A stretch of DNA of 64,000 bases from a virus (Duplodnaviria; Caudoviricetes). A program made the position numbers and the translations under genes. The DNA lies in the IMG/VR virus record IMGVR_UViG_3300042350_003801; one strand, written 5' to 3'. Position 1 is the first letter of the stretch; every line of letters starts with the position of its first letter. The notes under the pieces were generated by a model. The model searched no databases. It saw only the letters and a program-made list of their open reading frames with translations, and was not told the DNA's origin. Below are positions 1 to 64,000 of this stretch, piece by piece.

Positions 1-62
1 TTGGATAGCATTGTAGCATCACAACTTCTAATCTTGGATCTAGGAGTAGAAGGTCTTCCGCT

Positions 63-257
63 TTAACTGGCCTGCTCATTCTCTTGCTCTCCTTTTGCTT
101 TCTTACGTGATTTTTTTAGGTCCTTCATCAATAGTTTAATCTCTTGATAGGCTTCTTCTGCGGTCATCTTATCGCCAATCTCCAGGCCCACAATAATTTC
201 AATTCTATCGGCAAAAGCCGCCATATCCTTTTCAAACGGGGTTAAATCATAAGCCAT
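63..257 (-). CDS. small hypothetical protein, cyanophage-like
   Basis: ORF track; tightly packed with neighbours, no recognisable motif. Confidence 0.6.
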   Translation of the reverse strand: MAYDLTPFEKDMAAFADRIEIIVGLEIGDKMTAEEAYQEIKLLMKDLKKSRKKAKGEQENEQAS

Positions 258-472
258 TAGTCTTCCTCTTGGTATTCGGGGTCTTCATATTCGTCTTGTA
301 TCTTTTGTATCATATCTTCAAAACGAACAATATTCGTTTCTTCTTCCTCAACACAAACCTCATCTTTAAGAAGTTCAACAATATTCTCTAAATTTTGAAT
401 CAAAAGTTTAAGACGTTTATTGTTTACTTTCTCGGGGACGGGCTGCTCTTGAGGTCGGTAATACCCTAGCAT
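257..472 (-). CDS. hypothetical protein
   Basis: ORF track; stop overlaps next start; GGAG upstream. Confidence 0.6.
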   Translation of the reverse strand: MLGYYRPQEQPVPEKVNNKRLKLLIQNLENIVELLKDEVCVEEEETNIVRFEDMIQKIQDEYEDPEYQEED

Positions 473-487
473 AGTTCCTCCATTTTG

Positions 488-1204
488 TCAAGTCCCGAAC
501 GTGCGGGTGGTATAAATTCCGTCCTTCTCTAAAACTGCGCTACACGTATCGACCCAATCTCCACAGCAGAAATACTGATAATCATCAATAATTCTATGAT
601 TGAGATGATGAATGTGGCCAACAATCGCCCCAGTGTATAGTCTATTGTGGAGATTTTCCTTAATTTTTAGACCGGAAATAACATCCCGTTCATAAGAATC
701 AATATAATCTTTTCCGCGTTTTGTTTTCTTTAAGAAGTTTACCAACGATACATTGAAATTCTTCTTTAGAAAATGATTAAGAGGCGTAATCCATTCATAG
801 CCTTTATGTAAGAAAAACTGTTTCCAATCTCCAGATGAATGAGTTGAAAGTTTATCTCCGTGAATGCACAAGAAGTTATTCCCCTTTAAATCTGTATGAA
901 CATATTCTCTACAGAATTTAATCCCATTTAAGATGGATGAATATCTTGATAGATCCTTTTCGTGATTGCCGTAAATATAGACAATTTCACAACCGTTTTT
1001 CTTCTTTTCTAGAAGTTTATGAATGATAAGAGTATGAAGTCTATTCCATTTTGAACCTCTTTCTAGGCACATTAAATCAATAACATCACCAACGAGAACA
1101 AGTTTCTTCGTCTTAATTTCCGAAAGAAATCCCAAAAGGGCCTCGGCATTGCATCTGCTAGTGCCAATATGTAAATCCGAAATGAAAACGGTGTCGTGAA
1201 TCAT
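488..1204 (-). CDS. metallophosphoesterase, UDP-2,3-diacylglucosamine hydrolase (LpxH)-like
   Basis: motifs SDLHIG, GDVID, GNHE, HGD, GHIH. Confidence 0.8.
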   Translation of the reverse strand: MIHDTVFISDLHIGTSRCNAEALLGFLSEIKTKKLVLVGDVIDLMCLERGSKWNRLHTLIIHKLLEKKKNGCEIVYIYGNHEKDLSRYSSILNGIKFCREYVHTDLKGNNFLCIHGDKLSTHSSGDWKQFFLHKGYEWITPLNHFLKKNFNVSLVNFLKKTKRGKDYIDSYERDVISGLKIKENLHNRLYTGAIVGHIHHLNHRIIDDYQYFCCGDWVDTCSAVLEKDGIYTTRTFGT

Positions 1205-1584
1205 CGTCCAATATCAATAAGTGTATGATAGCCTGCATTCATCTGTTGAAGAATCCATTGGGCGCCAAGTTTTGAATCTGCAATACCGCAAGTATAAATG
1301 TCAAAGGCTGCGGTTCCTTTCTCTGGAAAGGTATGAACTGAAATATGCGATTCAGATAAAAGAAGTATTACGGTTATACCTTGCGGGTCAAATTTATGAG
1401 ACACGACATTTAAAATGGTTGCTCCACATTCATCAGCGGCTTTTCTTAAAACACGAATCATAAAGTCTTCGTTATCAAGAATCTCAAACTTACAACCATA
1501 AACATTGAGTAGACAATGATGCCCCATACTAACCATTTGGAGTATCCTCCAAAAGTTTAGAGACGATTTGTTCGGTTCCGTCAA
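1201..1584 (-). CDS. speD: S-adenosylmethionine decarboxylase proenzyme (true start probably near 1536 or 1527)
   Basis: FDPQGIT...LSESHISVHTFPE...DIYTCG signature with the E-S self-cleavage site. Confidence 0.9.
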   Translation of the reverse strand: MTEPNKSSLNFWRILQMVSMGHHCLLNVYGCKFEILDNEDFMIRVLRKAADECGATILNVVSHKFDPQGITVILLLSESHISVHTFPEKGTAAFDIYTCGIADSKLGAQWILQQMNAGYHTLIDIGR

Positions 1585-1696
1585 GAGTTTTCATCTCGTA
1601 TAGACTACTCCTCATATATTTTTTAATCTTCTTATATCGTTTGAGGAGTTTATTCAACTCATTATCATTAATAATTGCTCTTGCAAAACCGCTCAT
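1529..1696 (-). CDS. 55-aa hypothetical protein (MSGFARAIIND...), not in the ORF track
   Basis: translated by hand; fills the gap; ATGA overlap with the upstream gene. Confidence 0.55.
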   Translation of the reverse strand: MSGFARAIINDNELNKLLKRYKKIKKYMRSSLYEMKTLDGTEQIVSKLLEDTPNG

Positions 1697-2013
1697 TTCT
1701 TTTTGGTTACCTCTTCCTCTTTTTTCTTATTTTGTTTCCAAAGTCTTGGAATAACTCTCCCATTGGAGTAATCAATCTTTTTAATTACTCCCCCGAACCG
1801 GTCGTAATATAAATCAAAAATGTCAACCATTCTTGCTGCTCTACAAATGTCCACTTTTTCTCCTTCTTTATCCTTATAGTGAATTAAATAAGAATCCGAA
1901 GGAAGGTCATATGTATTAACATCTAAAGTGTTGGTAAAGAGAAGTTCGCACCTATAAGAGCTGGGAATGGCTTCTTTTTCTGGTGAAGACCAAGGTTCAA
2001 GAGTTGCGATCAC
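1693..2013 (-). CDS. hypothetical protein
   Basis: ORF track; ATGA overlap with neighbours. Confidence 0.65.
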   Translation of the reverse strand: MIATLEPWSSPEKEAIPSSYRCELLFTNTLDVNTYDLPSDSYLIHYKDKEGEKVDICRAARMVDIFDLYYDRFGGVIKKIDYSNGRVIPRLWKQNKKKEEEVTKKK

Positions 2014-2585
2014 ACTCTATTCCCCCATTGAATCTCGGGAAATGCTTCTTTAACAACATCGAAGGAAATGTTATACTTTTCTTGTAGCTTTTTATCTGTT
2101 ACAAAACAAATAATTTCAGCCTCACGAGGATGTAGACCTTGTAGCAGATTGATGAACATTGTTTCTCGGCGAATTTTAGATAATTCTGCATTTCCACCGT
2201 GAATGAAGTTTCGGAAATTATTATATTCCTTGCGAATAGTTGTTCGGTTATTACTACCATAAGAATCTAACATCTCAGTAGTCTTTAGTTGCTTATTCAT
2301 ACTATCTGAAAAGGTTGTATCATTTCCAACAACACCAATTTCCCTGGCATCGGCAAATGGAACATCCCCCGAGGGAACTGCCGAAACTAAGCTCGGGTCA
2401 TAATTCCAAATGAATACTGCCATCATAGATGGGTCCTTATATTCTTGAAGAACTTCTACTTTTTTGGCATTAGAACGTTGTTTTACAACAAGGTCAAAAA
2501 CTTCAAATAAAAAGGGATTGGCTGGAAGTTTTTTAGGCGTAGTCACCTTCGTCGTCTTCGTCTGTGTCGTCATAATTTTGATCAA
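2010..2585 (-). CDS. conserved T4-like hypothetical protein (likely start MTTQ at 2573)
   Basis: ORF track; start lies inside the remnant 3' end of the upstream gene. Confidence 0.7.
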   Translation of the reverse strand: MIKIMTTQTKTTKVTTPKKLPANPFLFEVFDLVVKQRSNAKKVEVLQEYKDPSMMAVFIWNYDPSLVSAVPSGDVPFADAREIGVVGNDTTFSDSMNKQLKTTEMLDSYGSNNRTTIRKEYNNFRNFIHGGNAELSKIRRETMFINLLQGLHPREAEIICFVTDKKLQEKYNISFDVVKEAFPEIQWGNRV

Positions 2586-2634
2586 ATGTTACTGCGTAAA
2601 GTATGTCTGGTTTGATAGGCCCGTCGCTATTATA
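2555..2634 (-). repeat. displaced original 3' end of the 2839-3060 gene; 80-bp imperfect direct repeat of 2858-2937
   Basis: 71/80 identical by manual alignment; encodes YNSDGPIKPDILYAVTFDQNYDDTDE versus YNYDGSIKPDILYAVTFDQNYDDTDE. Confidence 0.95.
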
Positions 2635-2791
2635 GTAACAAAAACCAATAAGAGCCAAAAACTCTATTGATTTTATAGACGCTTCATAGCAGATGCTAAA
2701 TGGTAAATAACCTTTTTAGTCTTAATTCCGCTCCACGTCCGTAATCGGTGTACTCCACCGATACCCGAAAAGTATTAACTAGCCGAGCGTC
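2612..2791 (-). ncRNA. orphan TnpB omegaRNA-like gene (29-nt leader, scaffold, putative guide)
   Basis: 2657-2762 homologous to the tnpB 3' region 55697-55804 with a compensatory stem change; own TAAATA promoter at 2794-2799. Confidence 0.8.
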
Positions 2792-2937
2792 TTTATTTAT
2801 CTAACTTTTGTTTGTGGATAACTGAAAATACTCTATTCTCAGGCGTCCTCATAATCTTCTTCGTCTGTGTCGTCATAATTTTGGTCAAAAGTTACTGCAT
2901 AAAGGATATCTGGTTTGATAGACCCGTCGTAGTTATA
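2635..2937 (-). mobile_element. non-autonomous, tnpB-less derivative of the tnpB element, carrying a recoded host-gene 3' end
   Basis: same junctions (ATGTAT left, TTACTAT right), same leader and same scaffold as 55695-57089. Confidence 0.75.
2794..2799 (-). promoter_or_regulatory. T4-type late promoter (TAAATA) for the orphan omegaRNA
   Basis: GATAAATAAAG directly upstream of the leader; same context as 57004-57009. Confidence 0.7.
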
Positions 2938-3060
2938 CATCTCAGGGTGAAGTCTAGGAGCCGGGGGATAAAACTTGGATGCTATAAATCCAATAATACC
3001 ACCGAGCATTAAAAAGCAAAGAACTAGTAGAACAGTTAGAGCAGTTAGTAGGCTGAACAT
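2839..3060 (-). CDS. small membrane protein with N-terminal transmembrane helix and acidic tail; 3' end supplied by the inserted element
   Basis: hydrophobic N-terminus; last ~32 codons lie within the element. Confidence 0.7.
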   Translation of the reverse strand: MFSLLTALTVLLVLCFLMLGGIIGFIASKFYPPAPRLHPEMYNYDGSIKPDILYAVTFDQNYDDTDEEDYEDA

Positions 3061-3212
3061 TTTAGTTTTCTCCTGAATGTTTTTTAGTTATTTTTAACTC
3101 AATCTTCAGGTGAATTTCTTTTGAAAAAAATGAAACTACCTTAGCAATTCTAAAATTGAATAGTCCCTCCGTTTTTTCCTGCTTTTTACTGCGGAGCATA
3201 AACTCCACACCC

Positions 3213-3566
3213 CTATTTAGTTTTAACTTTGGCTCTCCTTCCCGGTCTCTTGTCATAAACATATTTCTCGGCGTCGTTAATGAATGATTCCAGGTAGGTC
3301 TTAATACGCCGAGCAAAAGGCTTTGAGAGGTGCCCATAAGCCTCTCTAAGGTAGCAGTGGCGAGGGTCCTGCCCACCCTCAAGGTATTCGGACAATTCTT
3401 GTATGGTGGTCTTTAGATTGACTACTGTGGGGCTACCCAAAAAATCCTGGGCATCAGTTCTTCTAAATTCTTTTTGCTGAAGATATGTATATAAATTAAG
3501 AATGAACTTACTTTCCCCAAAGGCGAAATCAATTGCTCTTTCAACATCAATGTAAACTTCTTCCAT
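3213..3566 (-). CDS. hypothetical protein
   Basis: ORF track; operon packing. Confidence 0.65.
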   Translation of the reverse strand: MEEVYIDVERAIDFAFGESKFILNLYTYLQQKEFRRTDAQDFLGSPTVVNLKTTIQELSEYLEGGQDPRHCYLREAYGHLSKPFARRIKTYLESFINDAEKYVYDKRPGRRAKVKTK

Positions 3567-3802
3567 TACAGAATTTTCTGCTCCTTTAGGAATAGGATTG
3601 TATCTTTACAACCGCCCAATTTTTTATTGCCCATTAAAACTTGAGGAAAAGTTGTCCCCTCACCAAACTCATAGTAAAAATCATCTTTTGAATAATGCTC
3701 ACCAAGATTATAAACAACGTGTTCTAACCCAGCAAGGTGCATCACTTTTTTAATTTGGTCGCAATATGGGCAACAGTCTTTTGAGTAAATTACGAATTTC
3801 AT
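3566..3802 (-). CDS. glutaredoxin
   Basis: CPYC active site; TFPQV and GGC motifs. Confidence 0.9.
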   Translation of the reverse strand: MKFVIYSKDCCPYCDQIKKVMHLAGLEHVVYNLGEHYSKDDFYYEFGEGTTFPQVLMGNKKLGGCKDTILFLKEQKIL

Positions 3803-4056
3803 TTTTGGGTTTCAATATCGGAGATTCTTTTTCTTAGGGTGTCTATTTGTCTCTGCTTGCTTTCATCTTCAGCAGCTTTTCTCTGTGCATCTGCGCTCTG
3901 CTGAAGTTTCTCTTGGTTACTTTGTCGCTGCTGTTCTTGTTCTGCGGCGATTTGTTCTCTTTTTTCTACAGAGTTTTGAGCAGAGGTTGAACGAATAACC
4001 CGTCTGCGTGTTTCTATGTTTGAATTATCTTCGCAAAATTGTTGAAAGGTTTTCAT
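3799..4056 (-). CDS. Gln/Glu-rich coiled-coil protein with a capsid-targeting-like N-terminus
   Basis: starts MKTFQQFCED. Confidence 0.55.
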   Translation of the reverse strand: MKTFQQFCEDNSNIETRRRVIRSTSAQNSVEKREQIAAEQEQQRQSNQEKLQQSADAQRKAAEDESKQRQIDTLRKRISDIETQK

Positions 4057-4079
4057 CCTACTTTTTAAATTAGAACTAT

Positions 4080-4286
4080 TTAGAGGTCAAAAATCTTTCC
4101 AGCCGCAGATTGCTTATAGAACTCCAATTCTTGTCTCAGTTTTTCGTTCTCGGAAAGCAAAGAAGTAACATTTGCATTTACTCGTTCTGATTCAGTGAGA
4201 TTGTTGCGAAAAACATCAAGAGCAGTTTTAAATTTGGTAACAAACATTTCAATTGCGGGTGAGAGGGTGTGAATCGTCTGCACCAT
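4080..4286 (-). CDS. hypothetical coiled-coil protein
   Basis: ORF track. Confidence 0.5.
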   Translation of the reverse strand: MVQTIHTLSPAIEMFVTKFKTALDVFRNNLTESERVNANVTSLLSENEKLRQELEFYKQSAAGKIFDL

Positions 4287-4429
4287 CCAATGACTTGACG
4301 AATAGTTCGGCGAACTTTTGCATTCGTTCAGGAATGACGCTAGATGGTTGCTCGCTGATTGCCTTGCGAAGACTATCCATCTCTTTCCATTCTTCTATTG
4401 TCATTGGTTCGGTTGCATTCATTTTTTAT

Positions 4430-5574
4430 TTAGAGTTTAGTGAAGTTTACAGAGTAGTTTTCGTTTTCTTTAGATTTAAAGAATAGTTGCTGGGTTACAT
4501 TATCCCAACCAAAGGTATTCGGTTGTAGGTCATCAAGAAACTCATCGAGAGTTAACTTATCAGTTTCTCGTCTGTAGAACCAAATAGTGAAACTATCGGG
4601 CTCTTCTTCGGTTTCAATGAATTTCGTTGAAAGTTTTTTTGTAATTTCAAAGAAACCTTCAAAGGGTTGTTGAGTCTCCGCCATTGTCAATCTTTTTAAG
4701 AAGGGTTTCTTGAAGGGTTTTTAGGGCCTCGTATTGTTGGTCAACTACAGAGATATTCTCAATAGAAACAAGAATTTCACCTATTAGACGAATCACTACA
4801 GGCTTTTCAGTTCTAGATGCAAAACTTAGTGCATTGCGAATATGTGAGGCGGCTTCACTAAGTTCTTCTTGCACTCTTTCAGAAATTTGGTTCATTGTTG
4901 GTTTTGCAGGGTTTTGAGTTTAGGATAAATCGTTTCAGCTAGATGATACCGGCCACTATCAAAACTATCATACCAGCCAGCCTCTCTGTTGGAAAGAATT
5001 TCTTCTAGTTCTTTTAGAATAGAATCAAGCATTTCCGGCGGGTTGGGTAGAGATGGAGTTGGGCCGTAATCTGTGATAAGAGACGCTGTTCCAAAAGTCT
5101 CTTTCATATAAACTGGATCTCGGTCTGTTTTTGCCATTGTTTTAGTGAGTTGTGTCTCTGGTAATAGTTGGATAAATTGGTTCAATTTTACTTATGTTGC
5201 ACCAATCTGGTTTTTCCTTAAAGGTGCTACAAAGTTTTTGTTGCTCAGTTTGAGTTTTTGTGGTAAGTTGCCTATGAATGCAGGGAATGAAGACAACTCC
5301 ACAAACTATAGTTGCGGTGATTACATCAATCATCCGCCGAAACAAAACGTTGTGGATGTTGAGTAATTACAGAGTTCCAAACTTCTGGAAACTGCAAGTC
5401 AACTCGCTCAATAGAATATTCTAGAAAGGCAATTGCTGCATCTAATGCTACATCTGGATTTTCAGATTTTTCACGAGTATAATAGAGCATCTGTTTAACG
5501 TGTTCAAAGTTAAACAGAAGTTGTTCCATTTCACTTAATGAATCAAAAGAAGAAATGTAATGTGCGTCAAACAT
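4430..5574 (-). CDS. run of small hypothetical ORFs (4430-4690, 4659-4895, 4892-5185, 5142-5345, 5326-5574)
   Basis: contiguous overlapping minus-strand ORFs; no recognisable motifs. Confidence 0.5.
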
Positions 5575-5576
5575 GA

Positions 5577-6650
5577 TTAAATGAATCCTACAATAGATTT
5601 TGATTTAAGTTGGCTAGAAAAAGGCTGACGATTAAAGACTTCAGCTAGTGAAACCTCTTTTTCAAAAGGTGTTTGTTCAAGTTTAAGAGCCTCGGACACC
5701 GTATTAGCCTGCTGAGCTGTAAGATTCTCAAAATTAAGAATATCAAAGCACCGGCCAGGGCGAATAAGAGCAGGATCAATTTCTTTAACCGAAGGAAGAT
5801 TTGTTGTAAAAATAATCTTCTTATGTTGATTGCTAACTAATCCATCCCCAATATTGAGGAATTTCATAATCATATGATTTCCGTCCTTTCTCGGCCTAAG
5901 GAAAGTGTCGGAATCCTCAAGAACCAAAAGTTGACTATTATCATCACCAATAAAGTTGGCAAAGAAACTATCGTCTTCAAGAATCTTTACATCGTAGGAG
6001 ACGATAGCATTGCTTTTAGTATGTGCAATAAGACCCCGTAGAAATGTAGTCTTTCCGGTTCCAGGTGGACCAATAAGAATGAGAATAGAAGCCCTGGACT
6101 TCATATATTCATCATAATAATCTTCAAGTGACTTTTCACCGAGAAATGGATAGAACTCTTTAATTGGATAGTTGTCAGTTAAAACCGGAAGAGTTATGCT
6201 ATCACCTTTTCGGTTGTAGACCCATTCAATCGATGAAACAACTTCCTCAAAATTATCTTTAAAGAGCTGTTGCACTCTTTGAACCTCTTGCTCTTCTCCG
6301 AAAATTTGAACACTTGTTGAGTTTCGGTGAATAGCGCGAATTTCAATAACACATTGTTCACTCTTAAGAAGAAATGAATATTGCGTCTGCGAAATAACGA
6401 AATCTGGTAAAACCGCTTTTACAAACTCTTTGAGATTTTCTGGATTAGTGTAAAACTTGTAATCGGCCTTAAATACATTTTCTGAATTTTCCCAAGAAGA
6501 GTTGAGGAACTTGCCGAGAATGAAGTCTGAATAACAAATTTCTTGATAAGAGATGGAGTCGTTTGGCATTTCCTTTTTCATTGGTTCGTTCACATCATAG
6601 AACATTTTCGAGCGTGTTGGGTAGTAGGTGGACAGTTTTGTAACCGTCAT
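5577..6650 (-). CDS. AAA+ ATPase
   Basis: Walker A GPPGTGKT, Walker B LLVLED, TTN...IDPALIRPGR second region of homology. Confidence 0.9.
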   Translation of the reverse strand: MTVTKLSTYYPTRSKMFYDVNEPMKKEMPNDSISYQEICYSDFILGKFLNSSWENSENVFKADYKFYTNPENLKEFVKAVLPDFVISQTQYSFLLKSEQCVIEIRAIHRNSTSVQIFGEEQEVQRVQQLFKDNFEEVVSSIEWVYNRKGDSITLPVLTDNYPIKEFYPFLGEKSLEDYYDEYMKSRASILILIGPPGTGKTTFLRGLIAHTKSNAIVSYDVKILEDDSFFANFIGDDNSQLLVLEDSDTFLRPRKDGNHMIMKFLNIGDGLVSNQHKKIIFTTNLPSVKEIDPALIRPGRCFDILNFENLTAQQANTVSEALKLEQTPFEKEVSLAEVFNRQPFSSQLKSKSIVGFI

Positions 6651-8434
6651 AGTTGGTAATAATCGTCTTTTGGCTTGCTCTTTTGAAGTTTAATGAAATC
6701 TTCCGCCCGGTCGTATGAACGAAAAAATATCCTGTGCGGCGGAAAACTGGTTTCCCAATAATCCCAGTACACAAAAAAACGTTTATACTGTGGAACATAA
6801 ATGGTTAAGCCTTCTATGTCTGTTGTTTTTTTGATTCTGTGACTCATTTTTTGGGTTGCGTTTTTTGGAGGGTATAATCTTTTGCTTTTAAAGCATTCCG
6901 TTTAATATATTTTTCCATATCAATTTTATCTTTAAACCAACAAGTCTTCTTTTCGCCCCTATCTGAATGTTGCAGCTCAAATGGAAAGCTCAGATGAAAA
7001 GGCTTTGCATTCGGCTGTTCAACTGGTAGCGGGGCATTTGCAGGAGGATTTACCTTTGTTGTTGCATTGAGATTTCTACGCTTTTTTGCCACTTTCTCGT
7101 CCTGCTTCAAATGCTGCTTTTAACCAAGATAGAAAAACTCTCTCGGCTTCCTTCTTTTGCAGTTCGTCACCATCTTTTAAATAATGGTCACAATCTCCGA
7201 AAAACCTTTCACTCTTAAGAGAGAAATATTCAAGATAATAAAACCATTCGTCAAATGTGCTTTTTGTTTCCATTATCAACCCTCAAAGTCTTTAAATAAT
7301 TTTGATAACGGAGAAATTTTTGAATCGTTGGTTCTACCCCTAGACTCTCACAACAAAAAGTGTAACTAAGGAACTCGAACCAGGGGGCAGTGGAATCAAA
7401 ATCACTCATCATCTTCTTCTTCAGGTTTAAGGTCATAGTAGCACATATCTTCTTCATATCGGTGAAAAATACTACTACACGCCTCAACAAACGAATTTGA
7501 GATTTTCATAACATTCTCGTGACTGTCCTCAAAGTTATTCGTCAAAGAATCAATAAAATCTTCAGAAGGAATTTTAGCAAACAAAAGAGTAAGGGCGGCA
7601 ATCAAATAACCACCAATCCAATGGGCAGGAGAAACATCTCTCATAACTAAGATTCTATCAAAAGTGCTCGGCTCATCTTCTTCTAATTCTTCATCCTCAC
7701 TATAATATGCGATTCTCTGCATTCCGCAGAGCCATACTAATTCCATCATTAGATAGTTTTGCCCGTCGCTATCCAATGGCAATAAGTCTTCTTTTGTTGG
7801 AACCTTTCCACACTGCAAAACCTTAATAATCTCATCTGGAACATCTTCCAGTTCAATGTCTTCATAAAGAGCAGAATCCAGATTATAGCGGCTTTGTAAA
7901 CATTCAATAAACTCAACGGTAAATTCTGATGTGGATTCACTTTCAGCCTTAAGAGAGGCAACCATACTATTCAGTTGGGTAAAATCAAGTTCTTCAGTCA
8001 CAGTTTTGGTTCCTCACTTTTTTTAACATTTTTGACAAGTTCTCTGATAAGGAGACGGTATTCAATTTCCATTCTTAGACGGACTAATGGATTTTTTGGA
8101 TGATTATTCATCAACCACCATAAACCAGCAATCTTAACCCCGAGAAATTTAAGATTAAGAATAATGTATTCGGCAAACCTCGGTTCTATGTAAAGAAGGT
8201 AAAACAAGAAGCCAAAAAAGATTATAAGAGTTTGAAAATAAAGATTCATTTTTTGTGGAGTTTAATTGTTTGCTCTGGGCCAATTTGGACTGGACAATTG
8301 GGAACCGCTTTTCGGAGTTCACGAAAAATATGAACTTTTTGTTTAAGTGATAAGTTAGCAGATTTAACTAATCTTTCAGAAATGTCCACAAGTTGATTGC
8401 AAGTAAGAGTAGTTACAAGTATAAAAGGAAGCAT
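6647..8434 (-). CDS. run of small hypothetical ORFs (6647-6847, 6844-7110, 7076-7279, 7402-8001, 7998-8249, 8246-8434)
   Basis: ORF track; ATGA overlaps. Confidence 0.5.
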
Positions 8435-8446
8435 TATCTTCTGTCC

Positions 8447-9226
8447 TCAAATTTTAATAAACAAGTTTGGATTATAGCCCGTGTTTTGTCCGGGATACCC
8501 GACGGGATTACATATAACCCGACACTCTCCAATTTTGTAATCAAAAGGAGTATGCGTATGCCCGTGGATAAAGTATTTAATTTGAGGGTGTTTCATAATC
8601 AACTCATCTAAATCACTACAATACGCACTATTACACGATGAAGTTTTATACTCATCTGCAACGGAGCGATAACTTGGAGCGTGATGACTAATCACGAATA
8701 CATTCTCTTTGAGAGTTTCAAGTTGATTGAGAAGATAATCCCTACTTTTAAGATGAAAGTTTAGCGTATCTTGTGCCCTCAACTTTCTATAATTGGAACC
8801 AATACGAATGACTTTATAATCATTCATATATTGCTCCGCATCCATCATTTCTATAGGATTTCCATTACGAAAGTTAGTCCATAGAGTGAACCCCACAAAA
8901 GCCCAATCCCCAATCTTAATGGTATCATTCTCTAATAGATGGAAGTTATTGGAAAGATGCGCCCTTAGGGTTTTAAAGGTTCCTTCATAGTTAAATCCGA
9001 AGTGTTCGTGATTTCCTAACACATAAAGAACTTGATTAAAGTTCTTGGAACAATTCTCCAGAAATGTATCGTAAACATTGTGAAGGTACCCATCAGTCTT
9101 AAAATACTTAACCGAAAGAATATCTCCCGCTAAGATTAGTACATCTCCGCATCCTAAATCTGGAAGTATTTGACCAGAAATATAATGGTCAAGGTGGATA
9201 TCCGAAAAGGCCTTAATTTTTATCAT
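8447..9226 (-). CDS. calcineurin-like metallophosphoesterase
   Basis: SDIHLD, AGDI, LGNHE, SHHAP, HGHTH motifs. Confidence 0.9.
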   Translation of the reverse strand: MIKIKAFSDIHLDHYISGQILPDLGCGDVLILAGDILSVKYFKTDGYLHNVYDTFLENCSKNFNQVLYVLGNHEHFGFNYEGTFKTLRAHLSNNFHLLENDTIKIGDWAFVGFTLWTNFRNGNPIEMMDAEQYMNDYKVIRIGSNYRKLRAQDTLNFHLKSRDYLLNQLETLKENVFVISHHAPSYRSVADEYKTSSCNSAYCSDLDELIMKHPQIKYFIHGHTHTPFDYKIGECRVICNPVGYPGQNTGYNPNLFIKI

Positions 9227-9451
9227 CTTTAAGTTCGGTAATTTCTTCCTGAATCCGACAATGGAGTTCTTTTAGTTGAGTTGTAGAAACATCATAGTCG
9301 TCAAACTCATTATACTTTTTAATTGACTTAATTGCCACGGAAAGGCAATAATCAAGATTTTGGAGGTCGTTCAAATTAAGATTCATAGTTCTTTCTTAAT
9401 GAAGAGTTGATGGTTACACCCTACTAGATTTCGCTGGGTTGTGGGTATTTA

Positions 9452-9474
9452 GTGGACGGTTTGGGTACTGTCAC
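9452..9474. repeat. dispersed palindromic motif GTGGACGGTT-N5-ACTGTCAC (one of at least 12 variants)
   Basis: variants at 10057, 18561, 20002, 22485, 27069, 27159, 28483, 28611, 30826, 31135, 32089, 59632. Confidence 0.8.
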
Positions 9475-10001
9475 AAGTCGTTAAAAAGAGGAACGAACAA
9501 CAAAGTCTTACCGTCGTTCAATAAGGTATGCATACCAATTAGTTCATAAGTGGCATCACTGGCGGCATCCCAGGCGGCATCCCAGGCGGCATCCCAGGCG
9601 GCATCCCAGGCGGCATTCCCGGCGGCATCCCTGGCGGCATCCCAGGCGGCATTCCCGGCGGCATCCCTGGCGGCATCCCAGGCGGCATTCCCGGCGGCAT
9701 CCCTGGCGGCATCCCAGGCGGCATTCCCGGCGGCATATCCGGCGGCATATCCGGCGGCAGCCCCGGCGGCAGCCCCGGCGGCATTCCGGGCGGCAGACCA
9801 GGCGGCATTCCCGGCGGCGGAATCTAGGGCGCGGTAGCGGCGGGCAACCTCTTCCCATTGGTCAGCGGTAAGACTATCCATAAACCGCCAGAAGTTCAAG
9901 ACGGTTTCGTAGTTTGGTCCTAGAAAGTCTTGTGGGTTAGTAAGAACTTCTGGATTTTCTAGTTCGTTGGCGAAATTTTGATGGGCTTTGGAGTAATTCA
10001 T
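9471..10001 (-). CDS. Ala-rich repeat protein, paralog 1 (22 AAxx units)
   Basis: conserved N-terminus YSKAHQNF...FLGPNYETV and C-terminus ATYEL...VPLFNDL shared with three other ORFs. Confidence 0.85.
9555..9818 (-). repeat. 12-bp tandem array GCCGCC-NGG-NAT, 22 units, with a 36-bp higher-order period
   Basis: read directly from the sequence. Confidence 0.95.
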
Positions 10002-10082
10002 AAATTCATTAAGATGTGATCACCATATCGCAAACAATGGAGCGACGGTTAAATTGGTGGACAGTTGAGCAACTGTCGGGGT

Positions 10083-10490
10083 TTACCATTCATCTTCCGG
10101 TAATTTATTCTTTATATCATATAGGTCATCATCAATATTTTTGATTTTACATTCAATATCCTGAAGACGACCAAATAGATTTTTTAAAAACAGTTCCATT
10201 CCAGACTTTTCATACTCGTCATCTTTTAGGAAAGTTTCTATTTGGTTGCCCGGTATTCCATTAAACATTTGGCTTGCAAAATTCCACGAGTTAACATTTC
10301 CAAGAAATTCCTCGTGCAACCGAAAATCTTTAAAATCCTCTCTAATCATACTAAAACCATAGGCAGAGGGAACATCGGTATAACCCATTTTCATTCCGTG
10401 TTTTCCATACTCGGGAAGATAAGGAAAAGTTTTTTCCCATTTGGCCTTACCCTTTTTCGTTAATCCATTTGGTTCTAAAAATACTAACAT
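10083..10490 (-). CDS. hypothetical protein
   Basis: ORF track. Confidence 0.55.
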   Translation of the reverse strand: MLVFLEPNGLTKKGKAKWEKTFPYLPEYGKHGMKMGYTDVPSAYGFSMIREDFKDFRLHEEFLGNVNSWNFASQMFNGIPGNQIETFLKDDEYEKSGMELFLKNLFGRLQDIECKIKNIDDDLYDIKNKLPEDEW

Positions 10491-10539
10491 TGTTTTAGTT
10501 CTTTAACTATTATGAGTATACCACACCATCTTGATTTTG

Positions 10540-11340
10540 TCAAGCCCCCTGTGCCACTTGTCCAGATGGCTCGGCAATGCGCCCGTGATAAGGATTAAAA
10601 TCTGTGATTTGTTCAAGAGAAACCTGTGCTCCCATTTGAGACCAGAAATTAAAAATGCCATCATAAGAATTGCGATGAAATAACTCTAAATGGTCACTAT
10701 GTATTGATGAGCCCATATCCAACTTATATAAGAAAAGCGGGCAGGCATACGTCATACCAGCATTATAGATTAGGTCATCTGCGGTTGCTCTTGGTTTTAC
10801 TCCATTGTCTAATTTATATTTGTCATCCCTAATGTGTAGGTCAATAAGTTTTTTTGCATACCTGCGTGTAATGATATAACAGGCAGTGGAAAAACTGTTG
10901 ACGAATCTTGTATGAATTGGAACACTGATATCACCGGTTGAGATAATTGCAAGTTGAATACAATCCCAGGCATAAGGAACTCTGCCAATAAAATCAGCAA
11001 AAGTGAAGTTCCAGAAGCGAGCAATGCTAATGTCTACATCATCTTCCATAAAAAGAGCATAAGGAGACTCAGAAGTTTCATACCACTCCTTGATTGCTTT
11101 TAGATGACTACAAGTGCAACCGATTTCACCACTTGTCATATTCTCTGGATAGGTTCCTCTTAAGATTTCACTAAGATCAGATACTCTCCCATCATATGCA
11201 GAGATTCTTGTGTAGTTTTCAATTTCCCAATAAGAGAACTGCTCCTCCATATATTTACGACGGTTTTCCTGATCATCTAGATTAATATAATAGATTGAAG
11301 GAAGATTCTTTAGTTTATATGCTGATTTGTTGGTGTCCAT
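10540..11340 (-). CDS. glycosyltransferase family 25 (LPS biosynthesis-like)
   Basis: YYINLD...RR, GEIGCTCSH, FMEDD motifs. Confidence 0.85.
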   Translation of the reverse strand: MDTNKSAYKLKNLPSIYYINLDDQENRRKYMEEQFSYWEIENYTRISAYDGRVSDLSEILRGTYPENMTSGEIGCTCSHLKAIKEWYETSESPYALFMEDDVDISIARFWNFTFADFIGRVPYAWDCIQLAIISTGDISVPIHTRFVNSFSTACYIITRRYAKKLIDLHIRDDKYKLDNGVKPRATADDLIYNAGMTYACPLFLYKLDMGSSIHSDHLELFHRNSYDGIFNFWSQMGAQVSLEQITDFNPYHGRIAEPSGQVAQGA

Positions 11341-11348
11341 AATTAAAA

Positions 11349-12101
11349 TTATTGAAGAATATCATCCAAAATATACAATAAAAGATTTGTCTTATTTCCA
11401 TCTTTTACAATATAAAATGTGTCCCAGTTGCAGGCATTTCTAGAATGTAAAAATTTACCATCAAAATGAAGTTCAAAATTATAGCCCAATGTGACACTCT
11501 GATCGGTTAAATCAATGTCCTTGTATGCTTCTGGATATGTTACTCCAGTATTTTTAAATTTTATGTTCTCGTCTCTTAAGATTGTATATGTTCCACCACC
11601 ACTATCAACTTTTTGCCCTTCCACTTCCCCACATTTCCAATTTATTTCATCAAAAGAACTAGTCTTAAATGCAACAAGACCTGGCCAAATGTATTTAACG
11701 TGTTCCCGCTCTTGTAGCAGCCCGAGAATATCGTAACCATTCAACTCTTCAACAAGATTCAAGTCTTCGGTAAGGAAAATATCGTGATCTAAAAATAAAA
11801 CAATCTTATCGTCTAGCCGTTTAACTACACTATCATAAGTCCACTGAAGGACTTCTGAATGATATTGTGATGATTGTAGCCCATTTGGAGATTGGCGGGT
11901 GCGATAGTATAAAGTAAGTTCTTGATACTTTTCACTTATCTTTTTGCAGACAGTTTCAAACTCATTTACCAAACTACCATTTCTAGTGTCGTGAATGACA
12001 TTTAAGTTAAAATCATTTAAAAGAAATTTTTTAAGACAATCTACTTGCAGTTCCAGTAAATCTGGCCTATTAAATGCAAACGTAAATATTTCTATTTTCA
12101 T
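11349..12101 (-). CDS. putative glycosyltransferase (GT-A fold)
   Basis: TFAFNRPD start and FLDHD (DxD); lies in the sugar cluster. Confidence 0.6.
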   Translation of the reverse strand: MKIEIFTFAFNRPDLLELQVDCLKKFLLNDFNLNVIHDTRNGSLVNEFETVCKKISEKYQELTLYYRTRQSPNGLQSSQYHSEVLQWTYDSVVKRLDDKIVLFLDHDIFLTEDLNLVEELNGYDILGLLQEREHVKYIWPGLVAFKTSSFDEINWKCGEVEGQKVDSGGGTYTILRDENIKFKNTGVTYPEAYKDIDLTDQSVTLGYNFELHFDGKFLHSRNACNWDTFYIVKDGNKTNLLLYILDDILQ

Positions 12102-12988
12102 AATTGCCCCCTAATCCACTCAATTACACTGACCTTTGGCTCCCATTCTAAAATGCCTTTGATCTTATCAATATTTGCTCTAGAATGAATAACTTCACCA
12201 ATACGTTCGGGTAAATTAATTTGATTCAAAGAGATAAGATTCGCAATAAATTCAATGGATGTGCCTAGCCCAGTTCCCACATTAAAAACCTCACCATACT
12301 TATATAAGTTTTTTTGGCTCGCAATAATGTTTGCAGATACCACATCAGAAACGTGAACGAAATCCCGTGTTTGATAACCTTCGCCAATAAGAGTAAGAGG
12401 TTCATTATTATTTTTCTGCCTTAGAAAAATTCCCAAAACTGGAGCATAACTTCCAACAAGAGGCTGCCTCTCGCCATAAACATTAAAGTACCGGAAGATA
12501 ACTGTTTTCACCCCGTAAAGGTTGTAATACATCTGGCAAAGTTGTTCACCAGAATATTTTGAGATAGAGTAAGTATTCAAACAATCAATAGGATTAGTTT
12601 CTACACTAGGTAGAAACAGACTATTACCATAAACCGCAGAAGTAGAAGAAAATACTACTCTTTTAATGCCATATTTTCTTGATGCCTCTAGGACATTTAA
12701 AGTAGAAATAACATTATTCTGCATCGTTTCTCGGGGATGCTCTACACAGTATGGAATGGAAATCTCTGAGGCAAGATGAAATACATAATCCGCCCCTTCA
12801 AATAGCCATTCGCTACTATAATCAGATAAGTCTCTCTTATAATAAAGAGCATCATCATTAAAGAAGTATTCAGTTCTCGTTGAAGATGTCTGACTGTCAA
12901 TGACAATAACTTCGTGTCCAAATTCAATAAGTTTATCTACAATATGGGATCCAATAAAACCACAACCACCCGTTACAATACTTTTCAT
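12098..12988 (-). CDS. NAD-dependent nucleotide-sugar epimerase/dehydratase
   Basis: TGGCGFIG, YSISK (YxxxK), RYFNVYG, RDFVHVSDV. Confidence 0.9.
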   Translation of the reverse strand: MKSIVTGGCGFIGSHIVDKLIEFGHEVIVIDSQTSSTRTEYFFNDDALYYKRDLSDYSSEWLFEGADYVFHLASEISIPYCVEHPRETMQNNVISTLNVLEASRKYGIKRVVFSSTSAVYGNSLFLPSVETNPIDCLNTYSISKYSGEQLCQMYYNLYGVKTVIFRYFNVYGERQPLVGSYAPVLGIFLRQKNNNEPLTLIGEGYQTRDFVHVSDVVSANIIASQKNLYKYGEVFNVGTGLGTSIEFIANLISLNQINLPERIGEVIHSRANIDKIKGILEWEPKVSVIEWIRGQL

Positions 12989-13743
12989 ACAATTCTCGCT
13001 GGAACAAAATAACCGGGAATGCCATTAACATCCCGTCTACTTATTAGCGGTCTGAGTGGCGATTTAAACTCTTCATTCAACTTATAGAAGTTCGCATCAT
13101 CAATTAGGATCTGCCGAAAAAAAGACTCTGCATCAGCGGCATCTATTGAGTTCTCTGACAGTTTGCCGGTTGTTACTGCCGACCATTCATATTGCCTGAA
13201 CAATGGTTCGTCCAGTGCATAAACATCAAAGTATTTTTGATTTTCGGCAAAACCAATGTCAAGATGATTATTTACTTCGTAACCGTGATGATATGCAATC
13301 CGTGAGCACATTTGAGTATATTCTTCACTAAGATATAGAATTGCGTGGGTTGCTAGCATATTGTAGACCCTTACACAATTTGCATTAGATTTAGATTTAG
13401 ATGTATGAACATATGGCCCAGAATGATTCAGATATCTGCCCCAATGCGAAATACCAAGATACACAGCATCTGCGGTATTTGGATATTCTATTACACCATT
13501 GAACTCTTTATTTAAGGAACAGTCATCTTCTAGAATAATTGCTGGACCACTAAGAGAAGAGAGAATCTTATGATGTGACCGGGCACAACCAACAATTCTA
13601 CCAGCCTCGTGCTTAATAGCAGAAACGCGGGTTACATCTTTAAACCCCATTTCGCCAAGAAGTTTTTCAGTTCTTTCCTTCTTTTCTACTTCTTCATCCA
13701 GATTAATATAATAAACTGGAATTTTTTTTAAATCGCGTTTCAT
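12985..13743 (-). CDS. GT25-like glycosyltransferase
   Basis: YYINLD, GCARSH, ILEDD; paralog of 15142-15885. Confidence 0.75.
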   Translation of the reverse strand: MKRDLKKIPVYYINLDEEVEKKERTEKLLGEMGFKDVTRVSAIKHEAGRIVGCARSHHKILSSLSGPAIILEDDCSLNKEFNGVIEYPNTADAVYLGISHWGRYLNHSGPYVHTSKSKSNANCVRVYNMLATHAILYLSEEYTQMCSRIAYHHGYEVNNHLDIGFAENQKYFDVYALDEPLFRQYEWSAVTTGKLSENSIDAADAESFFRQILIDDANFYKLNEEFKSPLRPLISRRDVNGIPGYFVPARIV

Positions 13744-14468
13744 TGCCGAACTTCATTATGATTCTTCTGCAATGCCATAATCTTTGGAGGGAATGGAACT
13801 CTCCAGCCGTATGGGTAATATTTAGTTGGAGCCCCATTCTCATCTGCACCTTCTGGAAAGCAATAAGATGGATTAAGTTCAAGAGTTGGGGGATTATCAA
13901 TAAGATAACGATTCATATGAGATTCATCGTGCCATTCTGCAATGATACCACTATCAAAATCTCTATTAATATTTTCAACAATTGTCTCAGCCATACTCAA
14001 AAAGTTCACTGGGGTTCCTCCATTAAATCCTCCAGCATAGTATTTTCTTCCCGCACCATATGGAACATATGCGGTGCTCTGAGGCCGCCTTTCGTAGGTA
14101 AAAGAATCTAATGTCCCATTCCACATTCCAGGATGTTGGGTGGCAACAAGATCCCCAAAAATTTCTTCCCCGACTTTATCTACAATCATCATATCAACAT
14201 CAAGATAAAAACAATAGTCATATTTTTGAATATGTTCCTTTTCTTGAAGAAAATAATGATACCTCTTAAGAGTTGGCATTGGCCAAGGCTCGTGTTGAAT
14301 TTGTGAAACCTTAATTCGTTCAGATTCCACTTCAAGCTCTTGATTAGTAAACACTAGAGCATCAACCATATGACCATTTAAAAAATTTTCATCAATAGAG
14401 TCTAGCAAAGGATTGATGAACCTAATGTAGTGGTTCGTTGCCACATTTAAAATACAAATTTTTTTCAT
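13740..14468 (-). CDS. glycosyltransferase family 6 (alpha-1,3-Gal/GalNAc transferase-like)
   Basis: VATNHY, LDVD, YYAGGFNGG, WHDESHMNRY motifs. Confidence 0.9.
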   Translation of the reverse strand: MKKICILNVATNHYIRFINPLLDSIDENFLNGHMVDALVFTNQELEVESERIKVSQIQHEPWPMPTLKRYHYFLQEKEHIQKYDYCFYLDVDMMIVDKVGEEIFGDLVATQHPGMWNGTLDSFTYERRPQSTAYVPYGAGRKYYAGGFNGGTPVNFLSMAETIVENINRDFDSGIIAEWHDESHMNRYLIDNPPTLELNPSYCFPEGADENGAPTKYYPYGWRVPFPPKIMALQKNHNEVRQ

Positions 14469-15142
14469 TGCTTCTCCCTATAAAATTCATCTGCTACAAA
14501 AACGGTGTTATGAATATCGCTATAAATTTCTACATATTTTTTTGATTTAATAAATTCTCTTAGTTCCCTTATTTCTAGAATTAGATCTGGATATTTTTGA
14601 AACGAGGGATGTTCATCTTCTAATTCAACAATTAGCATTTTGGGTCGCCACTCATCAATATCAAATGTCTTAAAGATTTCAGACTCTTTTCCTTCTACAT
14701 CTACAACAAGAATATCAAAGTTTTTGGGAACCTCTAACCTATTCATCAAAGTGTCCAAACGCATTTGGTCACACATTACTTCATCAAACTGAATATGGGC
14801 AGACCAGTCAATTTCCTTATATCTATCAACTTGTTCAGGATTTAGGGTTGAAAGGGTTTGCCCCCTATACATTTTAATTTCACCCTCTTCTAGACCAATA
14901 GCAACGTTAGCAACTGTAACGTCATTCAGTTCGTGTCGCTTTAGGCATTTTAAATAATATTCATAAACGGGCTCAATATACAGTCCATTCCACCCAATAT
15001 CAGCTAAAAAAGATGTATTTGAAACAAACTCCCCATCATAGGCACCAACTTCAACAAAGAAGCCTTTTGTTGGATAACCGAAATATTTTTGGTAAATTTC
15101 ATTGAGAGTTTTAACTTGACAATCTGGAGTTATATTATACAT
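14465..15142 (-). CDS. FkbM-family methyltransferase
   Basis: FVEVGAYDG, IEP, VDVEGKE. Confidence 0.85.
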   Translation of the reverse strand: MYNITPDCQVKTLNEIYQKYFGYPTKGFFVEVGAYDGEFVSNTSFLADIGWNGLYIEPVYEYYLKCLKRHELNDVTVANVAIGLEEGEIKMYRGQTLSTLNPEQVDRYKEIDWSAHIQFDEVMCDQMRLDTLMNRLEVPKNFDILVVDVEGKESEIFKTFDIDEWRPKMLIVELEDEHPSFQKYPDLILEIRELREFIKSKKYVEIYSDIHNTVFVADEFYREKQ

Positions 15143-15885
15143 TATTTCAGAGGATAAGGATAAAACTGAAGTGAATTAATTTCCATACATTCAGTGTGAT
15201 TAACAGAGGTTATGGATCTATTTGTGGCATTTTCATTGCTACTCTGAGCAAACAATGGGTCGTTAAAGGCATAAACATTAAAGTATCTTTGCACTTCAGC
15301 GAAGGCAACATCGTTATAATTTTCTATAACATAACCAGTATGATATGCTATCCTTTTTATCAGTCTGGTGTATTCTTTACTTAGGTATAGAATGGAATGA
15401 GTCGCCAACATATTGTAAACCCGGAGCAACCCTGGATAATTGTCCACATAATCATATTGAATAAATTCTCCGTTGTGTCCATTCATTCTTCCCCAGGTTG
15501 AATTACCCAGATATATTGCATCGGCATCATCTGGAACATTAATTATTCCACCGTTCCAGTTTTTTTCAATTAAGAACGCATCATCTTCTAGTAAAATAAA
15601 TGGGACTTTTTCGGGGTTCAACGAGTGATAATGTGCCCTAGAACATCCTGCTACGGGATTTTCGGGGTAAATTGACCCATCTAACCGTTGAACGTTTTTA
15701 AAATTTAAACCGGTCAATAGAGTTTCTATCTTTTCTCTTTTGCTTGTGTGTTGCGGCAAATTAATATAATATGTTTGCAATTCAGTTAAATCAATTTGCA
15801 TTTTTACCGTAAATAATATGAACAGTGTGTGGAGGTCTAATTTCTGTTTCAAACGTAATAGAAAAGTCTTTGGAGGCCATTTCAA
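15142..15885 (-). CDS. GT25-like glycosyltransferase (start probably MQIDL)
   Basis: YYINLP, GCSRAH, LLEDD, RVYNMLATH shared with 12985-13743. Confidence 0.75.
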   Translation of the reverse strand: MKWPPKTFLLRLKQKLDLHTLFILFTVKMQIDLTELQTYYINLPQHTSKREKIETLLTGLNFKNVQRLDGSIYPENPVAGCSRAHYHSLNPEKVPFILLEDDAFLIEKNWNGGIINVPDDADAIYLGNSTWGRMNGHNGEFIQYDYVDNYPGLLRVYNMLATHSILYLSKEYTRLIKRIAYHTGYVIENYNDVAFAEVQRYFNVYAFNDPLFAQSSNENATNRSITSVNHTECMEINSLQFYPYPLK

Positions 15886-16573
15886 TAAATGCCTGAGAGT
15901 TTAAATTATTTTCAGTAAAATTATTATAGACGATATAGAAATTTTTAGCAGTTTTAATGAAGGAGTCATAATAAAGTTCTTGATATTCTCTAGAACATTC
16001 AGAGAAAGCATAGTTACTAATAACCAAATCTAAGTTATTATTTTCTACGACTTCACTTGTTGAGATGTGCTTGATTTTAGTTTTAAGGGACTTGAACTTA
16101 TTCAAGTATTTTTTTGATAACCCATTTACTTCTGGGAAGTCTACTAGATGATAAGTATCAAACCTATTAAAAGAACTGAATACTTTACATAAGCCACCAT
16201 ATCCACCACCAATTTCTAAAACATTCCTAAAAGGCATCTCTGAGCCAAAATATGAAATGATATCAAGACTATTCTTAATATATCTAACAGTTGTTGGTGA
16301 AATAACACCGAGTTCGGGGTGATTAAATAGTAAAGGCGAACCATATGCGTCGTTTTCCTTTACTGAGTTTATAAGAGCTTCAGTAAGAATTTCTTTAGAT
16401 TTCATTTCCGAAAAATAAAGATTAGCATCGGTCTCTGTTAAATGTTCAAGAACTGGTGTATATCTTGAATCTACCTTAAAAACATTAAACAAATCATCAT
16501 TTTCTACAAATTCATTACAAGCCTGCAAATAATTGTCAATCATAGACTGATTGACATCCCAAAGTTTATTCAT
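15791..16573 (-). CDS. putative sugar O-methyltransferase
   Basis: VLEIGGGYGGL SAM motif, VDFPEV, ISNYAFSEC. Confidence 0.75.
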   Translation of the reverse strand: MNKLWDVNQSMIDNYLQACNEFVENDDLFNVFKVDSRYTPVLEHLTETDANLYFSEMKSKEILTEALINSVKENDAYGSPLLFNHPELGVISPTTVRYIKNSLDIISYFGSEMPFRNVLEIGGGYGGLCKVFSSFNRFDTYHLVDFPEVNGLSKKYLNKFKSLKTKIKHISTSEVVENNNLDLVISNYAFSECSREYQELYYDSFIKTAKNFYIVYNNFTENNLNSQAFIEMASKDFSITFETEIRPPHTVHIIYGKNAN

Positions 16574-16579
16574 TCCGTT

Positions 16580-17368
16580 TTATATTGTCTTCCAGGACTC
16601 CCTATATATTCCGGTTGAATCTGCTTCCAGCATAGACTTTCCGAACCACAGTTTAGGTGCAACAGTCTTTTTGCTATTTGCCAAATAACTTCCCCACCAC
16701 GAAAAAGAAGAGTTGCAGATAATATGATAAGAACACATACTCTGCAGACATAAATCAACCGCTGTTGTATTATTTTCCGAAATCAAAAATCTATCAACCC
16801 CAAAGAGTTCCTGTTCATAGCACCATTGATGGTCATCCGAAAATACAATAACAGGTAAAGAAGAGTCAAAATGCTTCAAGGCATCTTCATAATAAGACAT
16901 TGGCTGAAGAGGGTGGTTAGGATTATTAACATAGTCACACCTTCGGATGTGTAAAGAGATGTATTCTTCATTGCCTAGAAGATTTCTACAAAGACCTTGA
17001 ATTTCTTCAGAGAACGTAAAGTCTTTTCTAATTTCCTCTTCAATATGTTTGAAGTAGTTCTCGTTTTGAAAGTAGCCAAGAAGATTGGTATTATCTGGGC
17101 AATTGTCAAACAGATTTTGGTCAAAGTTAAATGTTGACTCAGTAACCGTTTGATAATCAGTGATACTATATTTTACTCCGCTAAATTGAAAAGTGTTGTA
17201 AATATTGGCATCAGAGTGTCTGACGTTTAAATCAGTTTGTCCTGCAACATTTGGAGATGGAATACAAAAGTCAAATCCTCTATTTCTTGCAATACCCCTA
17301 AGAGATGCATACTGAAACATCTGATTGCCGAGTCTTCCAAGATTTGCTAAATTGTTAAATGAAATCAT
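16580..17368 (-). CDS. alpha-1,2-fucosyltransferase (GT11)
   Basis: GRLGNQMFQYA, GYFQ, HIRRCDY, FSDD, NSSFSWW. Confidence 0.9.
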   Translation of the reverse strand: MISFNNLANLGRLGNQMFQYASLRGIARNRGFDFCIPSPNVAGQTDLNVRHSDANIYNTFQFSGVKYSITDYQTVTESTFNFDQNLFDNCPDNTNLLGYFQNENYFKHIEEEIRKDFTFSEEIQGLCRNLLGNEEYISLHIRRCDYVNNPNHPLQPMSYYEDALKHFDSSLPVIVFSDDHQWCYEQELFGVDRFLISENNTTAVDLCLQSMCSYHIICNSSFSWWGSYLANSKKTVAPKLWFGKSMLEADSTGIYRESWKTI

Positions 17369-17808
17369 AAGTCGTTAAAAAGAGGAACAAACAATAAGTC
17401 CTTACCATCGTCCAAAAGCGTGTGCATACAAATTAATTCATAAGTTGCATCACTGGCGGCATCCCTGGCGGCAAACCCGGCGGTGTCCCTGGCGGCATCA
17501 CTGGCGGCATCACTGGCCGCCCGCCAGGCGGCCGTGGCGGCAGCATCAGCGTCAGCTCCGGCGGCATCCCAGGCGGCATCCCAGGCGGCATTCCAGGCGG
17601 CATCCCTGGCGGCAACCCTGGCGGCAAGGGCTAGGGCACGGTAACGGCGAGCAACTTCATTCCATTGGTGTCTCGTAAGACCGTCCATATACAACCAGAA
17701 ATTCAGGACGGTTTCGTAGTTTGGTCCTAAAAAGTCTTGTGGATTTGTTGGGGCTTCAAGGTTTTGAAGGCGGTTGGAGAACTTTTGATGGGCTTTTGAG
17801 TGATTCAT
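17365..17808 (-). CDS. Ala-rich repeat protein, paralog 2
   Basis: same termini as paralog 1; about 14 repeat units. Confidence 0.85.
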
Positions 17809-17809
17809 T

Positions 17810-18472
17810 TTACAGAATAAAGTTGCAAAAGTTTGGTCCCTTCAATAATTGCGAAAAACTCCCAATTAAAACTGCATCCCACATTTTTAGTTGGATAAAA
17901 GAAGGAAACATTATGATGCCGCCAATAAACTTAATACCGAGACCAATTTTTACGTCACAATATAGAAGTATACAATAACCAACTATGAGAAGTAAATTAC
18001 CAAACCACCGCAATTTAGTCATTTTTCAAATATGCTGGTTGCCCAGTCAATAGTTTGGCATATTCCTGATCTTCCATTGCATAAGAGCATTGAATGCTAT
18101 TATCAAACAGGACTGAATCTTTCCAGGTTTTAAAGCGAGGATGCCTGATTTGAAGTCTATAATCTGGCATACCATTATGGAAGATGGTTCCCTTAATCAC
18201 AAAGCGAAACTCTTTTGTTTCAAGTAATACTTCAGGTTGAGTTGCCATCAGACCATCACCTCAATTCCGAGTTCTTCTGAAATAAGATTGAGAATCATAA
18301 TATAGTCAGCTTCCACTTCACCGTAAAATGAGACATTCTGATCTTCGTAAAACTTCACAATCTTTTTCCAGAGTTTTGGTTTATCAATAGGAAGAATAAC
18401 TTCTCGGTCAAGGGCTCGCTGGAGAGTATATTTTTCCTTGCGAAACTTTTCGGCAAAAGTTTGTTCAGACAT
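17810..18472 (-). CDS. three small hypothetical ORFs (17810-18022 membrane protein, 18015-18248, 18248-18472)
   Basis: ORF track; overlapping junctions. Confidence 0.55.
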
Positions 18473-18583
18473 ATGTGGCTAGTTTTTATCTTTGGTAAAG
18501 GACAGATGAGATTTCTCTCGGTTTTAGTATAGGGTTTATTGCCCGTTTTGTCAGGCATTAGTGGACGGTTGTGATAGTGTCCA

Positions 18584-18671
18584 TACCAGCCGAGGGTATT
18601 GAACCCTCCCAAAGGCCGTAATCTGCGGCAAAGGTATTATAAGCACCCTCTGAACACCTGTTCTGACTGGC
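18584..18671 (-). tRNA. atypical tRNA, anticodon UAU (nominally Ile), with a long variable arm
   Basis: acceptor GCCAGTC/GGCTGGT; T-arm GAGGG-TTCAATA-CCCTC; loop CT-TAT-AA; variable stem GCCG/CGGC. Confidence 0.7.
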
Positions 18672-18927
18672 TTAAAAATCAACAACCGTCGTTATGCGCT
18701 CTAAGATAGTTAAAAACGACACTATCTTCTTTTTCGTGTGATTGGCTATAAAACGTATAATTGTAATCCGATTCTTCTTTAAATGAAATTAACCGACCAT
18801 TTTTAACTTCAGTGTTTTTCATCATCATTCACTACTATCATTATCCCAAGTATCGGGACCACTATCAATGAAAAACACAAAAGAAAAATAAAGACTTGGG
18901 TTTCCATTAGTCTTACAATAAGTTCTT

Positions 18928-19548
18928 TCATAAGTATTCGGGTGGGTCATATGGTTCCTGGAACATTTCTCGGGAGCGCATTTTTATTGCTCTTTGAGTT
19001 ATTGCATCTATAGAGGAATCTTCAACAAATCTGATTGCTAAAAGAAGTTCCCCTTCTTGTATTGTATTTAGTTCGGGATGACTGCTACTCTTAAATGGAA
19101 TCCAACTTGAACTAAAAATCATTTTTTGTTGAAGAACATCTCCATTGGGTCTATTCCGGTTTTTAAAATTGCACAAGCTCTTTTATAAAACTGACAATCT
19201 GTTTTTCCAGATTCTTCTAAAACGTCTTTAATCTTTTGCCAGTTTTGGCGGGTATGGTCATCCATTTGATTAGTGCATTGAGTTAATTTTATCTTCATAT
19301 TCTTGAAAAATATTCATTTCCCAATAATCAAACTCCTCGTGAATTTTATATACTGCATCCTTGTATGCTTTTTCAGTAAGACAACCAGGATTTTGATAGA
19401 GGACTTTCAGTTGTTCAAGAGCATTTTGAAGGCCTTGAATATATTCAAAACGATATTTGCGGTCATTATATTGCTCTAAGGTCTCGGTTACCCCATCTGG
19501 GTATTGAAACGTTTCTGTTTGAGAATTAAATGTAATTTGGTCAGTCAT
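18928..19548 (-). CDS. hypothetical ORFs (18928-19176, 19270-19548)
   Basis: ORF track. Confidence 0.45.
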
Positions 19549-20024
19549 AAGTCGTTAAAAAGAGGAACAAACAATAAGTCCTTACCATCGTCCAAAAGCG
19601 TGTGCATACCCATTAGTTCATAAGTGGCATACCCGGCGGCATTCCAGGCGGCATTCCTGGCGGCATTCCTGGCGGCATTCCAGGCGGCATACCCGGCGGC
19701 AGACATGGCGGCAGACATGGCGGCAGCCCCGGCGGCAGACCCGGCGGCAGACCTGGCGGCATCGTCTAGGGCATGATAACGGCGGGCAACTTCATTCCAT
19801 TGGTTCTCGGTAAGACCATCAATAAACCACCAGAAGTTAATGACGGTTTCGTAGTTTGGTCCTAGAAAATTCTGTGGATTTGTTAGGGCTTCAGGGTTTT
19901 GAAGGCCGTTGGAGAAGTTTTGATGTGCTTTAGAATAATGCATCTCTCGCTTTGTTTCATTGTATAAACAATAGCACAAACCGCGAGCATTGGGCGAAAC
20001 AGTGGACGGTTTTGAAACTGTCAC
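19545..20024 (-). CDS. Ala-rich repeat protein, paralog 3 (true start probably MHYSKAH near 19943)
   Basis: same termini as the other paralogs; 11 repeat units. Confidence 0.85.
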
Positions 20025-20278
20025 CGCTCCTCAAACGCTATTCTACGAACACCACGCTTTTTTCTTTCTTCCTGCCACATTAAATCAGAAGAAGACAGGA
20101 CACTCGCGGGCTTCTTATAGGAAGGGCTACCAGAAATAATAACAACTTGAGAAAGGTCAACCGCAGATACAGAATCTCCACGAATGGTTGCCATATTTGA
20201 ACATTTACATACTGAAGATTGGCCGGGTTTTGCAAGAACTTCAGTATTACAGGCAAGGCACCGAATTTTTAACATCAT
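20021..20278 (-). CDS. small Cys-containing hypothetical protein
   Basis: CLAC and CKC motifs. Confidence 0.6.
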   Translation of the reverse strand: MMLKIRCLACNTEVLAKPGQSSVCKCSNMATIRGDSVSAVDLSQVVIISGSPSYKKPASVLSSSDLMWQEERKKRGVRRIAFEER

Positions 20279-20331
20279 AAATCACTGAATAACGGTGATG
20301 CTATTTAGTTCTAAAACTACGGAGCAGAAAA

Positions 20332-20775
20332 TTATTGGAGATAAGACCTCAACTTATAAACATTCTTACCGTGGGATTCCATCAAATCCTGCGAAAGATT
20401 TGCAGTTGCATAACTTCTTTGCTTTTCCGCTTCTTCGGAAATGTCCGTGAGCATCTCAATAAGACGCTCATTATCAGCAAGTAGTTGTTCTACCATTCCC
20501 CCTGCATCAATCTCTTGATTGGCATTGGCTGGGCCTTCAATAGCAGAAACCTCAACAATTCGCTCAAGTCGTGAAACCGGGCGAATGTTGAGGTAGCGCA
20601 TATGCTCACTGAGCCTATCAATCTCATCAAACATTTCAGTATATTGGTCACCAAAGAGTTCGTGCAACTGAGGAAAATCAGTTCCAACGACATTATGATG
20701 GTAGTTCCAGGTTTTCTGGAATAGAACAAACAATGTGGCTTGGGTGTCACTCAATAGTTTGAATAATTTTTCCAT
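20332..20775 (-). CDS. dps: Dps / ferritin-like DNA-protection protein
   Basis: YHHNVVGTDFPQLHELF and DRLSEHMR ferroxidase-site pattern. Confidence 0.85.
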   Translation of the reverse strand: MEKLFKLLSDTQATLFVLFQKTWNYHHNVVGTDFPQLHELFGDQYTEMFDEIDRLSEHMRYLNIRPVSRLERIVEVSAIEGPANANQEIDAGGMVEQLLADNERLIEMLTDISEEAEKQRSYATANLSQDLMESHGKNVYKLRSYLQ

Positions 20776-20801
20776 TATAGTCTTTTTGACTATTTAGGAA
20801 A

Positions 20802-21575
20802 TCATATCAGCTGTAGTGAAGTTCCACACTCTGAGCAAAAGTTAGAAGTGGCAGGATTAACCGTGCCGCAAGTTTTGCACTCTAATTTTGTTTTAACTGT
20901 TACAGGTTCTCTGACTTTTTTATTTTCTTCAGTTTCACCTAGCATCTTAATGTTTAAGACATTCATTCCTCCAATTGAGCCATTCCAGAGAGTTGTATTG
21001 AATTTTTGTTTGCTTCTTGAGCCCTCAACAGTTATTCCAGTTTCATTTACTGGAAGTGTGGCATTTGTATTAATGGAATTTTCTACCGAATGATTTAAAC
21101 TGCATCTTGCGATATAATTATATTCTAAACTTTGACCCACATAATAGTTAATTGGGACAGATTTAGTATAAGGAGTCTTTTGGGCAAAAGGTGTATACAA
21201 CGGAAGAGAAATTTCAAACTCATACCGAATAGTAATCAAACCATCATCAAGTTTAATCCCCCTATGGTCTTCAATTTTCTCTGTCCGTTCAATAAATTTA
21301 AAACGGTTGCCTTCGGACAGATTGCCGTTTTTTATAAACCTTTCTAGGTCTACAGTCTCGGATGGGTTTAGAATTAACCCACCTCCAGTTACATTTTCAC
21401 CATCAATTTCTATGGTTACTTTTGTTCTGGATGTATTAATATTCTTTAGGCGGATCTCATATTCAGAGCCAAAGGGTAGATACACAGTATCTCCAAACTC
21501 TCTTAAGATTTTACCGTTTACTTTAATTGCCGCAGCAAAATTTTTTGCGTACATCATCGTTTTCAATACGAGCAC
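20802..21575 (-). CDS. hypothetical protein with a C-terminal zinc ribbon
   Basis: CKTCG...NFCSECG. Confidence 0.7.
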   Translation of the reverse strand: MLVLKTMMYAKNFAAAIKVNGKILREFGDTVYLPFGSEYEIRLKNINTSRTKVTIEIDGENVTGGGLILNPSETVDLERFIKNGNLSEGNRFKFIERTEKIEDHRGIKLDDGLITIRYEFEISLPLYTPFAQKTPYTKSVPINYYVGQSLEYNYIARCSLNHSVENSINTNATLPVNETGITVEGSRSKQKFNTTLWNGSIGGMNVLNIKMLGETEENKKVREPVTVKTKLECKTCGTVNPATSNFCSECGTSLQLI

Positions 21576-21629
21576 ACAGACTAAATGCTCGTTTTGGTTA
21601 GTGTTAAAGTCTGTCAGTTTATTTAGGCC

Positions 21630-21995
21630 CTACAGCAACTTCAAATGACCAGTAATATCCTGAAGTTCTTCCTTTGTTGCAGGACCAATTGCACAGCAAG
21701 TAAGGGTCTTAACCCCTTTAAATTCGGTAAGTCCCGAGTCCTCAATAATCTCGCAAATTTGATTGGTTAGTTTTGCCTTATCGTAGATGGCTAAAAGTTC
21801 TTCTTCGGAATCCACTGATACACAAATCTTAGTAAATGCACCCTTTAGCCACTCTTTGACCCGCCAATCAATTAGATGTGGTAGAATGGCAGCCACAGAG
21901 GCGTGTGCGCCTTGTGCGACCATCTTACCCTTCCGCATATTTAAGTCCTTTCGTATTACGATGACTTGTTGTAGTTTGTTTTCTTCAGTATTCAT
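21630..21995 (-). CDS. pth2: peptidyl-tRNA hydrolase, Pth2 family
   Basis: VIVIRKDLNMRKGKMVAQGAHA, DSGLTEF, T-x-x-AIGP. Confidence 0.9.
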   Translation of the reverse strand: MNTEENKLQQVIVIRKDLNMRKGKMVAQGAHASVAAILPHLIDWRVKEWLKGAFTKICVSVDSEEELLAIYDKAKLTNQICEIIEDSGLTEFKGVKTLTCCAIGPATKEELQDITGHLKLL

Positions 21996-24900
21996 AAAAA
22001 TATTCCATCTCTACATCACCATCATAAACTGTACCGGTATAAGGATAACAGTCTTCAATAGTTTGCTCCGAATCAGAATTAACACTAAATTTATAGATAT
22101 CATCTGAATTACCACCATAACCAACAGAAATAGTTTTACTGTCTGAAAGTGTTGCACTATAAGTAAATGTATATTTGTAGTAAGACTCAAATTTTACCTT
22201 TACCGTTCCATACTTTTCAATAAATTGTTCTTTTGTGATTTCTGCCATTTTAATTACCCGGTTTTGTTGTTTTAGTATTTTGAACTTGTGGAGTAATACA
22301 TTCAACCAATCTAATTTTTTGTGCTACAGTAATTCCAGCAGTAAATGTAATGGGAACGGTAAATGTGACATAAGTTACCATCAGCATAATAGTCGCAGCA
22401 AATCTAAGTTCTTGAAACATTGAAAATCTCCTTTGAGTGTATGAGTGTATTATATGGCATTCTGGATGGTTATGGAGTTCTCTTGTGCCAGTTTCTTAAG
22501 TGTCCATTAAATCAATGATAAATCTATCCCGTGGGTTTTAGAAGACTTTTAAATTCCTCATAAGTATTGAGACCACAATAATATTTGGTTTTTGAACTTT
22601 CAATCTCTTCTTCTGTTATAGTACATTCTTTTTGAATGTACTCCTTTTCCCATTCTTCGTAAGATAGTTTGGTCATACTCTTATAAATTCCGATTATTCA
22701 ATAAAATGTAAAAGTCATCAAATGCAGTCAAACCATTACATCTTTTATTTAAAGTTTCTAAATCCGTAGTCATAATATACCCCCAAATATAAAACGCCAT
22801 TTGAATAGTATGAAACCCACTCATACTTAAATCATCTTTTTTACTATTCATAACCTGTTTCCTCGCCCCTCAAAATTAGGTATATATGGGCAATATCCAA
22901 AACCTTCACTAATCACTAATTTATTTTCCTTTGCTTTAACGCAAAAGGAATGATGAAATCCACCATCCATAAAAACTGTAATATTAAGGGTTCCTTCTGC
23001 AGTATATCCTTGGGCATTTTCAGTTATAGAAAAATTTACCCGTTTAACATCAGTATATTCTACCAAAGTTTTATCATTCATAATTCCTCATCCAAATAAG
23101 CAATCATTTTTACTATATGATAGTTTTCTTTAAAGTGCGCATCGTAATAAAAATCCTCTAAAGCGTCCTCATACTCAAGATATATTTTCTGATTTGTCTT
23201 ATGTAAGTCAGCATAGACCTCTCTATCCTGGCGCTTAGTCATAATCACCCAGAATTCGTGTCCTACTTTGTTAGTCATTTTCAAATTCCCTCCGTTTTTT
23301 GATTAAAAGTGTTTGAAGTTCTTTTACCTTATCTACATCGCTTTCTGCAAATGAATGTTTATCCATAGCAGAACGATAAAAAGAGCAAACAAGACAAAGA
23401 GTTTCTATCTGTTCTTTTATGAAGGTAATTGTTGCATCAGTCATTTGAGTTCCTCATCTAACCACTGACTATCCATACCAATCTCCCACCCGTCAAGAAA
23501 CAAATACCAATTTTCATTATCTTTATCTGGATAATCTCCGTAAAGTTCTTTCCAACACTCTTCTGCTTCAGTTCGCTTCTCATTCATAACCAGTCTCCTC
23601 ACCACTCAAAATCTCCCAGAAGTCCCATTCTTCACCTTTCATATGCCCCTGCCAGTTTCTAAAGTTATCACGACAACCATCAAAACCCCATTTAATTTTC
23701 TGTAAGAATTTTTGAGCGGAGTTTTGATTATTGTAGTCTTCAATTAGTTTAGCAATGTCTGGATGAATGATGATGGAATTCGCACTATCATCATATAGGT
23801 CCCAGAGATTATCACGAAGAATTTTCTCAAAGTCTTTATCTAACTTTTCTTTACACTCATTTAGAATGTTATCCCAAATGAGTTGTTCTAAATTTACACC
23901 CCCATAAAGTTCTTGAAGTAGTTCCGCTGTGATTGGAGGTTCTTCCATTGCCAAACGGTGCAGACATTCTCCATTCTCATCATAAAGACGGTCTAATGCA
24001 GCAAAGGCATTCTCTTTTGCTTCTATATTGTCGTCTAATGATTCAGCCATTTTAGATTCAAGAAGTAAGTGTTTTTTGAATTACTGGCCACCATAATTCC
24101 TCGCGCAAATTATCAATATCGTCCACGGCAATTACACGTTTTCCTTCATTATCAACATAAGTCATTTGTTCAGTCAAAAAGGTTAAAACGCAATCGGAGA
24201 GACTCTCATATTGTGTCCCGCTCTTTGGGTTATGAACCCTTTGTTTTACCCGATCAATGAGAATTTGCGAGCGTGTCGTTGTGGAGTCAATCATTCGGTC
24301 TCCTCGTTGGTTAAATAATCATTATATTGGTCAAGAATAGCATCAACGCGAACTAAGGTTTTTTGTGAAACGCTGATAGTTTTTCCATTCTTATGTGCAT
24401 TATCTATCCCAGTTCGCAGCATATGAAGAACCTCCGCAAGTTCTTGTGCGATGGGTTTTAGTTCAGTCATTTTCAGTTTCCATTAGTTCGGTTACTTATG
24501 CTAGTATTATGGCACCCTTGGTGGCGGGTTTGGTTCTGGAGGGACAGCTAGTGAAGCGTCGGGTTGAAGATATTCTACTTTATCTTTTTGAGATTTTTGA
24601 AAATCCTCAATAATAGAATCATTTGCCCAGTATTTGCTTGAAAAGGAACCACACTTGGAAATATCTACCCAGAAAAACCACAGGACTTTCTTTTGGGGAC
24701 TATACCAAACGCTTCCGTCACCTTTGGTAATTTTTTTAATGCGATAATTATTCATTGAGTCTCGTTCTGGTAAGAAATCTTCACGGATTAATTGGGGTTT
24801 AGGAAATTCAGGTTTCATATATTTTTTAAATTTAAGTGGTGGTTCGTTTTTTGGTGGATTTCGGTTTTCGTATGAACTACCTCCCAACCAGAAAACACCG

Positions 24901-26422
24901 GGAGCAATTTCTCGTTCATTTGAGAAGAGAAACATTAGGACATTAATTAATTTAGTCATTCTTCAACACTTCAAGTTTAGTTACTAGCATTTTATCTAAC
25001 CGCCATTTCGTCGGTGTATACATAAAAGCATAAAATATGAACCCAGCAGTCATATCTCCTGCCTTCACGATTTGCCTCTCAATTCCTTCTATAGTGCAGT
25101 AATCTTTCAACTCCACCGGTTTACCAACTGGAATTCCACCCCACATACTAAGCTGAACTTTGGATTTTATCTGTTCTTTTGAAAAATTATCGAAATTATT
25201 TTTAAGGAACGTTCGTTGTTCTTCGGTTAGTTTTAATTTAGTCATTCTTCAACCTCCATTTCCACTACACGAAACATATCGCGGTAATATTGATAGTCGT
25301 TGGTTTTACGATACTCTTCATCACAAACATAATCATAATCTTCTAGAAGTTTATCTCTCTTCTTATATGCCTTTTTTTCTGTCGAACAGATGTTGCAAAT
25401 GTTTAGACTTGCAACTCCAGGTCCACTGTCAAAATCTTCCACGACGACATAGACTTTCATTTTAGTTTCAAGTGATTATCAAGTTCATATCTATACCGTT
25501 CAAAGCAACCCATAGCAGTTCCGAATGCCCAGTTATCATAATCTTCCTGAGTTGGTTCTGCATCATTACCATCTTCCCATTCCTCAAAGAAGTCTTCAAT
25601 AGGACAATCAAATTCAATGTATGCGGTTTTTGGTTTTATATGCATTTTCCCTAATTCATCGGCAATTTTATAAAGAATACTAGGATAACCATTCATATTG
25701 TCGGCAAATGTTCGCAGAGAAGTAGAAAGTGCGCCCTTCATATCATCGGTTGGCGGCTGGGCTAGTTCACTACAGAATGCTTCCCACATTTTTTGTGCTC
25801 GTTCAGACATTTTCCAGTTCATCGATAAGAGATAAAATACTATTCCGTAAGAATTGATTATTTTGCCATTCGCGGTCTGCTTCATCATCCCAAAATTGAA
25901 AGTCTCCTGGATGCGGATCATTAGGAACAATCTCGTTGACAATAACGAGAAGAATAATACGGGTTGTAGTTAAACTTTTTCCAGTTTGTCTACACTGCTC
26001 GCAAACCTCATTAGACCGAATAATATTTAAAACTTTTTGAGCAGTTGAAGAGATTTGTTTTTTAGTCATTTTCCGTATTTTAAAATCATTTTGAGAGTTG
26101 TTGCGGGTTCCATATTATCTTCAAGTTTATGAGGTTCTAGGAGTTTTGCAAGTTCCTCATATTTTGCTTTGTAGTTAGTTCCTAAATCTACATCCTCATC
26201 ACAAAAAGCATCTTGAACAATTCTCAAAGATGCTCCTATTTTATTTGGATGGTCTTTGGGCGAGTGCTCAAAGTTCTCAAATACACCTCTCAACCATTCT
26301 GGGGTATATGCATACTTATGAATAACTTTTCGGATATCATCTTCATCTAAGGTGTAGCTAAAGTGATATACTGGGAAATATCCAGTATCTGCTGATAGGT
26401 CTTTATAATAATCAAATTTCAT
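21985..26422 (-). CDS. cluster of small early/host-takeover-type hypothetical ORFs (21985-22305, 22848-23081, 23078-23284, 23580-24050, 24058-24294, 24507-24959, 24952-25245, 25242-25460, 25803-26069, 26066-26422 and others)
   Basis: dense short minus-strand ORFs; sigma70-like TATAAT at about 22448-22453 with the palindromic motif upstream. Confidence 0.5.
24948..25253. repeat. 20-bp perfect direct repeat (24948-24967 and 25234-25253) bracketing ORF 24952-25245
   Basis: TAATTTAGTCATTCTTCAAC occurs at both ends. Confidence 0.9.
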
Positions 26423-26451
26423 TTTAGTTCCATTGGTGACTTATTTATTAA

Positions 26452-26623
26452 AATGAATCCCCAACCGAAGTCGGGGATTCTAAATGGTAATTCTCTAAGT
26501 TTTTCTAGAATTCTTAGAGAACGATGAATCTGATACTCAAAAGAGTAGAGCAGCGACGGTATGAAAGGGTTATCTCGCAAGGTGGCGATTTTAAATCACC
26601 GGGCGGGATACACTTTCCAATTC
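26452..26623 (-). ncRNA. candidate structured ncRNA of unknown class
   Basis: TAAATA promoter at 26625-26630, several nested stems, terminator at 26455-26480. Confidence 0.45.
26455..26480 (-). terminator. rho-independent terminator
   Basis: GAATCCCCGAC-TTCG-GTTGGGGATTC followed by ATTTT. Confidence 0.8.
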
Positions 26624-26691
26624 CTATTTATTATTAAGACTTTCATCACAAAACAGGCAAAACTATGTGAAAGAATTTGGCTAAAAGCCAA

Positions 26692-26764
26692 CGACCAATA
26701 GGAGATTTGAACTCCTGTAACCTACTAGACAGGTAGGTGTCCTAGACCACTAGACGAATTGGCC
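26692..26764 (-). tRNA. tRNA-Asp (GUC)
   Basis: canonical cloverleaf; CCTAC-CT GTC TA-GTAGG; AGGAG-TTCAAAT-CTCCT. Confidence 0.95.
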
Positions 26765-26766
26765 AT

Positions 26767-26815
26767 ATCCAGACCGCCCCAAACGGTGCCGTCTACCGCT
26801 GACTTATTCCTGGAT
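26767..26815 (-). pseudogene. truncated tRNA-Pro(UGG)-like fragment
   Basis: D-arm GTC-AGCGGTA-GAC and anticodon arm ACCG-TT TGG GG-CGGT; no T-arm. Confidence 0.55.
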
Positions 26816-26835
26816 GTGTCAACTATTTAGGTTGG

Positions 26836-26990
26836 CAGCGATGTGCTATTACGCCAAAAGAAACTGCATTTTTCCTCGCCACATCACTTACATATGCCAC
26901 CTCTAAGGCCCGACATTACTAAGCATTTCGCAGTCTTGGTGCATTTTCTACTCTTTAAAGGATGGCTGCTTCTAAGCCTACCTTTCGCTG
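26836..26990 (-). ncRNA. 23S rRNA H43/H44 (L11-binding, GTPase-associated centre) mimic with a ~95-nt insert
   Basis: AGGTAGGCTTAGAAGCAGCCATCCTTTAAAGAGT ... GCGTAATAGC, closed by CAGCGA/TCGCTG; promoter at 27029-27034. Confidence 0.8.
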
Positions 26991-27214
26991 TTAATGAAAA
27001 GAAGTTTTGGGTATTTCCTTTCATTGCCTATTTATCATACACTAAAACTGGGGTTGCGGGAGAAGCGTGTGCCAGTTTGGGAGGTGTCTTAAATGTGGCT
27101 CCAATGTTTTTGAAACCTTGGTTACCTTAGGATATTTAAGCGATTTTGTCAAGGGGTAGTGGACGGTTGGGGGAGTGTCTACTTTTTATTTTGATATTTT
27201 TTGATGGGACGTAT

Positions 27215-27637
27215 TCACTCTGGTATATTTAAATAATCTTCAGCCATATGTATTTTTACTTTTTGATTACTTTTCGGTTTGGATAATCTCAGTCCAAGCC
27301 ATTTTTCACACTTGTTGGGGTTAACATAATAGCATTTATCCGTATCTGGACAATAAATGCACATTAAATCTAATTCATTTTTATCGTAATCTTTATGATG
27401 TGAGCCATTTCTGTCGGCCCAAGATGTTCCAAAACGTACATTAATTACGTTATTATTAGCCGCTCTATATTTAACTTGAACTCTTTTAAAAATGCCGTCT
27501 TTATACGCGACTAAATCAAAAGATTCGTGCTCTGTATGCGGGGTAAGAATTAAATAACCCTTTTCATACAAATCAAGTTGGGCTTTTAACACACCAAGGT
27601 CGCCTTTATTTTTAGTATGGTGATACCTCATACTCAT
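27215..27637 (-). CDS. PD-(D/E)XK endonuclease of the group-I-intron-associated type, free-standing
   Basis: KGDLGV...FDLVAYK...RVQVK motif and length resemble I-Ssp6803I-like enzymes. Confidence 0.8.
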   Translation of the reverse strand: MSMRYHHTKNKGDLGVLKAQLDLYEKGYLILTPHTEHESFDLVAYKDGIFKRVQVKYRAANNNVINVRFGTSWADRNGSHHKDYDKNELDLMCIYCPDTDKCYYVNPNKCEKWLGLRLSKPKSNQKVKIHMAEDYLNIPE

Positions 27638-27645
27638 ATTCTCCT

Positions 27646-27736
27646 TTATTAAGTTCGCATTTCTATTTATAAAAATGGGGAGGTTGAACCTCCCCGGAGC
27701 CTTAAAGGTGCGAACTTAATAAGGCATCTCTATTTA
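27646..27736 (-). promoter_or_regulatory. double late promoter with a 14-bp antisense arm and an internal terminator-like hairpin
   Basis: TAAATA at 27731-27736 and 27664-27669; inverted repeat 27646-27659/27709-27722; hairpin 27677-27695. Confidence 0.75.
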
Positions 27737-27756
27737 TAGTAGAAGAATAATTTCAA

Positions 27757-28041
27757 CGAGAACGGCGTGACTCGAACACGCGACTTACTGCTTAGCTTAC
27801 CACTACGGATTTCCCCGCCATTTCTGTTTGTGGTCTGGACCATCTCTTCATCTTATCTTACGACTTAGATGCTTCCCGTATGGCCTCTACACGTTCAGGA
27901 TTTCTCCCGCTTCGCTCGGGATTGCCATAGTCTTACGACTTTAGGGTTCCCCGAATTTGAGAAGTTACATTTATGAAGTTTCCCTCGTAAAGCTCCTATT
28001 TTCGAAGGCAGTTGTTCTAAATCCAACTGAACTACGTTCCC
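27757..28041 (-). tRNA. tRNA-Arg (UCU), split by a group I intron (exons 28041-28005 and 27795-27757)
   Basis: acceptor GGGAACG/CGTTCTC; spliced loop CT-TCT-AA within stem ACTGC/GCAGT. Confidence 0.9.
27796..28004 (-). mobile_element. group I intron (209 nt, no ORF)
   Basis: core elements AAATTCGGGGAA (P), GGCAATCCCGAGC (Q), GTAGAGGCCATACG (R), AAGAGATGGTCCA (S); U-G at the 5' splice site; terminal G. Confidence 0.9.
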
Positions 28042-28173
28042 ATAATAAAACCCGAAATAACTCGGATTATGGTTTATTTAGTAAGAATCAAAAACACCCC
28101 AAATAACACAAAACGCTCCGGACGCTGAACCGGCACAGTTAAGCACCTGAACACCTATTACAATAAGTCAGGC

Positions 28174-28437
28174 TTATTCATTCACTTCATCAGACAAATC
28201 AAAGGTTTTTCTAAACATATTGCGCCCATAAAAGAAAAGCTGTATCATTAAAACATCAAGAAGAACGGTAACAATGAATGCACCGGCAAGAGAGGATACA
28301 TTATTATCGTTTACATAAACACTAACCGAGGAACTAACTCCTTGGTCTAAAAAATAAAATAGTGGAATCCAAAGTAGAATAGCAAGAAATCGTTGTAGAA
28401 TAATCATCGTTAAAATGCATAGGACGTGAATTTCCAT
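28174..28437 (-). CDS. small membrane protein
   Basis: two hydrophobic segments; downstream of an early-type promoter. Confidence 0.5.
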   Translation of the reverse strand: MEIHVLCILTMIILQRFLAILLWIPLFYFLDQGVSSSVSVYVNDNNVSSLAGAFIVTVLLDVLMIQLFFYGRNMFRKTFDLSDEVNE

Positions 28438-28504
28438 TCACCCGTTAAGAATAGCACAAAACCACAAGAACGGGGAAAACGTGTGTCAGTTCGTCAATTG
28501 TCAC

Positions 28505-28570
28505 AAAAAGAGCCCCGAAGGGCTCCAGTCAACTCAACAACAGGAAACAGTTGGGCGCTTATCCCCAACT
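28505..28570 (-). ncRNA. candidate ~65-nt small RNA
   Basis: extended -10 TATTCT at 28576-28581; hairpin 28550-28569; terminator GAGCCC-TTCG-GGGCTC-TTTTT. Confidence 0.45.
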
Positions 28571-28622
28571 CATTAAGAATAACACAAAACCACCAAAACG
28601 GGGAAAGCGTGTGCCAGTTTGA

Positions 28623-29063
28623 TTACTGGCTAATTTCTTCAAGATGTGGCGGAACAAAAGAAGCCCGAATACCCATAACGCCGCCCAACTCACTTTGAGC
28701 CTCGCTATTATCGGGTCTGAACTCATAATACACAGCATTCTCAATAAGAACCCGCTCGGGTCTATACCGATACTCATCAAGTATCTGCTGGTTCTTCATT
28801 TTAGGTTTATGCATTCTCTTTTCTTCTCGTTCATACTGCTCTATCGCAGAATCAACATCGTATTTTACTCTGCTGTTTAACAATTCAGGCGTTTTGATGA
28901 TGTATTCATTTAACTCTTTCGGAGAGTATTTAGTGTTTCTTTGAATCTGGTCATTAAGAACCCAAACTTTCTCTTCAGATAAACCGGTGCAACGGGAAAT
29001 ACAGAAAACAATCGTTGTTAATGTCAGAGATATAACTGTCCATCTAATAGCTTCTTTTTTCAC
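28623..29063 (-). CDS. hypothetical protein with an N-terminal signal/TM segment
   Basis: hydrophobic N-terminus. Confidence 0.55.
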   Translation of the reverse strand: MKKEAIRWTVISLTLTTIVFCISRCTGLSEEKVWVLNDQIQRNTKYSPKELNEYIIKTPELLNSRVKYDVDSAIEQYEREEKRMHKPKMKNQQILDEYRYRPERVLIENAVYYEFRPDNSEAQSELGGVMGIRASFVPPHLEEISQ

Positions 29064-29066
29064 CTA

Positions 29067-29597
29067 TCAATAAGAGCCAGGTTCTTGAAACACAGAGAGA
29101 AATACAGTTCCCTTCTTATAAAGTGGTAGAAGTTTATCTCTTAGATCAATGTTATAAAGTCTTACACAACCTAGTGTGGGGTATAGTGGTTGTCTGGGTG
29201 CCCAGGCTCCTGGCCAAAATGCGGCAGATCCGCCACCGTGAACCATAAGACCGGCTCTACCGTGACGAGCTTCCTGCCCTTCTAGTTCTACCATATCAAA
29301 TGACATCCACCCATATGCCATTAGGGTGCGATCATAGCGGGGGTAATCGCCGTAAGTTGCATAATCATTGTAAAGCTGTCCTAGCTTATAAAGGCCAGGA
29401 ACAGTATCACTTCCAGTTGCAGAAAATAGATAATCGCTACCTTGACCGCGAGCAAGAGCGGGGATTTCCCATAGAAGATTACCATAGAAATCGTATGCCT
29501 TTGCAGTCTCTACAATATCATTAACGACGATGTGAGTATCGCCAGGTTTAAATCCGAATTGTTTTGGACTTTTTCCAGGACCTACAGGTTTAGTCAT
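29067..29597 (-). CDS. L,D-transpeptidase (YkuD)-like protein
   Basis: LMVHGG...TLGCVRL catalytic His/Cys motif. Confidence 0.75.
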   Translation of the reverse strand: MTKPVGPGKSPKQFGFKPGDTHIVVNDIVETAKAYDFYGNLLWEIPALARGQGSDYLFSATGSDTVPGLYKLGQLYNDYATYGDYPRYDRTLMAYGWMSFDMVELEGQEARHGRAGLMVHGGGSAAFWPGAWAPRQPLYPTLGCVRLYNIDLRDKLLPLYKKGTVFLSVFQEPGSY

Positions 29598-29628
29598 AAT
29601 TGCAGCATATTGAACTGTAATTATTTAT

Positions 29629-30126
29629 TTAATATGGATTGCCAGTGAAAACGACAAATAGAACAAAAAGAAAAACCGCAAATCCAATACCAGCAAAAAT
29701 ATTAAATTTAATTATTGGCACAAAAACAAATCCAATAAAAAGAAAAATGCCACCCAAAGTGCCAGCAATTCCCAAAGTAATGCCCAATGCGATAAGAACT
29801 TTAGAGAAAAAAGGTTCCCATAGAAATTCAAGAATATCCCAAATCTCTTTAAAAACAAAGACTATTCCGGTTCCACAAAAATTTAGGAATTTTTTACAAA
29901 GTCTAAGAAGGCCTTTACTTTTATCTCTAGGTGGATTCTTATACTCACTAAAAATTCTAAAGTTTTCAATAGCAGTAGGATCAGCAGAATCTAGCCACTC
30001 TAAAAATTTCTCAGAGTCATAAGAGTTAATTTTTTGCCAATCTTCTTCAAACTCTTCAAAGTAGTCTGGATTATTTTTCAGGAATGCAGTTGTGATTGGT
30101 CTGGTGTGTTTCATTGGTGGTTTCAT
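29629..30126 (-). CDS. membrane protein
   Basis: several C-terminal hydrophobic helices. Confidence 0.55.
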   Translation of the reverse strand: MKPPMKHTRPITTAFLKNNPDYFEEFEEDWQKINSYDSEKFLEWLDSADPTAIENFRIFSEYKNPPRDKSKGLLRLCKKFLNFCGTGIVFVFKEIWDILEFLWEPFFSKVLIALGITLGIAGTLGGIFLFIGFVFVPIIKFNIFAGIGFAVFLFVLFVVFTGNPY

Positions 30127-30190
30127 AATAATACGGGCAAAGGGCTTCTCAAAAGAGAAACCCTTAACATTCCTAAATCAACCGTTTGAA

Positions 30191-30655
30191 TCAGTTAAGA
30201 ACTTCAAGACGAACATCGGCAAGACCACTGGAGGTTACTCCAAGATGACTTGCAATGCCTTGTCCAAGGTCTACAATACGGCCACCAACATAAGGTCCAC
30301 GGTCATTTACTCTTGCAACGGCACTACGACCATTGTTAAGATTAGTGATGCGAACTCTCGTGCCAAATGGCAGGCTACGGTGAGCAACAGTAAAGGTTCC
30401 CGGTCGGTAAGTTTCACCATTAGCAGTGCGATTACCATAGAATCCAGGACCATACCAACTTGCAACACCAGTGTATGCATAGGCAAGATTATGTTGAACC
30501 GAATGATTCTCCTCCATCATCCATTTATTCGTGTTAATAGAAGTTTCAGGAGAAACATCTATAGAATAAGAACTAGAAGAAATTGCTCGTGCCTGAACTG
30601 GGGCTAGCAGAACTGCACCGGCAAAAAGGATTGAGATAGTTTTGTTAATTTGCAT
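30191..30655 (-). CDS. rlpA: RlpA-like lytic transglycosylase (double-psi beta-barrel)
   Basis: signal peptide; GVASWYGPGF...TANGE...AHRSLPFGT...NDRGPY. Confidence 0.9.
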   Translation of the reverse strand: MQINKTISILFAGAVLLAPVQARAISSSSYSIDVSPETSINTNKWMMEENHSVQHNLAYAYTGVASWYGPGFYGNRTANGETYRPGTFTVAHRSLPFGTRVRITNLNNGRSAVARVNDRGPYVGGRIVDLGQGIASHLGVTSSGLADVRLEVLN

Positions 30656-31172
30656 TTAATTGAATAGAACTCGACATCCAGGCTTGAGTACCGTCGCAAC
30701 GCCCCCGTTCTAAAAGGCAGCACTCCCTGGCTCTAGTAACACTTATTTCATTATGAAAAAGTATTTAGGATGAAATTAAACATCCTAATTAAGGATAACA
30801 CAGTTTTAAGGCTTATGGGGCAGCAGTGGCCAGTTGTGGTTCCGACCACTCTTCCACGATTGCTTTTGTGTAATCAGGAAGATTTTTGTCCGTGAGATGT
30901 TTACAGCGTTCAGAAACCCACTTCTTGTTGGCTTCTTCAATTTTTTGTTCGTTGTTCATAGTTATTTAAAATCTACAATGCAATCAAGAACGACGAAAAT
31001 TTGGCAGTAACTACCAAACATAAACCGATTCCAAAAATCAAGGCACTAACTCCTGCTGCAATTTTAATAAATTCCATCATTTGTGGTTAAAGGCATCACT
31101 AACATACATCATTTATTGGCCGATGGACCGTTCAGTGGACACTTCTTAAACTGTCCATAAATAGAAAGAAAA

Positions 31173-31631
31173 ATGTGGCTGTATAATAATCAAGTTCTTG
31201 AAACTGTTCCAGAAGGAATGGAGGGGTTTGTATATCTTATTGAGAACTTAACAAACAATAAGAAATACATCGGTAAAAAGCACTTCTGGGAAAGGAGAAA
31301 GGACCGTAAGACGGGTAGAAGAAAGACAAAAGAGAGCAGTTGGCAATCTTATATGGGGAGTTGCGATGAATTGATTGCCGATTATAAAGAACTAGGAAGG
31401 GTAAACTTCAGGAAAACTATTCTTTATCTTTGCCCGCATAAGAAATCAATGTCTTATTTTGAAACATTAGAGCAGTTCAAAAGAGATGTTATTATGCGCG
31501 AAGATTATTACAATACTAATGTTGAAGGCAAGTTTTTCACTTCAGAGAAAGACAACATTTACAGTAAGGTTTTAATATCTGAAACGGTTCAAGACCAATC
31601 TTCAAACATAAATCCACTTGCAGTTGAATAG
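31173..31631 (+). CDS. GIY-YIG family endonuclease (Seg-like)
   Basis: GFVYLIENLTNNKKYIGKK; plus-strand late promoter ATAAATA just upstream. Confidence 0.8.
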   Translation: MWLYNNQVLETVPEGMEGFVYLIENLTNNKKYIGKKHFWERRKDRKTGRRKTKESSWQSYMGSCDELIADYKELGRVNFRKTILYLCPHKKSMSYFETLEQFKRDVIMREDYYNTNVEGKFFTSEKDNIYSKVLISETVQDQSSNINPLAVE

Positions 31632-32032
31632 TGAATCTTTGTTATTCCATTATGTTTAAGAAACAAAGTACATAGAGGACACGGGCGGGAGTTTCGGAGT
31701 TTATTACCACCGTGGCCTCCAACTCTTGCGATAATAATTGTATCACCTTCCTCTTTCGCTCTTATTGTGGCCAAAATTTCGGAATGCAAAAACTGCTTTT
31801 TTGAATACACGTCATTATCGTGAATGCGACTTGCAAGAATAGCATACTTCTCTTGAATAGGATGAGTCTTTCTATCATAATTACAGGCAGCGGAGATAAT
31901 TTTTCTTTTTTTAAGAAGTATACTTCCAACTCGTTTTTTAGAAGGAGATGCCATTGCAACCGAAATTGCACTATTAAGAATCTCCGGTTTCATTTGCGAC
32001 GGGACTGCAATAATATCGCTCAAAAGATACAT
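31589..32032 (-). CDS. cytidine/dCMP deaminase-like protein
   Basis: HSE...PCPLC zinc-binding motif. Confidence 0.8.
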   Translation of the reverse strand: MYLLSDIIAVPSQMKPEILNSAISVAMASPSKKRVGSILLKKRKIISAACNYDRKTHPIQEKYAILASRIHDNDVYSKKQFLHSEILATIRAKEEGDTIIIARVGGHGGNKLRNSRPCPLCTLFLKHNGITKIHYSTASGFMFEDWS

Positions 32033-32106
32033 CAGTTAGGCATTAAAAAAACACTCTAGCACAGTGTTGCGACCAGAGTGATTTAGGTGTGACAGTTTCT
32101 AAAGTG

Positions 32107-33276
32107 TCAGTCTTCTAGATAGTTGCTTGCAAACTCGGTTAAGGTTTCAGTGGACATATCCTCTAAGATAGACACTGCCTGACTTTCAGTTTCAGCATAT
32201 CCTTCATTAATAAGATCTTCAATCATATATTGCGTTAGGAGATCGTAGTCTACTGACGCATTTACATTTTGCCGTTTCCTTGCACTACGAATTGCAGGGG
32301 CAACAGCCGAACCTTTAAGAGGATTACCGGCCTTAGATGTAACTTGAACCCCCATTTTTGATCTAGTTCTTGATGGGAAGGCAGTAGGATTAACAGGAGC
32401 AGCGGGCCTATTGCTTAGACCCTGTAGACCCAATCTAGGCCGATTAGTTTCCGCAGAAGTAGCGGAACGAAGTCTTTGGGCAGCAGCGGAGGCTTTTGAA
32501 GTTGCAGGTTTTGCAAATACATCATCATTTGTGGCTCGGGCAGAAGCTCTGGCCTGCCGAGTTTGCTCCCTACCTGGAGTTCTGGGGGTTGGCTTGGTTA
32601 GAGGAGCCTTGTAGCCGCTTTTAGCGCCCTGATATGCGCCTCTAGCAGCATTGACTAGGCGTCTACCACCCCGGCCAACTCTTGCCAGAGCGGCTTGAGC
32701 TTTTCCTGCTACTTCACTACCAGTTTTCTTTAGTTGAGCCTTTCTATCTCTGATTTTCTTATTAGCGATTTCCATCGCACCTTTAACACTTCGCTTTGCA
32801 CCACTAAGAGCGCCACGAATGGCAGCGGATCTAGATGCACGCCGGGCTCTGGCGGCGGAATCTGAAGCAGAAGAAAGAGAACGTTTTGCAAGTTCAGAAG
32901 CAGATTCCAAATCTTTTGTGGCTTTTGCTCCAGATGCAGCTGCAGAAGTTTTAAAACGTGCGGCATCTTGGGCACTATAGCCACCCTTCAAGCCTCGCTG
33001 CGAAGATCTTCTTTGTGAAACTGACATTGCCTCATTAATCATCTCTAGAGATTCAGCGAGAATCTCATTATCAGAGAAAGTGGCTTCAAGAGTATCTACA
33101 GCCTCGTCTAGAGTATCACCATAATCCATAAATTCCCAAATTAGGGATTCCATTACCTCTTCAATTTCTTCTTGTTGAAGATAGTCTACGAAGCGAAGGT
33201 TATCGTAAAAACTGGCTTCAGTAAAACGGCTATTATAAAGTTCACCGTAAGCCTCAGTTAGATGGTATCTAGACAT
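32107..33276 (-). CDS. Ala/Arg/Ser-rich low-complexity late protein, possible head internal protein
   Basis: acidic termini around a basic low-complexity core; late promoter at about 33304-33309. Confidence 0.5.
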   Translation of the reverse strand: MSRYHLTEAYGELYNSRFTEASFYDNLRFVDYLQQEEIEEVMESLIWEFMDYGDTLDEAVDTLEATFSDNEILAESLEMINEAMSVSQRRSSQRGLKGGYSAQDAARFKTSAAASGAKATKDLESASELAKRSLSSASDSAARARRASRSAAIRGALSGAKRSVKGAMEIANKKIRDRKAQLKKTGSEVAGKAQAALARVGRGGRRLVNAARGAYQGAKSGYKAPLTKPTPRTPGREQTRQARASARATNDDVFAKPATSKASAAAQRLRSATSAETNRPRLGLQGLSNRPAAPVNPTAFPSRTRSKMGVQVTSKAGNPLKGSAVAPAIRSARKRQNVNASVDYDLLTQYMIEDLINEGYAETESQAVSILEDMSTETLTEFASNYLED

Positions 33277-33306
33277 ATTTTGTTTTAGGTTATATTCTCC
33301 TATTAT

Positions 33307-33474
33307 TTAGGAAACTTGTCCCAGCAACTTTTCCTCAAAGTCTTCCCAGTATTTGTCTGTTGCCTCTGTATTATCTTCGGGGCTTCCTAGATAATCAAAC
33401 CAGAACTCTCCCGATTCGTGAAAGTTCTCCCAAAAGGCGGTTTTAATTTGGTCTAAAGTAAAAGTTTCTTCCAT
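33307..33474 (-). CDS. 55-aa acidic hypothetical protein (MEETFTLDQ...), not in the ORF track
   Basis: translated by hand; fills the gap after nrdB. Confidence 0.5.
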   Translation of the reverse strand: MEETFTLDQIKTAFWENFHESGEFWFDYLGSPEDNTEATDKYWEDFEEKLLGQVS

Positions 33475-33479
33475 TGTGT

Positions 33480-34670
33480 TTAAAGTTTAAAGTTTGCAAA
33501 GGCTGTAGGACTAACATCTTGTTTAATTCCACCAACAACATAACTCGAGATATTCTCTTCTTGTGGTGGAACTTGTTCATTTCTACTATTTAACCATTTC
33601 TCGGTCCAGGGTAATGGATTATTCTTAGATGAAATATCATACAGGGGTTTAAATCCAATGGCTCGCATTCTACGATTGGCAATCCATTCAATGTAATTGC
33701 AAAGTAGTTTTTCGCTGAGTCCGATCATTGATCCATCTTTAAAAAGGTAATGAGCCCAATTTTTTTCTTCATTTACCGTATTTTCAAACATACGGTAACA
33801 AAGTGCTTCTTCTTCTCTGGCTATCTGAACCATATCTAGGTCATCGCCATTTCTCCATTTAGTGAGGATATTCTGAGTTAAGAATAGATGAAGTCTTTCA
33901 TCAAGGGCAATTTTAGAAATAATTTTTGCCGAACCTTCCATTAGTTCGCGTTCGCCAAATGCGAAACTACAGGCAAAAGAGATATAAAAACGAATGCCTT
34001 CTAAAATGTTAACATTCATCACCGCCCGGTAAAGTTTCCGCTTTAGTTCATAAAGCTCTTGCTTTCCCAATGGAACTCCTTCATTATTAAATTTCCATAG
34101 TTCAGATGAACCATACTGTTGAGCAGAATTAATAAAATCATCATAAGATGCAGTAACACTAGATGCTCGCTCTAGAATCTTCTCATCATCAATAATGTGG
34201 TCAAACACTTCTGACGGGTTGCTGGTATAGACATTCTTAATAATGTATGTATAAGAATAACTATGAACCATCTCCATAAACTGCCAGGCAATCATACAAG
34301 ATTCTAGTTCTGGCAAAGAGCAATAAGGAATGAAAGCCATTCCTGGACCTCTTCCTTGAACTGAATCCAACATAATCTGATACTTCAGATTGGAAGTAAA
34401 AATATGCTTTTGATATGGAGAAAGTTTTAAATAATCAGTGCGATCTTTTTGAAGTGGAAACTCTTCTGGTCTCCAAAATGCACCCAGTTGATCCTGCGTA
34501 AGGCGATAAAATGCAGGATATTTATGGACATCATATCTTTGAACTCCTAGGGGTTTCCCAAAGAACATTTTCTCTTTTGTTGTATCTACGTTTGTTGAAT
34601 TAAAAACGGTCATTCCCGTAACCTCAGATGCTACATCCTTCACAATAATCCTCTCCTTCACTTGTTTCAA
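33480..34670 (-). CDS. nrdB: ribonucleotide reductase class Ia beta subunit (true start may be slightly downstream)
   Basis: FWRPEE, LDSVQG, EMVHSYSY, LEGIRFY, DERLH. Confidence 0.95.
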   Translation of the reverse strand: MKQVKERIIVKDVASEVTGMTVFNSTNVDTTKEKMFFGKPLGVQRYDVHKYPAFYRLTQDQLGAFWRPEEFPLQKDRTDYLKLSPYQKHIFTSNLKYQIMLDSVQGRGPGMAFIPYCSLPELESCMIAWQFMEMVHSYSYTYIIKNVYTSNPSEVFDHIIDDEKILERASSVTASYDDFINSAQQYGSSELWKFNNEGVPLGKQELYELKRKLYRAVMNVNILEGIRFYISFACSFAFGERELMEGSAKIISKIALDERLHLFLTQNILTKWRNGDDLDMVQIAREEEALCYRMFENTVNEEKNWAHYLFKDGSMIGLSEKLLCNYIEWIANRRMRAIGFKPLYDISSKNNPLPWTEKWLNSRNEQVPPQEENISSYVVGGIKQDVSPTAFANFKL

Positions 34671-37434
34671 TAGTATTAATCAAATTTTCTAGTTCGTTTA
34701 CCTGTTCAAGTTCCACTTCAGCAGAATCAGAATCCTTCTTACTATCGTATGTATTATGATAATACAGCGTCTTGACCCCCATCTTGTATGCATAAAGAAC
34801 TTCGCCGAGAATAAGACTCATTGGGACTTCCTTATCGGGGAACATCTCTGGATTGTATGCAGTATTGGCACTGATTGACTGGTCAATAAACTTTTGAAGA
34901 ACCGCAACAATGTTAAGATAACCAATATTAGACGGGGCATCCCATAGTAGACTATAATTATTCTTTAAAGATGAATATTGTGGAACAATTTGCTTAAGTC
35001 TACGCTTAACCGATAGATGTTCTCTTGGCATTTCAATACCATTTGGGGCATTTAACATCAGGCTTGATGATTCACCGGGCATCGCACAACTGAGAGTAGA
35101 ATGTCTCAAGCCATATTGTATAATGTCTTGCCGCAGTTGTTCCCAATCGTGCTGTAGTGGAACCGAACAAATTTCATCAACATCTTTCTTGTAAGTATCA
35201 ATAGGAAGAATACCATCTGCATACTTCGTTCTACCAAAGTATTCACAATGGCCGCGTTCTTGTGCAATCTTATTAGATGCCCTTAAAAGGAAGTATTGAA
35301 TACTTTCACCCAGTCTATGGCAACTATCCCAGGCCGATTGTTCGTGATAAGATTGACCAAGTTTAGCAAGATAGTGAGCCAGACCCATAATACCAATTCC
35401 TAGAGACCTTCTCGCCCTTGTTGAAATTTCCGCAGCCTTAACAAGATAATCTTGCCATTCAATCAACTCTTCAAGAGCCCTTACAATCAATTCACAGCAC
35501 TCCTCTAGTTCCTTATCGTTTTTGATTGTTCCAACATTCAGTCCTCCGAGAATACACAAAGAAATTTCTGCCAGTTCATCTTCAAGGCTTTGAATAGGAT
35601 GAACCGGCAAAGTTACCTCGACACAGTTATGAACCAAAATTCCATTTGCAAAGAAGTTATGCGTTCCCTCTACTGTAATGTCATAGACTGGGATTTCTTC
35701 TTCTAGGTATTCAATAGTTCTATATTTATTTTTAACTTTTTTAATTCCATCATCCCATAGAACAACTAGCTGATCTGTCCCCTGAATATCTTTTGCCTCA
35801 ACATACCCACGATTTTCTGTGAAGACTTTATGCTCAGGTGTTAAAATAACCCGACCATCATTAAGAGACAATACTTTCGCGCTGGGAGATGTTTGAGCAA
35901 ATGCTGTGATTGGACTCCAAACTCTTTCACCTTTTTCAGTATCGTAAGAAAGAACTTGAATTTTAGGAACATCGCTTTCTTTGCGAAATGAAACCTCTCT
36001 TTCTCTATCGAGAAAATAATCCTCCAACTCTCGAATCTCAATTTCAGCACTGCATAGTTCCCAACAGGAACCAATGGATACTGGATACTCAATTCTAATT
36101 TTGGTGTCACCAGCAACACAGAGGTTGCTCATACTAATATGGTCTTTAAAAGAACTATGAGTATTGCAATGGTCAATATTCATAATGTAAATGCGACCAG
36201 TTTCGCTTCTTTCTTTGAGAATATTCAAAATAAGTTCCTGGGCTTTTACTTTACGCTTAGGAATAGTCGGATCATTCTCATATTGAACATAAAGGTCATC
36301 AAAACGTTCAGTTCCAAACGATTCTTCTAGATTGGGAACGTGGTGAGGAGAAAATAGAGTAATTTCTCCATCTTGAATATAACGCTCATAGAATAGTTTT
36401 GAAATCTTGATTGCATAATCAATATTTCTCACTCTGTTTTCATCATTGCCCTTATTATTCTTAAGGACAATAATATCTTCAATCTCTTGATGCCAAATGC
36501 TAACGTATGCCGTCATACTCCCTTTTCTTACGCCACCTTGATGGCAAGATTCAAGAGACGCCTGAAACTTTTTAAGATATGGAATCAAACCCGATGAAAT
36601 AACTTTACCCTTACGAATTTTACTCCTAATGCCACGAATTTTACTAACGTCAATACCAACACCGGCTCCACCTGAAACGTATTTCATCATTGCTCCATCA
36701 GATGCAATGATGCTGTCAAGTGTATCATCTACATCAATGAGACAACAAGATGCAGCCTGCTTATCTGGCGTTCTGACACTTGCCATTACGGGTGTGGGCA
36801 GATTAATCTTATGCTTACTTACAACCTCATAATAACGCTTAACATATGATAGCCTTACATCTTTTGAATAATTTGCAAAGATTGTAAGAGCAATCATAAT
36901 ATACATAAACTGAGGCGTCTCGAAGACCTGTTTAGTATCACGGTCTTGAACAAGATATTTATCTTCAGCCTGCTTAAGACCAGCATAGGTGAAAAGAAAA
37001 TCTCGGTCGTGGTCAATGAAAGAATTTACGGTATCAATTTCTTCTTTTGAATATTTGGTGTAAATATCTGCATCATAATATTCTCGGGCAATGCAAAAAT
37101 TAATATGTTCTTCAAGATGTGGCATATCAATACGGCCACCGTATAAACGCTTACGAATAGAAAAAAGAAGCAATCTAGCCGCAACATATTGATAATTTGG
37201 ATGGTCCAAACTGATTAAATCCGATGCAGACTTAACAAGAATCTGCTGAATTTCATCAGTTGTAATTCCAGCATAAAACTGAAGACCAGAGTTCATTTCA
37301 ATCTGCGAGGCAGATACATTGGCCAAACCAACGCAAGCACAATTCACCATATCGTGAATTTTTTCTAGCATCAATGGCTCAACATTGCCATTGCGCTTAA
37401 CTACAGTAATACCATTGCTCATTTTTTCTTCCAT
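34624..37434 (-). CDS. nrdA: ribonucleotide reductase class Ia alpha subunit, with intein
   Basis: N-terminal ATP cone (VVKRNG), SNLC...E, MPGESSS, C-terminal CEGC. Confidence 0.95.
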   Translation of the reverse strand: MEEKMSNGITVVKRNGNVEPLMLEKIHDMVNCACVGLANVSASQIEMNSGLQFYAGITTDEIQQILVKSASDLISLDHPNYQYVAARLLLFSIRKRLYGGRIDMPHLEEHINFCIAREYYDADIYTKYSKEEIDTVNSFIDHDRDFLFTYAGLKQAEDKYLVQDRDTKQVFETPQFMYIMIALTIFANYSKDVRLSYVKRYYEVVSKHKINLPTPVMASVRTPDKQAASCCLIDVDDTLDSIIASDGAMMKYVSGGAGVGIDVSKIRGIRSKIRKGKVISSGLIPYLKKFQASLESCHQGGVRKGSMTAYVSIWHQEIEDIIVLKNNKGNDENRVRNIDYAIKISKLFYERYIQDGEITLFSPHHVPNLEESFGTERFDDLYVQYENDPTIPKRKVKAQELILNILKERSETGRIYIMNIDHCNTHSSFKDHISMSNLCVAGDTKIRIEYPVSIGSCWELCSAEIEIRELEDYFLDREREVSFRKESDVPKIQVLSYDTEKGERVWSPITAFAQTSPSAKVLSLNDGRVILTPEHKVFTENRGYVEAKDIQGTDQLVVLWDDGIKKVKNKYRTIEYLEEEIPVYDITVEGTHNFFANGILVHNCVEVTLPVHPIQSLEDELAEISLCILGGLNVGTIKNDKELEECCELIVRALEELIEWQDYLVKAAEISTRARRSLGIGIMGLAHYLAKLGQSYHEQSAWDSCHRLGESIQYFLLRASNKIAQERGHCEYFGRTKYADGILPIDTYKKDVDEICSVPLQHDWEQLRQDIIQYGLRHSTLSCAMPGESSSLMLNAPNGIEMPREHLSVKRRLKQIVPQYSSLKNNYSLLWDAPSNIGYLNIVAVLQKFIDQSISANTAYNPEMFPDKEVPMSLILGEVLYAYKMGVKTLYYHNTYDSKKDSDSAEVELEQVNELENLINTIETSEGEDYCEGCSI
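35626..36120 (-). mobile_element. 165-aa mini-intein in NrdA
   Basis: NL|CVAGDT ... LTPEHKVFT ... FFANGILVHN|CVE; no endonuclease domain. Confidence 0.95.
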
Positions 37435-38393
37435 TCGTTAAAGTTGAGATTTGCTAAAAGACCAGTATAGATGTTTTCTTTAATTATCTGGTTTACATCC
37501 AAACCAGAAAGAACCATTAGATTAACGTCCTTTTGTTTTACGTTTTTGGGCCAGATTACTAATGGTAGATTTTGGGCAATGGTTCTTTCCATTCTATCAA
37601 CAATCTCTTTATTTCTGGGTTCGTTATCGTAAATGTAAATTGGTTGTTTGATATTTAGTTTTGCTAGGTCTACATCCGCTCCACACATCGCAATGGAGTT
37701 ACTGATAAAATAGGAATCAAATGGACCCTCAAGAATGTAAACCGGTTCATTATTATCTATGCTATCATAATTGTATACCTTTGGGGCATTTTCATCTAGC
37801 ATAATCGTGATATATTTAATTGTAGATTTACCCAAAGTTCTTCCCTGAATACCAATTAGCTCTTTATGGTAGTAAAGAGGAATGATTAGTCTTTCTTCTT
37901 CGTAAAACAATGCCCGTTTATTAAACGTTGGCTTTAAAGTGTTGACCCACTTTTTAAACTCTTTGGCATAATAAAACTTTGTTGCATCTATATTTCTAGA
38001 TTCAAGATAAGACCTCGTTATTTCTTCTTCGGATGCTTTTGGTAGGTTTATTCTTGCTCTAAAAATTGGCTTGGGATTTTCAAACTTGGGTGCAGTTGTT
38101 ACGAAGTTCTTACCGGTTAGTCCTTTCTTATATTTTGCTAAAGAATAGTCTTCATGTAGAGTGGGGTCTACTTGTTTTAGATAATTATTAAAAGAAACAT
38201 TTATGCCACAGTTATGGCACTTATAGTTTGTGTTATTTCCCTTTTCATAAAAGTAACCACGAGCTTTTGTTTTATTTTTCTGGGAATCTCCGCAGATATT
38301 ACATCTACAATTATAGAGGCCGGGTTTTATCTTTTTAAATTTTTCTAAGCGTGTTGATAAGAGATTAATATAATAGTCGTCTATGGCATCCAT
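37419..38393 (-). CDS. gp61: DNA primase (T4 gp61-like)
   Basis: CRCNICGDS...CHNCG zinc finger; EGPFD and YDNEP TOPRIM motifs. Confidence 0.95.
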   Translation of the reverse strand: MDAIDDYYINLLSTRLEKFKKIKPGLYNCRCNICGDSQKNKTKARGYFYEKGNNTNYKCHNCGINVSFNNYLKQVDPTLHEDYSLAKYKKGLTGKNFVTTAPKFENPKPIFRARINLPKASEEEITRSYLESRNIDATKFYYAKEFKKWVNTLKPTFNKRALFYEEERLIIPLYYHKELIGIQGRTLGKSTIKYITIMLDENAPKVYNYDSIDNNEPVYILEGPFDSYFISNSIAMCGADVDLAKLNIKQPIYIYDNEPRNKEIVDRMERTIAQNLPLVIWPKNVKQKDVNLMVLSGLDVNQIIKENIYTGLLANLNFNEWKKK

Positions 38394-38804
38394 TCATCCC
38401 CTGTCAAGGACCCTTATCATAGCACGTTCCGCTGGTTTTGTCAAGTCCCCCTTAAAAAGGCCGATGATTGGAGGAAGGGCAATGAATAAAAAATTCAGGG
38501 CTAAAACGATACCAATGCCAATATTAACCTTATCCTGCAACCCTTTAATTACACCCAAAACCTCTTCTTTATCAGTATTCATTTTTGTAGTGAGCCCTCG
38601 TATCCCCTCTTCTACCTTTCGGTTAATATCATCTCCCCTTTGTTGCTGCTGTTCAATTTTTACTTGGTGGACAGCAAAAAGTTCACTGATTCTTACGTTT
38701 ACCTTGCTAATTTCCGAGATTGCTTCTCTTAGCGTTGCCATCTCCTTTTCACTATTTTCCTGACTCCTTTCAAGTAGAGCCAAACGAACAGATTCTTCTT
38801 GCAT
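38394..38804 (-). CDS. coiled-coil protein with a C-terminal TM helix
   Basis: heptad pattern followed by a hydrophobic segment. Confidence 0.6.
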   Translation of the reverse strand: MQEESVRLALLERSQENSEKEMATLREAISEISKVNVRISELFAVHQVKIEQQQQRGDDINRKVEEGIRGLTTKMNTDKEEVLGVIKGLQDKVNIGIGIVLALNFLFIALPPIIGLFKGDLTKPAERAMIRVLDRG

Positions 38805-38865
38805 TGTGTGCTCCGTGGAGATGTTTATCTCACAAAAATATCCATAAAGTTATAACTATTTAGGG

Positions 38866-39460
38866 TCATAGTAACCCAGATGTGCGGAGCCATGCATCAT
38901 AATGCCTCTTATAATTTTTACTTCTTCTATCAACTAAACCAGATTTTCTTTTCATTAAACCCATTACTGGGTCATATCCGGCTCTTGGGTCTTTTGAGTC
39001 TGCCCCAAATCCACCACCTTCTCCAGCAGAGTTAGCGGTCATTAAATCTTCTCGTATAATTACTATTACTCTATCTAGCGGTGTCATCTTCAATTCCAAG
39101 AAGTTCTCGTTTACAGTATTGGTCTTCTTCTAATTGGTGAATGTAACCTTTTGGATACTCTGGAAGACGGTTTAAAAATACAATAAATGTCTTAATCGTA
39201 TTCCACATTTCAAAGTCGTTTTTAAATAATAACATTGGAGTCGTTGCCTCCCCAAAAATATTATAAAGTATCACAAAATGATTGAGTAGAAGATGAACTT
39301 TTAAATCCCCAGTTTTTTTATATTTTTTAAGAAGACGTTTAACATACTTAAAGTGATTTAAGTCTTTATCAAAGTCTTCTTTTGTTATTGCCTGGGGATT
39401 TTCATAATTTTTTATGGCAAAAAGAAGAAAATTTTCTTCATTCAATTCATTAAATTGCAT
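38866..39460 (-). CDS. two conserved T4-like hypothetical proteins (38866-39099, 39071-39460)
   Basis: ORF track; position upstream of the primase. Confidence 0.6.
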
Positions 39461-39467
39461 TTAGAGG

Positions 39468-40238
39468 TCAGGCAAAGATTGTAAGAGTTGTGGTGCCAAT
39501 ACCTACTCCAGAACCAAAAGCCCCCGCACCGCCAACATTGCGAATCATATCGGCAGTAAATGTGGAAGTTACTCCAACACCACCCGAGAAGTCTGTAATA
39601 ACTCCAATAAAACCTCTACTGGTGTCAATCCTAAGAACTGAACCAATACCAGTTGCAGGAGCAGTGAATGCAAAGGCAACACGATTGGTAATTTGGCCAT
39701 TATAACTCGTGAATGTTCTAAATGATTGACCATTAACAAAATTGGTTACGGTTGAACCGCTTGCAAATGAACGAGCAGTTGCAACAATTGGGGTGCCAGT
39801 TAGAGTGCCAGTAGCAGTAAATTGATTAATAAGCACCGTTGCACCAGCAGAAACGTTTACAATTTCGTTAAAAACTAGATGCACAGAACCATTTCTACCG
39901 GTTCCAATACCAGAGGTGCCGCCAGCACCAATGGAAATAGGCGAGGATAGGTTTGGGTCTTCAAAAAATACCGCTACAGGAGTTGCGAGACCAAGACCAG
40001 TAGTATTTGAACCAACACCAACGGTATTAAGACCTGCAACCGGCACTAGAATTTCATCATAATAAGAAGTGGAAAGGCCAGAATGATCGTTACTTCCATA
40101 GATACGATAAATCCAACCTCTTTCATCCGCAAAGCAGTTATGTGGTGTTTTGTTTTTGTCCACATCGCGCAGAAACTTAGGAATACCATACCGGTTGGCA
40201 GCGGTTTCAGTAGTTGTTGAAATTCCCCAGAGAGCCAT
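39468..40238 (-). CDS. Gly/Thr-rich putative virion structural protein
   Basis: beta-rich composition; late promoter at about 40272-40277. Confidence 0.55.
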   Translation of the reverse strand: MALWGISTTTETAANRYGIPKFLRDVDKNKTPHNCFADERGWIYRIYGSNDHSGLSTSYYDEILVPVAGLNTVGVGSNTTGLGLATPVAVFFEDPNLSSPISIGAGGTSGIGTGRNGSVHLVFNEIVNVSAGATVLINQFTATGTLTGTPIVATARSFASGSTVTNFVNGQSFRTFTSYNGQITNRVAFAFTAPATGIGSVLRIDTSRGFIGVITDFSGGVGVTSTFTADMIRNVGGAGAFGSGVGIGTTTLTIFA

Positions 40239-40293
40239 TAATATTACCTTAAATAGTATTTGCTAAGAATTATTTATGCGAATTTTTTATTAC

Positions 40294-40322
40294 AAAAAAG
40301 CGGAGAATTAATCTCCGCTTTT
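40294..40322. terminator. bidirectional rho-independent terminator
   Basis: AAAAAAGCGGAGA-ATTAA-TCTCCGCTTTT. Confidence 0.8.
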
Positions 40323-40480
40323 GTTATTTTTAGTTGCTGCTATTAAAAAATTTCTGACAAATTGATAGACATTGTTTGCCTTAATTTTCTTGTTCTGGCC
40401 AAGAAATTCAGAGAAGGCAAAAAGCAACCCAAGAAGAAGCGTAATGCCAGAATTAAGAGCAATACAAGCGGCTAATGACA

Positions 40481-40639
40481 TCAGACTTTGAGTTCAGAAC
40501 GAACGAATTGAACTAGAGCATTATCAATCTTGTTATCAGTAGAAGCAGCATAACGCTCAAGAAGAGCAACTACTAGGGCACGGGCTTCCCTGGAATCCCA
40601 GAACCACTTAACAACAACGCCAGCGAATTTGGTGAGCAT
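40481..40639 (-). CDS. 52-aa hypothetical protein (MLTKFAGVVV...), not in the ORF track
   Basis: translated by hand; GGAG and a late promoter upstream. Confidence 0.55.
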   Translation of the reverse strand: MLTKFAGVVVKWFWDSREARALVVALLERYAASTDNKIDNALVQFVRSELKV

Positions 40640-40670
40640 AATTATATCTCCTTAGTTAGGGTATAATTAT

Positions 40671-41063
40671 TTAGGAGTTTTGCACTCTCCTCGCTGCCCG
40701 TTGCGCACTTCTTGCTCGGGCTTTTTCAGCTTTTTCTCTTTTCTCTTTCTGTGTAGGATCTTGTCGTTGGGCAGCTAGAATTTCGGCGGCTTTAGCTAAT
40801 TTTGCATTTTTGTCTTGTTCAGCGGTTTGAGATGCTTGTTGGGCTTCTCTCTGTCTTTTAATGTCTAGCTGAGCCGCCGAGGCAGTAGTTCCGGTTCCAG
40901 CAGGTAGATTTGAAAGGCGTTGGGTTCTATCTTTCTCTTCTTTACTTCTTCTCGTTGAAGAGACATTTATTGTTCCGTGTGCTCCCCGTAGAAACCGCCC
41001 AGAGCCTTTAATATCTCTTTGAGATGCGTGAGCTTCACCAAAAAACTGTTCAAATGTTTTCAT
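40671..41063 (-). CDS. basic protein with a capsid-targeting-like N-terminus
   Basis: MKTFEQFFGE start; Arg/Ala/Gln-rich. Confidence 0.6.
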   Translation of the reverse strand: MKTFEQFFGEAHASQRDIKGSGRFLRGAHGTINVSSTRRSKEEKDRTQRLSNLPAGTGTTASAAQLDIKRQREAQQASQTAEQDKNAKLAKAAEILAAQRQDPTQKEKREKAEKARARSAQRAARRVQNS

Positions 41064-42307
41064 TCTTCTTTCTTATTAGGAAGACCTTTATGCTTAGTCG
41101 CGGCAAACTTACGAATTTCTGCCCCGGACATACCATCAACAATTTCTAAAACTTTATCGCTGACTTTTGAGCGGGAAACTTCTCCGCGCTTAACGGAAAG
41201 TGCCAAGCCAAAGATTTTTTGCTGCTGCTCGCTTGTTGCTTTTTCTACAAGAAAGTCATATCTTTCAGTCAATTGGCCTAGAGTGCAATCAGAAAGGTCG
41301 TAGCCTTCATCCATTAACCGCTCAACCCATTCTCTAAATTCTGGCTTATAGAAAGCAGCCTTAAGAGCAGCCCCAATTTGTCCGCCAAATCCTTTACCAG
41401 AGGCTTTTGCTTTTTTGCTAGCTTCTCTTGCCCTAATGTCTCTATCAATTCCTTCTCTTGCAGATTGGGCTAAAGTTGAAAATACTCCTCTTGTTACATT
41501 TTTAAGTTTCTCTTTATTTGCACCGGGAGCTTTCTTAGATTCAGGTTGCTGGCTTACTGCAGCTTTAACGGCTTCATCACCTTTACTTTGAGTCATCCTC
41601 TTAGCGAGGACTTCTTTATGTTTTTCCTTACTCTCAGCGTTTAGAGCTTTTCGTTTTGCCTCAAGAGCCTTAAGTTCAGCGGGAGTTCTTTTAGTCTTAG
41701 TTGCTTCAGTAAGAATACTATCTTCGGCAACATAGAGCACATACTCCAGAAACTTTTCTTCACCAAGATAATCAATAACCATTTCAAGGCCGTGTTCATT
41801 TAGACCTTTACTCGCAAAATATTCAGCAGCAAAGTTTGAGGTTTCTACAATAAATTCTTCAGATAATTCTTGAGTATCAATAATTGCGAACTTTTCAGTA
41901 ACAGTGGGATTTATAGTAATCTTATTTTTAACTGGCTTTTCTGAAATTTGTTCCCGGCCAATATCTCTCACCTTTGGTTCTGGTTCAAGTTTTGAGATTA
42001 CTTCATAGAGGTCATCTCTCCAGCTAGAAAATGACTCCGTTTTCATATCATCTTCTTTTTTACTCTTTTTCTTTTTATCTCCGTCTTCTGTTGCATCCCT
42101 AATTGCTCTATCTTTTACGCCAGCATATTCATCGGATTCATCTTCAACTTCACCGTCGCCGTCATAATCTTTGCTTTTTTTACCAGTCTTTTTATATTTC
42201 TTTTCAAACTTTTCACCGTAATCTTTATCTTCTTTTTCTTCATTAAGAATCTGAGTAAGATAAATATTTTTCATTTCAGAAAAACCTTGAATAATGCGGT
42301 CAGACAT
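41060..42307 (-). CDS. charged low-complexity late protein, possible head internal protein
   Basis: Lys/Glu-rich blocks; LMDEGYDLSD-type motif. Confidence 0.55.
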   Translation of the reverse strand: MSDRIIQGFSEMKNIYLTQILNEEKEDKDYGEKFEKKYKKTGKKSKDYDGDGEVEDESDEYAGVKDRAIRDATEDGDKKKKSKKEDDMKTESFSSWRDDLYEVISKLEPEPKVRDIGREQISEKPVKNKITINPTVTEKFAIIDTQELSEEFIVETSNFAAEYFASKGLNEHGLEMVIDYLGEEKFLEYVLYVAEDSILTEATKTKRTPAELKALEAKRKALNAESKEKHKEVLAKRMTQSKGDEAVKAAVSQQPESKKAPGANKEKLKNVTRGVFSTLAQSAREGIDRDIRAREASKKAKASGKGFGGQIGAALKAAFYKPEFREWVERLMDEGYDLSDCTLGQLTERYDFLVEKATSEQQQKIFGLALSVKRGEVSRSKVSDKVLEIVDGMSGAEIRKFAATKHKGLPNKKEE

Positions 42308-42332
42308 ATTACGTTTATTAAGAACTTATGAA

Positions 42333-43559
42333 CTATTTAGACTTTTTCTTGCTCTTTCTATAATTGGTCAAGAAATTTGTAATCTCTTTTGTATTCGTCA
42401 TTTTCATTGCATACTTACGAAGAGAATCCGTTCCAACTAAACGCTGGTCAGATGGAACACCAGAAACATCGGTCCACTCGGTAATGTCTTTAATCCAAGA
42501 CTTAAACATTATATTATCTTCTGTGACACAAATAACATAATTTGGCCCACGTCTTGTAATTCTACCAACTAGACCTGTATTGAGATTCTCTACAATGTCT
42601 TCAATGTTAAAAATATTATTTTGGTAGTATTGCTCTTTTAGATTTTCATAATCAAGTTTAGGGGCGATTTTCCACATCTCTGCAACCGTTCCATCACCTT
42701 CAAGGCCACGTTGAACAGCGTGAAACAAATTCTCTACTTCTTTAGGTGGCATTGTTCTGGGAATACCGGCCCGAAACTCAGTGAAGTCATCAGAAACTGC
42801 AGCTTTTCTTAATTTTGCAGATGACATACTTGTTATATCATCCGTTGAATCTGGATCTCTATTACCAGCAGAAATGACTTTAATTTCTTCAAAATTATAA
42901 ATATCTTTTTCTTTATTGTGCTTATTTGCAAGTCGTTCAAATTCTGATACCCTATCGGCTCCTACAATAATATTAACTTTTTTAAAGCCATCTTCATAGA
43001 TATTTCTTAGAACTTCATAAATGGTTGTTAATGAACGGTCATTAACAATTTTCTTTTTAAATTCCGGGAACATCTTCCGCATATATTTAATCTTCTGCGG
43101 AGGATTCAAAGGATCTGTAGTGGTATTCTGCTGTCTTGAGGGATAGATTCTTAGTTCTCCCCCGGATGCAACCTGTTTTGCCTTATCAAAAACTTTTTTA
43201 TGTCCAATTGTCGGTGGATTGAATCTTCCCAGGACGATCGTGATTACCTTTTCGGTTTCCACTTCTGGTGCAGATTCCTGTTCTTTGGGGGCGGTAATGC
43301 CAGGGCGAATGCCGCCTTGAGCCGGTTTAACTTTCGGGGCTTCTCTTTCTGCTGCTGGATTTATTTTGGCTTCCGGTTTTTCAGGTGATGGAGACTTTTT
43401 CTGAACAAACTGAAGGTCACCACTTACTGTTTGGGCAATAAGTTTCCCGGCACGGTCAACCCAGCCACCATGCTTGTTTGAAATTAGGCCGAGTCTGGAG
43501 GCTTTTTCACTTGCTCGGCTTCCACGGTATTCTAGTAGAAATTCTAGAAATGTCTTCAT
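42333..43559 (-). CDS. cytidyltransferase-like (HxGH-class nucleotidyltransferase) protein
   Basis: GRFNPPTIGH, VGADR, MSSAKLR; MKTFLEFLLE start. Confidence 0.85.
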   Translation of the reverse strand: MKTFLEFLLEYRGSRASEKASRLGLISNKHGGWVDRAGKLIAQTVSGDLQFVQKKSPSPEKPEAKINPAAEREAPKVKPAQGGIRPGITAPKEQESAPEVETEKVITIVLGRFNPPTIGHKKVFDKAKQVASGGELRIYPSRQQNTTTDPLNPPQKIKYMRKMFPEFKKKIVNDRSLTTIYEVLRNIYEDGFKKVNIIVGADRVSEFERLANKHNKEKDIYNFEEIKVISAGNRDPDSTDDITSMSSAKLRKAAVSDDFTEFRAGIPRTMPPKEVENLFHAVQRGLEGDGTVAEMWKIAPKLDYENLKEQYYQNNIFNIEDIVENLNTGLVGRITRRGPNYVICVTEDNIMFKSWIKDITEWTDVSGVPSDQRLVGTDSLRKYAMKMTNTKEITNFLTNYRKSKKKSK

Positions 43560-43578
43560 TATATCTTATATTTACTCC

Positions 43579-44334
43579 TTATTTATTGGGGTTTTTAGGT
43601 TGAATACCAACAACTCTTTGTATCCTATTAGTTCCCGTTCTTAGTTGCCGTTGAGTTACGTTTGCTTCAGTTCTTGATGGGTTTCCTCTGGGACTAATTG
43701 AACGTTGCGAGGATTGATTATCCGCTTGAGATGGTAAACGTCTTACCGGTTTTACTGGGTTACCTGAGACTGATTCTGGCGGTTTAGTTGCTTGTTTGGA
43801 TTTTTTCTTTTCAGTTGGAGCAGAATCTCTTCTAGATAAATTATCAGACTCGTCTCTACTGTATCTCTGAGATGGGGTTCCACCCACTTTTGCACCAACA
43901 TTAATAGTTGAACTAATGTTAGGATTGAAAACTTGTGAAGAGTTTTGACCGGGTTTCACTCCTTTAAAAGAAGTAGTTGTTGGGGAAAAATCAGATTGTG
44001 AGATAAGCGGTGAACCTCTCCCAGTTGTAACTTTAGAGTGAGGTTTATTTGGATTTTCTCCAGCCCTTGCTAGGATTTGATTAGCCGCTGCAGTTCTCCC
44101 CCTTTGACCCAATGTTGGTAGTTCTCCACCTCTAGGATTCGGTCTATCTTTTTGAGCACCAGAAGTTGACCGATAAGGATCAACCGCTCTATTTTGTGCT
44201 CTTCTTGTTTCAATTTGTCCTCTGCGACTCGCTCGTTCTTCTGGAGATAGAGCCTCATTTAAAATATAATCAAAAAACCATCCCTGTTTTGTTGCGGCCC
44301 CCGCTTCGGTTAAGAAATCGTCAAAAGTTTTCAT
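43579..44334 (-). CDS. Arg/Ser/Pro-rich protein with a capsid-targeting-like N-terminus
   Basis: MKTFDDFLTE start. Confidence 0.55.
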   Translation of the reverse strand: MKTFDDFLTEAGAATKQGWFFDYILNEALSPEERASRRGQIETRRAQNRAVDPYRSTSGAQKDRPNPRGGELPTLGQRGRTAAANQILARAGENPNKPHSKVTTGRGSPLISQSDFSPTTTSFKGVKPGQNSSQVFNPNISSTINVGAKVGGTPSQRYSRDESDNLSRRDSAPTEKKKSKQATKPPESVSGNPVKPVRRLPSQADNQSSQRSISPRGNPSRTEANVTQRQLRTGTNRIQRVVGIQPKNPNK

Positions 44335-44735
44335 TTTTGCCTTTTAGTTTTTCCCTTTAATGCTGCACCAACCTTTGCTCTAGCTGAAGGCTGAATTTCA
44401 GCTAATCTCCGGGAAATAGACTGAATAGATGAATCATCACCTTTCTGCATTGCAGTTCGCATTTGCCCGCGAAGTCTCGCAAGTTCTCCTGCAACTTCAC
44501 TATCTTCAGATGCTTCAACGATAGAATCAATCCATTGCTCGCTCATATTAGCCATAAGAACCTGGGCATCTTCAATAGTATCGGCGAAACCTTCACCTAG
44601 TAGGTGTTCTAGAACTACGTCGTATAGGTCATATTCGTATGAGGTATTAAGTTCGCCCACTTCTTCACTAAGAACATCCTGGCGGTAAACATCACCATAA
44701 GATTGATATAGTTCCCAAAACTGACTGCCGTTCAT
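44331..44735 (-). CDS. late hypothetical protein
   Basis: YDLYDVVLEHLLGEGFA...MANMSEQW domain resembles the C-terminus of 32107-33276; late promoter at about 44758-44763. Confidence 0.6.
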   Translation of the reverse strand: MNGSQFWELYQSYGDVYRQDVLSEEVGELNTSYEYDLYDVVLEHLLGEGFADTIEDAQVLMANMSEQWIDSIVEASEDSEVAGELARLRGQMRTAMQKGDDSSIQSISRRLAEIQPSARAKVGAALKGKTKRQK

Positions 44736-45082
44736 TTGATTAGTTAAAATACTCTAACTATTTAGAATATTAAAAAAGGACAGCAATTTGCCGTCCTTTG
44801 GATTATTATTGATTTGTTACAAATTTAAAAAATCTTTCCGCGACTGTAAGAATATCATCCACTGTGGCTTCATTATCTCCGTTTCTACCTTTTGCGATTT
44901 CTCTAGCCACGTAAATTATATCAAGTTTAAGTCTATAGCGTTGTAGTTCGTCCATTTTTTTACCTCAAAGATTTGTAAGTTGGTCAATTACTTTACGAAT
45001 CCGAACAATCCGTTCAGGAGTGTGCTCGGTTCCATAGCCCCGTTGATGTTCAATAAGAACATCACGAATATCTGTTGCTTCT

Positions 45083-45763
45083 TCAGTTGTTAGATTCAGT
45101 TTGTGTGTTTGCGGTTTCATCTTCTACCTGTCCATATCTTAGTTTATATTTATTGAATTTTTTATTTTTTAAAACACTGTATAGTACGCAATTTTTTAAA
45201 TTTGAAAAATATTCTACCAATTCTTCCTTACTATCAAAAACGATACTATTAACCATATAAGGTTTATGATTATAAGAAAATGTTGAAGATTTTGAGAACC
45301 CAATAAAATAATCTTTGATGGCATCAATAATTTCTAATGATTCTTCTCTAGAATACATCTCTTGATCCATAGAAGTTAAATCGCTCAAAAAAACTTCTAA
45401 ATATTCTTCAAAATTTCTTGTGAAGTTATACTCTTTTTCCGGTAGGGGTTCATCTTCCCATTTTCCATCTAAAGTGGAATCGTTTCTAAGTGCTCGTTGT
45501 TTAATTTCTTCAAACTCTTTAAGGTCATTTGAAATCTTATCATTAATGACACACTGAATTTTGTAAACATTTGTAGAATAATCAATTGCAGTTTCATCCT
45601 CAAGAAGATGCTCAACAGTATTACCAATGTCACTAGCAAAATAACTATAAGCATCAAGAATAAGATTTGTAGTTAAACCATCTTTATTTTTTCTATCTAA
45701 AAATTCTTGTAGTCGTTTTTTAGACTCTTCTTCTATATGTTTTATGAATTCTTGAGCATTCAT
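45083..45763 (-). CDS. AT-rich hypothetical protein
   Basis: ORF track. Confidence 0.55.
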   Translation of the reverse strand: MNAQEFIKHIEEESKKRLQEFLDRKNKDGLTTNLILDAYSYFASDIGNTVEHLLEDETAIDYSTNVYKIQCVINDKISNDLKEFEEIKQRALRNDSTLDGKWEDEPLPEKEYNFTRNFEEYLEVFLSDLTSMDQEMYSREESLEIIDAIKDYFIGFSKSSTFSYNHKPYMVNSIVFDSKEELVEYFSNLKNCVLYSVLKNKKFNKYKLRYGQVEDETANTQTESNN

Positions 45764-46170
45764 ACATCACATTCCTTACGGTTTTCAGAACGGCTTGCGA
45801 CAAATGTTCCCTCGGGATAACGAGCCGATAGTTTTTCAAAGTTCATCTGAATTACCTCATCTAGAGATACACCTAATGCAGTACAGGCCATTTGAACGTA
45901 AAATTGCACATCTCCTAATTCTTTCTTCAATTTAGTAATATTCTCTTCGTTATATGGTTTGGATTGCCATAAAATCTTCTTTATAAGGTCGGTAAACTCC
46001 CCAGCCTCTGCAACAATACCGTGAGATGCGGTAAGAAGTTGTGGGACGCTTACACCTTGTTCTTGTAGTTCGTCAATTCTGGCCTTAAGAACTTCAACAT
46101 CGGAAGAAGTCTTTGAAGTTACTTGAGTAACAAAATTTGCATATTCAGTTGTGGTGATTTGTTGTGTCAT
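45760..46170 (-). CDS. mazG: MazG-like NTP pyrophosphohydrolase
   Basis: HGIVAEAGEFTDLIKK...KELGDVQFY. Confidence 0.9.
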   Translation of the reverse strand: MTQQITTTEYANFVTQVTSKTSSDVEVLKARIDELQEQGVSVPQLLTASHGIVAEAGEFTDLIKKILWQSKPYNEENITKLKKELGDVQFYVQMACTALGVSLDEVIQMNFEKLSARYPEGTFVASRSENRKECDV

Positions 46171-46181
46171 AATGTTTTCAA

Positions 46182-46643
46182 TCAGTTAGGATTAGTTGTT
46201 TCGGTATTAATAATTAAAAATTTATCTATAGAGATATATTCAATTACGGGTGGTACTTCTAGTTTTTTTCCAGTATATTCGGAAATATCATTGAGTTCTT
46301 CTTGGGCCAAGAGTGATTTCAAAGTTCCCTCGCGCTCAGATTTTTCTTCAGGCGACAAAACGCGGCTATAATACCCAAAGAATCCATAATTATTGGAGCT
46401 ATGGTTAGTATCACTATCGCAACGTAAAATTTGTTCTTCAATTCCAGACATAGTTGAGAACAAAAGTTTACTAGGTATCTCAATATTCAAATTATTTAAT
46501 TTTTCGGCTAGATAATCTTTTTCTATTTCTTTTGTAGTTTTTGAATTTGGATGGTATTCAATTTCAAGATTTTCATTCTCATTGAAAGTGTCAAGAAGCA
46601 TTTGTCGCGTTTTTTCAGAGATGGTATACATAATTTCAATCAA
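46182..46643 (-). CDS. hypothetical protein
   Basis: ORF track. Confidence 0.5.
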   Translation of the reverse strand: MIEIMYTISEKTRQMLLDTFNENENLEIEYHPNSKTTKEIEKDYLAEKLNNLNIEIPSKLLFSTMSGIEEQILRCDSDTNHSSNNYGFFGYYSRVLSPEEKSEREGTLKSLLAQEELNDISEYTGKKLEVPPVIEYISIDKFLIINTETTNPN

Positions 46644-47067
46644 AGTTAAAGTTTTTGAATTTGGATTTGAAGTCTTTCTTTTCTGGTTCTAAATCTACTA
46701 TTTCTACAAGTGTGTCCTGGGCTTCTTGCTCTACATCATACAGCCTCATCTTTGCCCTATCTATGCCAACCGTAAACCGACGATATGGGTCTAGTGCTCC
46801 GTAACGATTCTTGAGTTGTTTAACAAGAATCTGATTAAGACCTTCTAGTTCTTCGGTTGAAATAAGACCAAACATATAATCAACAGTATGTGTAATACCA
46901 ATACTTTCAGATGTATCCGAGAGGTTTAAGTCTGAACTGGAAATTGCACTATTATGAGTTAAAATATTATTAGCAAAAAATAAATTATCGCCAGATACCT
47001 CAATATCTATAGTTTCTTCAATTCCAATTTTCTCAATAGAAACAATCTCATCTACAAAAATTTGCAT
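46636..47067 (-). CDS. gp41: gp41 helicase C-terminal fragment fused to a C-intein (IntC 46951-47067, 39 aa)
   Basis: IDIEVSGDNLFFANNILTHN|SAI followed by SDTSESIG...KQLKNRYG. Confidence 0.95.
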   Translation of the reverse strand: MQIFVDEIVSIEKIGIEETIDIEVSGDNLFFANNILTHNSAISSSDLNLSDTSESIGITHTVDYMFGLISTEELEGLNQILVKQLKNRYGALDPYRRFTVGIDRAKMRLYDVEQEAQDTLVEIVDLEPEKKDFKSKFKNFNFD

Positions 47068-48422
47068 TTTTCATACTCCGTGAATTCCATTAAACTGAAC
47101 ATTTTTTCTAAGTCTTCTGTTATTTTCCAAGACCGAAGAATTAAAACATTGTAACCACGTTGCTCTGCTATCCATTTTTTAAAAAAATCTCTGTTATACT
47201 CAAAGTTGTTAATATTCTCTTTAGTGGCCATAAGTGTCGAATTGTAATCTATATCACTATGAAATTTAGCTCCATGATATTCTATTATTAAATTTGATTT
47301 TGGAATATAAAAATCATAGAAAAAGTATCTATTTTTGTTATATATTTTATGCTCATTTAAAGTTAGGAAAATTCCTATTTCGTCTTCTCTATAGAGACAT
47401 TTTTTACCTCTTTTTTTTAAAATTTCATTTAATTTATTAAAATAAAATAGAGATTCTTTTGAAAATTTAGAAATTTTTTTATTTCTTTCCCAGTGTATTT
47501 TTGATATGATTTCAAAAGATATATCTTCTGGGATATTTCTTTTTTCATAGTATTCAATACACATCGGATTGGCTTCTTTATGTCTTTTAATGAATTCTTC
47601 GTATTTTATCCGGCCATCTTTTTCCCCATATCTTGCTATAAATGAATGAATTGAATTATTATCCCATCTATTGAGAATTTCTATTCTTATTTCATCGTAA
47701 GATGCTCCTTCATTTAACATTTTTTTAATAAGAGTTTCTTTATTTAAAGATTTGGATTTTTTGTCATTCAACTCTTTAAATTTTTTTAACCCTTCTTCCT
47801 CACCGTATTTTAAAATTTTGGCGTTTAATGTATTATTTTCGCCCTGTTTTTTAGAAAAATCAATATAATGTTTTTCCCAGTCGTCACCATACCTTTTTTT
47901 AAATGCCCTTTTAGAAGTTCCGAATCCAGTAAAGTCCCAAAATTCTCTAAAAACTATGGGTCCTTCTATTTCACCGTGTCTTTTAATGCACATTTCAAGT
48001 GACATAGATTTTGATTTATTATATTCTTCATATTTTATTTTTCCATCAATTTCCCCATATTTTGTAATAAATTTTTCCAGTGTTTGTTTGCAATTGTTAT
48101 TTTTTTGTTCATATCTTCTTTTACCCTCTTCGTCACCATACCTAAGTTTAGATGCTTCCAGAGATGAGGAATCTTTACTATATTTTAATAGTTCAATTGT
48201 TCTTCCGTAAATATTATCCAATCCGAGATTAATTTGTTTGGAAATTACTTTCATTCTAGAATGTATTGAAAATTCTCCTCTATTATGACATTCAACTAAT
48301 TTTTTAAGGTCTTCTTCATACGAATCAATATTTTTCAGGCCGGACAAAATTTTTAATCTATCCATCAAATAAGGTAATTCCATTCTATTTTTATCGGCAA
48401 CACAATTATTTATGTAAAACAA
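47052..48422 (-). CDS. free-standing homing endonuclease, Vsr-like/PD-(D/E)XK C-terminus (likely start MELPY at 48383)
   Basis: YDFYIPKSNLIIEYHGAKFH; six (K/R)(Y/H)GxxxG-type repeats; sits between the split-intein halves. Confidence 0.8.
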   Translation of the reverse strand: MFYINNCVADKNRMELPYLMDRLKILSGLKNIDSYEEDLKKLVECHNRGEFSIHSRMKVISKQINLGLDNIYGRTIELLKYSKDSSSLEASKLRYGDEEGKRRYEQKNNNCKQTLEKFITKYGEIDGKIKYEEYNKSKSMSLEMCIKRHGEIEGPIVFREFWDFTGFGTSKRAFKKRYGDDWEKHYIDFSKKQGENNTLNAKILKYGEEEGLKKFKELNDKKSKSLNKETLIKKMLNEGASYDEIRIEILNRWDNNSIHSFIARYGEKDGRIKYEEFIKRHKEANPMCIEYYEKRNIPEDISFEIISKIHWERNKKISKFSKESLFYFNKLNEILKKRGKKCLYREDEIGIFLTLNEHKIYNKNRYFFYDFYIPKSNLIIEYHGAKFHSDIDYNSTLMATKENINNFEYNRDFFKKWIAEQRGYNVLILRSWKITEDLEKMFSLMEFTEYEKCKFL

Positions 48423-48436
48423 TATTTGCGTCGCCG
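48395..48436 (-). promoter_or_regulatory. late promoter inside a hairpin whose 3' arm is the endonuclease mRNA leader
   Basis: CGGCGACGCAA (48436-48426) pairs with TTGTGTTGCCG (48405-48395); TAAATA at 48407-48412. Confidence 0.7.
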
Positions 48437-48439
48437 TAA

Positions 48440-49765
48440 TTATTGTTTTACAAACAATTTATCTCCAACCGATAAGCCACTGAGTATATTCCTTTCCCCC
48501 ATAACAGTTGGAAAAATATGTTTATTTGAACAACGTATCTTTTTACCAGATTTCGTTGTAATTTCGTAAACTTGTTGTTTCTCAACCGCAAAAACATTTT
48601 TAACTATAACCGGTTTTGTATGAGATTCAATAATGTCACCCACTCTAATGTCTTTTATTGTAACAATTTCTCCTGAAGATTTAGTGACGTTTGTGTTTAA
48701 ACTCAAACACCTATTTGTTTGAGTTGCACTAATAACCGGAACATCAAACTCCACGGCAATTGAACGCACTTCTTCTGCAATAGATTTTACGATTGTATAG
48801 CTATTTGCCTGGCCATTATTTTTATAACGGCTGGAAGCACAGATATTTAGATAGTCAACGATAATCACATCAGGAGTAAATGACTTCTTCAGTTTTAGTT
48901 CATTGATAAATGCCCTAAAGTGACCGGCGTGTGCCGATACAGGAGGATACTCTTTAACAATTAATTTGCCTTGGGTTTTGGAAGATAGGCGCTTAACCTT
49001 TGAATCAAAATCAGATTTTGCAATCTTTGCGAAATCTTTAATGTCTACATCAAGAAGATTTGCATCAATTCTCTGAGCAATCTTTTTTTCCGACATTTCA
49101 AGAGTAATGTAAAGAACATTCTTACCTTGAAGAAGATATGATGCAGCAAAGTGGCACATTACCAAACTTTTTCCTATACCCGTAGAAGCAATGAGAACCG
49201 TAAGTGTTTTAGCTAAAAGACCACCATCAGTAATCCTATTAAAATAAGACAAGTCAAACGGTAGTTTTTCTTCTTTTAGAATATAAGATTCATAACGAGC
49301 ATCTGAATCTTCAAGATAATCGTGGCCAATATGACTATCAAAACTTACGGCAAGAGCATCACTAAGAATTGATGGAATTGCTTCTTTTGTAAGTTTTGAG
49401 TCGCTACCATCCGCAATCTGAATACATTCACGAATGGCAAGATAAACTGCCCTATCTTTACACCATTGTTCAGTTGTTTTTAGTAGCCATTCTTTCTCTG
49501 CTGGTTCATCGGAGAGACCAGAAACAATCTCTACAATATTTGCAAACGACTCCTCGTTTAAGTCGGTTCTTTTTTCCAACTCAATATAAAGAGATTCTTG
49601 AGTTGGAAGTGCATTGTATTCAACAACGAATGATGAAATTTCATCATAAAGGACCTTTTGCAAGGAGTCATTAAAGTATTCAGTTTTGATAAACGGAAGA
49701 ACTTTTCTTGTGAAGTCTTCATTGTATATTAAGTTTCTAAGAATTAGTGCTTCAGTTGTTTCCAT
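48440..49765 (-). CDS. gp41: gp41 replicative helicase N-terminal fragment fused to an N-intein (IntN 48443-48709, 89 aa)
   Basis: ASTGIGKS Walker A, IIVDYLNI, SATQTNR|CLSLNT. Confidence 0.95.
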   Translation of the reverse strand: METTEALILRNLIYNEDFTRKVLPFIKTEYFNDSLQKVLYDEISSFVVEYNALPTQESLYIELEKRTDLNEESFANIVEIVSGLSDEPAEKEWLLKTTEQWCKDRAVYLAIRECIQIADGSDSKLTKEAIPSILSDALAVSFDSHIGHDYLEDSDARYESYILKEEKLPFDLSYFNRITDGGLLAKTLTVLIASTGIGKSLVMCHFAASYLLQGKNVLYITLEMSEKKIAQRIDANLLDVDIKDFAKIAKSDFDSKVKRLSSKTQGKLIVKEYPPVSAHAGHFRAFINELKLKKSFTPDVIIVDYLNICASSRYKNNGQANSYTIVKSIAEEVRSIAVEFDVPVISATQTNRCLSLNTNVTKSSGEIVTIKDIRVGDIIESHTKPVIVKNVFAVEKQQVYEITTKSGKKIRCSNKHIFPTVMGERNILSGLSVGDKLFVKQ

Positions 49766-49771
49766 TCATTA

Positions 49772-50812
49772 TCATTCTTCGGTTTCTTCTTCTTCGTTTT
49801 CTACATTTAAACTTGAGCCATACTTAAACTTTTTCTGGGCATAAACATCAATCTGTTCTAGAACATCTTGTGTGAAGAAAGTTTCAGGATTATTCATAAT
49901 TTCTTTTTCCCAAAACTTCTTCTCACCAAAAACATAACGATTTCCAACTCGTTCAATAATACCACCTTCTACTGCAAGAGGCAATAGTCCATAATAGCGG
50001 TCAAGACCACGTTCATCATAGAATAACCTTACCTCTACATCACGATTTTCTCTGGATAGACGCGATTTTACTGTTTTAAATTTTAGAATAGCCCCAATAA
50101 CTTCTGTTCCCTCTTTTTCCTTTGATTTTGAAATAAACAAGATTGAAGATGCCGAAAATTTGAGACCTGAACCCCCCGACATATCTTTAGGGGAATACAT
50201 TGACATTGAACTATAAAGGTGATTATTTACTATCATAGGAACATTTGCTTCACCTAGCTTCAATGTTAACATCCTAAAAGCCCCTTTAATAAGTTGGGCC
50301 TTAGTCATATCCCTAGTATCCTTTTCATCTAAAGCATCTCCAATCTCTTTATTGGTAGAGAGCATACCTAGGGAATCTAAAACAATAAAAAAGGGTTTTC
50401 GCTCCACTTCAGGTTTCTTCAAATACATATCAATAATTTTAAGAGCCTTAGAGCGAAACTCTTCTACTGTTACAACATTACTGATAATCACTCTGTTAAC
50501 ATCAATTCCACGCTCTAATAGTAGAGTCTTATTGATTCCAGATTCAGTATCAAAATATAGACAAATTCCTTCTTCATTTTTATTAAGGAACTCTTTAACT
50601 ACATTTAGGGCAATAAATGTTTTACCACACGATTCATCGGCAGCTAAGGCGGTAATTCTCTTTTGTGAAATCCCACCAAAAATACTACCAGAAATTAGGG
50701 CATTAAGAACATAGGAGCCGGTATCTAAGAAAGTCTCGGCTTCCTTAATTTCGGAAGCGAGTTGAGTATATTCACTTTTAATTTCTTTTAAAATATCTTT
50801 TAAAAAGTCCAT
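49772..50812 (-). CDS. uvsX: RecA-like recombinase
   Basis: ADESCGKT, FDTES, VLDSLGML, MSGGSGLKFSAS. Confidence 0.95.
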   Translation of the reverse strand: MDFLKDILKEIKSEYTQLASEIKEAETFLDTGSYVLNALISGSIFGGISQKRITALAADESCGKTFIALNVVKEFLNKNEEGICLYFDTESGINKTLLLERGIDVNRVIISNVVTVEEFRSKALKIIDMYLKKPEVERKPFFIVLDSLGMLSTNKEIGDALDEKDTRDMTKAQLIKGAFRMLTLKLGEANVPMIVNNHLYSSMSMYSPKDMSGGSGLKFSASSILFISKSKEKEGTEVIGAILKFKTVKSRLSRENRDVEVRLFYDERGLDRYYGLLPLAVEGGIIERVGNRYVFGEKKFWEKEIMNNPETFFTQDVLEQIDVYAQKKFKYGSSLNVENEEEETEE

Positions 50813-50819
50813 ACGTTAA

Positions 50820-53318
50820 TCATCCAAATAAAAAGTCTAGTGAACTTGTCTCTACTGTATTCCAACCGATAACATCCAAAATTGCCTTAAGAGGTGAAAT
50901 GAATGTCTTTTCAAACTGTGTATTATAGTCTACAAACTTATTTAACCCCAACTCGGTTGGAAATCTTTGAATGAATGCAATTGCATTTTCATTAATTGGG
51001 TTTGGCATTTTAAGATAACAGAACTTGATCTTTTCCCCGTCTTTAATCAAAGGGTATTTCATTTCTAGTTTCTTCTCTTTGATGTGTCTATTGTAAATCA
51101 GTGAGGCTCTAGATTGAATGGGTGTTCCTGATATGTAAGAGTTATTATGCGCTGCATATTTATTGACGTTGCTGACGCTTTTTGGGAATGATACCTCTTC
51201 TGGAGTAAGAGTAAAAAACTCTTTCTTGCAAACACTGATAAAATCAATAATGTCTTTATTGTCTCCATTAAGAATAAGTTTAATTCCTTCGCGGATTTTA
51301 TTTCTGCAATAGGCCGGAGTTGAAGACTTAATTGCAGAGATTCCAGAGATAACAATCTTTGGTTCTGCAAATCTTAATCCTTCATTGTCCCAGACGTTCA
51401 TTATGTAGTTCTTCTTTGCAACCCATAGCCCAGATGAGCAGAGTTTTTCTCTTTTCATACTGAGTTGTCTATCAAAAGATCCAAGGGTATCACAAATTTC
51501 ATTAAATGAATTATCAATGCACTCTTGAACTTTAGTGGAGCAAACCTTATCCATAAAGTCAATGATTTTACTCATATCAACTTCTTTATCGCCAAAAATA
51601 CGCTGAATTATCGGTTCAAAATTAACCATAATGGAATCGGTATCCATTGCAATGGCAAAGTCAAAGTCTTGGGTTCCGGCAATCTTATTAAGAAAGGCAT
51701 TCATCTTTTTCTCCAGCCAGCGAATAATTGCCTGACCAGTGTAAGTGATTGCCTCTGCGTTTCTCAGGTCATAATATCTAAAATACTCACAACCTAGGGT
51801 GCCAAATGCCGAGTTAAGAACTGTTTTCTTTACGTTCTGATAATTGTTGTAAACGGTGATCTTTTTCTTGATTTCTTCTGATGGATTATTTTCATATTCA
51901 GCTTTGGCTGCTAACATCATCTTTTTATAGATAACACGTTCATTATAAAGTTTTTCCATCAATTTTGGTAGAAAACCTTGTTGTGACTTATCATACATTG
52001 AACCATTAGCACATACGCTATATTCTGTATCATTTGTAAACTCCTCGGAAAGAATAGTGTCTACAGAAATATCAGTATTTCGTTGTCTTACAAGAGTCTC
52101 GGGACTGATGTTAAAGGTGCGAATAATTGAAGGATATAGAGAATGAACGTCATATGTTACAACGTAATTAAACTTACCAACCTGGGTTTGTTTTACATAT
52201 GCACCCTTGAACTTCTCGGTTTTTAGAGTTATCTCTTGCCTTTGTGGAATACATATATTCTCCTTTCTGAGGTAGTTGTAAATGATTGAATCCCACATTC
52301 TACTTTGAAAGAAAACATCTTCAAAGTTTACTCTTGTATCAAATGCCATTGCAAGTGATAATCCAATAAGACCCAAATGCTCTTCTAGTCTACTTACAAG
52401 TTCACAGTCTTTAATATTATAAAGCGTGAATGTTGTAAAGTCCTGAGTATAGAAATCAGCAAAAGTCTCATACTGTGTGTGGTCTAATTTTGAATCACCT
52501 AGAATCTCTTGGGCAACTGTATCTAGTCTATTATTCTCTAACTTAATTCCACTGAACTTTTTAAAGAGAGCAAGAAAGTCAAGGCAAGAAGTTCCAGAAA
52601 TCTCATAAACATATTCTTCTCTATTTGAATTTTCAACTCTTACTTTACGCTCTCTGATATACTTCCATACTGATAGCCTTTTTGCATCAGCCTCAGATAA
52701 AGTAACCGCAATCCTGCGAAGAAGATACGGCATATCAAAAAACTCGCAGTTAAACCCAGAGACAATATCTGGATAATCAGATTCCCAGAATTGGATGAAC
52801 TGCTCTAGCAAGTCCATCTCATTTTTACACTCAAAGTAGATGTTATTTTCTACTTTTTCTGCAAACGGACGGCTACCCCAGGTATAGGTTTTCTTTGTTG
52901 CAAAATCTTGAATTGTAATAAGAAGAACTTCTTCTCTTACTTGCTCAACGTTAGGAAAACCATAAGTTGAAGTCGTCTCAATGTCAATGATGTAAATTTT
53001 CATCTTCTTGACATCAAACTCAATATTCTCTTCTGGATAATTGTCCGAAATATATTGATTTATTGGAGAAATATCCCCATAGATTGAAAAGTTGTCAATG
53101 TCTTTATATTTGTTAATAAACTCTCTTGTATCCCTGATGGTTCCAGGCCAAACTGGTTTTAGATAATCACCTTGTAGAGTTTTATATTTTGAGGGTTCTG
53201 GGCTTTTTAAAAATAAGGTAGGCTGATATTCAATTCTATTTTTAAAGGAAACTCCATCTTCATAACCCCGAACATAGATGTAGTTTCCTAGTTGCTTTAC
53301 ATTTGTATAAAATCTCAT
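50820..53318 (-). CDS. gp43: family B DNA polymerase
   Basis: DIETTS exonuclease motif, YDVHSLYPS, KTVLNSAFG, AMDTDS. Confidence 0.97.
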   Translation of the reverse strand: MRFYTNVKQLGNYIYVRGYEDGVSFKNRIEYQPTLFLKSPEPSKYKTLQGDYLKPVWPGTIRDTREFINKYKDIDNFSIYGDISPINQYISDNYPEENIEFDVKKMKIYIIDIETTSTYGFPNVEQVREEVLLITIQDFATKKTYTWGSRPFAEKVENNIYFECKNEMDLLEQFIQFWESDYPDIVSGFNCEFFDMPYLLRRIAVTLSEADAKRLSVWKYIRERKVRVENSNREEYVYEISGTSCLDFLALFKKFSGIKLENNRLDTVAQEILGDSKLDHTQYETFADFYTQDFTTFTLYNIKDCELVSRLEEHLGLIGLSLAMAFDTRVNFEDVFFQSRMWDSIIYNYLRKENICIPQRQEITLKTEKFKGAYVKQTQVGKFNYVVTYDVHSLYPSIIRTFNISPETLVRQRNTDISVDTILSEEFTNDTEYSVCANGSMYDKSQQGFLPKLMEKLYNERVIYKKMMLAAKAEYENNPSEEIKKKITVYNNYQNVKKTVLNSAFGTLGCEYFRYYDLRNAEAITYTGQAIIRWLEKKMNAFLNKIAGTQDFDFAIAMDTDSIMVNFEPIIQRIFGDKEVDMSKIIDFMDKVCSTKVQECIDNSFNEICDTLGSFDRQLSMKREKLCSSGLWVAKKNYIMNVWDNEGLRFAEPKIVISGISAIKSSTPAYCRNKIREGIKLILNGDNKDIIDFISVCKKEFFTLTPEEVSFPKSVSNVNKYAAHNNSYISGTPIQSRASLIYNRHIKEKKLEMKYPLIKDGEKIKFCYLKMPNPINENAIAFIQRFPTELGLNKFVDYNTQFEKTFISPLKAILDVIGWNTVETSSLDFLFG

Positions 53319-53683
53319 CCGTTAAGTAGTGCTTCGTATTTTGACTGTAGCACTGCATTTGGCTTAGCTAGTGTTAACATCTTATCAGAATTAATGACAA
53401 ATCTATTTGAATCGGTATATTCTAATAGATATGGAGAAAGTGTAGAGAGATTTGCATCTTCTATAACAAATGGCTCAATCATAACCCATTCATTTTCTCC
53501 GTCTTCATCTACATTTTTAACTAGTTGAGTAATCAGAATAATATGTGGAAAAACTACAATCCAGGCTTCTACTTCTTTTTTTCTTTTTGGGAGTGTTATT
53601 TTCTTTTTCGCTTTTTCTCTTGTCGATTGCGGTGCCGGGGCAGCTTGTGGCATATTAACTTCAGTTAGCATTGTTTCAATCAT
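53315..53683 (-). CDS. hypothetical protein
   Basis: ORF track; sits between hsp20 and gp43. Confidence 0.6.
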   Translation of the reverse strand: MIETMLTEVNMPQAAPAPQSTREKAKKKITLPKRKKEVEAWIVVFPHIILITQLVKNVDEDGENEWVMIEPFVIEDANLSTLSPYLLEYTDSNRFVINSDKMLTLAKPNAVLQSKYEALLNG

Positions 53684-53710
53684 TTCATTCTTGTAAAATA
53701 GTAAAAAAAT

Positions 53711-53750
53711 AGCAGGGCGGTATCTGATATGTGCCAGATGCCCTGCTTTT
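53711..53750 (-). terminator. terminator downstream of hsp20
   Basis: AGCAGGGC...GCCCTGCT stem flanked by A/T runs. Confidence 0.7.
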
Positions 53751-53786
53751 AATTGGCAACGATAATTAGGGAGCAGCCCGTTCTAT

Positions 53787-54218
53787 TTAGAACCTATAGT
53801 CCTGTCTTTTTTCGTGCTCGGGCACGTGGCGATCAATAGAAATGGTTAGAAGACCGTTAACAAAAGTTACAGTTTCAACTTTCCAGGTTTCTGGCAAAAC
53901 TCTTGCCCATTTAAAGTTGCGAAGAGCAACTCCTCTTTCAATGTATGTATCGGTTGATTTTTCATTCTTGGCTCCTTCCACGACAAGTTTTCCACTTTCA
54001 GTGTAGACTTGGATTTCCGAACTATTGAAACCGGCAAGTGCAATTTCTACTCTACGTCGGGTATCAGATTCTTGAACAATATTAACTGGAGGGTAATTTG
54101 TATATGTCCCGGAAAGAGATGTTACTCTATCAAAGAAAGTATCAAATCCGAGAGAGTATCGGTCAATATCATCAAAAAATTTTGATAGATTGGCAGTTGC
54201 ATAGCGCGTGATTGTCAT
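53787..54218 (-). CDS. hsp20: small heat shock protein
   Basis: NYPPVNI, EIALAGF, RGVALRNF, NGLLTI. Confidence 0.95.
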   Translation of the reverse strand: MTITRYATANLSKFFDDIDRYSLGFDTFFDRVTSLSGTYTNYPPVNIVQESDTRRRVEIALAGFNSSEIQVYTESGKLVVEGAKNEKSTDTYIERGVALRNFKWARVLPETWKVETVTFVNGLLTISIDRHVPEHEKRQDYRF

Positions 54219-54323
54219 TTGTTTCTCCTTTTAAGCGAGTGTTTTAATTGCAAGACCCCTAAGGCATCGTGCTACGCTTATTTAGCAGAAAATGATTGAA
54301 AAATAAAGTGAGGAAAGCCGCAT

Positions 54324-54776
54324 TCACCCGTTCGGTGTTTCCACCTTTGAGGTCTTCTTCTTTCCACCAATAGTGTATTTTGAAACCAATTCGTAATCCT
54401 GACGTTCTTTATATGTAAGAACCTTAATAAGGCTCAGAGGAGCCATATCTTCAATTTGTTCTGGTCTTACAATATTGATTAGTCCCCAATCACTTAAAAG
54501 TTTTGCAATCCTATTACGTCTCCGAACATCATCTTCAGATAGAGTGCAATACTTACCATCAAGAGCAAATAGTTCTTTATATGAAATGATATAGTATTTT
54601 CCTGACTTATGAAGAATGTGAGCACTCTGGTATAGTTTCTTTTCGTGCTTACTTGAAATACCTACACGCTGTAGGGTTTCTTTAACAACTAGAAAAGTAT
54701 CTGGTTCATCAAGTGTTACTTCAATCATCAGAGAGGGATTCCAATCAACGTATCCCTCTTTATTCAATTCACTCAT
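54324..54776 (-). CDS. regA: translational repressor RegA
   Basis: FLVVKETLQRVGISS...KLYQSAHILHKSGKYYI. Confidence 0.95.
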   Translation of the reverse strand: MSELNKEGYVDWNPSLMIEVTLDEPDTFLVVKETLQRVGISSKHEKKLYQSAHILHKSGKYYIISYKELFALDGKYCTLSEDDVRRRNRIAKLLSDWGLINIVRPEQIEDMAPLSLIKVLTYKERQDYELVSKYTIGGKKKTSKVETPNG

Positions 54777-55165
54777 TTTCTCATTCCACCTTTATTCAAT
54801 CTTTGTTTGATAAAATTTATCTCTTCTCTATTTAGAAGTCTTAGGGCTTCTAATGCCCGTTTATCATTGTAACCATAATATTCTTTAATGGCGGCTAGAT
54901 TCTCTGCATCTTCTTTTTTAACCCAAGGAGTGTATCTCTTTTTCTTTCTCAAAGAATGTAGATAAAAGGCATATTGCATATCCTTAGAGATATAAGGATA
55001 TTGATTCAGTTCATTGGCAAACAGAATCGTATCAAGATGCCCAGCAACACACTTATTGACAATATAAGGAGTATAGGAAGAAATATTTTCAGGAATCTCC
55101 TCAATAAGATTCTCTTTCGAGAAATTGATTGAAGTTAGCCACTGTCCTAAATCCGGTGCAGTCAT
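54773..55165 (-). CDS. gp62: clamp loader small subunit
   Basis: YTPYIVNKC, LRKKKRYTPW, KEYYGYNDKRA. Confidence 0.9.
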   Translation of the reverse strand: MTAPDLGQWLTSINFSKENLIEEIPENISSYTPYIVNKCVAGHLDTILFANELNQYPYISKDMQYAFYLHSLRKKKRYTPWVKKEDAENLAAIKEYYGYNDKRALEALRLLNREEINFIKQRLNKGGMRK

Positions 55166-55683
55166 TTAACCTAGATCTTGTAAAAAACCCGTTTCAAGAA
55201 ATGCCTCTTGTTCCATATCAACAATAGGTGTTGCAAACTCAATAGGAGGATTTGCAGTTTCAAACGTTTCAGTGCATAGACCAAAAAGTTCAATAAGGGT
55301 TAGAGTATCTGTTACATCAATTGCCTTTAGGTCTTTTTCAATTACCCAGTCTTGAAATAGGTCAATCTCTTTCCAGGGGTCTTCGGAATAACCCCACGGT
55401 GGTTTAATGTCATTCATTATGCAGCTCCAGTTTTTAGAAATTCGGGTAGACCCTTATAAAGGCTATAGGCATACTGCCGTTGCTCTTCGGTTAGTGAATC
55501 TTGATGCAGTTCACTAAACTCCCCGGCGGGCTCTTCTCCTAAAAGGTCCATAACAATGTTTGGCTTCCAGTTGTCATATGCAAAAGGATTCTGCCAAGTT
55601 GAGTCTTCGGTTAGATTGTTATAAAAAACTGTTGCAAGTGTAGCCAGGTCGTCGGTTTGATTTCGGTTCATAATTAACTCCAT
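55166..55683 (-). CDS. two acidic hypothetical proteins (55166-55417, 55417-55683) between gp44 and gp62
   Basis: ORF track; the RBS of the upstream one lies in the gp44 remnant. Confidence 0.55.
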
Positions 55684-55694
55684 TCGATTTCATA
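55674..55694 (-). pseudogene. displaced original gp44 3' end (TAT GAA ATC GAA TGG AGT TAA = YEIEWS*), occupying the putative guide position
   Basis: matches the current gp44 end YELEFSG* at peptide level; abuts the element end TTAC. Confidence 0.75.
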
Positions 55695-55804
55695 GTAAAA
55701 AACTCTATTGATTTTCTAGACGCTTCACAGCAGATGCTAAATGGTGAAAATCACCGCTCAGTCTTAATTCCGCTCCACGCCCGTAATCGGCGTACTCCGC
55801 CGAT
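55695..55804 (-). ncRNA. cis omegaRNA scaffold overlapping the tnpB 3' end
   Basis: hairpin ATCGGCG/CGCCGAT; GGGCGTGGAG...TGAAGCGTC pairing typical of IS200/IS605 right ends; homologous to 2657-2762. Confidence 0.8.
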
Positions 55805-56901
55805 GAAATTTCTTTATCGGTTAGGCTGCGCCAACCTTCCTTTAAGATATTGATAGAGGCATTTAAGTCTCTATCATGTTTTGAGCCGCAAGACGGACAA
55901 GTCCATTCCCGAATGTTTAGAGGCATCTTGTCTTCCTTGTAACCACAAGAACTACAAGTCTTACTAGAGGGAAAGAAGCGGTTAATCTTAACCAAGACTT
56001 TTCCATACCAGTTGCATTTATACTCTAACATAGAAACAAAAGTAGACCAGGCTGCATCAGAAATAGACTTCGCCAGTTTGCGGTTTTTCAGCATTCCAGA
56101 AACATTAAGGTCTTCAAGAACTATTAAATCAAATGTGTTCACTAAAGCGGTAGACACATTATGAAGAAAATAAATTCTTGAATTGGTAATGAATTCGTGT
56201 ACTTTAGCAACTTTTATTCGTTGCCGGTTGTAACGATTACTACCTTTAGTCTTACGACTTAAATGTTTCTGTGCTTTTTTGAGTTTCGCTTGGTTCTTGC
56301 GAAACCACTTGGGGTTGTTGATAACTTGACCATTTGAAAGAATGAACAAGTCTTTAATGCCCAAATCAATACCTACTACTTTACCCGTAGAGGGTATTGG
56401 ATTGAGTTCTTGCTTAATCAAGATAGAGACAAAATATTTTCCGGTTGGTGTTTTAGAAACAGTAATGCTCCTGAAGTCTGCTTCTTCGGGAATTTCGCGG
56501 TCAATAACAACTTTAACCCAACCAATTTTTTCAAGTCTAACTAAAGAGTTTTTTTGGTCAAGTTTAAACCTTTGATTATTGAGTCTAAAAGACTGCCTAT
56601 TTGATTTCTTCTTGTATCTGGGTCTTCCGAGTTTAACCTTTCGTTTCTTGTTGAAAAACTGTTTCTTAAATTCAATAAAGTCATCTCTTTTTTGTTGAAG
56701 GGTAGAAGCAGAAACCTCTTTAAGAAACTCAAATTCAGGAGTGTCTTTAAGCGTCTTCTCGGTAATAACTTCCTTGGAGTTGTTATTGAAGTTTTCAACA
56801 AGTTTATTCCAAACAAACCTGCAACAGCCGAAAGTCTTTGCTAGTAGAATTTCTTGCTCTTCAGACGGATAAATCCGAAACTTGTATGCTTTTAAGTGCA
56901 T
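55705..56901 (-). CDS. tnpB: TnpB RNA-guided endonuclease (IS200/IS605 family)
   Basis: N-terminal [12 protein letters not shown]; RuvC GIDLG, VLEDL, DRDLNAS; zinc finger CSSCG...CPSCG; all three acidic catalytic residues present. Confidence 0.97.
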
Positions 56902-56913
56902 CCGCTCTGTTTA

Positions 56914-57009
56914 TTGGTTGGCAATACTATTTAGTAAAGTTTTATTTTATAAGGGGAGAATTGCTCCTCCCCACCTGAAAAGCGCCAACCAACCAGGCAT
57001 CTTTATTTA
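56914..57009 (-). promoter_or_regulatory. double late promoter / antisense leader module of tnpB
   Basis: TAAATA at 57004-57009 and 56928-56933; hairpin 56953-56972; TTGGTTGGC (56992-56984) complementary to GCCAACCAA (56922-56914). Confidence 0.7.
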
Positions 57010-57065
57010 GTGAAGTTTTAACAACAAAAAACATAATGCACAATATAATTTTCAAGTAAGTTAAG

Positions 57066-58055
57066 TTAACCAGAAAACTCCAATTCATACATAATTTCAG
57101 TTACACAAGACATCATATTGATTTCTTGGTCTGCAACTTTCGTTGCTAAATCCTGGTATTTTGCCAGAATCACAATACAAGGAGGAATCGTTGCTTTAAC
57201 GATTTCTTCATTTTTCCATAACTCATCAAAGATTTTTCTGATTGTAATGGATGGGTCGTTATCAATGTTCTGAATAACCCATTTTCGCACATTAGCATAG
57301 TTCTTGCTCTTGATGTGCTGAAATAATTCAATAACTGAAACATCGGATGTTGTTCCAAGAATACCAACATCAATGATACCGTTTCTTGCATATCCCTGAA
57401 GTTCTAGAAGTGTTCTCCTAAAATCAGGATAATATTTACCAACATAAGATGCAACAACTTTTTTGTCAAACTCAATATTCTCAGTTTCTAAAATCGTGCA
57501 AACACTCTTAAAGAATCGGGCAAGAATCTTTTGTTTTTCGTCAGACGGAAATGTGAAGTCCTTATTAATACACCTTGAGCACAGGGCTTTGTCAATTCGG
57601 TTCTTGTAATTACAAGTGAAGATGAAGACACAATTTGATTGAAAGTCTTCAATAAATGCCCGAAGTGCAAGTTGTGCATCGTGAGTGAGATTGTCGGCCT
57701 CGTCAATCAGTAGAAACTTCTTCCCGGTTGATAAAAGAGAAATCGTAGAAGCATATGATTTAACTTTATTGCGAATCACATCAATGCTTCTTTCTTCACT
57801 TCCATTAATCTTTATGAAGTCTCTACCTAGTTCATCTGCAAGCGCAAGCGTTACTGATGTTTTTCCAGTTCCAGACGGGCCAGAAAGGAGAAGATTTGGG
57901 ACATTTCCAGAATCCCTCAGTTCAATAAAGTATGACTTTAATTGTTCAGGAAGAATACATTCATCTACTGTTTTTGGCCTATGTTTTTCAGTGAAGAGGA
58001 ACTCATTGTTCATTATATAAATTGCGGGGTTAATCAAATAGTTCAACGTCTTCAA
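57066..58055 (-). CDS. gp44: clamp loader large subunit (last ~7 codons supplied by the tnpB element)
   Basis: EKHRPKTV, GPSGTGKT, IDEAD, SRC motif. Confidence 0.95.
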   Translation of the reverse strand: MKTLNYLINPAIYIMNNEFLFTEKHRPKTVDECILPEQLKSYFIELRDSGNVPNLLLSGPSGTGKTSVTLALADELGRDFIKINGSEERSIDVIRNKVKSYASTISLLSTGKKFLLIDEADNLTHDAQLALRAFIEDFQSNCVFIFTCNYKNRIDKALCSRCINKDFTFPSDEKQKILARFFKSVCTILETENIEFDKKVVASYVGKYYPDFRRTLLELQGYARNGIIDVGILGTTSDVSVIELFQHIKSKNYANVRKWVIQNIDNDPSITIRKIFDELWKNEEIVKATIPPCIVILAKYQDLATKVADQEINMMSCVTEIMYELEFSG

Positions 58056-58587
58056 TAAAGAATTTAAGGTCTTCTTCTGTCATAGAGACATCATTCTCCA
58101 CCTTAACTTTAGGTCCAATAAAATCATTGATTCGTTGAATTCTTGTTTCAATGTCTTTTACATCAAGATTATGAAGTTCATAATTTCCGGTGAAGTCAAA
58201 CAGTGGAACAAAGGTTAGAGAATCACCCCGTTCAAAGAGTTTGTGCATACCCATTAGTTCGTAAGTGGCAGCCCCGGCGGCGGCAACGACACGCCGATCG
58301 GAGGCGGCATACCCGGCGGCATACCAGGCGGCATTCCCGGCGGCAGCCCCGGCGGCATACCTGGCGGCATTCCCGGCGGCATTCCTGGCGGCATAGTAGG
58401 TGGCATAGTCGGGGGCATCATAACGGCGGGCAACTTCATCCCATTGGTTCTCGGTAAGACCATCCATAAACCACCAGAAGTTAAGGACGGTTTCGTAGTT
58501 TGGTCCTAGAAAATTCTGTGGATTTTTTAGGGCTTCAGGGTTTTGAAGTTCGTTGGAGAAGTTTTGATGTGCTTTGGAGTAGTTCAT
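58030..58587 (-). CDS. Ala-rich repeat protein, paralog 4, with an extended C-terminus
   Basis: same N-terminus and ATYELMGMH motif as the other paralogs; inserted between gp45 and gp44. Confidence 0.85.
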
Positions 58588-59276
58588 AAGTCGTTAAAAG
58601 AACTGTCAGGTTCTAGGGCAATAACATATTCAAGTTCTTGGTTTGCATTGCTGAACTTGGAAGCAAATCTACCGCCAGGAAAACGGGCGATATCCAGTTG
58701 ATAAGAGCCAGGAAGAATCATAATGTTCTTCTCTACGAAGTTAAGAGCGAACTCATTTTCAGTTGTTCCTAGAGTAATGTTGTAACTCTTTGATGTTGTT
58801 TCTTCTTTATTGTGAACAACAAGTTCTACTTGCCCTTCTGCACCAACAAGAGAAAGGTCAGTAAGAAAGTACATACTTGCAGCCTTACGAACACGTTCAA
58901 TAACATCAGAATCAAGATTTACACTGAGAACAATATCTTCAAAAGGAAAGTCTTGAGTAGGAATGTTAAGATTCTTAGTCAGTGAAAACAGGTCAGCATA
59001 ATAAAACTTCATCTTAGTGTGTCCTTGGCTGACGAGAATATAATGTTCATCTGAAAAATCTACATCGGCGTCTTTATGGAGCGAGAAAATATTCAAAAAT
59101 TGACGCAGTTCATAAATCGGAATATCACGGGGAAATGTTTCGGCAACAGTAGTCTTGGCAAAAACATTACGCTCAGAGTTAATAGTTCGGATAACATTTC
59201 CAGGTGAAATAACAATAGAGTTATTAATTGTCGAAAAGTTTTTCAATAGTTCAATAGTTTCAGGAGAAAGTCTCAT
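58584..59276 (-). CDS. gp45: sliding clamp
   Basis: LLKNFSTINNSI, IYELRQFL, YVIALEPDS. Confidence 0.95.
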   Translation of the reverse strand: MRLSPETIELLKNFSTINNSIVISPGNVIRTINSERNVFAKTTVAETFPRDIPIYELRQFLNIFSLHKDADVDFSDEHYILVSQGHTKMKFYYADLFSLTKNLNIPTQDFPFEDIVLSVNLDSDVIERVRKAASMYFLTDLSLVGAEGQVELVVHNKEETTSKSYNITLGTTENEFALNFVEKNIMILPGSYQLDIARFPGGRFASKFSNANQELEYVIALEPDSSFNDL

Positions 59277-59574
59277 ATTGTTCAGTAGTAGGTTTATCGT
59301 GATTTGAGAAATGAAATAGAAAGATGCCGAAATGAATAATCTTTAGACAATCAGCCTTAGAAAGTCCGTTCTTCTTTCCATATCTGCTTGCATATTTGAT
59401 AATGCTAGAGCGCGAAAATGGAATACCATCTCCAATCGCTGAAATCAGGTCCATTGCCTGAACTCCATTTTCTCCAACATAATGAGCACCATATGTGCCA
59501 ATTAAATATTCTTCAATCTGATTGAGGATTTCACCCTCGTTATATTTCCAAAAGTGCTGGTTTTTATCTGTCAT
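59260..59574 (-). CDS. conserved T4-like hypothetical protein (DUF3310-like)
   Basis: TYGAHY, IKYASRYGKK, DCLKIIHF pattern. Confidence 0.6.
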   Translation of the reverse strand: MTDKNQHFWKYNEGEILNQIEEYLIGTYGAHYVGENGVQAMDLISAIGDGIPFSRSSIIKYASRYGKKNGLSKADCLKIIHFGIFLFHFSNHDKPTTEQYETFS

Positions 59575-59642
59575 AAGTTTTCTTCCTTGAATAGTAATGT
59601 ATCACTAAAAACACATTAGCGGTGCTTATGTGTGCCAGTTCG

Positions 59643-61364
59643 TCAAGTGGCACGGGCAATGCGGCTGAAGTTACCCTGCTTCTCAAATTCAATAACGTGC
59701 TCAAACTTTTCTGTCACTCCTTCTCGATGAGAAATAATGAACGTATTAGTATCAGTAAAGACATACTTGATAATTTTAATGAATTCTTCCATACCAGATT
59801 CATCAAGTGAACTGTCTAAAATCTCATCAAAGATGAGCAGATTTGTATTAGTTGAGTTCTTGATTTTTACAAGTTCTCTAAACGTCCAAAGAATGCTAAG
59901 ATTAATTCGTTGTTTCTGTCCTTCTGAGAATGAACTATAAGAAAAATTATCATATAAAGGCGAGTTAATTGTTTCATTGAACTCTTCATCAAAGTTGAAG
60001 TTGATGAACATATCCATCGTATTGAGATACTTGTTAATCAGCTGATTGATTACTGGTAGATACTTCCGAATAATTCTAGTCTTAACTCCGCCATCTTTAA
60101 GAAGACCACTCATATACTCATAATACTGCAGTGAATCCTTCTTCTTAATAAAGTCAGATTGAATTTGCAGTAAATCGGTCTCAAGTTGAGATAGCTTTTC
60201 ATTTTCGCTATTGCGATTTTGAATACTTTCTTGAATGGATTCAATCTCCTGATTCAATTCAGAAATCTGCTTTTGAGCATGAGTGATTTGAATATTATGA
60301 GACTGAATCCTCTGATTAAGTTGTATAATTTGTTGAGATAGTTTTGTGAAAGTTCCTTGTTTTTCATCTTCTTTTTCAATTGCATCAGTTAGTTCTTTAA
60401 ATGCAACAGTTAATTCCTCTGATGATTTTTGATACTCCCCGATTTTGGAGTGTTTGAAACCTTCGTCAATTTCTTGAGTGCAAGTTGGACAAACTGAATT
60501 TTCGGTAAAGAACTTAAGGTCTTTATTAATTGTTCCAATTCTCTGGGATAGTTTACCCTTTAAGGTTCCAAGTTTCTTAAGTTTTTCTCCAGACGAAGAA
60601 ACATCAACGATTGTTTGGTTAAGTTCTTCTACTTTCTCTTCAATCTTTGTGTTATTTTCTAGGGTTTTATCAATGAAGTTTGTTAACTCTTCAATTCGTG
60701 ATTGCTTTTCGTTGATTCTGTTGTTGCCTTCTTTTTCAATCCCTTCAATGAAACTTCTTTGCATTACTGCTTTTTCGTGAAGATGAGTCTCTGAAACGTT
60801 TAGTTGCTTCAGTTCATCTTTGATTGTCTTTAGTTTATCTTTAAGAATAACATTCATTGAAGAGAAGATACGAATATCTAACAAGTCTTCAATAATTTCC
60901 CGTCTTGATGCAAGGGGCAATTGCATAAATGGCACATAGTTACTGCTACCAAGAATAACAATTTGAATGAACGTCTTATAGTTCATCTTTAGAACATTTT
61001 GCTCAAACCACTTTTGTTGATCTACGGCAGAGGCATCTTGCTCAATTAATTGCCCATTTCTATACAGTTCAAAAATATTTGGTTTAAGACCTCTTCTCAC
61101 CATCCATTGCGTTTGGTTTGCTGAAAACTCTAGTTCAACTACACAGTCTTTTTCATTAATTGAGTTAATCAGTTGTGGAAGATTAACTGGTCTATATGCT
61201 TTCTTGAATAGGGCAAATGTAATAGATTCAATAACCGTTGACTTTGAACTTCCGTTTTTACCAATAAGAAGTGTTGTTGGGTTTTTATTCAGTTCAATCT
61301 CAACAAAATTATTACCAACGGAAAGGAGGTTCTTATAGCGTACTTTCTCTAAGGTTATCATCAA
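59643..61364 (-). CDS. gp46: recombination endonuclease ATPase subunit (SbcC/Rad50-like)
   Basis: GKNGSSKS, CPTC zinc hook, FSEGQKQR, LIFDE. Confidence 0.95.
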   Translation of the reverse strand: MMITLEKVRYKNLLSVGNNFVEIELNKNPTTLLIGKNGSSKSTVIESITFALFKKAYRPVNLPQLINSINEKDCVVELEFSANQTQWMVRRGLKPNIFELYRNGQLIEQDASAVDQQKWFEQNVLKMNYKTFIQIVILGSSNYVPFMQLPLASRREIIEDLLDIRIFSSMNVILKDKLKTIKDELKQLNVSETHLHEKAVMQRSFIEGIEKEGNNRINEKQSRIEELTNFIDKTLENNTKIEEKVEELNQTIVDVSSSGEKLKKLGTLKGKLSQRIGTINKDLKFFTENSVCPTCTQEIDEGFKHSKIGEYQKSSEELTVAFKELTDAIEKEDEKQGTFTKLSQQIIQLNQRIQSHNIQITHAQKQISELNQEIESIQESIQNRNSENEKLSQLETDLLQIQSDFIKKKDSLQYYEYMSGLLKDGGVKTRIIRKYLPVINQLINKYLNTMDMFINFNFDEEFNETINSPLYDNFSYSSFSEGQKQRINLSILWTFRELVKIKNSTNTNLLIFDEILDSSLDESGMEEFIKIIKYVFTDTNTFIISHREGVTEKFEHVIEFEKQGNFSRIARAT

Positions 61365-61620
61365 AAATCACAGGAGGGACAACAATATCGTCTGGTCTAA
61401 TAATCGTATATTTTGTATTTGTTAATTCACAAGTTATAAGAAGTTGCTTATCTTCATATTCAAAAATTTCAGTTTTAGGGTATCCACTTTCTTCAAGTTG
61501 CATTGCGAATCTTGAAACATCATCCTCTTCTTGAAACAAATAGATTACCTTTTCTCCTTTTTCATTGATAACGGAAAAGGCACCTTTTTCTTCAGAACCT
61601 TTCATTGAAATTAAAAACAT
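61333..61620 (-). CDS. conserved hypothetical protein between gp47 and gp46
   Basis: ORF track; position in the operon. Confidence 0.65.
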   Translation of the reverse strand: MFLISMKGSEEKGAFSVINEKGEKVIYLFQEEDDVSRFAMQLEESGYPKTEIFEYEDKQLLITCELTNTKYTIIRPDDIVVPPVIFDDNLRESTL

Positions 61621-62666
61621 TAGACTAACTCACAAGCTTCTTTATGTATTTCGGAGAGAATAAGTTTGAGTTTTTCTTTATTTAAATCAATTTCACTTTC
61701 CTCAACGAATCGTTGAATTAATGTAAAGGTATCCTCATTCTCTAAAGAAACATCAAACTCTTGTTCTACTTCTTGAGAATAGTTCTCAATAATTTTTAGG
61801 TCTGCAACTCCAACTGAATAGAAACTAGTAATAAACTGGTCAAATAAAACATTATCGGATTTCTTTCTTACGATGACTTTAATGATTTTACCGGCATAAG
61901 AATCAAAGTCAAAATCTTCAATATCAGTATCTTCGTAATAAACGTAATCAAACAGCGAGTAAGGATTGTTTACATATGCGTGTTTAAGGGTTTCAGTATC
62001 AAAAACAACAAATCCTCTCTGGTCTCCTGCATCATTGAAGAACATTTCATAAGGGTTTCCGATATAGTAGACTGTTCCGTTATCTGAGCGAGTATGATAA
62101 TGTCCAGTAAACACCTTTTTAAATCTTGAGAAAATATCTGGGTCTCGTCCATCTTCCATTGCGGTTCCACGATTGACATAGAATCCGTTAAGTTCAAGAT
62201 GGCCCATTACAACTTTTGCCTTAGTTGTCTCAATAAGTTTTAGCGTTTCCGCCTCGTTTTCTTGATTAATCCAAGGAACAAAAAGAACCGGGAGTTTATC
62301 AAGATTTACAATAGTCGGAGACGAGTAAGTTTGAATGTTTGGATATTGATTGAGAAGTAGTTCAGGTGTATTAATCCTGTTTGTATTGCGGTAATAAGAC
62401 GTATGATTTCCAACAATTGTATGAACCCGGCAGTTTAGGGCTTCTAGCCTATCATAAAAGTTAGTCTTTGCCCATTCAACAGTTGTAAGATCCAAGGTCT
62501 TTCGGTTATCAAATGTATCCCCCATATCAACAATGGTTGTGATATTGTTCTCTTCAATGAAGGGAAAGAACACATCATTATAGAACTTCAAGAAGTAATC
62601 GTGAAAGACTGTTGATTGTCTTTTGAATCCGAAGTGAGAATCAGAGAAGATAATGACACGGCTCAT
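61620..62666 (-). CDS. gp47: recombination endonuclease nuclease subunit (SbcD/Mre11-like)
   Basis: SDSHFG, GDTFD, GNH, GHLE, GHYH. Confidence 0.95.
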   Translation of the reverse strand: MSRVIIFSDSHFGFKRQSTVFHDYFLKFYNDVFFPFIEENNITTIVDMGDTFDNRKTLDLTTVEWAKTNFYDRLEALNCRVHTIVGNHTSYYRNTNRINTPELLLNQYPNIQTYSSPTIVNLDKLPVLFVPWINQENEAETLKLIETTKAKVVMGHLELNGFYVNRGTAMEDGRDPDIFSRFKKVFTGHYHTRSDNGTVYYIGNPYEMFFNDAGDQRGFVVFDTETLKHAYVNNPYSLFDYVYYEDTDIEDFDFDSYAGKIIKVIVRKKSDNVLFDQFITSFYSVGVADLKIIENYSQEVEQEFDVSLENEDTFTLIQRFVEESEIDLNKEKLKLILSEIHKEACELV

Positions 62667-63166
62667 CAGTAACGCATCCTTGAATGAACTGCATCTTTAA
62701 TGCTATTGTAATCAGAATAGTTTGAATTATCTGAATTACCATTGTCTTCAGTGAAGACCTGTTCGTAACCATTTCTTTCAAGTAATCTATCATACAGTTC
62801 TAGATTTCTTTTCTCTTGCTTGATTCTACGAACAAATGCCCAGTAACAAATTTGTGTAAAATATGCAAATGGATTTTTGGTTACGTCTGGATTGAAGTTT
62901 AGAACATACTTTACACAATCAGTATAGCCATCTGAAATCATTGAGTCTTTACTTGGGTAGTTCACGAAGTTTGGCTTGAAACTCAAGTGAGTAGCAATCT
63001 TCAGGAAACATTCACCAATATAGTTTGGAATACGAGGCTTTGGTCGGTTTTCACTTTCTGCTTCCCTAACTTGATCTTTGTATATAATCAGGGCATCATA
63101 GAAGTCGGAATTATTAACATAATGTACGACTCTCTTCTTTTTTCTCATTACTGATGTAGTAATCAT
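62666..63166 (-). CDS. gp55: late transcription sigma factor
   Basis: HYVNNSDF, YIGECFLKIA, NPFAYFTQICYWAF. Confidence 0.95.
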   Translation of the reverse strand: MITTSVMRKKKRVVHYVNNSDFYDALIIYKDQVREAESENRPKPRIPNYIGECFLKIATHLSFKPNFVNYPSKDSMISDGYTDCVKYVLNFNPDVTKNPFAYFTQICYWAFVRRIKQEKRNLELYDRLLERNGYEQVFTEDNGNSDNSNYSDYNSIKDAVHSRMRY

Positions 63167-63366
63167 TCATTCCTCTTTCGTTTTCTAATATTTTCAAGTA
63201 GTTCTTCTAGAGCGCGATTTTGTTCTCTCAATTTCTCGGTTTCTTCTCTTATCTTGATTTCTTCTTCTCTTAATCGTTTTGTTTCTTCTCTTAGCCTGAT
63301 TTCTTCTTCTCTTAACGATAACGTCTTTTCTCTAAGAGCCCGTATGATTCTATTTGATTCAAACAT
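63163..63366 (-). CDS. short coiled-coil protein made of 7-aa repeats
   Basis: REEEIRL REETKRL REEEIKI REETEKL REQNRAL. Confidence 0.55.
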   Translation of the reverse strand: MFESNRIIRALREKTLSLREEEIRLREETKRLREEEIKIREETEKLREQNRALEELLENIRKRKRNE

Positions 63367-63555
63367 TTATCCGTCTTTTTATCTCATAGGAGACTAGCAT
63401 ACTATCTTGATTTTGTCAAGCCCCCTATGGTATTGTCAGCATTTACTCACGTAGTATTTCTACCTATTGACAAACTCTTTAAAGTCTGCTACGCTCCGCT
63501 TTGTCAAAAGTGATAAACCAGTAGTATTCAATAATATTAAAGAGTATTAAAGTCA

Positions 63556-63942
63556 TCAAGAACCATTGAAGATTCGTTCAAGTTTGTTCTTTGCCTCAGA
63601 TACAGTGCCAACGTAACCCATAGTTGAACTAATCTTCTCCTCGTTATATCGGGTGTTCTCACGAGAAGCAACATATTTATTGTGCATTTTAATAAGTTCA
63701 GCATCCTCTAATTCGGACATAGTAAGAACATCCTCTTTATTAATAACGAAAATACCTTCATTACCAATCTTAATCCAAGGTTCTACTGAATATGCAGGAC
63801 CACGTTTGGACTTAACAAATGAAATAGTAACAGGATGGTATAAAAGGATAACTTCCTTACCATTTTCTTCTGTTGGACTTACTTGAGCAAAGAATTCTTC
63901 ACCATTCTTTAACTTTACAACTGCATAAAATTCTTCTTCCAT
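63556..63942 (-). CDS. conserved cyanophage hypothetical protein
   Basis: VKLKNGEE...PW motif; sits between uvsW and gp55. Confidence 0.65.
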   Translation of the reverse strand: MEEEFYAVVKLKNGEEFFAQVSPTEENGKEVILLYHPVTISFVKSKRGPAYSVEPWIKIGNEGIFVINKEDVLTMSELEDAELIKMHNKYVASRENTRYNEEKISSTMGYVGTVSEAKNKLERIFNGS

Positions 63943-64000
63943 TTAATCTCCTAACTTGATTGTTTTAATGTCATATTCAAATTCTTCTTCATTATAGTTT
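63943..64000 (-). CDS. 3' end of a gene cut by the window edge, probably the UvsW helicase
   Basis: translates to ...YNEEEFEYDIKTIKLGD*; position consistent with T4-like gene order. Confidence 0.55.
   Translation of the reverse strand, partial: NYNEEEFEYDIKTIKLGD

Follow-up and report, generated by a model that had tools for sequence, protein, structure and literature searches.

The homing endonuclease genes I-TevI, I-TevII, I-TevIII, segB and Aeh1 mobE are under translational control by a late promoter that lies within a hairpin (reviewed in PMC2988022). In the accessible text of Dassa et al. 2009 (PMC2677866), hairpins are described in 15 of 16 endonuclease 5' UTRs from T4-like and cyanophage-like environmental loci; TATAAATA is present in ten, and there are two conserved motifs that pair with each other. 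That text presents a single translational hairpin, never uses the word 'terminator' and proposes neither a second promoter nor a small RNA. The placing of a late promoter within a hairpin that occludes the RBS is already known from I-TevI, from Aeh1 mobE and from metagenomic nuclease genes (Dassa 2009). We analysed a viral DNA stretch of 64,000 nucleotides, the window. Our best explanation, which we regard as probable when taken as a whole, is that the window carries two copies of a portable cassette controlling free-standing homing-type nuclease genes at the RNA level, and that this cassette is confined to one clade of T4-like cyanophages from fresh water. New in it are an upstream promoter (P1), a stem-loop (SL1), an internal terminator, the portability across nuclease families and the link to tnpB.

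The cassettes resemble the T-even hairpins in that the RBS-sequestering helix is predicted only on transcripts started upstream (in silico, by folds, a mean of -24 kcal/mol and covariation), TATAAATA lies between the arms, and the gene under control encodes a homing endonuclease. They differ in being a sequence-conserved, portable unit of ~110 nt common to four nuclease families, to which are added a further late-type promoter located precisely where the upstream arm lies, a local stem-loop presenting that arm and an intrinsic terminator inside the loop. The PeSL promoter-stem-loop cassettes of T4-type phages, reportedly described by Arbiol, Comeau and Krisch in 2010, are likewise short mobile promoter and stem-loop motifs that travel with accessory genes, but their promoters are early, they flank diverse small ORFs and they have no arm-leader complementarity. 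The c4 RNA of phages P1 and P7, which acts on the icd-ant RBS, and the CI RNA of phage P4 are same-strand phage antisense RNAs encoded upstream of their targets. As with c4, a small stem-loop in the orientation of its target has a loop complementary to the RBS region (SL1 fold), and loop-target covariation between phages provides specificity. However, c4 is processed from the transcript that it regulates and acts on the antirepressor of a temperate phage, whereas the predicted cassette RNA would be made from a late promoter of its own, end at its own terminator and target selfish nuclease genes of a lytic phage; c4 is cited in PMC8546580 (refs 35, 37). CfrI of cyanophage S-PM2 is an opposite-strand antisense RNA of ~225 nt that spans the endonuclease gene and psbA (PMC2984593). 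Like the predicted cassette RNA, it is non-coding, comes from a T4-like cyanophage and is tied to a homing endonuclease gene, whereas the cassette RNA would be sense-strand, upstream and complementary over ~15-20 nt through an inverted repeat.

The first copy (site 1) precedes a PD-(D/E)XK gene.

27731 to 27738, minus strand: P1, T4-type late promoter box TATAAATA (sequence; TAAATA kept at fixed spacing in the family)
27699 to 27725, minus strand: SL1, 6-bp stem GCCUUA/UAAGGC with 15-nt loop (fold)
27671 to 27695, minus strand: intrinsic-terminator-like hairpin GGGGAGG-TTCAA-CCTCCCC (27677-27695) followed by ATTTTT (terminator scan, fold)
27664 to 27671, minus strand: P2, late promoter box TATAAATA (sequence)
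27638 to 27659, minus strand: leader with downstream arm TGCGAACTTAATAA (27646-27659; sequence, fold)
27215 to 27637, minus strand: PD-(D/E)XK homing-type endonuclease gene (PF11645, E = 3.3e-36)

We take PF11645 here to be the I-Ssp6803I family. The two promoters of site 1 account for two of the three TATAAATA boxes in the 64 kb. The upstream arm is formed by the 5' strand and loop of SL1, and in an inverted-repeat search of the window its perfect 14-nt match, 27709-27722 with 27646-27659, was longer than every other perfect one within 110 nt. The downstream arm runs into the Shine-Dalgarno sequence AAGGAG (27641-27646), which is followed by the AUG (27635-27637). The terminator scan called the hairpin with 8 pairs, 6 of them GC, and a T-tract whose T-run overlaps P2. 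With this canonical terminator in place, release of a ~57-nt antisense RNA at site 1 is plausible.

The second copy (site 2) precedes tnpB.

57004 to 57011, minus strand: P1, late-type box ACTAAATA, invariant among tnpB-linked cassettes
56973 to 56998, minus strand: SL1, stem GCCUGG/UCAGGU (fold)
56953 to 56972, minus strand: GC-rich hairpin GGGGAGGAGCAATTCTCCCC, then TTATAAAATAAAAC, without U-tract (fold, terminator scan)
56928 to 56935, minus strand: P2, ACTAAATA (sequence)
56902 to 56922, minus strand: leader with arm GCCAACCAA (56914-56922; duplex prediction, fold)
55705 to 56901, minus strand: tnpB, with HTH_OrfB_IS605, OrfB_IS605 and Cas12f1-like TNB domains (domain search)

The TAAATA boxes lie at 57004-57009 and 56928-56933, and the sequences upstream of P1 and P2 are near-duplicates (17 nt, 1 mismatch). 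The upstream arm includes TTGGTTGGC (56984-56992), which is complementary over 9 nt to 56914-56922; the helix extends imperfectly as far as CAGAGC, directly before the AUG (56899-56901). All the elements named in the initial annotation were thus found where it had placed them on the minus strand, far beyond what chance would give, in the order P1, stem-loop, GGGGAG hairpin, P2 and 14-nt complementary leader at site 1, and P1, stem-loop, hairpin, P2 and 9-nt complementary leader at site 2. Its proposal that the tnpB copy also releases a small RNA was not supported. The scan called no terminator and found no T-tract at 56953-56972, and among the 8 nt that follow the stem none of the eight tnpB-type cassettes has as many as 5 T, which makes small-RNA release at tnpB doubtful.

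By sequence, sites 1 and 2 belong to a single family of related cassettes in which, in conserved order, the late-type promoter P1 is followed by SL1, the GC-rich hairpin, the late promoter P2, a leader and the ATG. Pattern and homology searches for this architecture found 64 distinct cassettes in uncultured viral contigs, and two further ones in S-SRM01, a cultured freshwater Synechococcus phage. All 61 cassettes with a readable downstream gene precede a homing-type nuclease (GIY-YIG, HNH, TnpB or PD-(D/E)XK): 52 genes form one cluster, assigned through sampled representatives that matched GIY-YIG, NUMOD3, phrog_314 or phrog_655, eight are tnpB and one is PDDEXK_5. The module is therefore reusable, as had been supposed, and the wiring of tnpB otherwise occurs only before homing endonuclease genes. 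An Rfam scan of the whole window at gathering score returned only a group I intron and a tRNA, with no match to the cassette. In type I systems the toxin, usually a membrane peptide, is kept in check by an unstable antisense RNA that neutralises its mRNA. The cassettes share with type I toxin-antitoxin systems only the RNA-RNA logic; we rejected such a system, as the regulated genes encode nucleases of 140-400 aa rather than a small toxic peptide and nothing suggests addiction.

Genes for TnpB normally reside in IS200/IS605 elements, the ends of which bear subterminal hairpins. The structures upstream of tnpB could accordingly be left-end hairpins recognised by TnpA instead of expression signals, and the conserved block does move with tnpB, since across differing genomic surroundings its start is ~11 nt upstream of P1. 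We nevertheless consider this very improbable and rejected an IS-specific hairpin, because a homologous cassette (GTTCGCACCTTT.AGG is common to site 1 and locus L011) precedes GIY-YIG, HNH and PD-(D/E)XK genes outside IS elements and is missing from tnpB homologues at ≤55% identity. G.U pairs number 83 in the arm-leader helices, and in 48 of 64 cassettes the duplex of the sense strand was more stable than its alternative, which points to an RNA of the coding strand.

That the leader is complementary to the P1 RNA and reaches the RBS, as initially annotated, is borne out across the family. With G.U pairs counted and a bulge allowed for, the predicted helix between upstream arm and leader comprises 17-20 bp and extends to the Shine-Dalgarno region. 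The 5' strand of the stem-loop takes part in it as well, so that the complementarity is not restricted to the loop, where the antisense bases were first thought mainly to lie. The mean duplex energy was -23.8 kcal/mol for cognate arm-leader pairs versus -12.0 for non-cognate ones, and the cognate leader was the top-ranked partner in 31/49 cassettes. Over the 10 positions of the core helix, 96.7% of pairs were canonical, against 62.3 ± 1.7% with shuffled partners, a covariation that fits pairing in cis and in trans equally. With 3-5 pair types per position and 24 arm alleles, the helix is maintained by compensatory changes. The P1 RNA folded into SL1 and the hairpin (z = -4.5, site 1), and the read-through RNA into a long helix that encloses the hairpin and pairs the Shine-Dalgarno sequence (z = -4.8), at site 1 as far as its AGG. 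The P2 leader by itself was unstructured in the fold. The putative Shine-Dalgarno sequence, AGAG(C/U)AG, is a weak one whose assignment relies solely on its position.

P2 is TATAAATA in 43/49 cassettes, and in 54/64 the paired part of the leader begins 5-6 nt past the P2 box. This distance is where the +1 of a T4 late promoter is expected (PMC2988020). The leader of a P2 transcript would begin at the pairing region, and late transcripts would escape occlusion, as in I-TevI. P1 shows the full TATAAATA consensus in only 7/49; its variants NATAAATA and NCTAAATA fit the late-promoter consensuses of S-PM2 and Aeh1 (PMC2984593, PMC2988020), and the 5 nt after both the P1 and P2 boxes are AT-rich. 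The P1 box was kept at fixed spacing in all 19 cassettes found without requiring it (7/7 tnpB-linked by protein homology, 12/12 by a P1-free pattern), with the predicted +1 at the start of the upstream arm or just before. Since both search patterns needed parts of SL1, the apparent invariance of CTTTTCAGG is partly ascertainment, a bias absent only from the tnpB-linked set (7). The SL1 stem covaries, one pair switching from G-C to A-U or U-A, and its 3' strand is conserved although outside the occluding helix. From P1 through SL1 to the terminator the median spacing is 57 nt. A terminator-like U-tract occurs in 44/56 non-tnpB cassettes and, by the terminator call, at site 1. Without a good U-tract in the other 12/56 and in 8/8 tnpB cassettes, a discrete small RNA would not be the universal product.

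A scan of both strands of the window for TAAATA followed by a stem-loop with a loop ending TTT found exactly three places, at 57009, 27736 and 2799, the last being an orphan. The orphan and a third nuclease-associated locus (site 3) comprise the following.

2744 to 2801, minus strand: orphan half-cassette, GATAAATA box, SL1-like stem-loop and hairpin (scan, fold)
48395 to 48436, minus strand: site 3, simple hairpin of 11-bp arms with two G.U (48426-48436 and 48395-48405), CATAAATA (48407-48414) in the loop (fold, inverted repeats)
47052 to 48383, minus strand: free-standing ORF, flanked in the gp41 helicase gene by the part with intein-N (48440-49765) and the part with intein-C (46636-47067) (position)

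The orphan has the stem GCTCGG/TCGGGT with loop CTAGTTAATACTTT, so that scan and fold agree with the earlier description of a like stem-loop with a different loop sequence. Its hairpin, ATCGGTG/CACCGAT, lacks a U-tract, and no P2, complementary leader or gene accompanies it at 2744-2801. Solo half-cassettes at the ends of ordinary genes resemble plain terminators. The site 3 hairpin lies upstream of the free-standing ORF inside the split-intein gp41 gene and its end is ~10 nt short of the AUG; the locus also has a longer hairpin and an overlapping arm pair of 18 nt. The 11-bp arm pair around the promoter is as the initial annotation described it, but the supposed sharing of the cassette wiring fell away, as P1, SL1 and terminator are missing at site 3. 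Site 3 is outside the cassette family and is a simpler Dassa-type hairpin; its locus has the 'fractured genes' arrangement found in the accessible text of PMC2677866. We found no match to the ORF in Pfam or PDB, and its Atlas neighbours carry DUF559, NUMOD3 and Vsr; as a lead, it is probably a DUF559/Vsr-like homing endonuclease.

The anatomy, its conservation and covariation, the restriction to nuclease genes and the predicted folds are what the analysis shows; promoter activity, termination, translational occlusion and any action in trans are inferred. In the proposed mechanism, a transcript from upstream or from P1 would carry the upstream arm, and in most cassettes the GC-rich hairpin with its U-tract, abutting P2, would halt much of such transcription. 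Molecules that read through would form the long-range helix, which would bury the Shine-Dalgarno region and leave them untranslated. P2, between the arms, would start transcripts at the first paired leader nucleotide and without the upstream arm, so that a free RBS may allow a little nuclease to be made late in infection. The P1 RNA, probably a ~57-nt molecule of two hairpins (SL1 and terminator), could use its loop to pair with the P2 mRNA at the 5' end, dampening the translation or stability of that mRNA in trans.

It is somewhat less likely than not that control is in cis only, with a classical T4 terminator or insulator, an RBS-occluding hairpin with an internal late promoter, and no functional small RNA from P1; the P1 TAAATA might then be a weak or silent box kept for some other purpose, for example because late promoters serve as hot spots of recombination or insertion. 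The I-TevI/mobE model (PMC2988022) covers every feature except P1 and SL1, the U-tract is missing in the tnpB subfamily, solo half-cassettes look like terminators, and similar elements are read as single hairpins in the accessible text of Dassa 2009 (PMC2677866). The fixed spacing of P1 in the unbiased set, with its +1 at the arm, speaks against control in cis only, as do the conserved 3' strand and covarying stem of SL1 outside the occluding helix and the small-RNA-gene anatomy of a promoter, stem-loop and terminator spaced ~57 nt. We tentatively suggest, as something short of probable, that P1 is an active late promoter and that the cassette encodes a new class of ~57-nt, two-hairpin, same-strand antisense phage RNAs, each carrying a private 'address' for its own leader (at least 24 alleles) and titrating the nuclease mRNA.

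With the U-tract gone from the hairpin of the tnpB subfamily, transcription from P1 probably continues past it there and gives RNAs that are translationally silent. These could be precursors of the 3' omega-RNA guide, with P2 transcripts yielding TnpB. P1 and SL1 are retained in all eight tnpB cassettes without a U-tract, and the gene-less orphan keeps P1, SL1 and hairpin without P2 or leader, but such a division of labour is purely inferential and the orphan could be a deletion remnant; we consider this division rather unlikely. If the suggested class of P1 antisense RNAs is real, nuclease expression would stay low independently of genomic context or copy number, and the tnpB version would repurpose the wiring to separate guide-RNA from protein production.

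The control cassettes before the PD-(D/E)XK gene (site 1) and before tnpB (site 2) shared the same order of elements on the minus strand: a late-type promoter P1, a stem-loop (SL1), a GC-rich hairpin, a late promoter P2, a leader and the ATG. The elements named in the initial annotation were thus borne out at both sites, as follows.

Elements of the cassettes at sites 1 and 2
27731-27738, minus strand: P1 of site 1, T4-type late promoter box TATAAATA, followed in the minus-strand reading by GAGATGCC... and then the stem-loop
27671-27695, minus strand: hairpin of site 1, GGGGAGG-TTCAA-CCTCCCC-ATTTTT
27664-27671, minus strand: P2 of site 1, TATAAATA, with GAAATGCGAACTTAATAAAGGAGAATATG next
57004-57009, minus strand: TAAATA of site 2, followed by the stem-loop
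56953-56972, minus strand: hairpin of site 2
56928-56933, minus strand: second TAAATA of site 2, followed by the leader with GCCAACCAA

TATAAATA occurs only three times in the 64 kb, and two of the copies are P1 and P2 of site 1. Among the perfect inverted repeats within 110 nt across the whole window, the longest is the 14-nt pair of this site, 27709-27722 / 27646-27659. A scan for TAAATA plus a stem-loop with a loop ending in TTT returned three places and no others in the window (57009, 27736 and 2799), the last belonging to an orphan half-cassette that has no gene. In the tnpB cassette (56928-57020, minus strand), P1 and P2 stand in nearly duplicate contexts, TAAAACTTCACTAAATA and TAAAACTTTACTAAATA, and a degenerate TTATAAAATA lies at the position of P2 in other cassettes, which suggests that a copy of P1 has taken the place of P2 in the tnpB subfamily.

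The window comes from an uncultured T4-like lake-water phage and covers its replication-gene region; every gene lies on the minus strand, and the DNA runs containing the stretch are lake-water metagenomes. The genes identified were gp46-like, clamp loader gp44, tnpB, DNA polymerase gp43, an intein-split gp41 helicase, an intein-bearing NrdA and the PF11645 PD-(D/E)XK gene. Identity of the DNA polymerase to its counterparts in marine cyanomyoviruses is only about 50%, and a search for near-identical phage records found none. The NrdA large subunit (34624-37434, minus strand) carries an in-frame intein (Intein_splicing, residues 485-603). By motif count, GATGCC is repeated every 12 nt at 9552-9713 and 17458-17604 (minus strand), within two ORFs; the repeats look like tandem repeats in coding sequence.

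Further copies of the cassette were retrieved with two patterns, one built on P1 plus the stem-loop and the second without P1. De-duplication left 64 distinct cassettes plus one dubious match. A homing-type nuclease gene lay downstream in all 61 cassettes with a readable ORF (61/61). The downstream genes fell into one cluster of 52, sampled representatives of which matched GIY-YIG, NUMOD3 or the homing/HNH endonuclease PHROGs 314 and 655 (the GIY-YIG-like assignment of some subgroups, the L073 and L047 types, being based on motifs and weak matches only), with 8 tnpB genes and 1 PD-(D/E)XK gene making up the remainder. Distinct arm alleles were present inside one genome in four genomes. Site 1 is homologous in sequence to the cassette linked to tnpB on contig L011, the arm containing GTTCGCACCTTT.AGG in both, and the stretch of P2 plus leader ATAAATAG.A.TGCGAAC. 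The cassette is a family, beyond coincidence. Close tnpB homologues on viral contigs (80-96% identity) all kept it, and more distant ones (55% identity or less) were without it. The reading of the hairpins as an IS605 left end was rejected, since the cassette is common to nuclease genes unrelated to IS elements and is missing at the distant tnpB loci.

BLAST against cultured phages gave a sole match, Synechococcus phage S-SRM01 (Kyanoviridae, freshwater, 240.8 kb), which has two cassettes, one before the HNH endonuclease gp030 and the other before the 'homing endonuclease' gp297; the S-SRM01 genome paper does not mention the cassette. For gp297 (NC_070963.1 192466-193167, equivalent to 2544-3245 of L250, a piece of this genome), the start as annotated falls within the cassette, and the true start is likely the ATG at L250:2598, 3' of P2 and the leader. 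Solo half-cassettes with P1, SL1 and a terminator and with no intact P2, leader or nuclease gene were observed on three other contigs at the ends of ordinary phage genes: L060:3010-3084(-), L098:4075-4140(+) and L064:7543-7620(+). Either lost nuclease genes left them behind as footprints, or they represent the ancestral gene-end module.

The initial annotation had proposed that the upstream arm is complementary to the leader. This complementarity is present, but it is longer than first described and runs through the 5' strand of the stem-loop too. The upstream strand extends from the nucleotide next to the loop's conserved CUUUU, on its 5' side, back along the 5' strand of the stem-loop, and the leader strand from about +1 of P2 through the purine-rich AGAG(C/U)AG (AAGGAG at site 1) just 5' of the AUG. 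The resulting helix has 17-20 bp with a few G.U pairs and one bulge, and its mean energy is -23.8 kcal/mol, against -12.0 kcal/mol for non-cognate arm/leader pairs. RNAalifold on a MAFFT alignment recovered the SL1 stem alone, the long helix being thrown out of register by indels; covariation was therefore counted with a purpose-written, register-anchored script. At ten core positions, 96.7% of the pairs were canonical, compared with 62.3 +/- 1.7% (maximum 68.4% across 1000 shuffles) when leaders were shuffled among cassettes. Each core position was occupied by 3-5 different canonical pair types, and 24 arm alleles were distinguished. In 48/64 cassettes the duplex was more stable as coding-strand RNA than as the complement, a difference due to 83 G.U pairs, and this bias argues for an RNA rather than a DNA structure.

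P2 is the full T4 consensus in 43/49 cassettes, and the pairing starts 5-6 nt past the P2 box in 54/64. T4 late transcripts likewise start 5-6 nt past the box, with about one helical turn from the box down to the start (PMC2988020). P1 is NATAAATA or NCTAAATA, forms found among the late-promoter variants reported for S-PM2 (PMC2984593) and Aeh1 (PMC2988020). The 5 nt after both boxes are AT-rich, and the predicted P1 start precedes the P2 box by a median of 57 nt. P1 could have been an artefact of a search pattern that contained it; this was ruled out, since P1 was invariant in 7 cassettes linked to tnpB that came from a protein-homology search and stood at the expected distance in 12/12 true cassettes from the P1-free pattern.

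These elements match a logic described for I-TevI, I-TevII, I-TevIII, segB and Aeh1 mobE (PMC2988022). The RNA initiated upstream would be translationally silent, and the late promoter within the helix would yield a translatable RNA. In the predicted folds, the P1 RNAs form SL1 plus the hairpin at -22 kcal/mol (z = -4.5 at site 1 and -2.2 at site 2). When extended to the start codon, they are predicted to switch to the long helix, with the hairpin enclosed and the Shine-Dalgarno sequence paired (-35.5 and -34.5 kcal/mol; z = -4.8 and -3.4 at sites 1 and 2), and no structure was predicted for leaders starting at P2. The T4-type switch between silent and translatable RNA is well supported as the core of the mechanism. 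In metagenomic fractured genes, Dassa et al. 2009 had earlier described hairpins with TATAAATA and mutually complementary motifs before free-standing endonuclease genes; the text of that paper mentions neither a terminator nor a second promoter (PMC2677866). The cassette is a variation on a known regulatory kind. The classical T4 model explains neither P1 at its fixed distance nor SL1, with its 15-17-nt loop, its covarying stem and its 3' strand, conserved although outside the occluding helix.

The GC-rich hairpin was present in all cassettes (median -15.5 kcal/mol). Under the usual definition of an intrinsic terminator (at least 5 T among the 8 nt that follow the stem), the hairpin qualified in 44/56 non-tnpB cassettes; in the other 12/56, it abuts TTATAAATA, which has 4 T. 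None of the tnpB cassettes qualified (0/8); between hairpin and P2 they have an A-rich spacer and a duplicated promoter context. The scan of the window sites agreed, scoring 27677-27695 at site 1 as terminator-like and finding no terminator at site 2. Judged from sequence, a promoter, a stem-loop and a terminator over about 57 nt would resemble an antisense sRNA gene in anatomy. The nearest known precedent for the candidate is the same-strand c4 RNA of phages P1/P7. The c4 RNA is cited in PMC8546580. That a small P1 RNA exists and acts in trans has somewhat less than an even chance for terminator-bearing cassettes such as site 1, and is less probable for tnpB cassettes. The reusable control proposed at the outset is supported as to the module, the pairing and the T4-type logic, whereas a small RNA at tnpB is disfavoured by the missing terminators. 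Speculatively, read-through P1 transcripts at tnpB might instead be translationally silent yet carry the 3' guide RNA. A point in favour of such a use of P1 transcripts is that the gene-less orphan (2744-2801) keeps P1, SL1 and the hairpin without P2 or leader; no target complementary to its loop was found in the window.

The Vsr-like gene had been thought to share this control. At site 3, before ORF 47052-48383, an 11-bp arm pair does surround the promoter CATAAATA. The pair belongs to a larger, imperfect hairpin (-26.4 kcal/mol, z = -4.4), which stops some 10 nt short of the AUG. P1, SL1 and a terminator are all lacking. The gp41 locus (46636-49765, minus strand) consists of an N-part ending in intein-N (Hint), a free-standing 443-aa ORF and a 143-aa ORF that starts with a weak intein-C match. 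With the ORF between the intein-N and intein-C halves, the locus has the fractured-gene arrangement described by Dassa et al. 2009 (PMC2677866). The Vsr-like ORF had no Pfam (HMM), named PHROG or PDB sequence match; that it is a nuclease is a lead only, from Atlas language-model neighbours that bear DUF559, NUMOD3 or Vsr.

Relatives of the PD-(D/E)XK protein (identity of 62% or less; 4 viral loci and 54 from metagenomes) sit in tRNA clusters, many within group I introns, and none of these loci has the cassette. Directly upstream of site 1 lies a tRNA gene with a group I intron (27753-28041, minus strand; RF00028 in Rfam, 66 bits, 27814-28014). When 28041-28005 is joined to 27795-~27753 by the U|...G| rule, ARAGORN calls the product tRNA-Arg(UCU), in which the intron (27796-28004) separates positions 34 and 35. 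The PD-(D/E)XK gene is free-standing just downstream of this tRNA, and its homologues elsewhere are inside such introns or beside uninterrupted tRNA-Arg(UCU); the arrangement resembles the 'collaborative' pairs of an intron and a free-standing endonuclease. The cassette-free relatives in tRNA clusters and introns, taken with the intron-containing tRNA upstream, indicate that a nuclease of tRNA-intron lineage has been joined here to the local phage cassette. This junction fits a module re-used across nuclease families.

Homing endonucleases must be expressed enough to spread and yet spare the phage, and their control has so far been worked out one gene at a time, in T4. Here one exchangeable, self-contained cassette serves four unrelated nuclease families across a phage clade, so that regulation travels, or is re-used, as a module. 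The two copies in cultured S-SRM01 open the cassette to bench study. tnpB is wired like a homing endonuclease gene, and this shared wiring is independent, circumstantial support for phage TnpB as an RNA-guided homing nuclease. Should the P1 RNA exist, it would define a new phage sRNA family whose specificity is programmable, and also a compact natural design for expression that is insulated, late-only and low-level.

Follow-up and report, generated by a model that had tools for sequence, protein, structure and literature searches.

A transposase-less TnpB/omegaRNA cassette with a substitute gene end in gp44 of a freshwater T4-like cyanophage: a probable homing or rival-disabling element

Results

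Organization of the gp44 locus

The window, that is, the whole 64-kb stretch of DNA (64,000 nucleotides) that was analyzed, carries a clamp-loader gene that ends at a tnpB-bearing insert, with a second gp44 end on the far side of this insert. The gene, its two ends and the neighboring ORF are as follows.

57066..58010, minus strand: gp44, clamp-loader large subunit, 314 aa, ATG at 58010, Pfam AAA and Gp44_lid
57066..57089, minus strand: replacement gp44 tail, TAT GAA TTG GAG TTT TCT GGT TAA (YELEFSG*)
55674..55694, minus strand: ancestral gp44 end, TAT GAA ATC GAA TGG AGT TAA (YEIEWS*)
55417..55683, minus strand: 88-aa ORF (MELIMNRNQ...), its start overlapping the ancestral gp44 end

The gp44 of the window shows 83–97% identity to metagenomic gp44 proteins; among GenBank phages, gp44 DNA matches reach only 60–72%, so there is no close isolate. 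Both tails lie on the minus strand where a preliminary description of this DNA had placed them: gp44 reads ..ATT ATG before the TAT at 57089, and TTAC at 55698–55695 follows the tnpB stop and is itself followed by the second tail at 55694–55674. The count of 11 differences between the tails in the 20 nt after TAT was also correct. The same description had rated this match of a few codons as weaker evidence than a duplication at 2.6–2.9 kb, and the scores agree: the local alignment score is 16 against a shuffle mean of 17 for the gp44 tails, and 116 against 17 for the duplication. The nucleotide similarity of the two gp44 tails is therefore at chance level by itself, and it becomes significant because of the comparison with relatives.

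Comparison with tnpB-free relatives

The tnpB-free (naive) gp44 sequences comprise eight distinct alleles from at least 12 contigs. As the preliminary description had predicted for tnpB-free relatives, they end in peptides of the YEIEWS* type (YELEWN*, YETEWN*, FELEWN*, YELEWS* and similar), six residues past Met, with the stop codon and the 88-aa ORF start overlapping as they do in the window. The downstream tail is colinear with these alleles (L001, L111, L112, L117, L129–L131, and L133). Since the naive alleles carry an end of this type and the same ORF overlap, YEIEWS* represents the ancestral end of gp44. The upstream tail has seven residues past Met, versus six in 79 of 79 complete IMG/VR relatives, and six residues are also the tail length in 118 of the 120 database proteins; the carrier cluster and L128 make up the rest. 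Moreover, the tail sequence TCTGGTTAA is missing from every naive allele compared, and YELEFSG* occurs only in carriers (the window, L081, in which the tail is identical, and cluster P0001).

It had been proposed that gp44 gets its C-terminus from the tnpB element. This holds insofar as YELEFSG* is confined to carriers, but the first 15 nt of the tail are the same as in natural alleles L130 and L111, and TATGAATTGGAGTTT, which is part of it, lies inside the natural variation that these two alleles represent. By this comparison, the truly foreign part of the tail is the last two codons and the stop only, and the tail was brought in with the 1.4-kb insert. Alternatively, YELEFSG* could be the natural end of gp44, and YEIEWS* an unrelated sequence downstream of an intergenic insertion, as the chance-level nucleotide similarity of the tails would allow. 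However, in all cassette-free relatives the 88-aa ORF start is joined to a gp44 end of the YEIEWS type, and YELEFSG* ends no naive allele. The empty sites refute such a chance resemblance, to which we give practically no credence.

Presence and absence of the cassette were found at one gp44 site, with the window, L081 together with L123, L082, and L088 as carriers, and the eight alleles listed above as naive. Identical filled junctions occur in three or more independent lake metagenomes (2020–2024), and a carrier allele (P0001) and a naive allele (P0003) were recorded in the same sample. Furthermore, the junction region of the window is 99–100% identical to that of L081, compared with about 95% in the flanks and elsewhere. 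A metagenome scan for the junction of the ancestral tail and the 88-aa ORF returned one known empty site and one unrelated match. The contigs of four metagenome runs contained filled junctions and other right-end copies, and no empty-site contig at ≥85% identity was seen among them. Loose contig ends at 57090 and 57096 come from distant cyanophage gp44 genes. The locus was present in no RNA run.

TnpB protein and structure of the cassette

Between the two gp44 ends, the insert contains the following parts.

57010..57065, minus strand: spacer of 56 nt between the stop of the replacement tail and the conserved left part of the cassette
56902..57009, minus strand: conserved left part, upstream of tnpB, with two CTAAATA motifs, a GGGGAG/CTCCCC hairpin and the long-range pairing TTGGTTGGC/GCCAACCAA
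55705..56901, minus strand: tnpB, 398 aa, Pfam HTH_OrfB_IS605, OrfB_IS605 and Cas12f1-like TNB
55692..55804, minus strand: omegaRNA scaffold and right end, ending TTAC TAT, a deletion variant without the 20 nt of the 3′ arm of the guide-proximal hairpin

TnpB has the domain order HTH, OrfB_IS605 (RuvC) and zinc ribbon (PF12323, PF01385, and PF07282, all above cut-offs) and matches the ISDra2 TnpB structures with E=1e-72. Its RuvC triad, D179/E263/D345, aligns with D191/E278/D361 of the ISDra2-type chain, and the zinc finger is intact, with two CxxC motifs. These catalytic motifs are kept in eight other full-length TnpB copies, except for EDL in L093. Among the gp44-site copies, dN/dS is 0.06–0.12 at dS 0.3–0.37. 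Collectively, these features indicate a TnpB that is catalytically intact and under strong purifying selection. In prokaryote genomes, the closest match to tnpB has only 42% identity. A serine recombinase lies directly upstream of tnpB in relatives L085 (Pfam Resolvase), L090, L091, and L101; a tblastn search with the L085 TnpA found none in the window, and the cassette copy is thus a non-autonomous derivative at best.

The left part of the cassette is kept in L081, L083, L086, L087, L089, L093, and L102, its arms co-vary by eye, and its identity between the window and L081 is 99–100%, where the background is 95%. Comparisons of copies and spacers gave no definable left end of the mobile unit. 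A left end about 22 nt before TAAATAA, preceded by GTAT, was rejected since the upstream gene in L083 naturally ends at the TAAATAA motif. The 56-nt spacer is identical in L081 and is significantly homologous to neither the downstream flank nor L128 (p ~0.1 for the L128 spacer). The idea that this spacer and the 39-nt spacer of a second locus are diverged copies of downstream gene starts, with the insertion originally further downstream, was not supported (p = 0.3–0.5). Separately, L128 contains a right-end-like 11-mer (p ~0.03) and might represent either a scar or an allele of the donor type.

The right end is sharp. It is set by the divergence point of 12 copies, and TTACTAT is the terminal sequence of every copy in the family. 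The omegaRNA scaffold overlaps the 3′ end of tnpB and extends to this right end. In a consensus fold of ten copies, 39 pairs are formed, with 98% paired versus 36–51% in slid controls, and compensatory base changes are present. A permissive Rfam scan of 55400–57300 detected no omegaRNA, intron, or other family. The 20-nt deletion is common to the gp44-site copies in the window, L082, and L088; by position, the missing segment is stem 4 of the ISDra2 omegaRNA, which is contacted by the WED domain. As the loss affects the guide-proximal hairpin, the guide RNA of the gp44-site copies may be weak or dead.

A second gene with the same arrangement

The duplication at 2.6–2.9 kb involves a 73-aa gene and consists of the following features.

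2839..2937, minus strand: replacement tail of the 73-aa gene (left copy)
2632..2799, minus strand: mini cassette of the same family without tnpB, with an ATAAATA motif, a leader of about 29 nt and a full-length omegaRNA scaffold ending TTACTAT
2533..2634, minus strand: right copy, the ancestral tail of the 73-aa gene, immediately following the mini cassette's right end

The right copy is colinear with naive alleles L134–L140, which without exception have GAGATGTAT|AAY at the matching position, and the left copy is further from the naive alleles than the right one. The scaffold at the gp44 site is 89% identical to 2657–2762, and the fold is also kept in this ORF-less cassette. As judged from these comparisons, a second gene in the window shows the same arrangement, served by a tnpB-less guide cassette. 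At five other copies of the family (L083, L086, L087, L089, and L093), no flank duplication rose above shuffles, so not every family member has the spare-tail design.

Predicted guide and candidate TAM

Two further features of the gp44 locus bear on targeting.

55676..55691, minus strand: predicted 16-nt guide GAAATCGAATGGAGTT, the first bases past the family divergence point TTACTAT
57098..57107, minus strand: site 1 in the carrier gp44, TGT GTA ACT, where most naive alleles read TGT ATY ACY

The position of the old gp44 tail beside the omegaRNA scaffold suggests that it serves as the guide. The guide probably starts 3 nt later than first described (at GAAATCG...), and TGTAT would be its TAM. 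Naive alleles have TGTAT| at the places that match three independent right junctions, two of them in gp44 and one in the 73-aa gene at 2.6–2.9 kb, and the TGTAT/TTACTAT pattern resembles the TAM/core pattern of IS607 elements. The donor copy, which would encode the guide, is preceded by ACTAT, while naive alleles have TGTAT at the corresponding junction positions. At the window's own gp44 site, TGTAT is present in only one of eight naive alleles.

The predicted guide GAAAUCGAAUGGAGUU has mismatches to the phage's own replacement tail at 8 of 16 positions, and 2–4 mismatches to naive alleles. No sampled naive allele is a perfect match; the best have one mismatch for the L088 and L123 guides and two for the window guide. 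As a target sequence, the carrier's own tail reads TGTAT+GAATTGGAGTTTTCTG. The right junction of L082 and L123 lies at site 1, the alternative site, where the carrier has TGTGT instead of TGTAT and has thus lost the candidate TAM. With these differences at the tail and at the alternative site, the carrier allele would be resistant to the guide.

These observations bear on two other readings of the locus. In one, a domesticated TldR-like TnpB relative would bind DNA with its guide and repress near gp44 or the 88-aa ORF without cutting. TnpB-derived repressors encoded by phages are known, and the phage's own locus contains DNA that matches the guide. However, the TldR-type loss of RuvC residues was not found in this TnpB, the zinc finger is likewise intact, and the self copy of the target is without the candidate TAM, which makes repression very unlikely. 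In the other, the locus would be an inert scar: a TnpB element inserted close to the end of gp44, unequal recombination duplicated a few codons, and the arrangement is tolerated with nuclease and guide inactive. The right-end deletion in all gp44-site copies points in this direction, together with the missing transposase, the imperfect match of every sampled naive target, and the lack of empty-site contigs in the four metagenome runs. Against inactivity, the low dN/dS of TnpB extends over dS ~0.35, since the deletion arose, and scaffold fold and compensatory changes persist even without the ORF. Moreover, the same architecture recurs at two genes, all three junctions fall at TGTAT, and TGTAT is also lost at the carrier's alternative site. 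On this evidence, we consider an inert scar unlikely.

Discussion

Proposed mechanism

As a whole, the observations are probably, though far from certainly, explained by a transposase-less, IS607-related TnpB/omegaRNA cassette in the last gp44 codons of a freshwater T4-like cyanophage that acts by homing or by disabling rivals. Transcription of the omegaRNA would run past the right end (..UUACUAU) and on into the old gp44 tail, which would supply the guide of about 16 nt. During co-infection, TnpB carrying this guide would cut gp44 of cassette-free relatives beside TGTAT. The break in this essential gene would be repaired from the carrier genome, and the cassette with its substitute tail would be copied in; alternatively, the rival phage would simply be disabled. 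The carrier itself would be safe because its working tail differs from the guide at half of the positions and the guide-coding copy is preceded by ACTAT. Furthermore, a 16-nt shift of the right junction (window and L088 versus L082 and L123) would re-aim the guide. The duplication may have originated by unequal recombination or by recombinase-mediated joining at TGTAT.

The two outcomes of a cut are not mutually exclusive, and the cassette might also be a weapon of competition only. TnpB would then exclude co-infecting relatives by cutting their gp44, copying of the cassette would be incidental or rare, and the substitute tail would confer self-immunity alone. In favor of this reading, the gene under attack is essential for replication, a divergence of 12–17% in gp44, as seen in most of the naive relatives sampled, lowers the efficiency of gene conversion, and phage nucleases are known to act in interference competition (reviewed in PMC13565253). 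However, the cassette occupies a homologous position in phages whose tnpB genes are dS ~0.35 apart, and conservation is higher across the junction than in the surrounding genome, which would fit a transfer of the cassette along with its flanks. A pure weapon therefore seems rather improbable to us.

Extending the homing mechanism, we tentatively propose a natural RNA-guided home-and-rescue gene drive among lytic cyanophages, an idea that may well prove too broad. One TnpB would serve several 3′-end guide cassettes with guide-resistant spare ends, which would open even essential genes such as gp44 to insertion; junction shifts to the next TGTAT would re-aim the guides, and naive phages would answer with TAM and seed changes.

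The spread of TnpB into co-infecting phage genomes has so far been only a theoretical proposal (PMC13565253). The gp44 locus is a specific instance from nature in which it can be put to the test: an essential replication gene occurs as carrier and naive alleles, there are two different guides for it, and a second locus is served in trans. If the mechanism is true, it would show RNA-guided nucleases shaping gene flow and competition among abundant aquatic phages, and would offer a compact TnpB whose motif (TGTAT) is new and whose guide scaffold has been shortened in nature. A literature search found no description of this arrangement.

Comparison with known systems

TnpB preserves its transposon by cutting the vacated site on the sister chromosome. 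For ISDra2 TnpB with its omegaRNA (IS200/IS605; PDB 8EXA, 8BF8, and 8H1J), TnpB-driven transposon homing has been described (Meers et al. 2023, PMC10055086). The cyanophage protein belongs to the same family with the same catalytic residues, and in both cases the target is the uninterrupted site beside a short motif. In contrast, the cyanophage cassette is without a Y1 transposase, and its relatives pair with a serine recombinase; the candidate motif is TGTAT rather than TTGAT, and the cassette carries a substitute gene end. Since the host is a lytic phage, the vacant site would lie in another phage genome and not on a sister chromosome.

The serine-recombinase TnpA in relatives of the cyanophage TnpB resembles that of IS607 elements and IStrons, although the window copy has no TnpA. 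In the IS607 IStron, the TAM is TGGG, the scaffold ends in UCGG, and the two share a common core dinucleotide (Zedaveinyte et al., PMC10690162). Similarly, candidate TAM and scaffold end share their last bases here (TGTAT/ACTAT, compared with TGGG/TCGG in the IStron), and the donor copy would thus stay uncut. Both systems have a way of entering genes without killing them. However, RNA splicing rescues the gene in IStrons, whereas the cyanophage rescue is a spare DNA copy of the 3′ end; the permissive Rfam scan found no group I intron between 55400 and 57300.

In T4-like phages, the free-standing homing endonucleases SegF, SegG, and MobE mediate intronless homing and marker exclusion. As in the cyanophage, the nuclease gene lies in or between conserved replication genes and is polymorphic among relatives, the naive allele is presumed to be cut, self-protection would come from sequence differences, and spread would occur by recombination during co-infection. 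These endonucleases recognize their targets by protein and the cyanophage TnpB by a guide RNA, so that one nuclease could serve several loci via extra guide cassettes, and moving the junction could give it a new target.

Phages and islands in tRNA or tmRNA genes are integrating elements that bring a replacement 3′ end of the target gene. They share with the cyanophage cassette the insertion at a 3′ end, the displaced end downstream, and the restoration of function by element sequence. They differ in using an integrase and a near-identical att core, whereas in the cyanophage the two copies have diverged, and the displaced one lies where it could encode a guide.

What is new in the cyanophage cassette is the replacement tail. 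As a rescue strategy, the spare gene end is unlike the IStron intron and mirrors engineered home-and-rescue or recoded-rescue CRISPR drives, in which a nuclease and guide are placed in an essential gene with a recoded, guide-resistant 3′ end and the wild-type allele is targeted. The insertion in an essential gene, a presumably resistant 3′ end that restores it, and the naive allele as the presumed target are common to both; in contrast to the engineered drives, the cyanophage case is natural, viral, and TnpB-based.

Two tails of gp44 flank the tnpB insert

The minus-strand region around gp44 is a T4-like phage replication module, with the gene order gp46, gp45, a variable 185-aa ORF, gp44, tnpB, an 88-aa ORF, an 83-aa ORF, gp62, regA, hsp20 and gp43. 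DNA identity to GenBank phages is only 60-72%, chiefly to Synechococcus myoviruses, and many lake-water metagenomes contain DNA closely related to the window.

Features of the gp44 locus
58030-58587: 185-aa ORF between gp45 and gp44 (family members also at 2458-3991 and 6439-7277 of the related contig L001)
57066-58010, minus: gp44
56902-57009, minus: cassette left part upstream of tnpB, with two CTAAATA motifs
55705-56901, minus: tnpB

The working tail of gp44, YELEFSG* (57089-57066), and a downstream copy after tnpB, YEIEWS* (55694-55674), are located exactly where the preliminary description had placed them, and its count of 11 differing nucleotides among the 20 after TAT is correct. The similarity between the two tails alone is at chance level (local score 16 versus a shuffle mean of 17), so the case had to rest on comparison with relatives. 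L001, the closest IMG/VR relative, lacks tnpB, and its gp44 (83% identical) ends in ..ATG TAC GAA CTT GAA TGG AAT TAA; the start of its 88-aa ORF (MELIMNRNQ..) falls within these last codons. Further naive (tnpB-free) alleles were sought by a junction pattern scan and protein-based look-ups, and the same overlap is present in all seven distinct additional ones (L111/118, L112, L117, L129, L130, L131/132 and L133). The YEIEWS-type end overlapping the 88-aa ORF, as had been anticipated for tnpB-free relatives, was thus seen in eight naive alleles. The downstream copy of the window, TAT GAA ATC GAA TGG AGT TAA TT ATG AAC CGA.., is colinear with these alleles and is therefore the ancestral gp44 end.

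Moreover, the tail comprises six residues after Met in all 79 complete IMG/VR relatives, and a seven-residue tail occurs in only 2 of 120 database proteins, namely the carrier cluster P0001 (..YELEFSG) and P0002 (..YELEFVN), indicating that the working tail is the newcomer. The proposal that the insert brought the gp44 C-terminus stands as regards the arrival of a new tail; the first 15 nt of this tail (TATGAATTGGAGTTT) remain inside the range of natural alleles (L130, L111), and only TCT GGT TAA and the adjoining 56-nt spacer are without counterpart in any naive allele.

The 185-aa ORF family has several paralogues per genome, with conserved ..LGPNW..VLNFW.. and ..F(L/V)PLF.. ends, an internal AAGNAA-type repeat and a hypervariable middle (57-71% identity between the window and contig L081, flanks about 95%).

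TnpB and its copies

TnpB contains all three Pfam domains, matches ISDra2 TnpB structures at E=1e-72, and retains both CxxC pairs; D179, E263 and D345 map onto the catalytic positions. Copies at 80-96% identity are found in IMG/VR, three of them at the gp44 site (L081, L082 and L088). The left side of L081 is that of the window, new tail included, and the right sides come from L082 and L088. L123, a contig from the L081 sample, overlaps the L081 tnpB end identically over 113 nt (by eye) and is very likely the source of its right side. Among the window, L081 and L082, the low dN/dS (0.06-0.12) at a dS of 0.30-0.37 indicates that the protein has been kept working since the copies diverged. The identity of tnpB between the window (55705-56901) and L081 is mosaic (83-99% per 100 nt), which suggests recombination or exchange among several circulating phage copies of the element; blocks of 83-89% adjoin blocks of 99%.

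Four relatives (L085, L090, L091 and L101) have a serine recombinase directly upstream of tnpB, and the family is therefore IS607-like. In prokaryote representative genomes, a scan of contigs seeded by exact peptides, which could have missed moderately diverged host copies, returned no TnpB closer than 42%. Close relatives were found in viral contigs only, and it may be phages that maintain the lineage.

Contigs from at least three independent studies (2020, 2023 and 2024) match the window with zero differences at the right junction (55200-55741) and likewise over the region of the left junction (56990-57500). Over the 300 nt of new tail, spacer and cassette left part, the window and L081 share 99-100% identity, with flanking genes at about 95%, which fits recent transfer or strong constraint. 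Furthermore, sample 3300059473 has yielded records of both the carrier protein (P0001) and the naive one (P0003), so the two kinds of phage encounter each other.

The old tail lies at the predicted guide position

Alignment of the 3' parts of 10 copies reveals a conserved scaffold that ends in TTACTAT, beyond which the sequences are unrelated; two more right ends, visible at loose contig ends, are consistent with this. In the consensus fold, 39 pairs are 98% paired versus 36-51% with slid partners, and compensatory changes occur in two helices. In ISDra2, a 16-nt guide follows the scaffold (PMC10097598). By analogy, the window guide would be GAAAUCGAAUGGAGUU (55691-55676), which is old gp44 tail sequence. 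The old tail thus occupies, by position, the place directly after the right end that had been assigned to the guide. The gp44-site copies in the window, L082 and L088 have in common a 20-nt deletion that takes away the guide-proximal hairpin's 3' arm; by position, this hairpin is the counterpart of stem 4 in the ISDra2 RNA, a stem described as contacted by the WED domain. The guide RNA of these copies may therefore work poorly or not at all.

Two large phage contigs, L087 and L089, share the left flank and the element, and their right flanks are unrelated after TTACTATTCGG (after 4233). The break marks a module boundary or a rearrangement that coincides exactly with the right end of the element.

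A second locus repeats the design

Features of the second locus
2839-2937, minus: working tail of a 73-aa gene
2632-2799, minus: tnpB-less mini cassette with an ATAAATA motif, a short leader and a full-length scaffold
2533-2634, minus: diverged copy of the 73-aa gene tail

At 2533-2937 (minus), the mini cassette sits between the working tail and the diverged ancestral tail of a gene encoding a membrane protein, and retains the scaffold fold although the reading frame is gone. The two tails align with a score of 116 versus 17 in shuffles. Naive relatives (L134-L140) have a single continuous tail, whose context is that of the copy after the right end. In a central 38-nt stretch, this copy is identical to L140 and the left copy has three differences (both by eye). 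Here too, what follows the right end is the copy in the ancestral context, which means that the design recurs at a gene unrelated to gp44. The window's single tnpB would serve this locus in trans. The predicted guide of the mini cassette, AATAGCGACGGGCCTA, has 4 of 16 mismatches to its own working copy (by eye).

Origin of the spare tail

No flank duplication was found at other copies of the TnpB family. The gene preceding the element in L083 has its natural end at the TAAATAA motif. Comparison of the spacers with the downstream flank gave no significant homology. In contig L128 (4420-4500), gp44 (87% identical) carries the seven-residue tail YELEFVN*, and a 21-nt spacer ahead of the 88-aa ORF contains TTTTTGTTACT, which exactly matches the terminus of the full-length right end (p ~0.03). 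L128 may represent a decayed or lost cassette whose substitute tail was kept by gp44, or a donor-type allele. The spare tail could plausibly have arisen by unequal recombination between co-infecting genomes, or by a recombinase joining the right end to a TGTAT lying upstream.

In L085 (1967-2430), an autonomous relative with serine recombinase and tnpB, an upstream 143-aa ORF enters the element's left part and stops at the TAAATAA motif there; when the flanks are joined by eye, this ORF would have a different, longer end. The family may habitually insert into gene 3' ends. In the window, the two CTAAATA motifs resemble late promoters and lie on either side of a GGGGAG/CTCCCC hairpin and of a long-range pairing of 9 bp, TTGGTTGGC/GCCAACCAA, whose arms co-change in L083, L087 and L102. 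This stretch (56902-57009) could serve as a regulatory leader or antisense module.

Junction motif and discrimination of self

In gp44 the right junction has two positions, one following ..ATG TAT (window, L088) and the other, 16 nt further upstream, following ..TGT AT (L082, L123); in the 73-aa gene it follows ..GAG ATG TAT. TGTAT precedes each of these three positions in at least some naive alleles. Since the family is IS607-like, with a serine recombinase in relatives, we infer from these three junctions a putative transposon-adjacent motif (TAM) of about TGTAT with an AT/TAT core, which would explain the 'ATG|TAT ... TTAC|TAT' pattern noted initially.

The window guide has 8 of 16 mismatches to its own gp44 tail, positions 4 and 6 among them, versus 2-4 to naive alleles, the best being L112, which also has TGTAT. 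The L088 guide has one mismatch to L112, and the L123 guide one each to L117 and L133. At the upstream site, the carrier gp44 is only 1-2 bases from the L082 and L123 guides and has TGTGT rather than TGTAT, an Ile-to-Val change that would abolish the candidate motif. TGTGT also occurs in two naive alleles (L129 and L131), and at the window's site seven of the eight naive alleles have TGTAC or TGTTT instead of TGTAT. This pattern would be compatible with resistance alleles.

Collectively, the structural claim holds: the insert brought the new tail, and the old one occupies the predicted guide position. The leading candidate explanation is homing or exclusion by an RNA-guided nuclease directed at naive gp44. 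No description of such an arrangement was found in the literature; what sets it apart is that an essential gene carries a spare tail. In an IS607-family IStron, the TAM is TGGG and the scaffold ends in UCGG; the common GG is the recombinase core dinucleotide, and the upstream mismatch between the two prevents self-cutting (PMC10690162). In the window family, the corresponding sequences would be the putative motif TGTAT and the element's own end, ACTAT, whose last bases are likewise alike.
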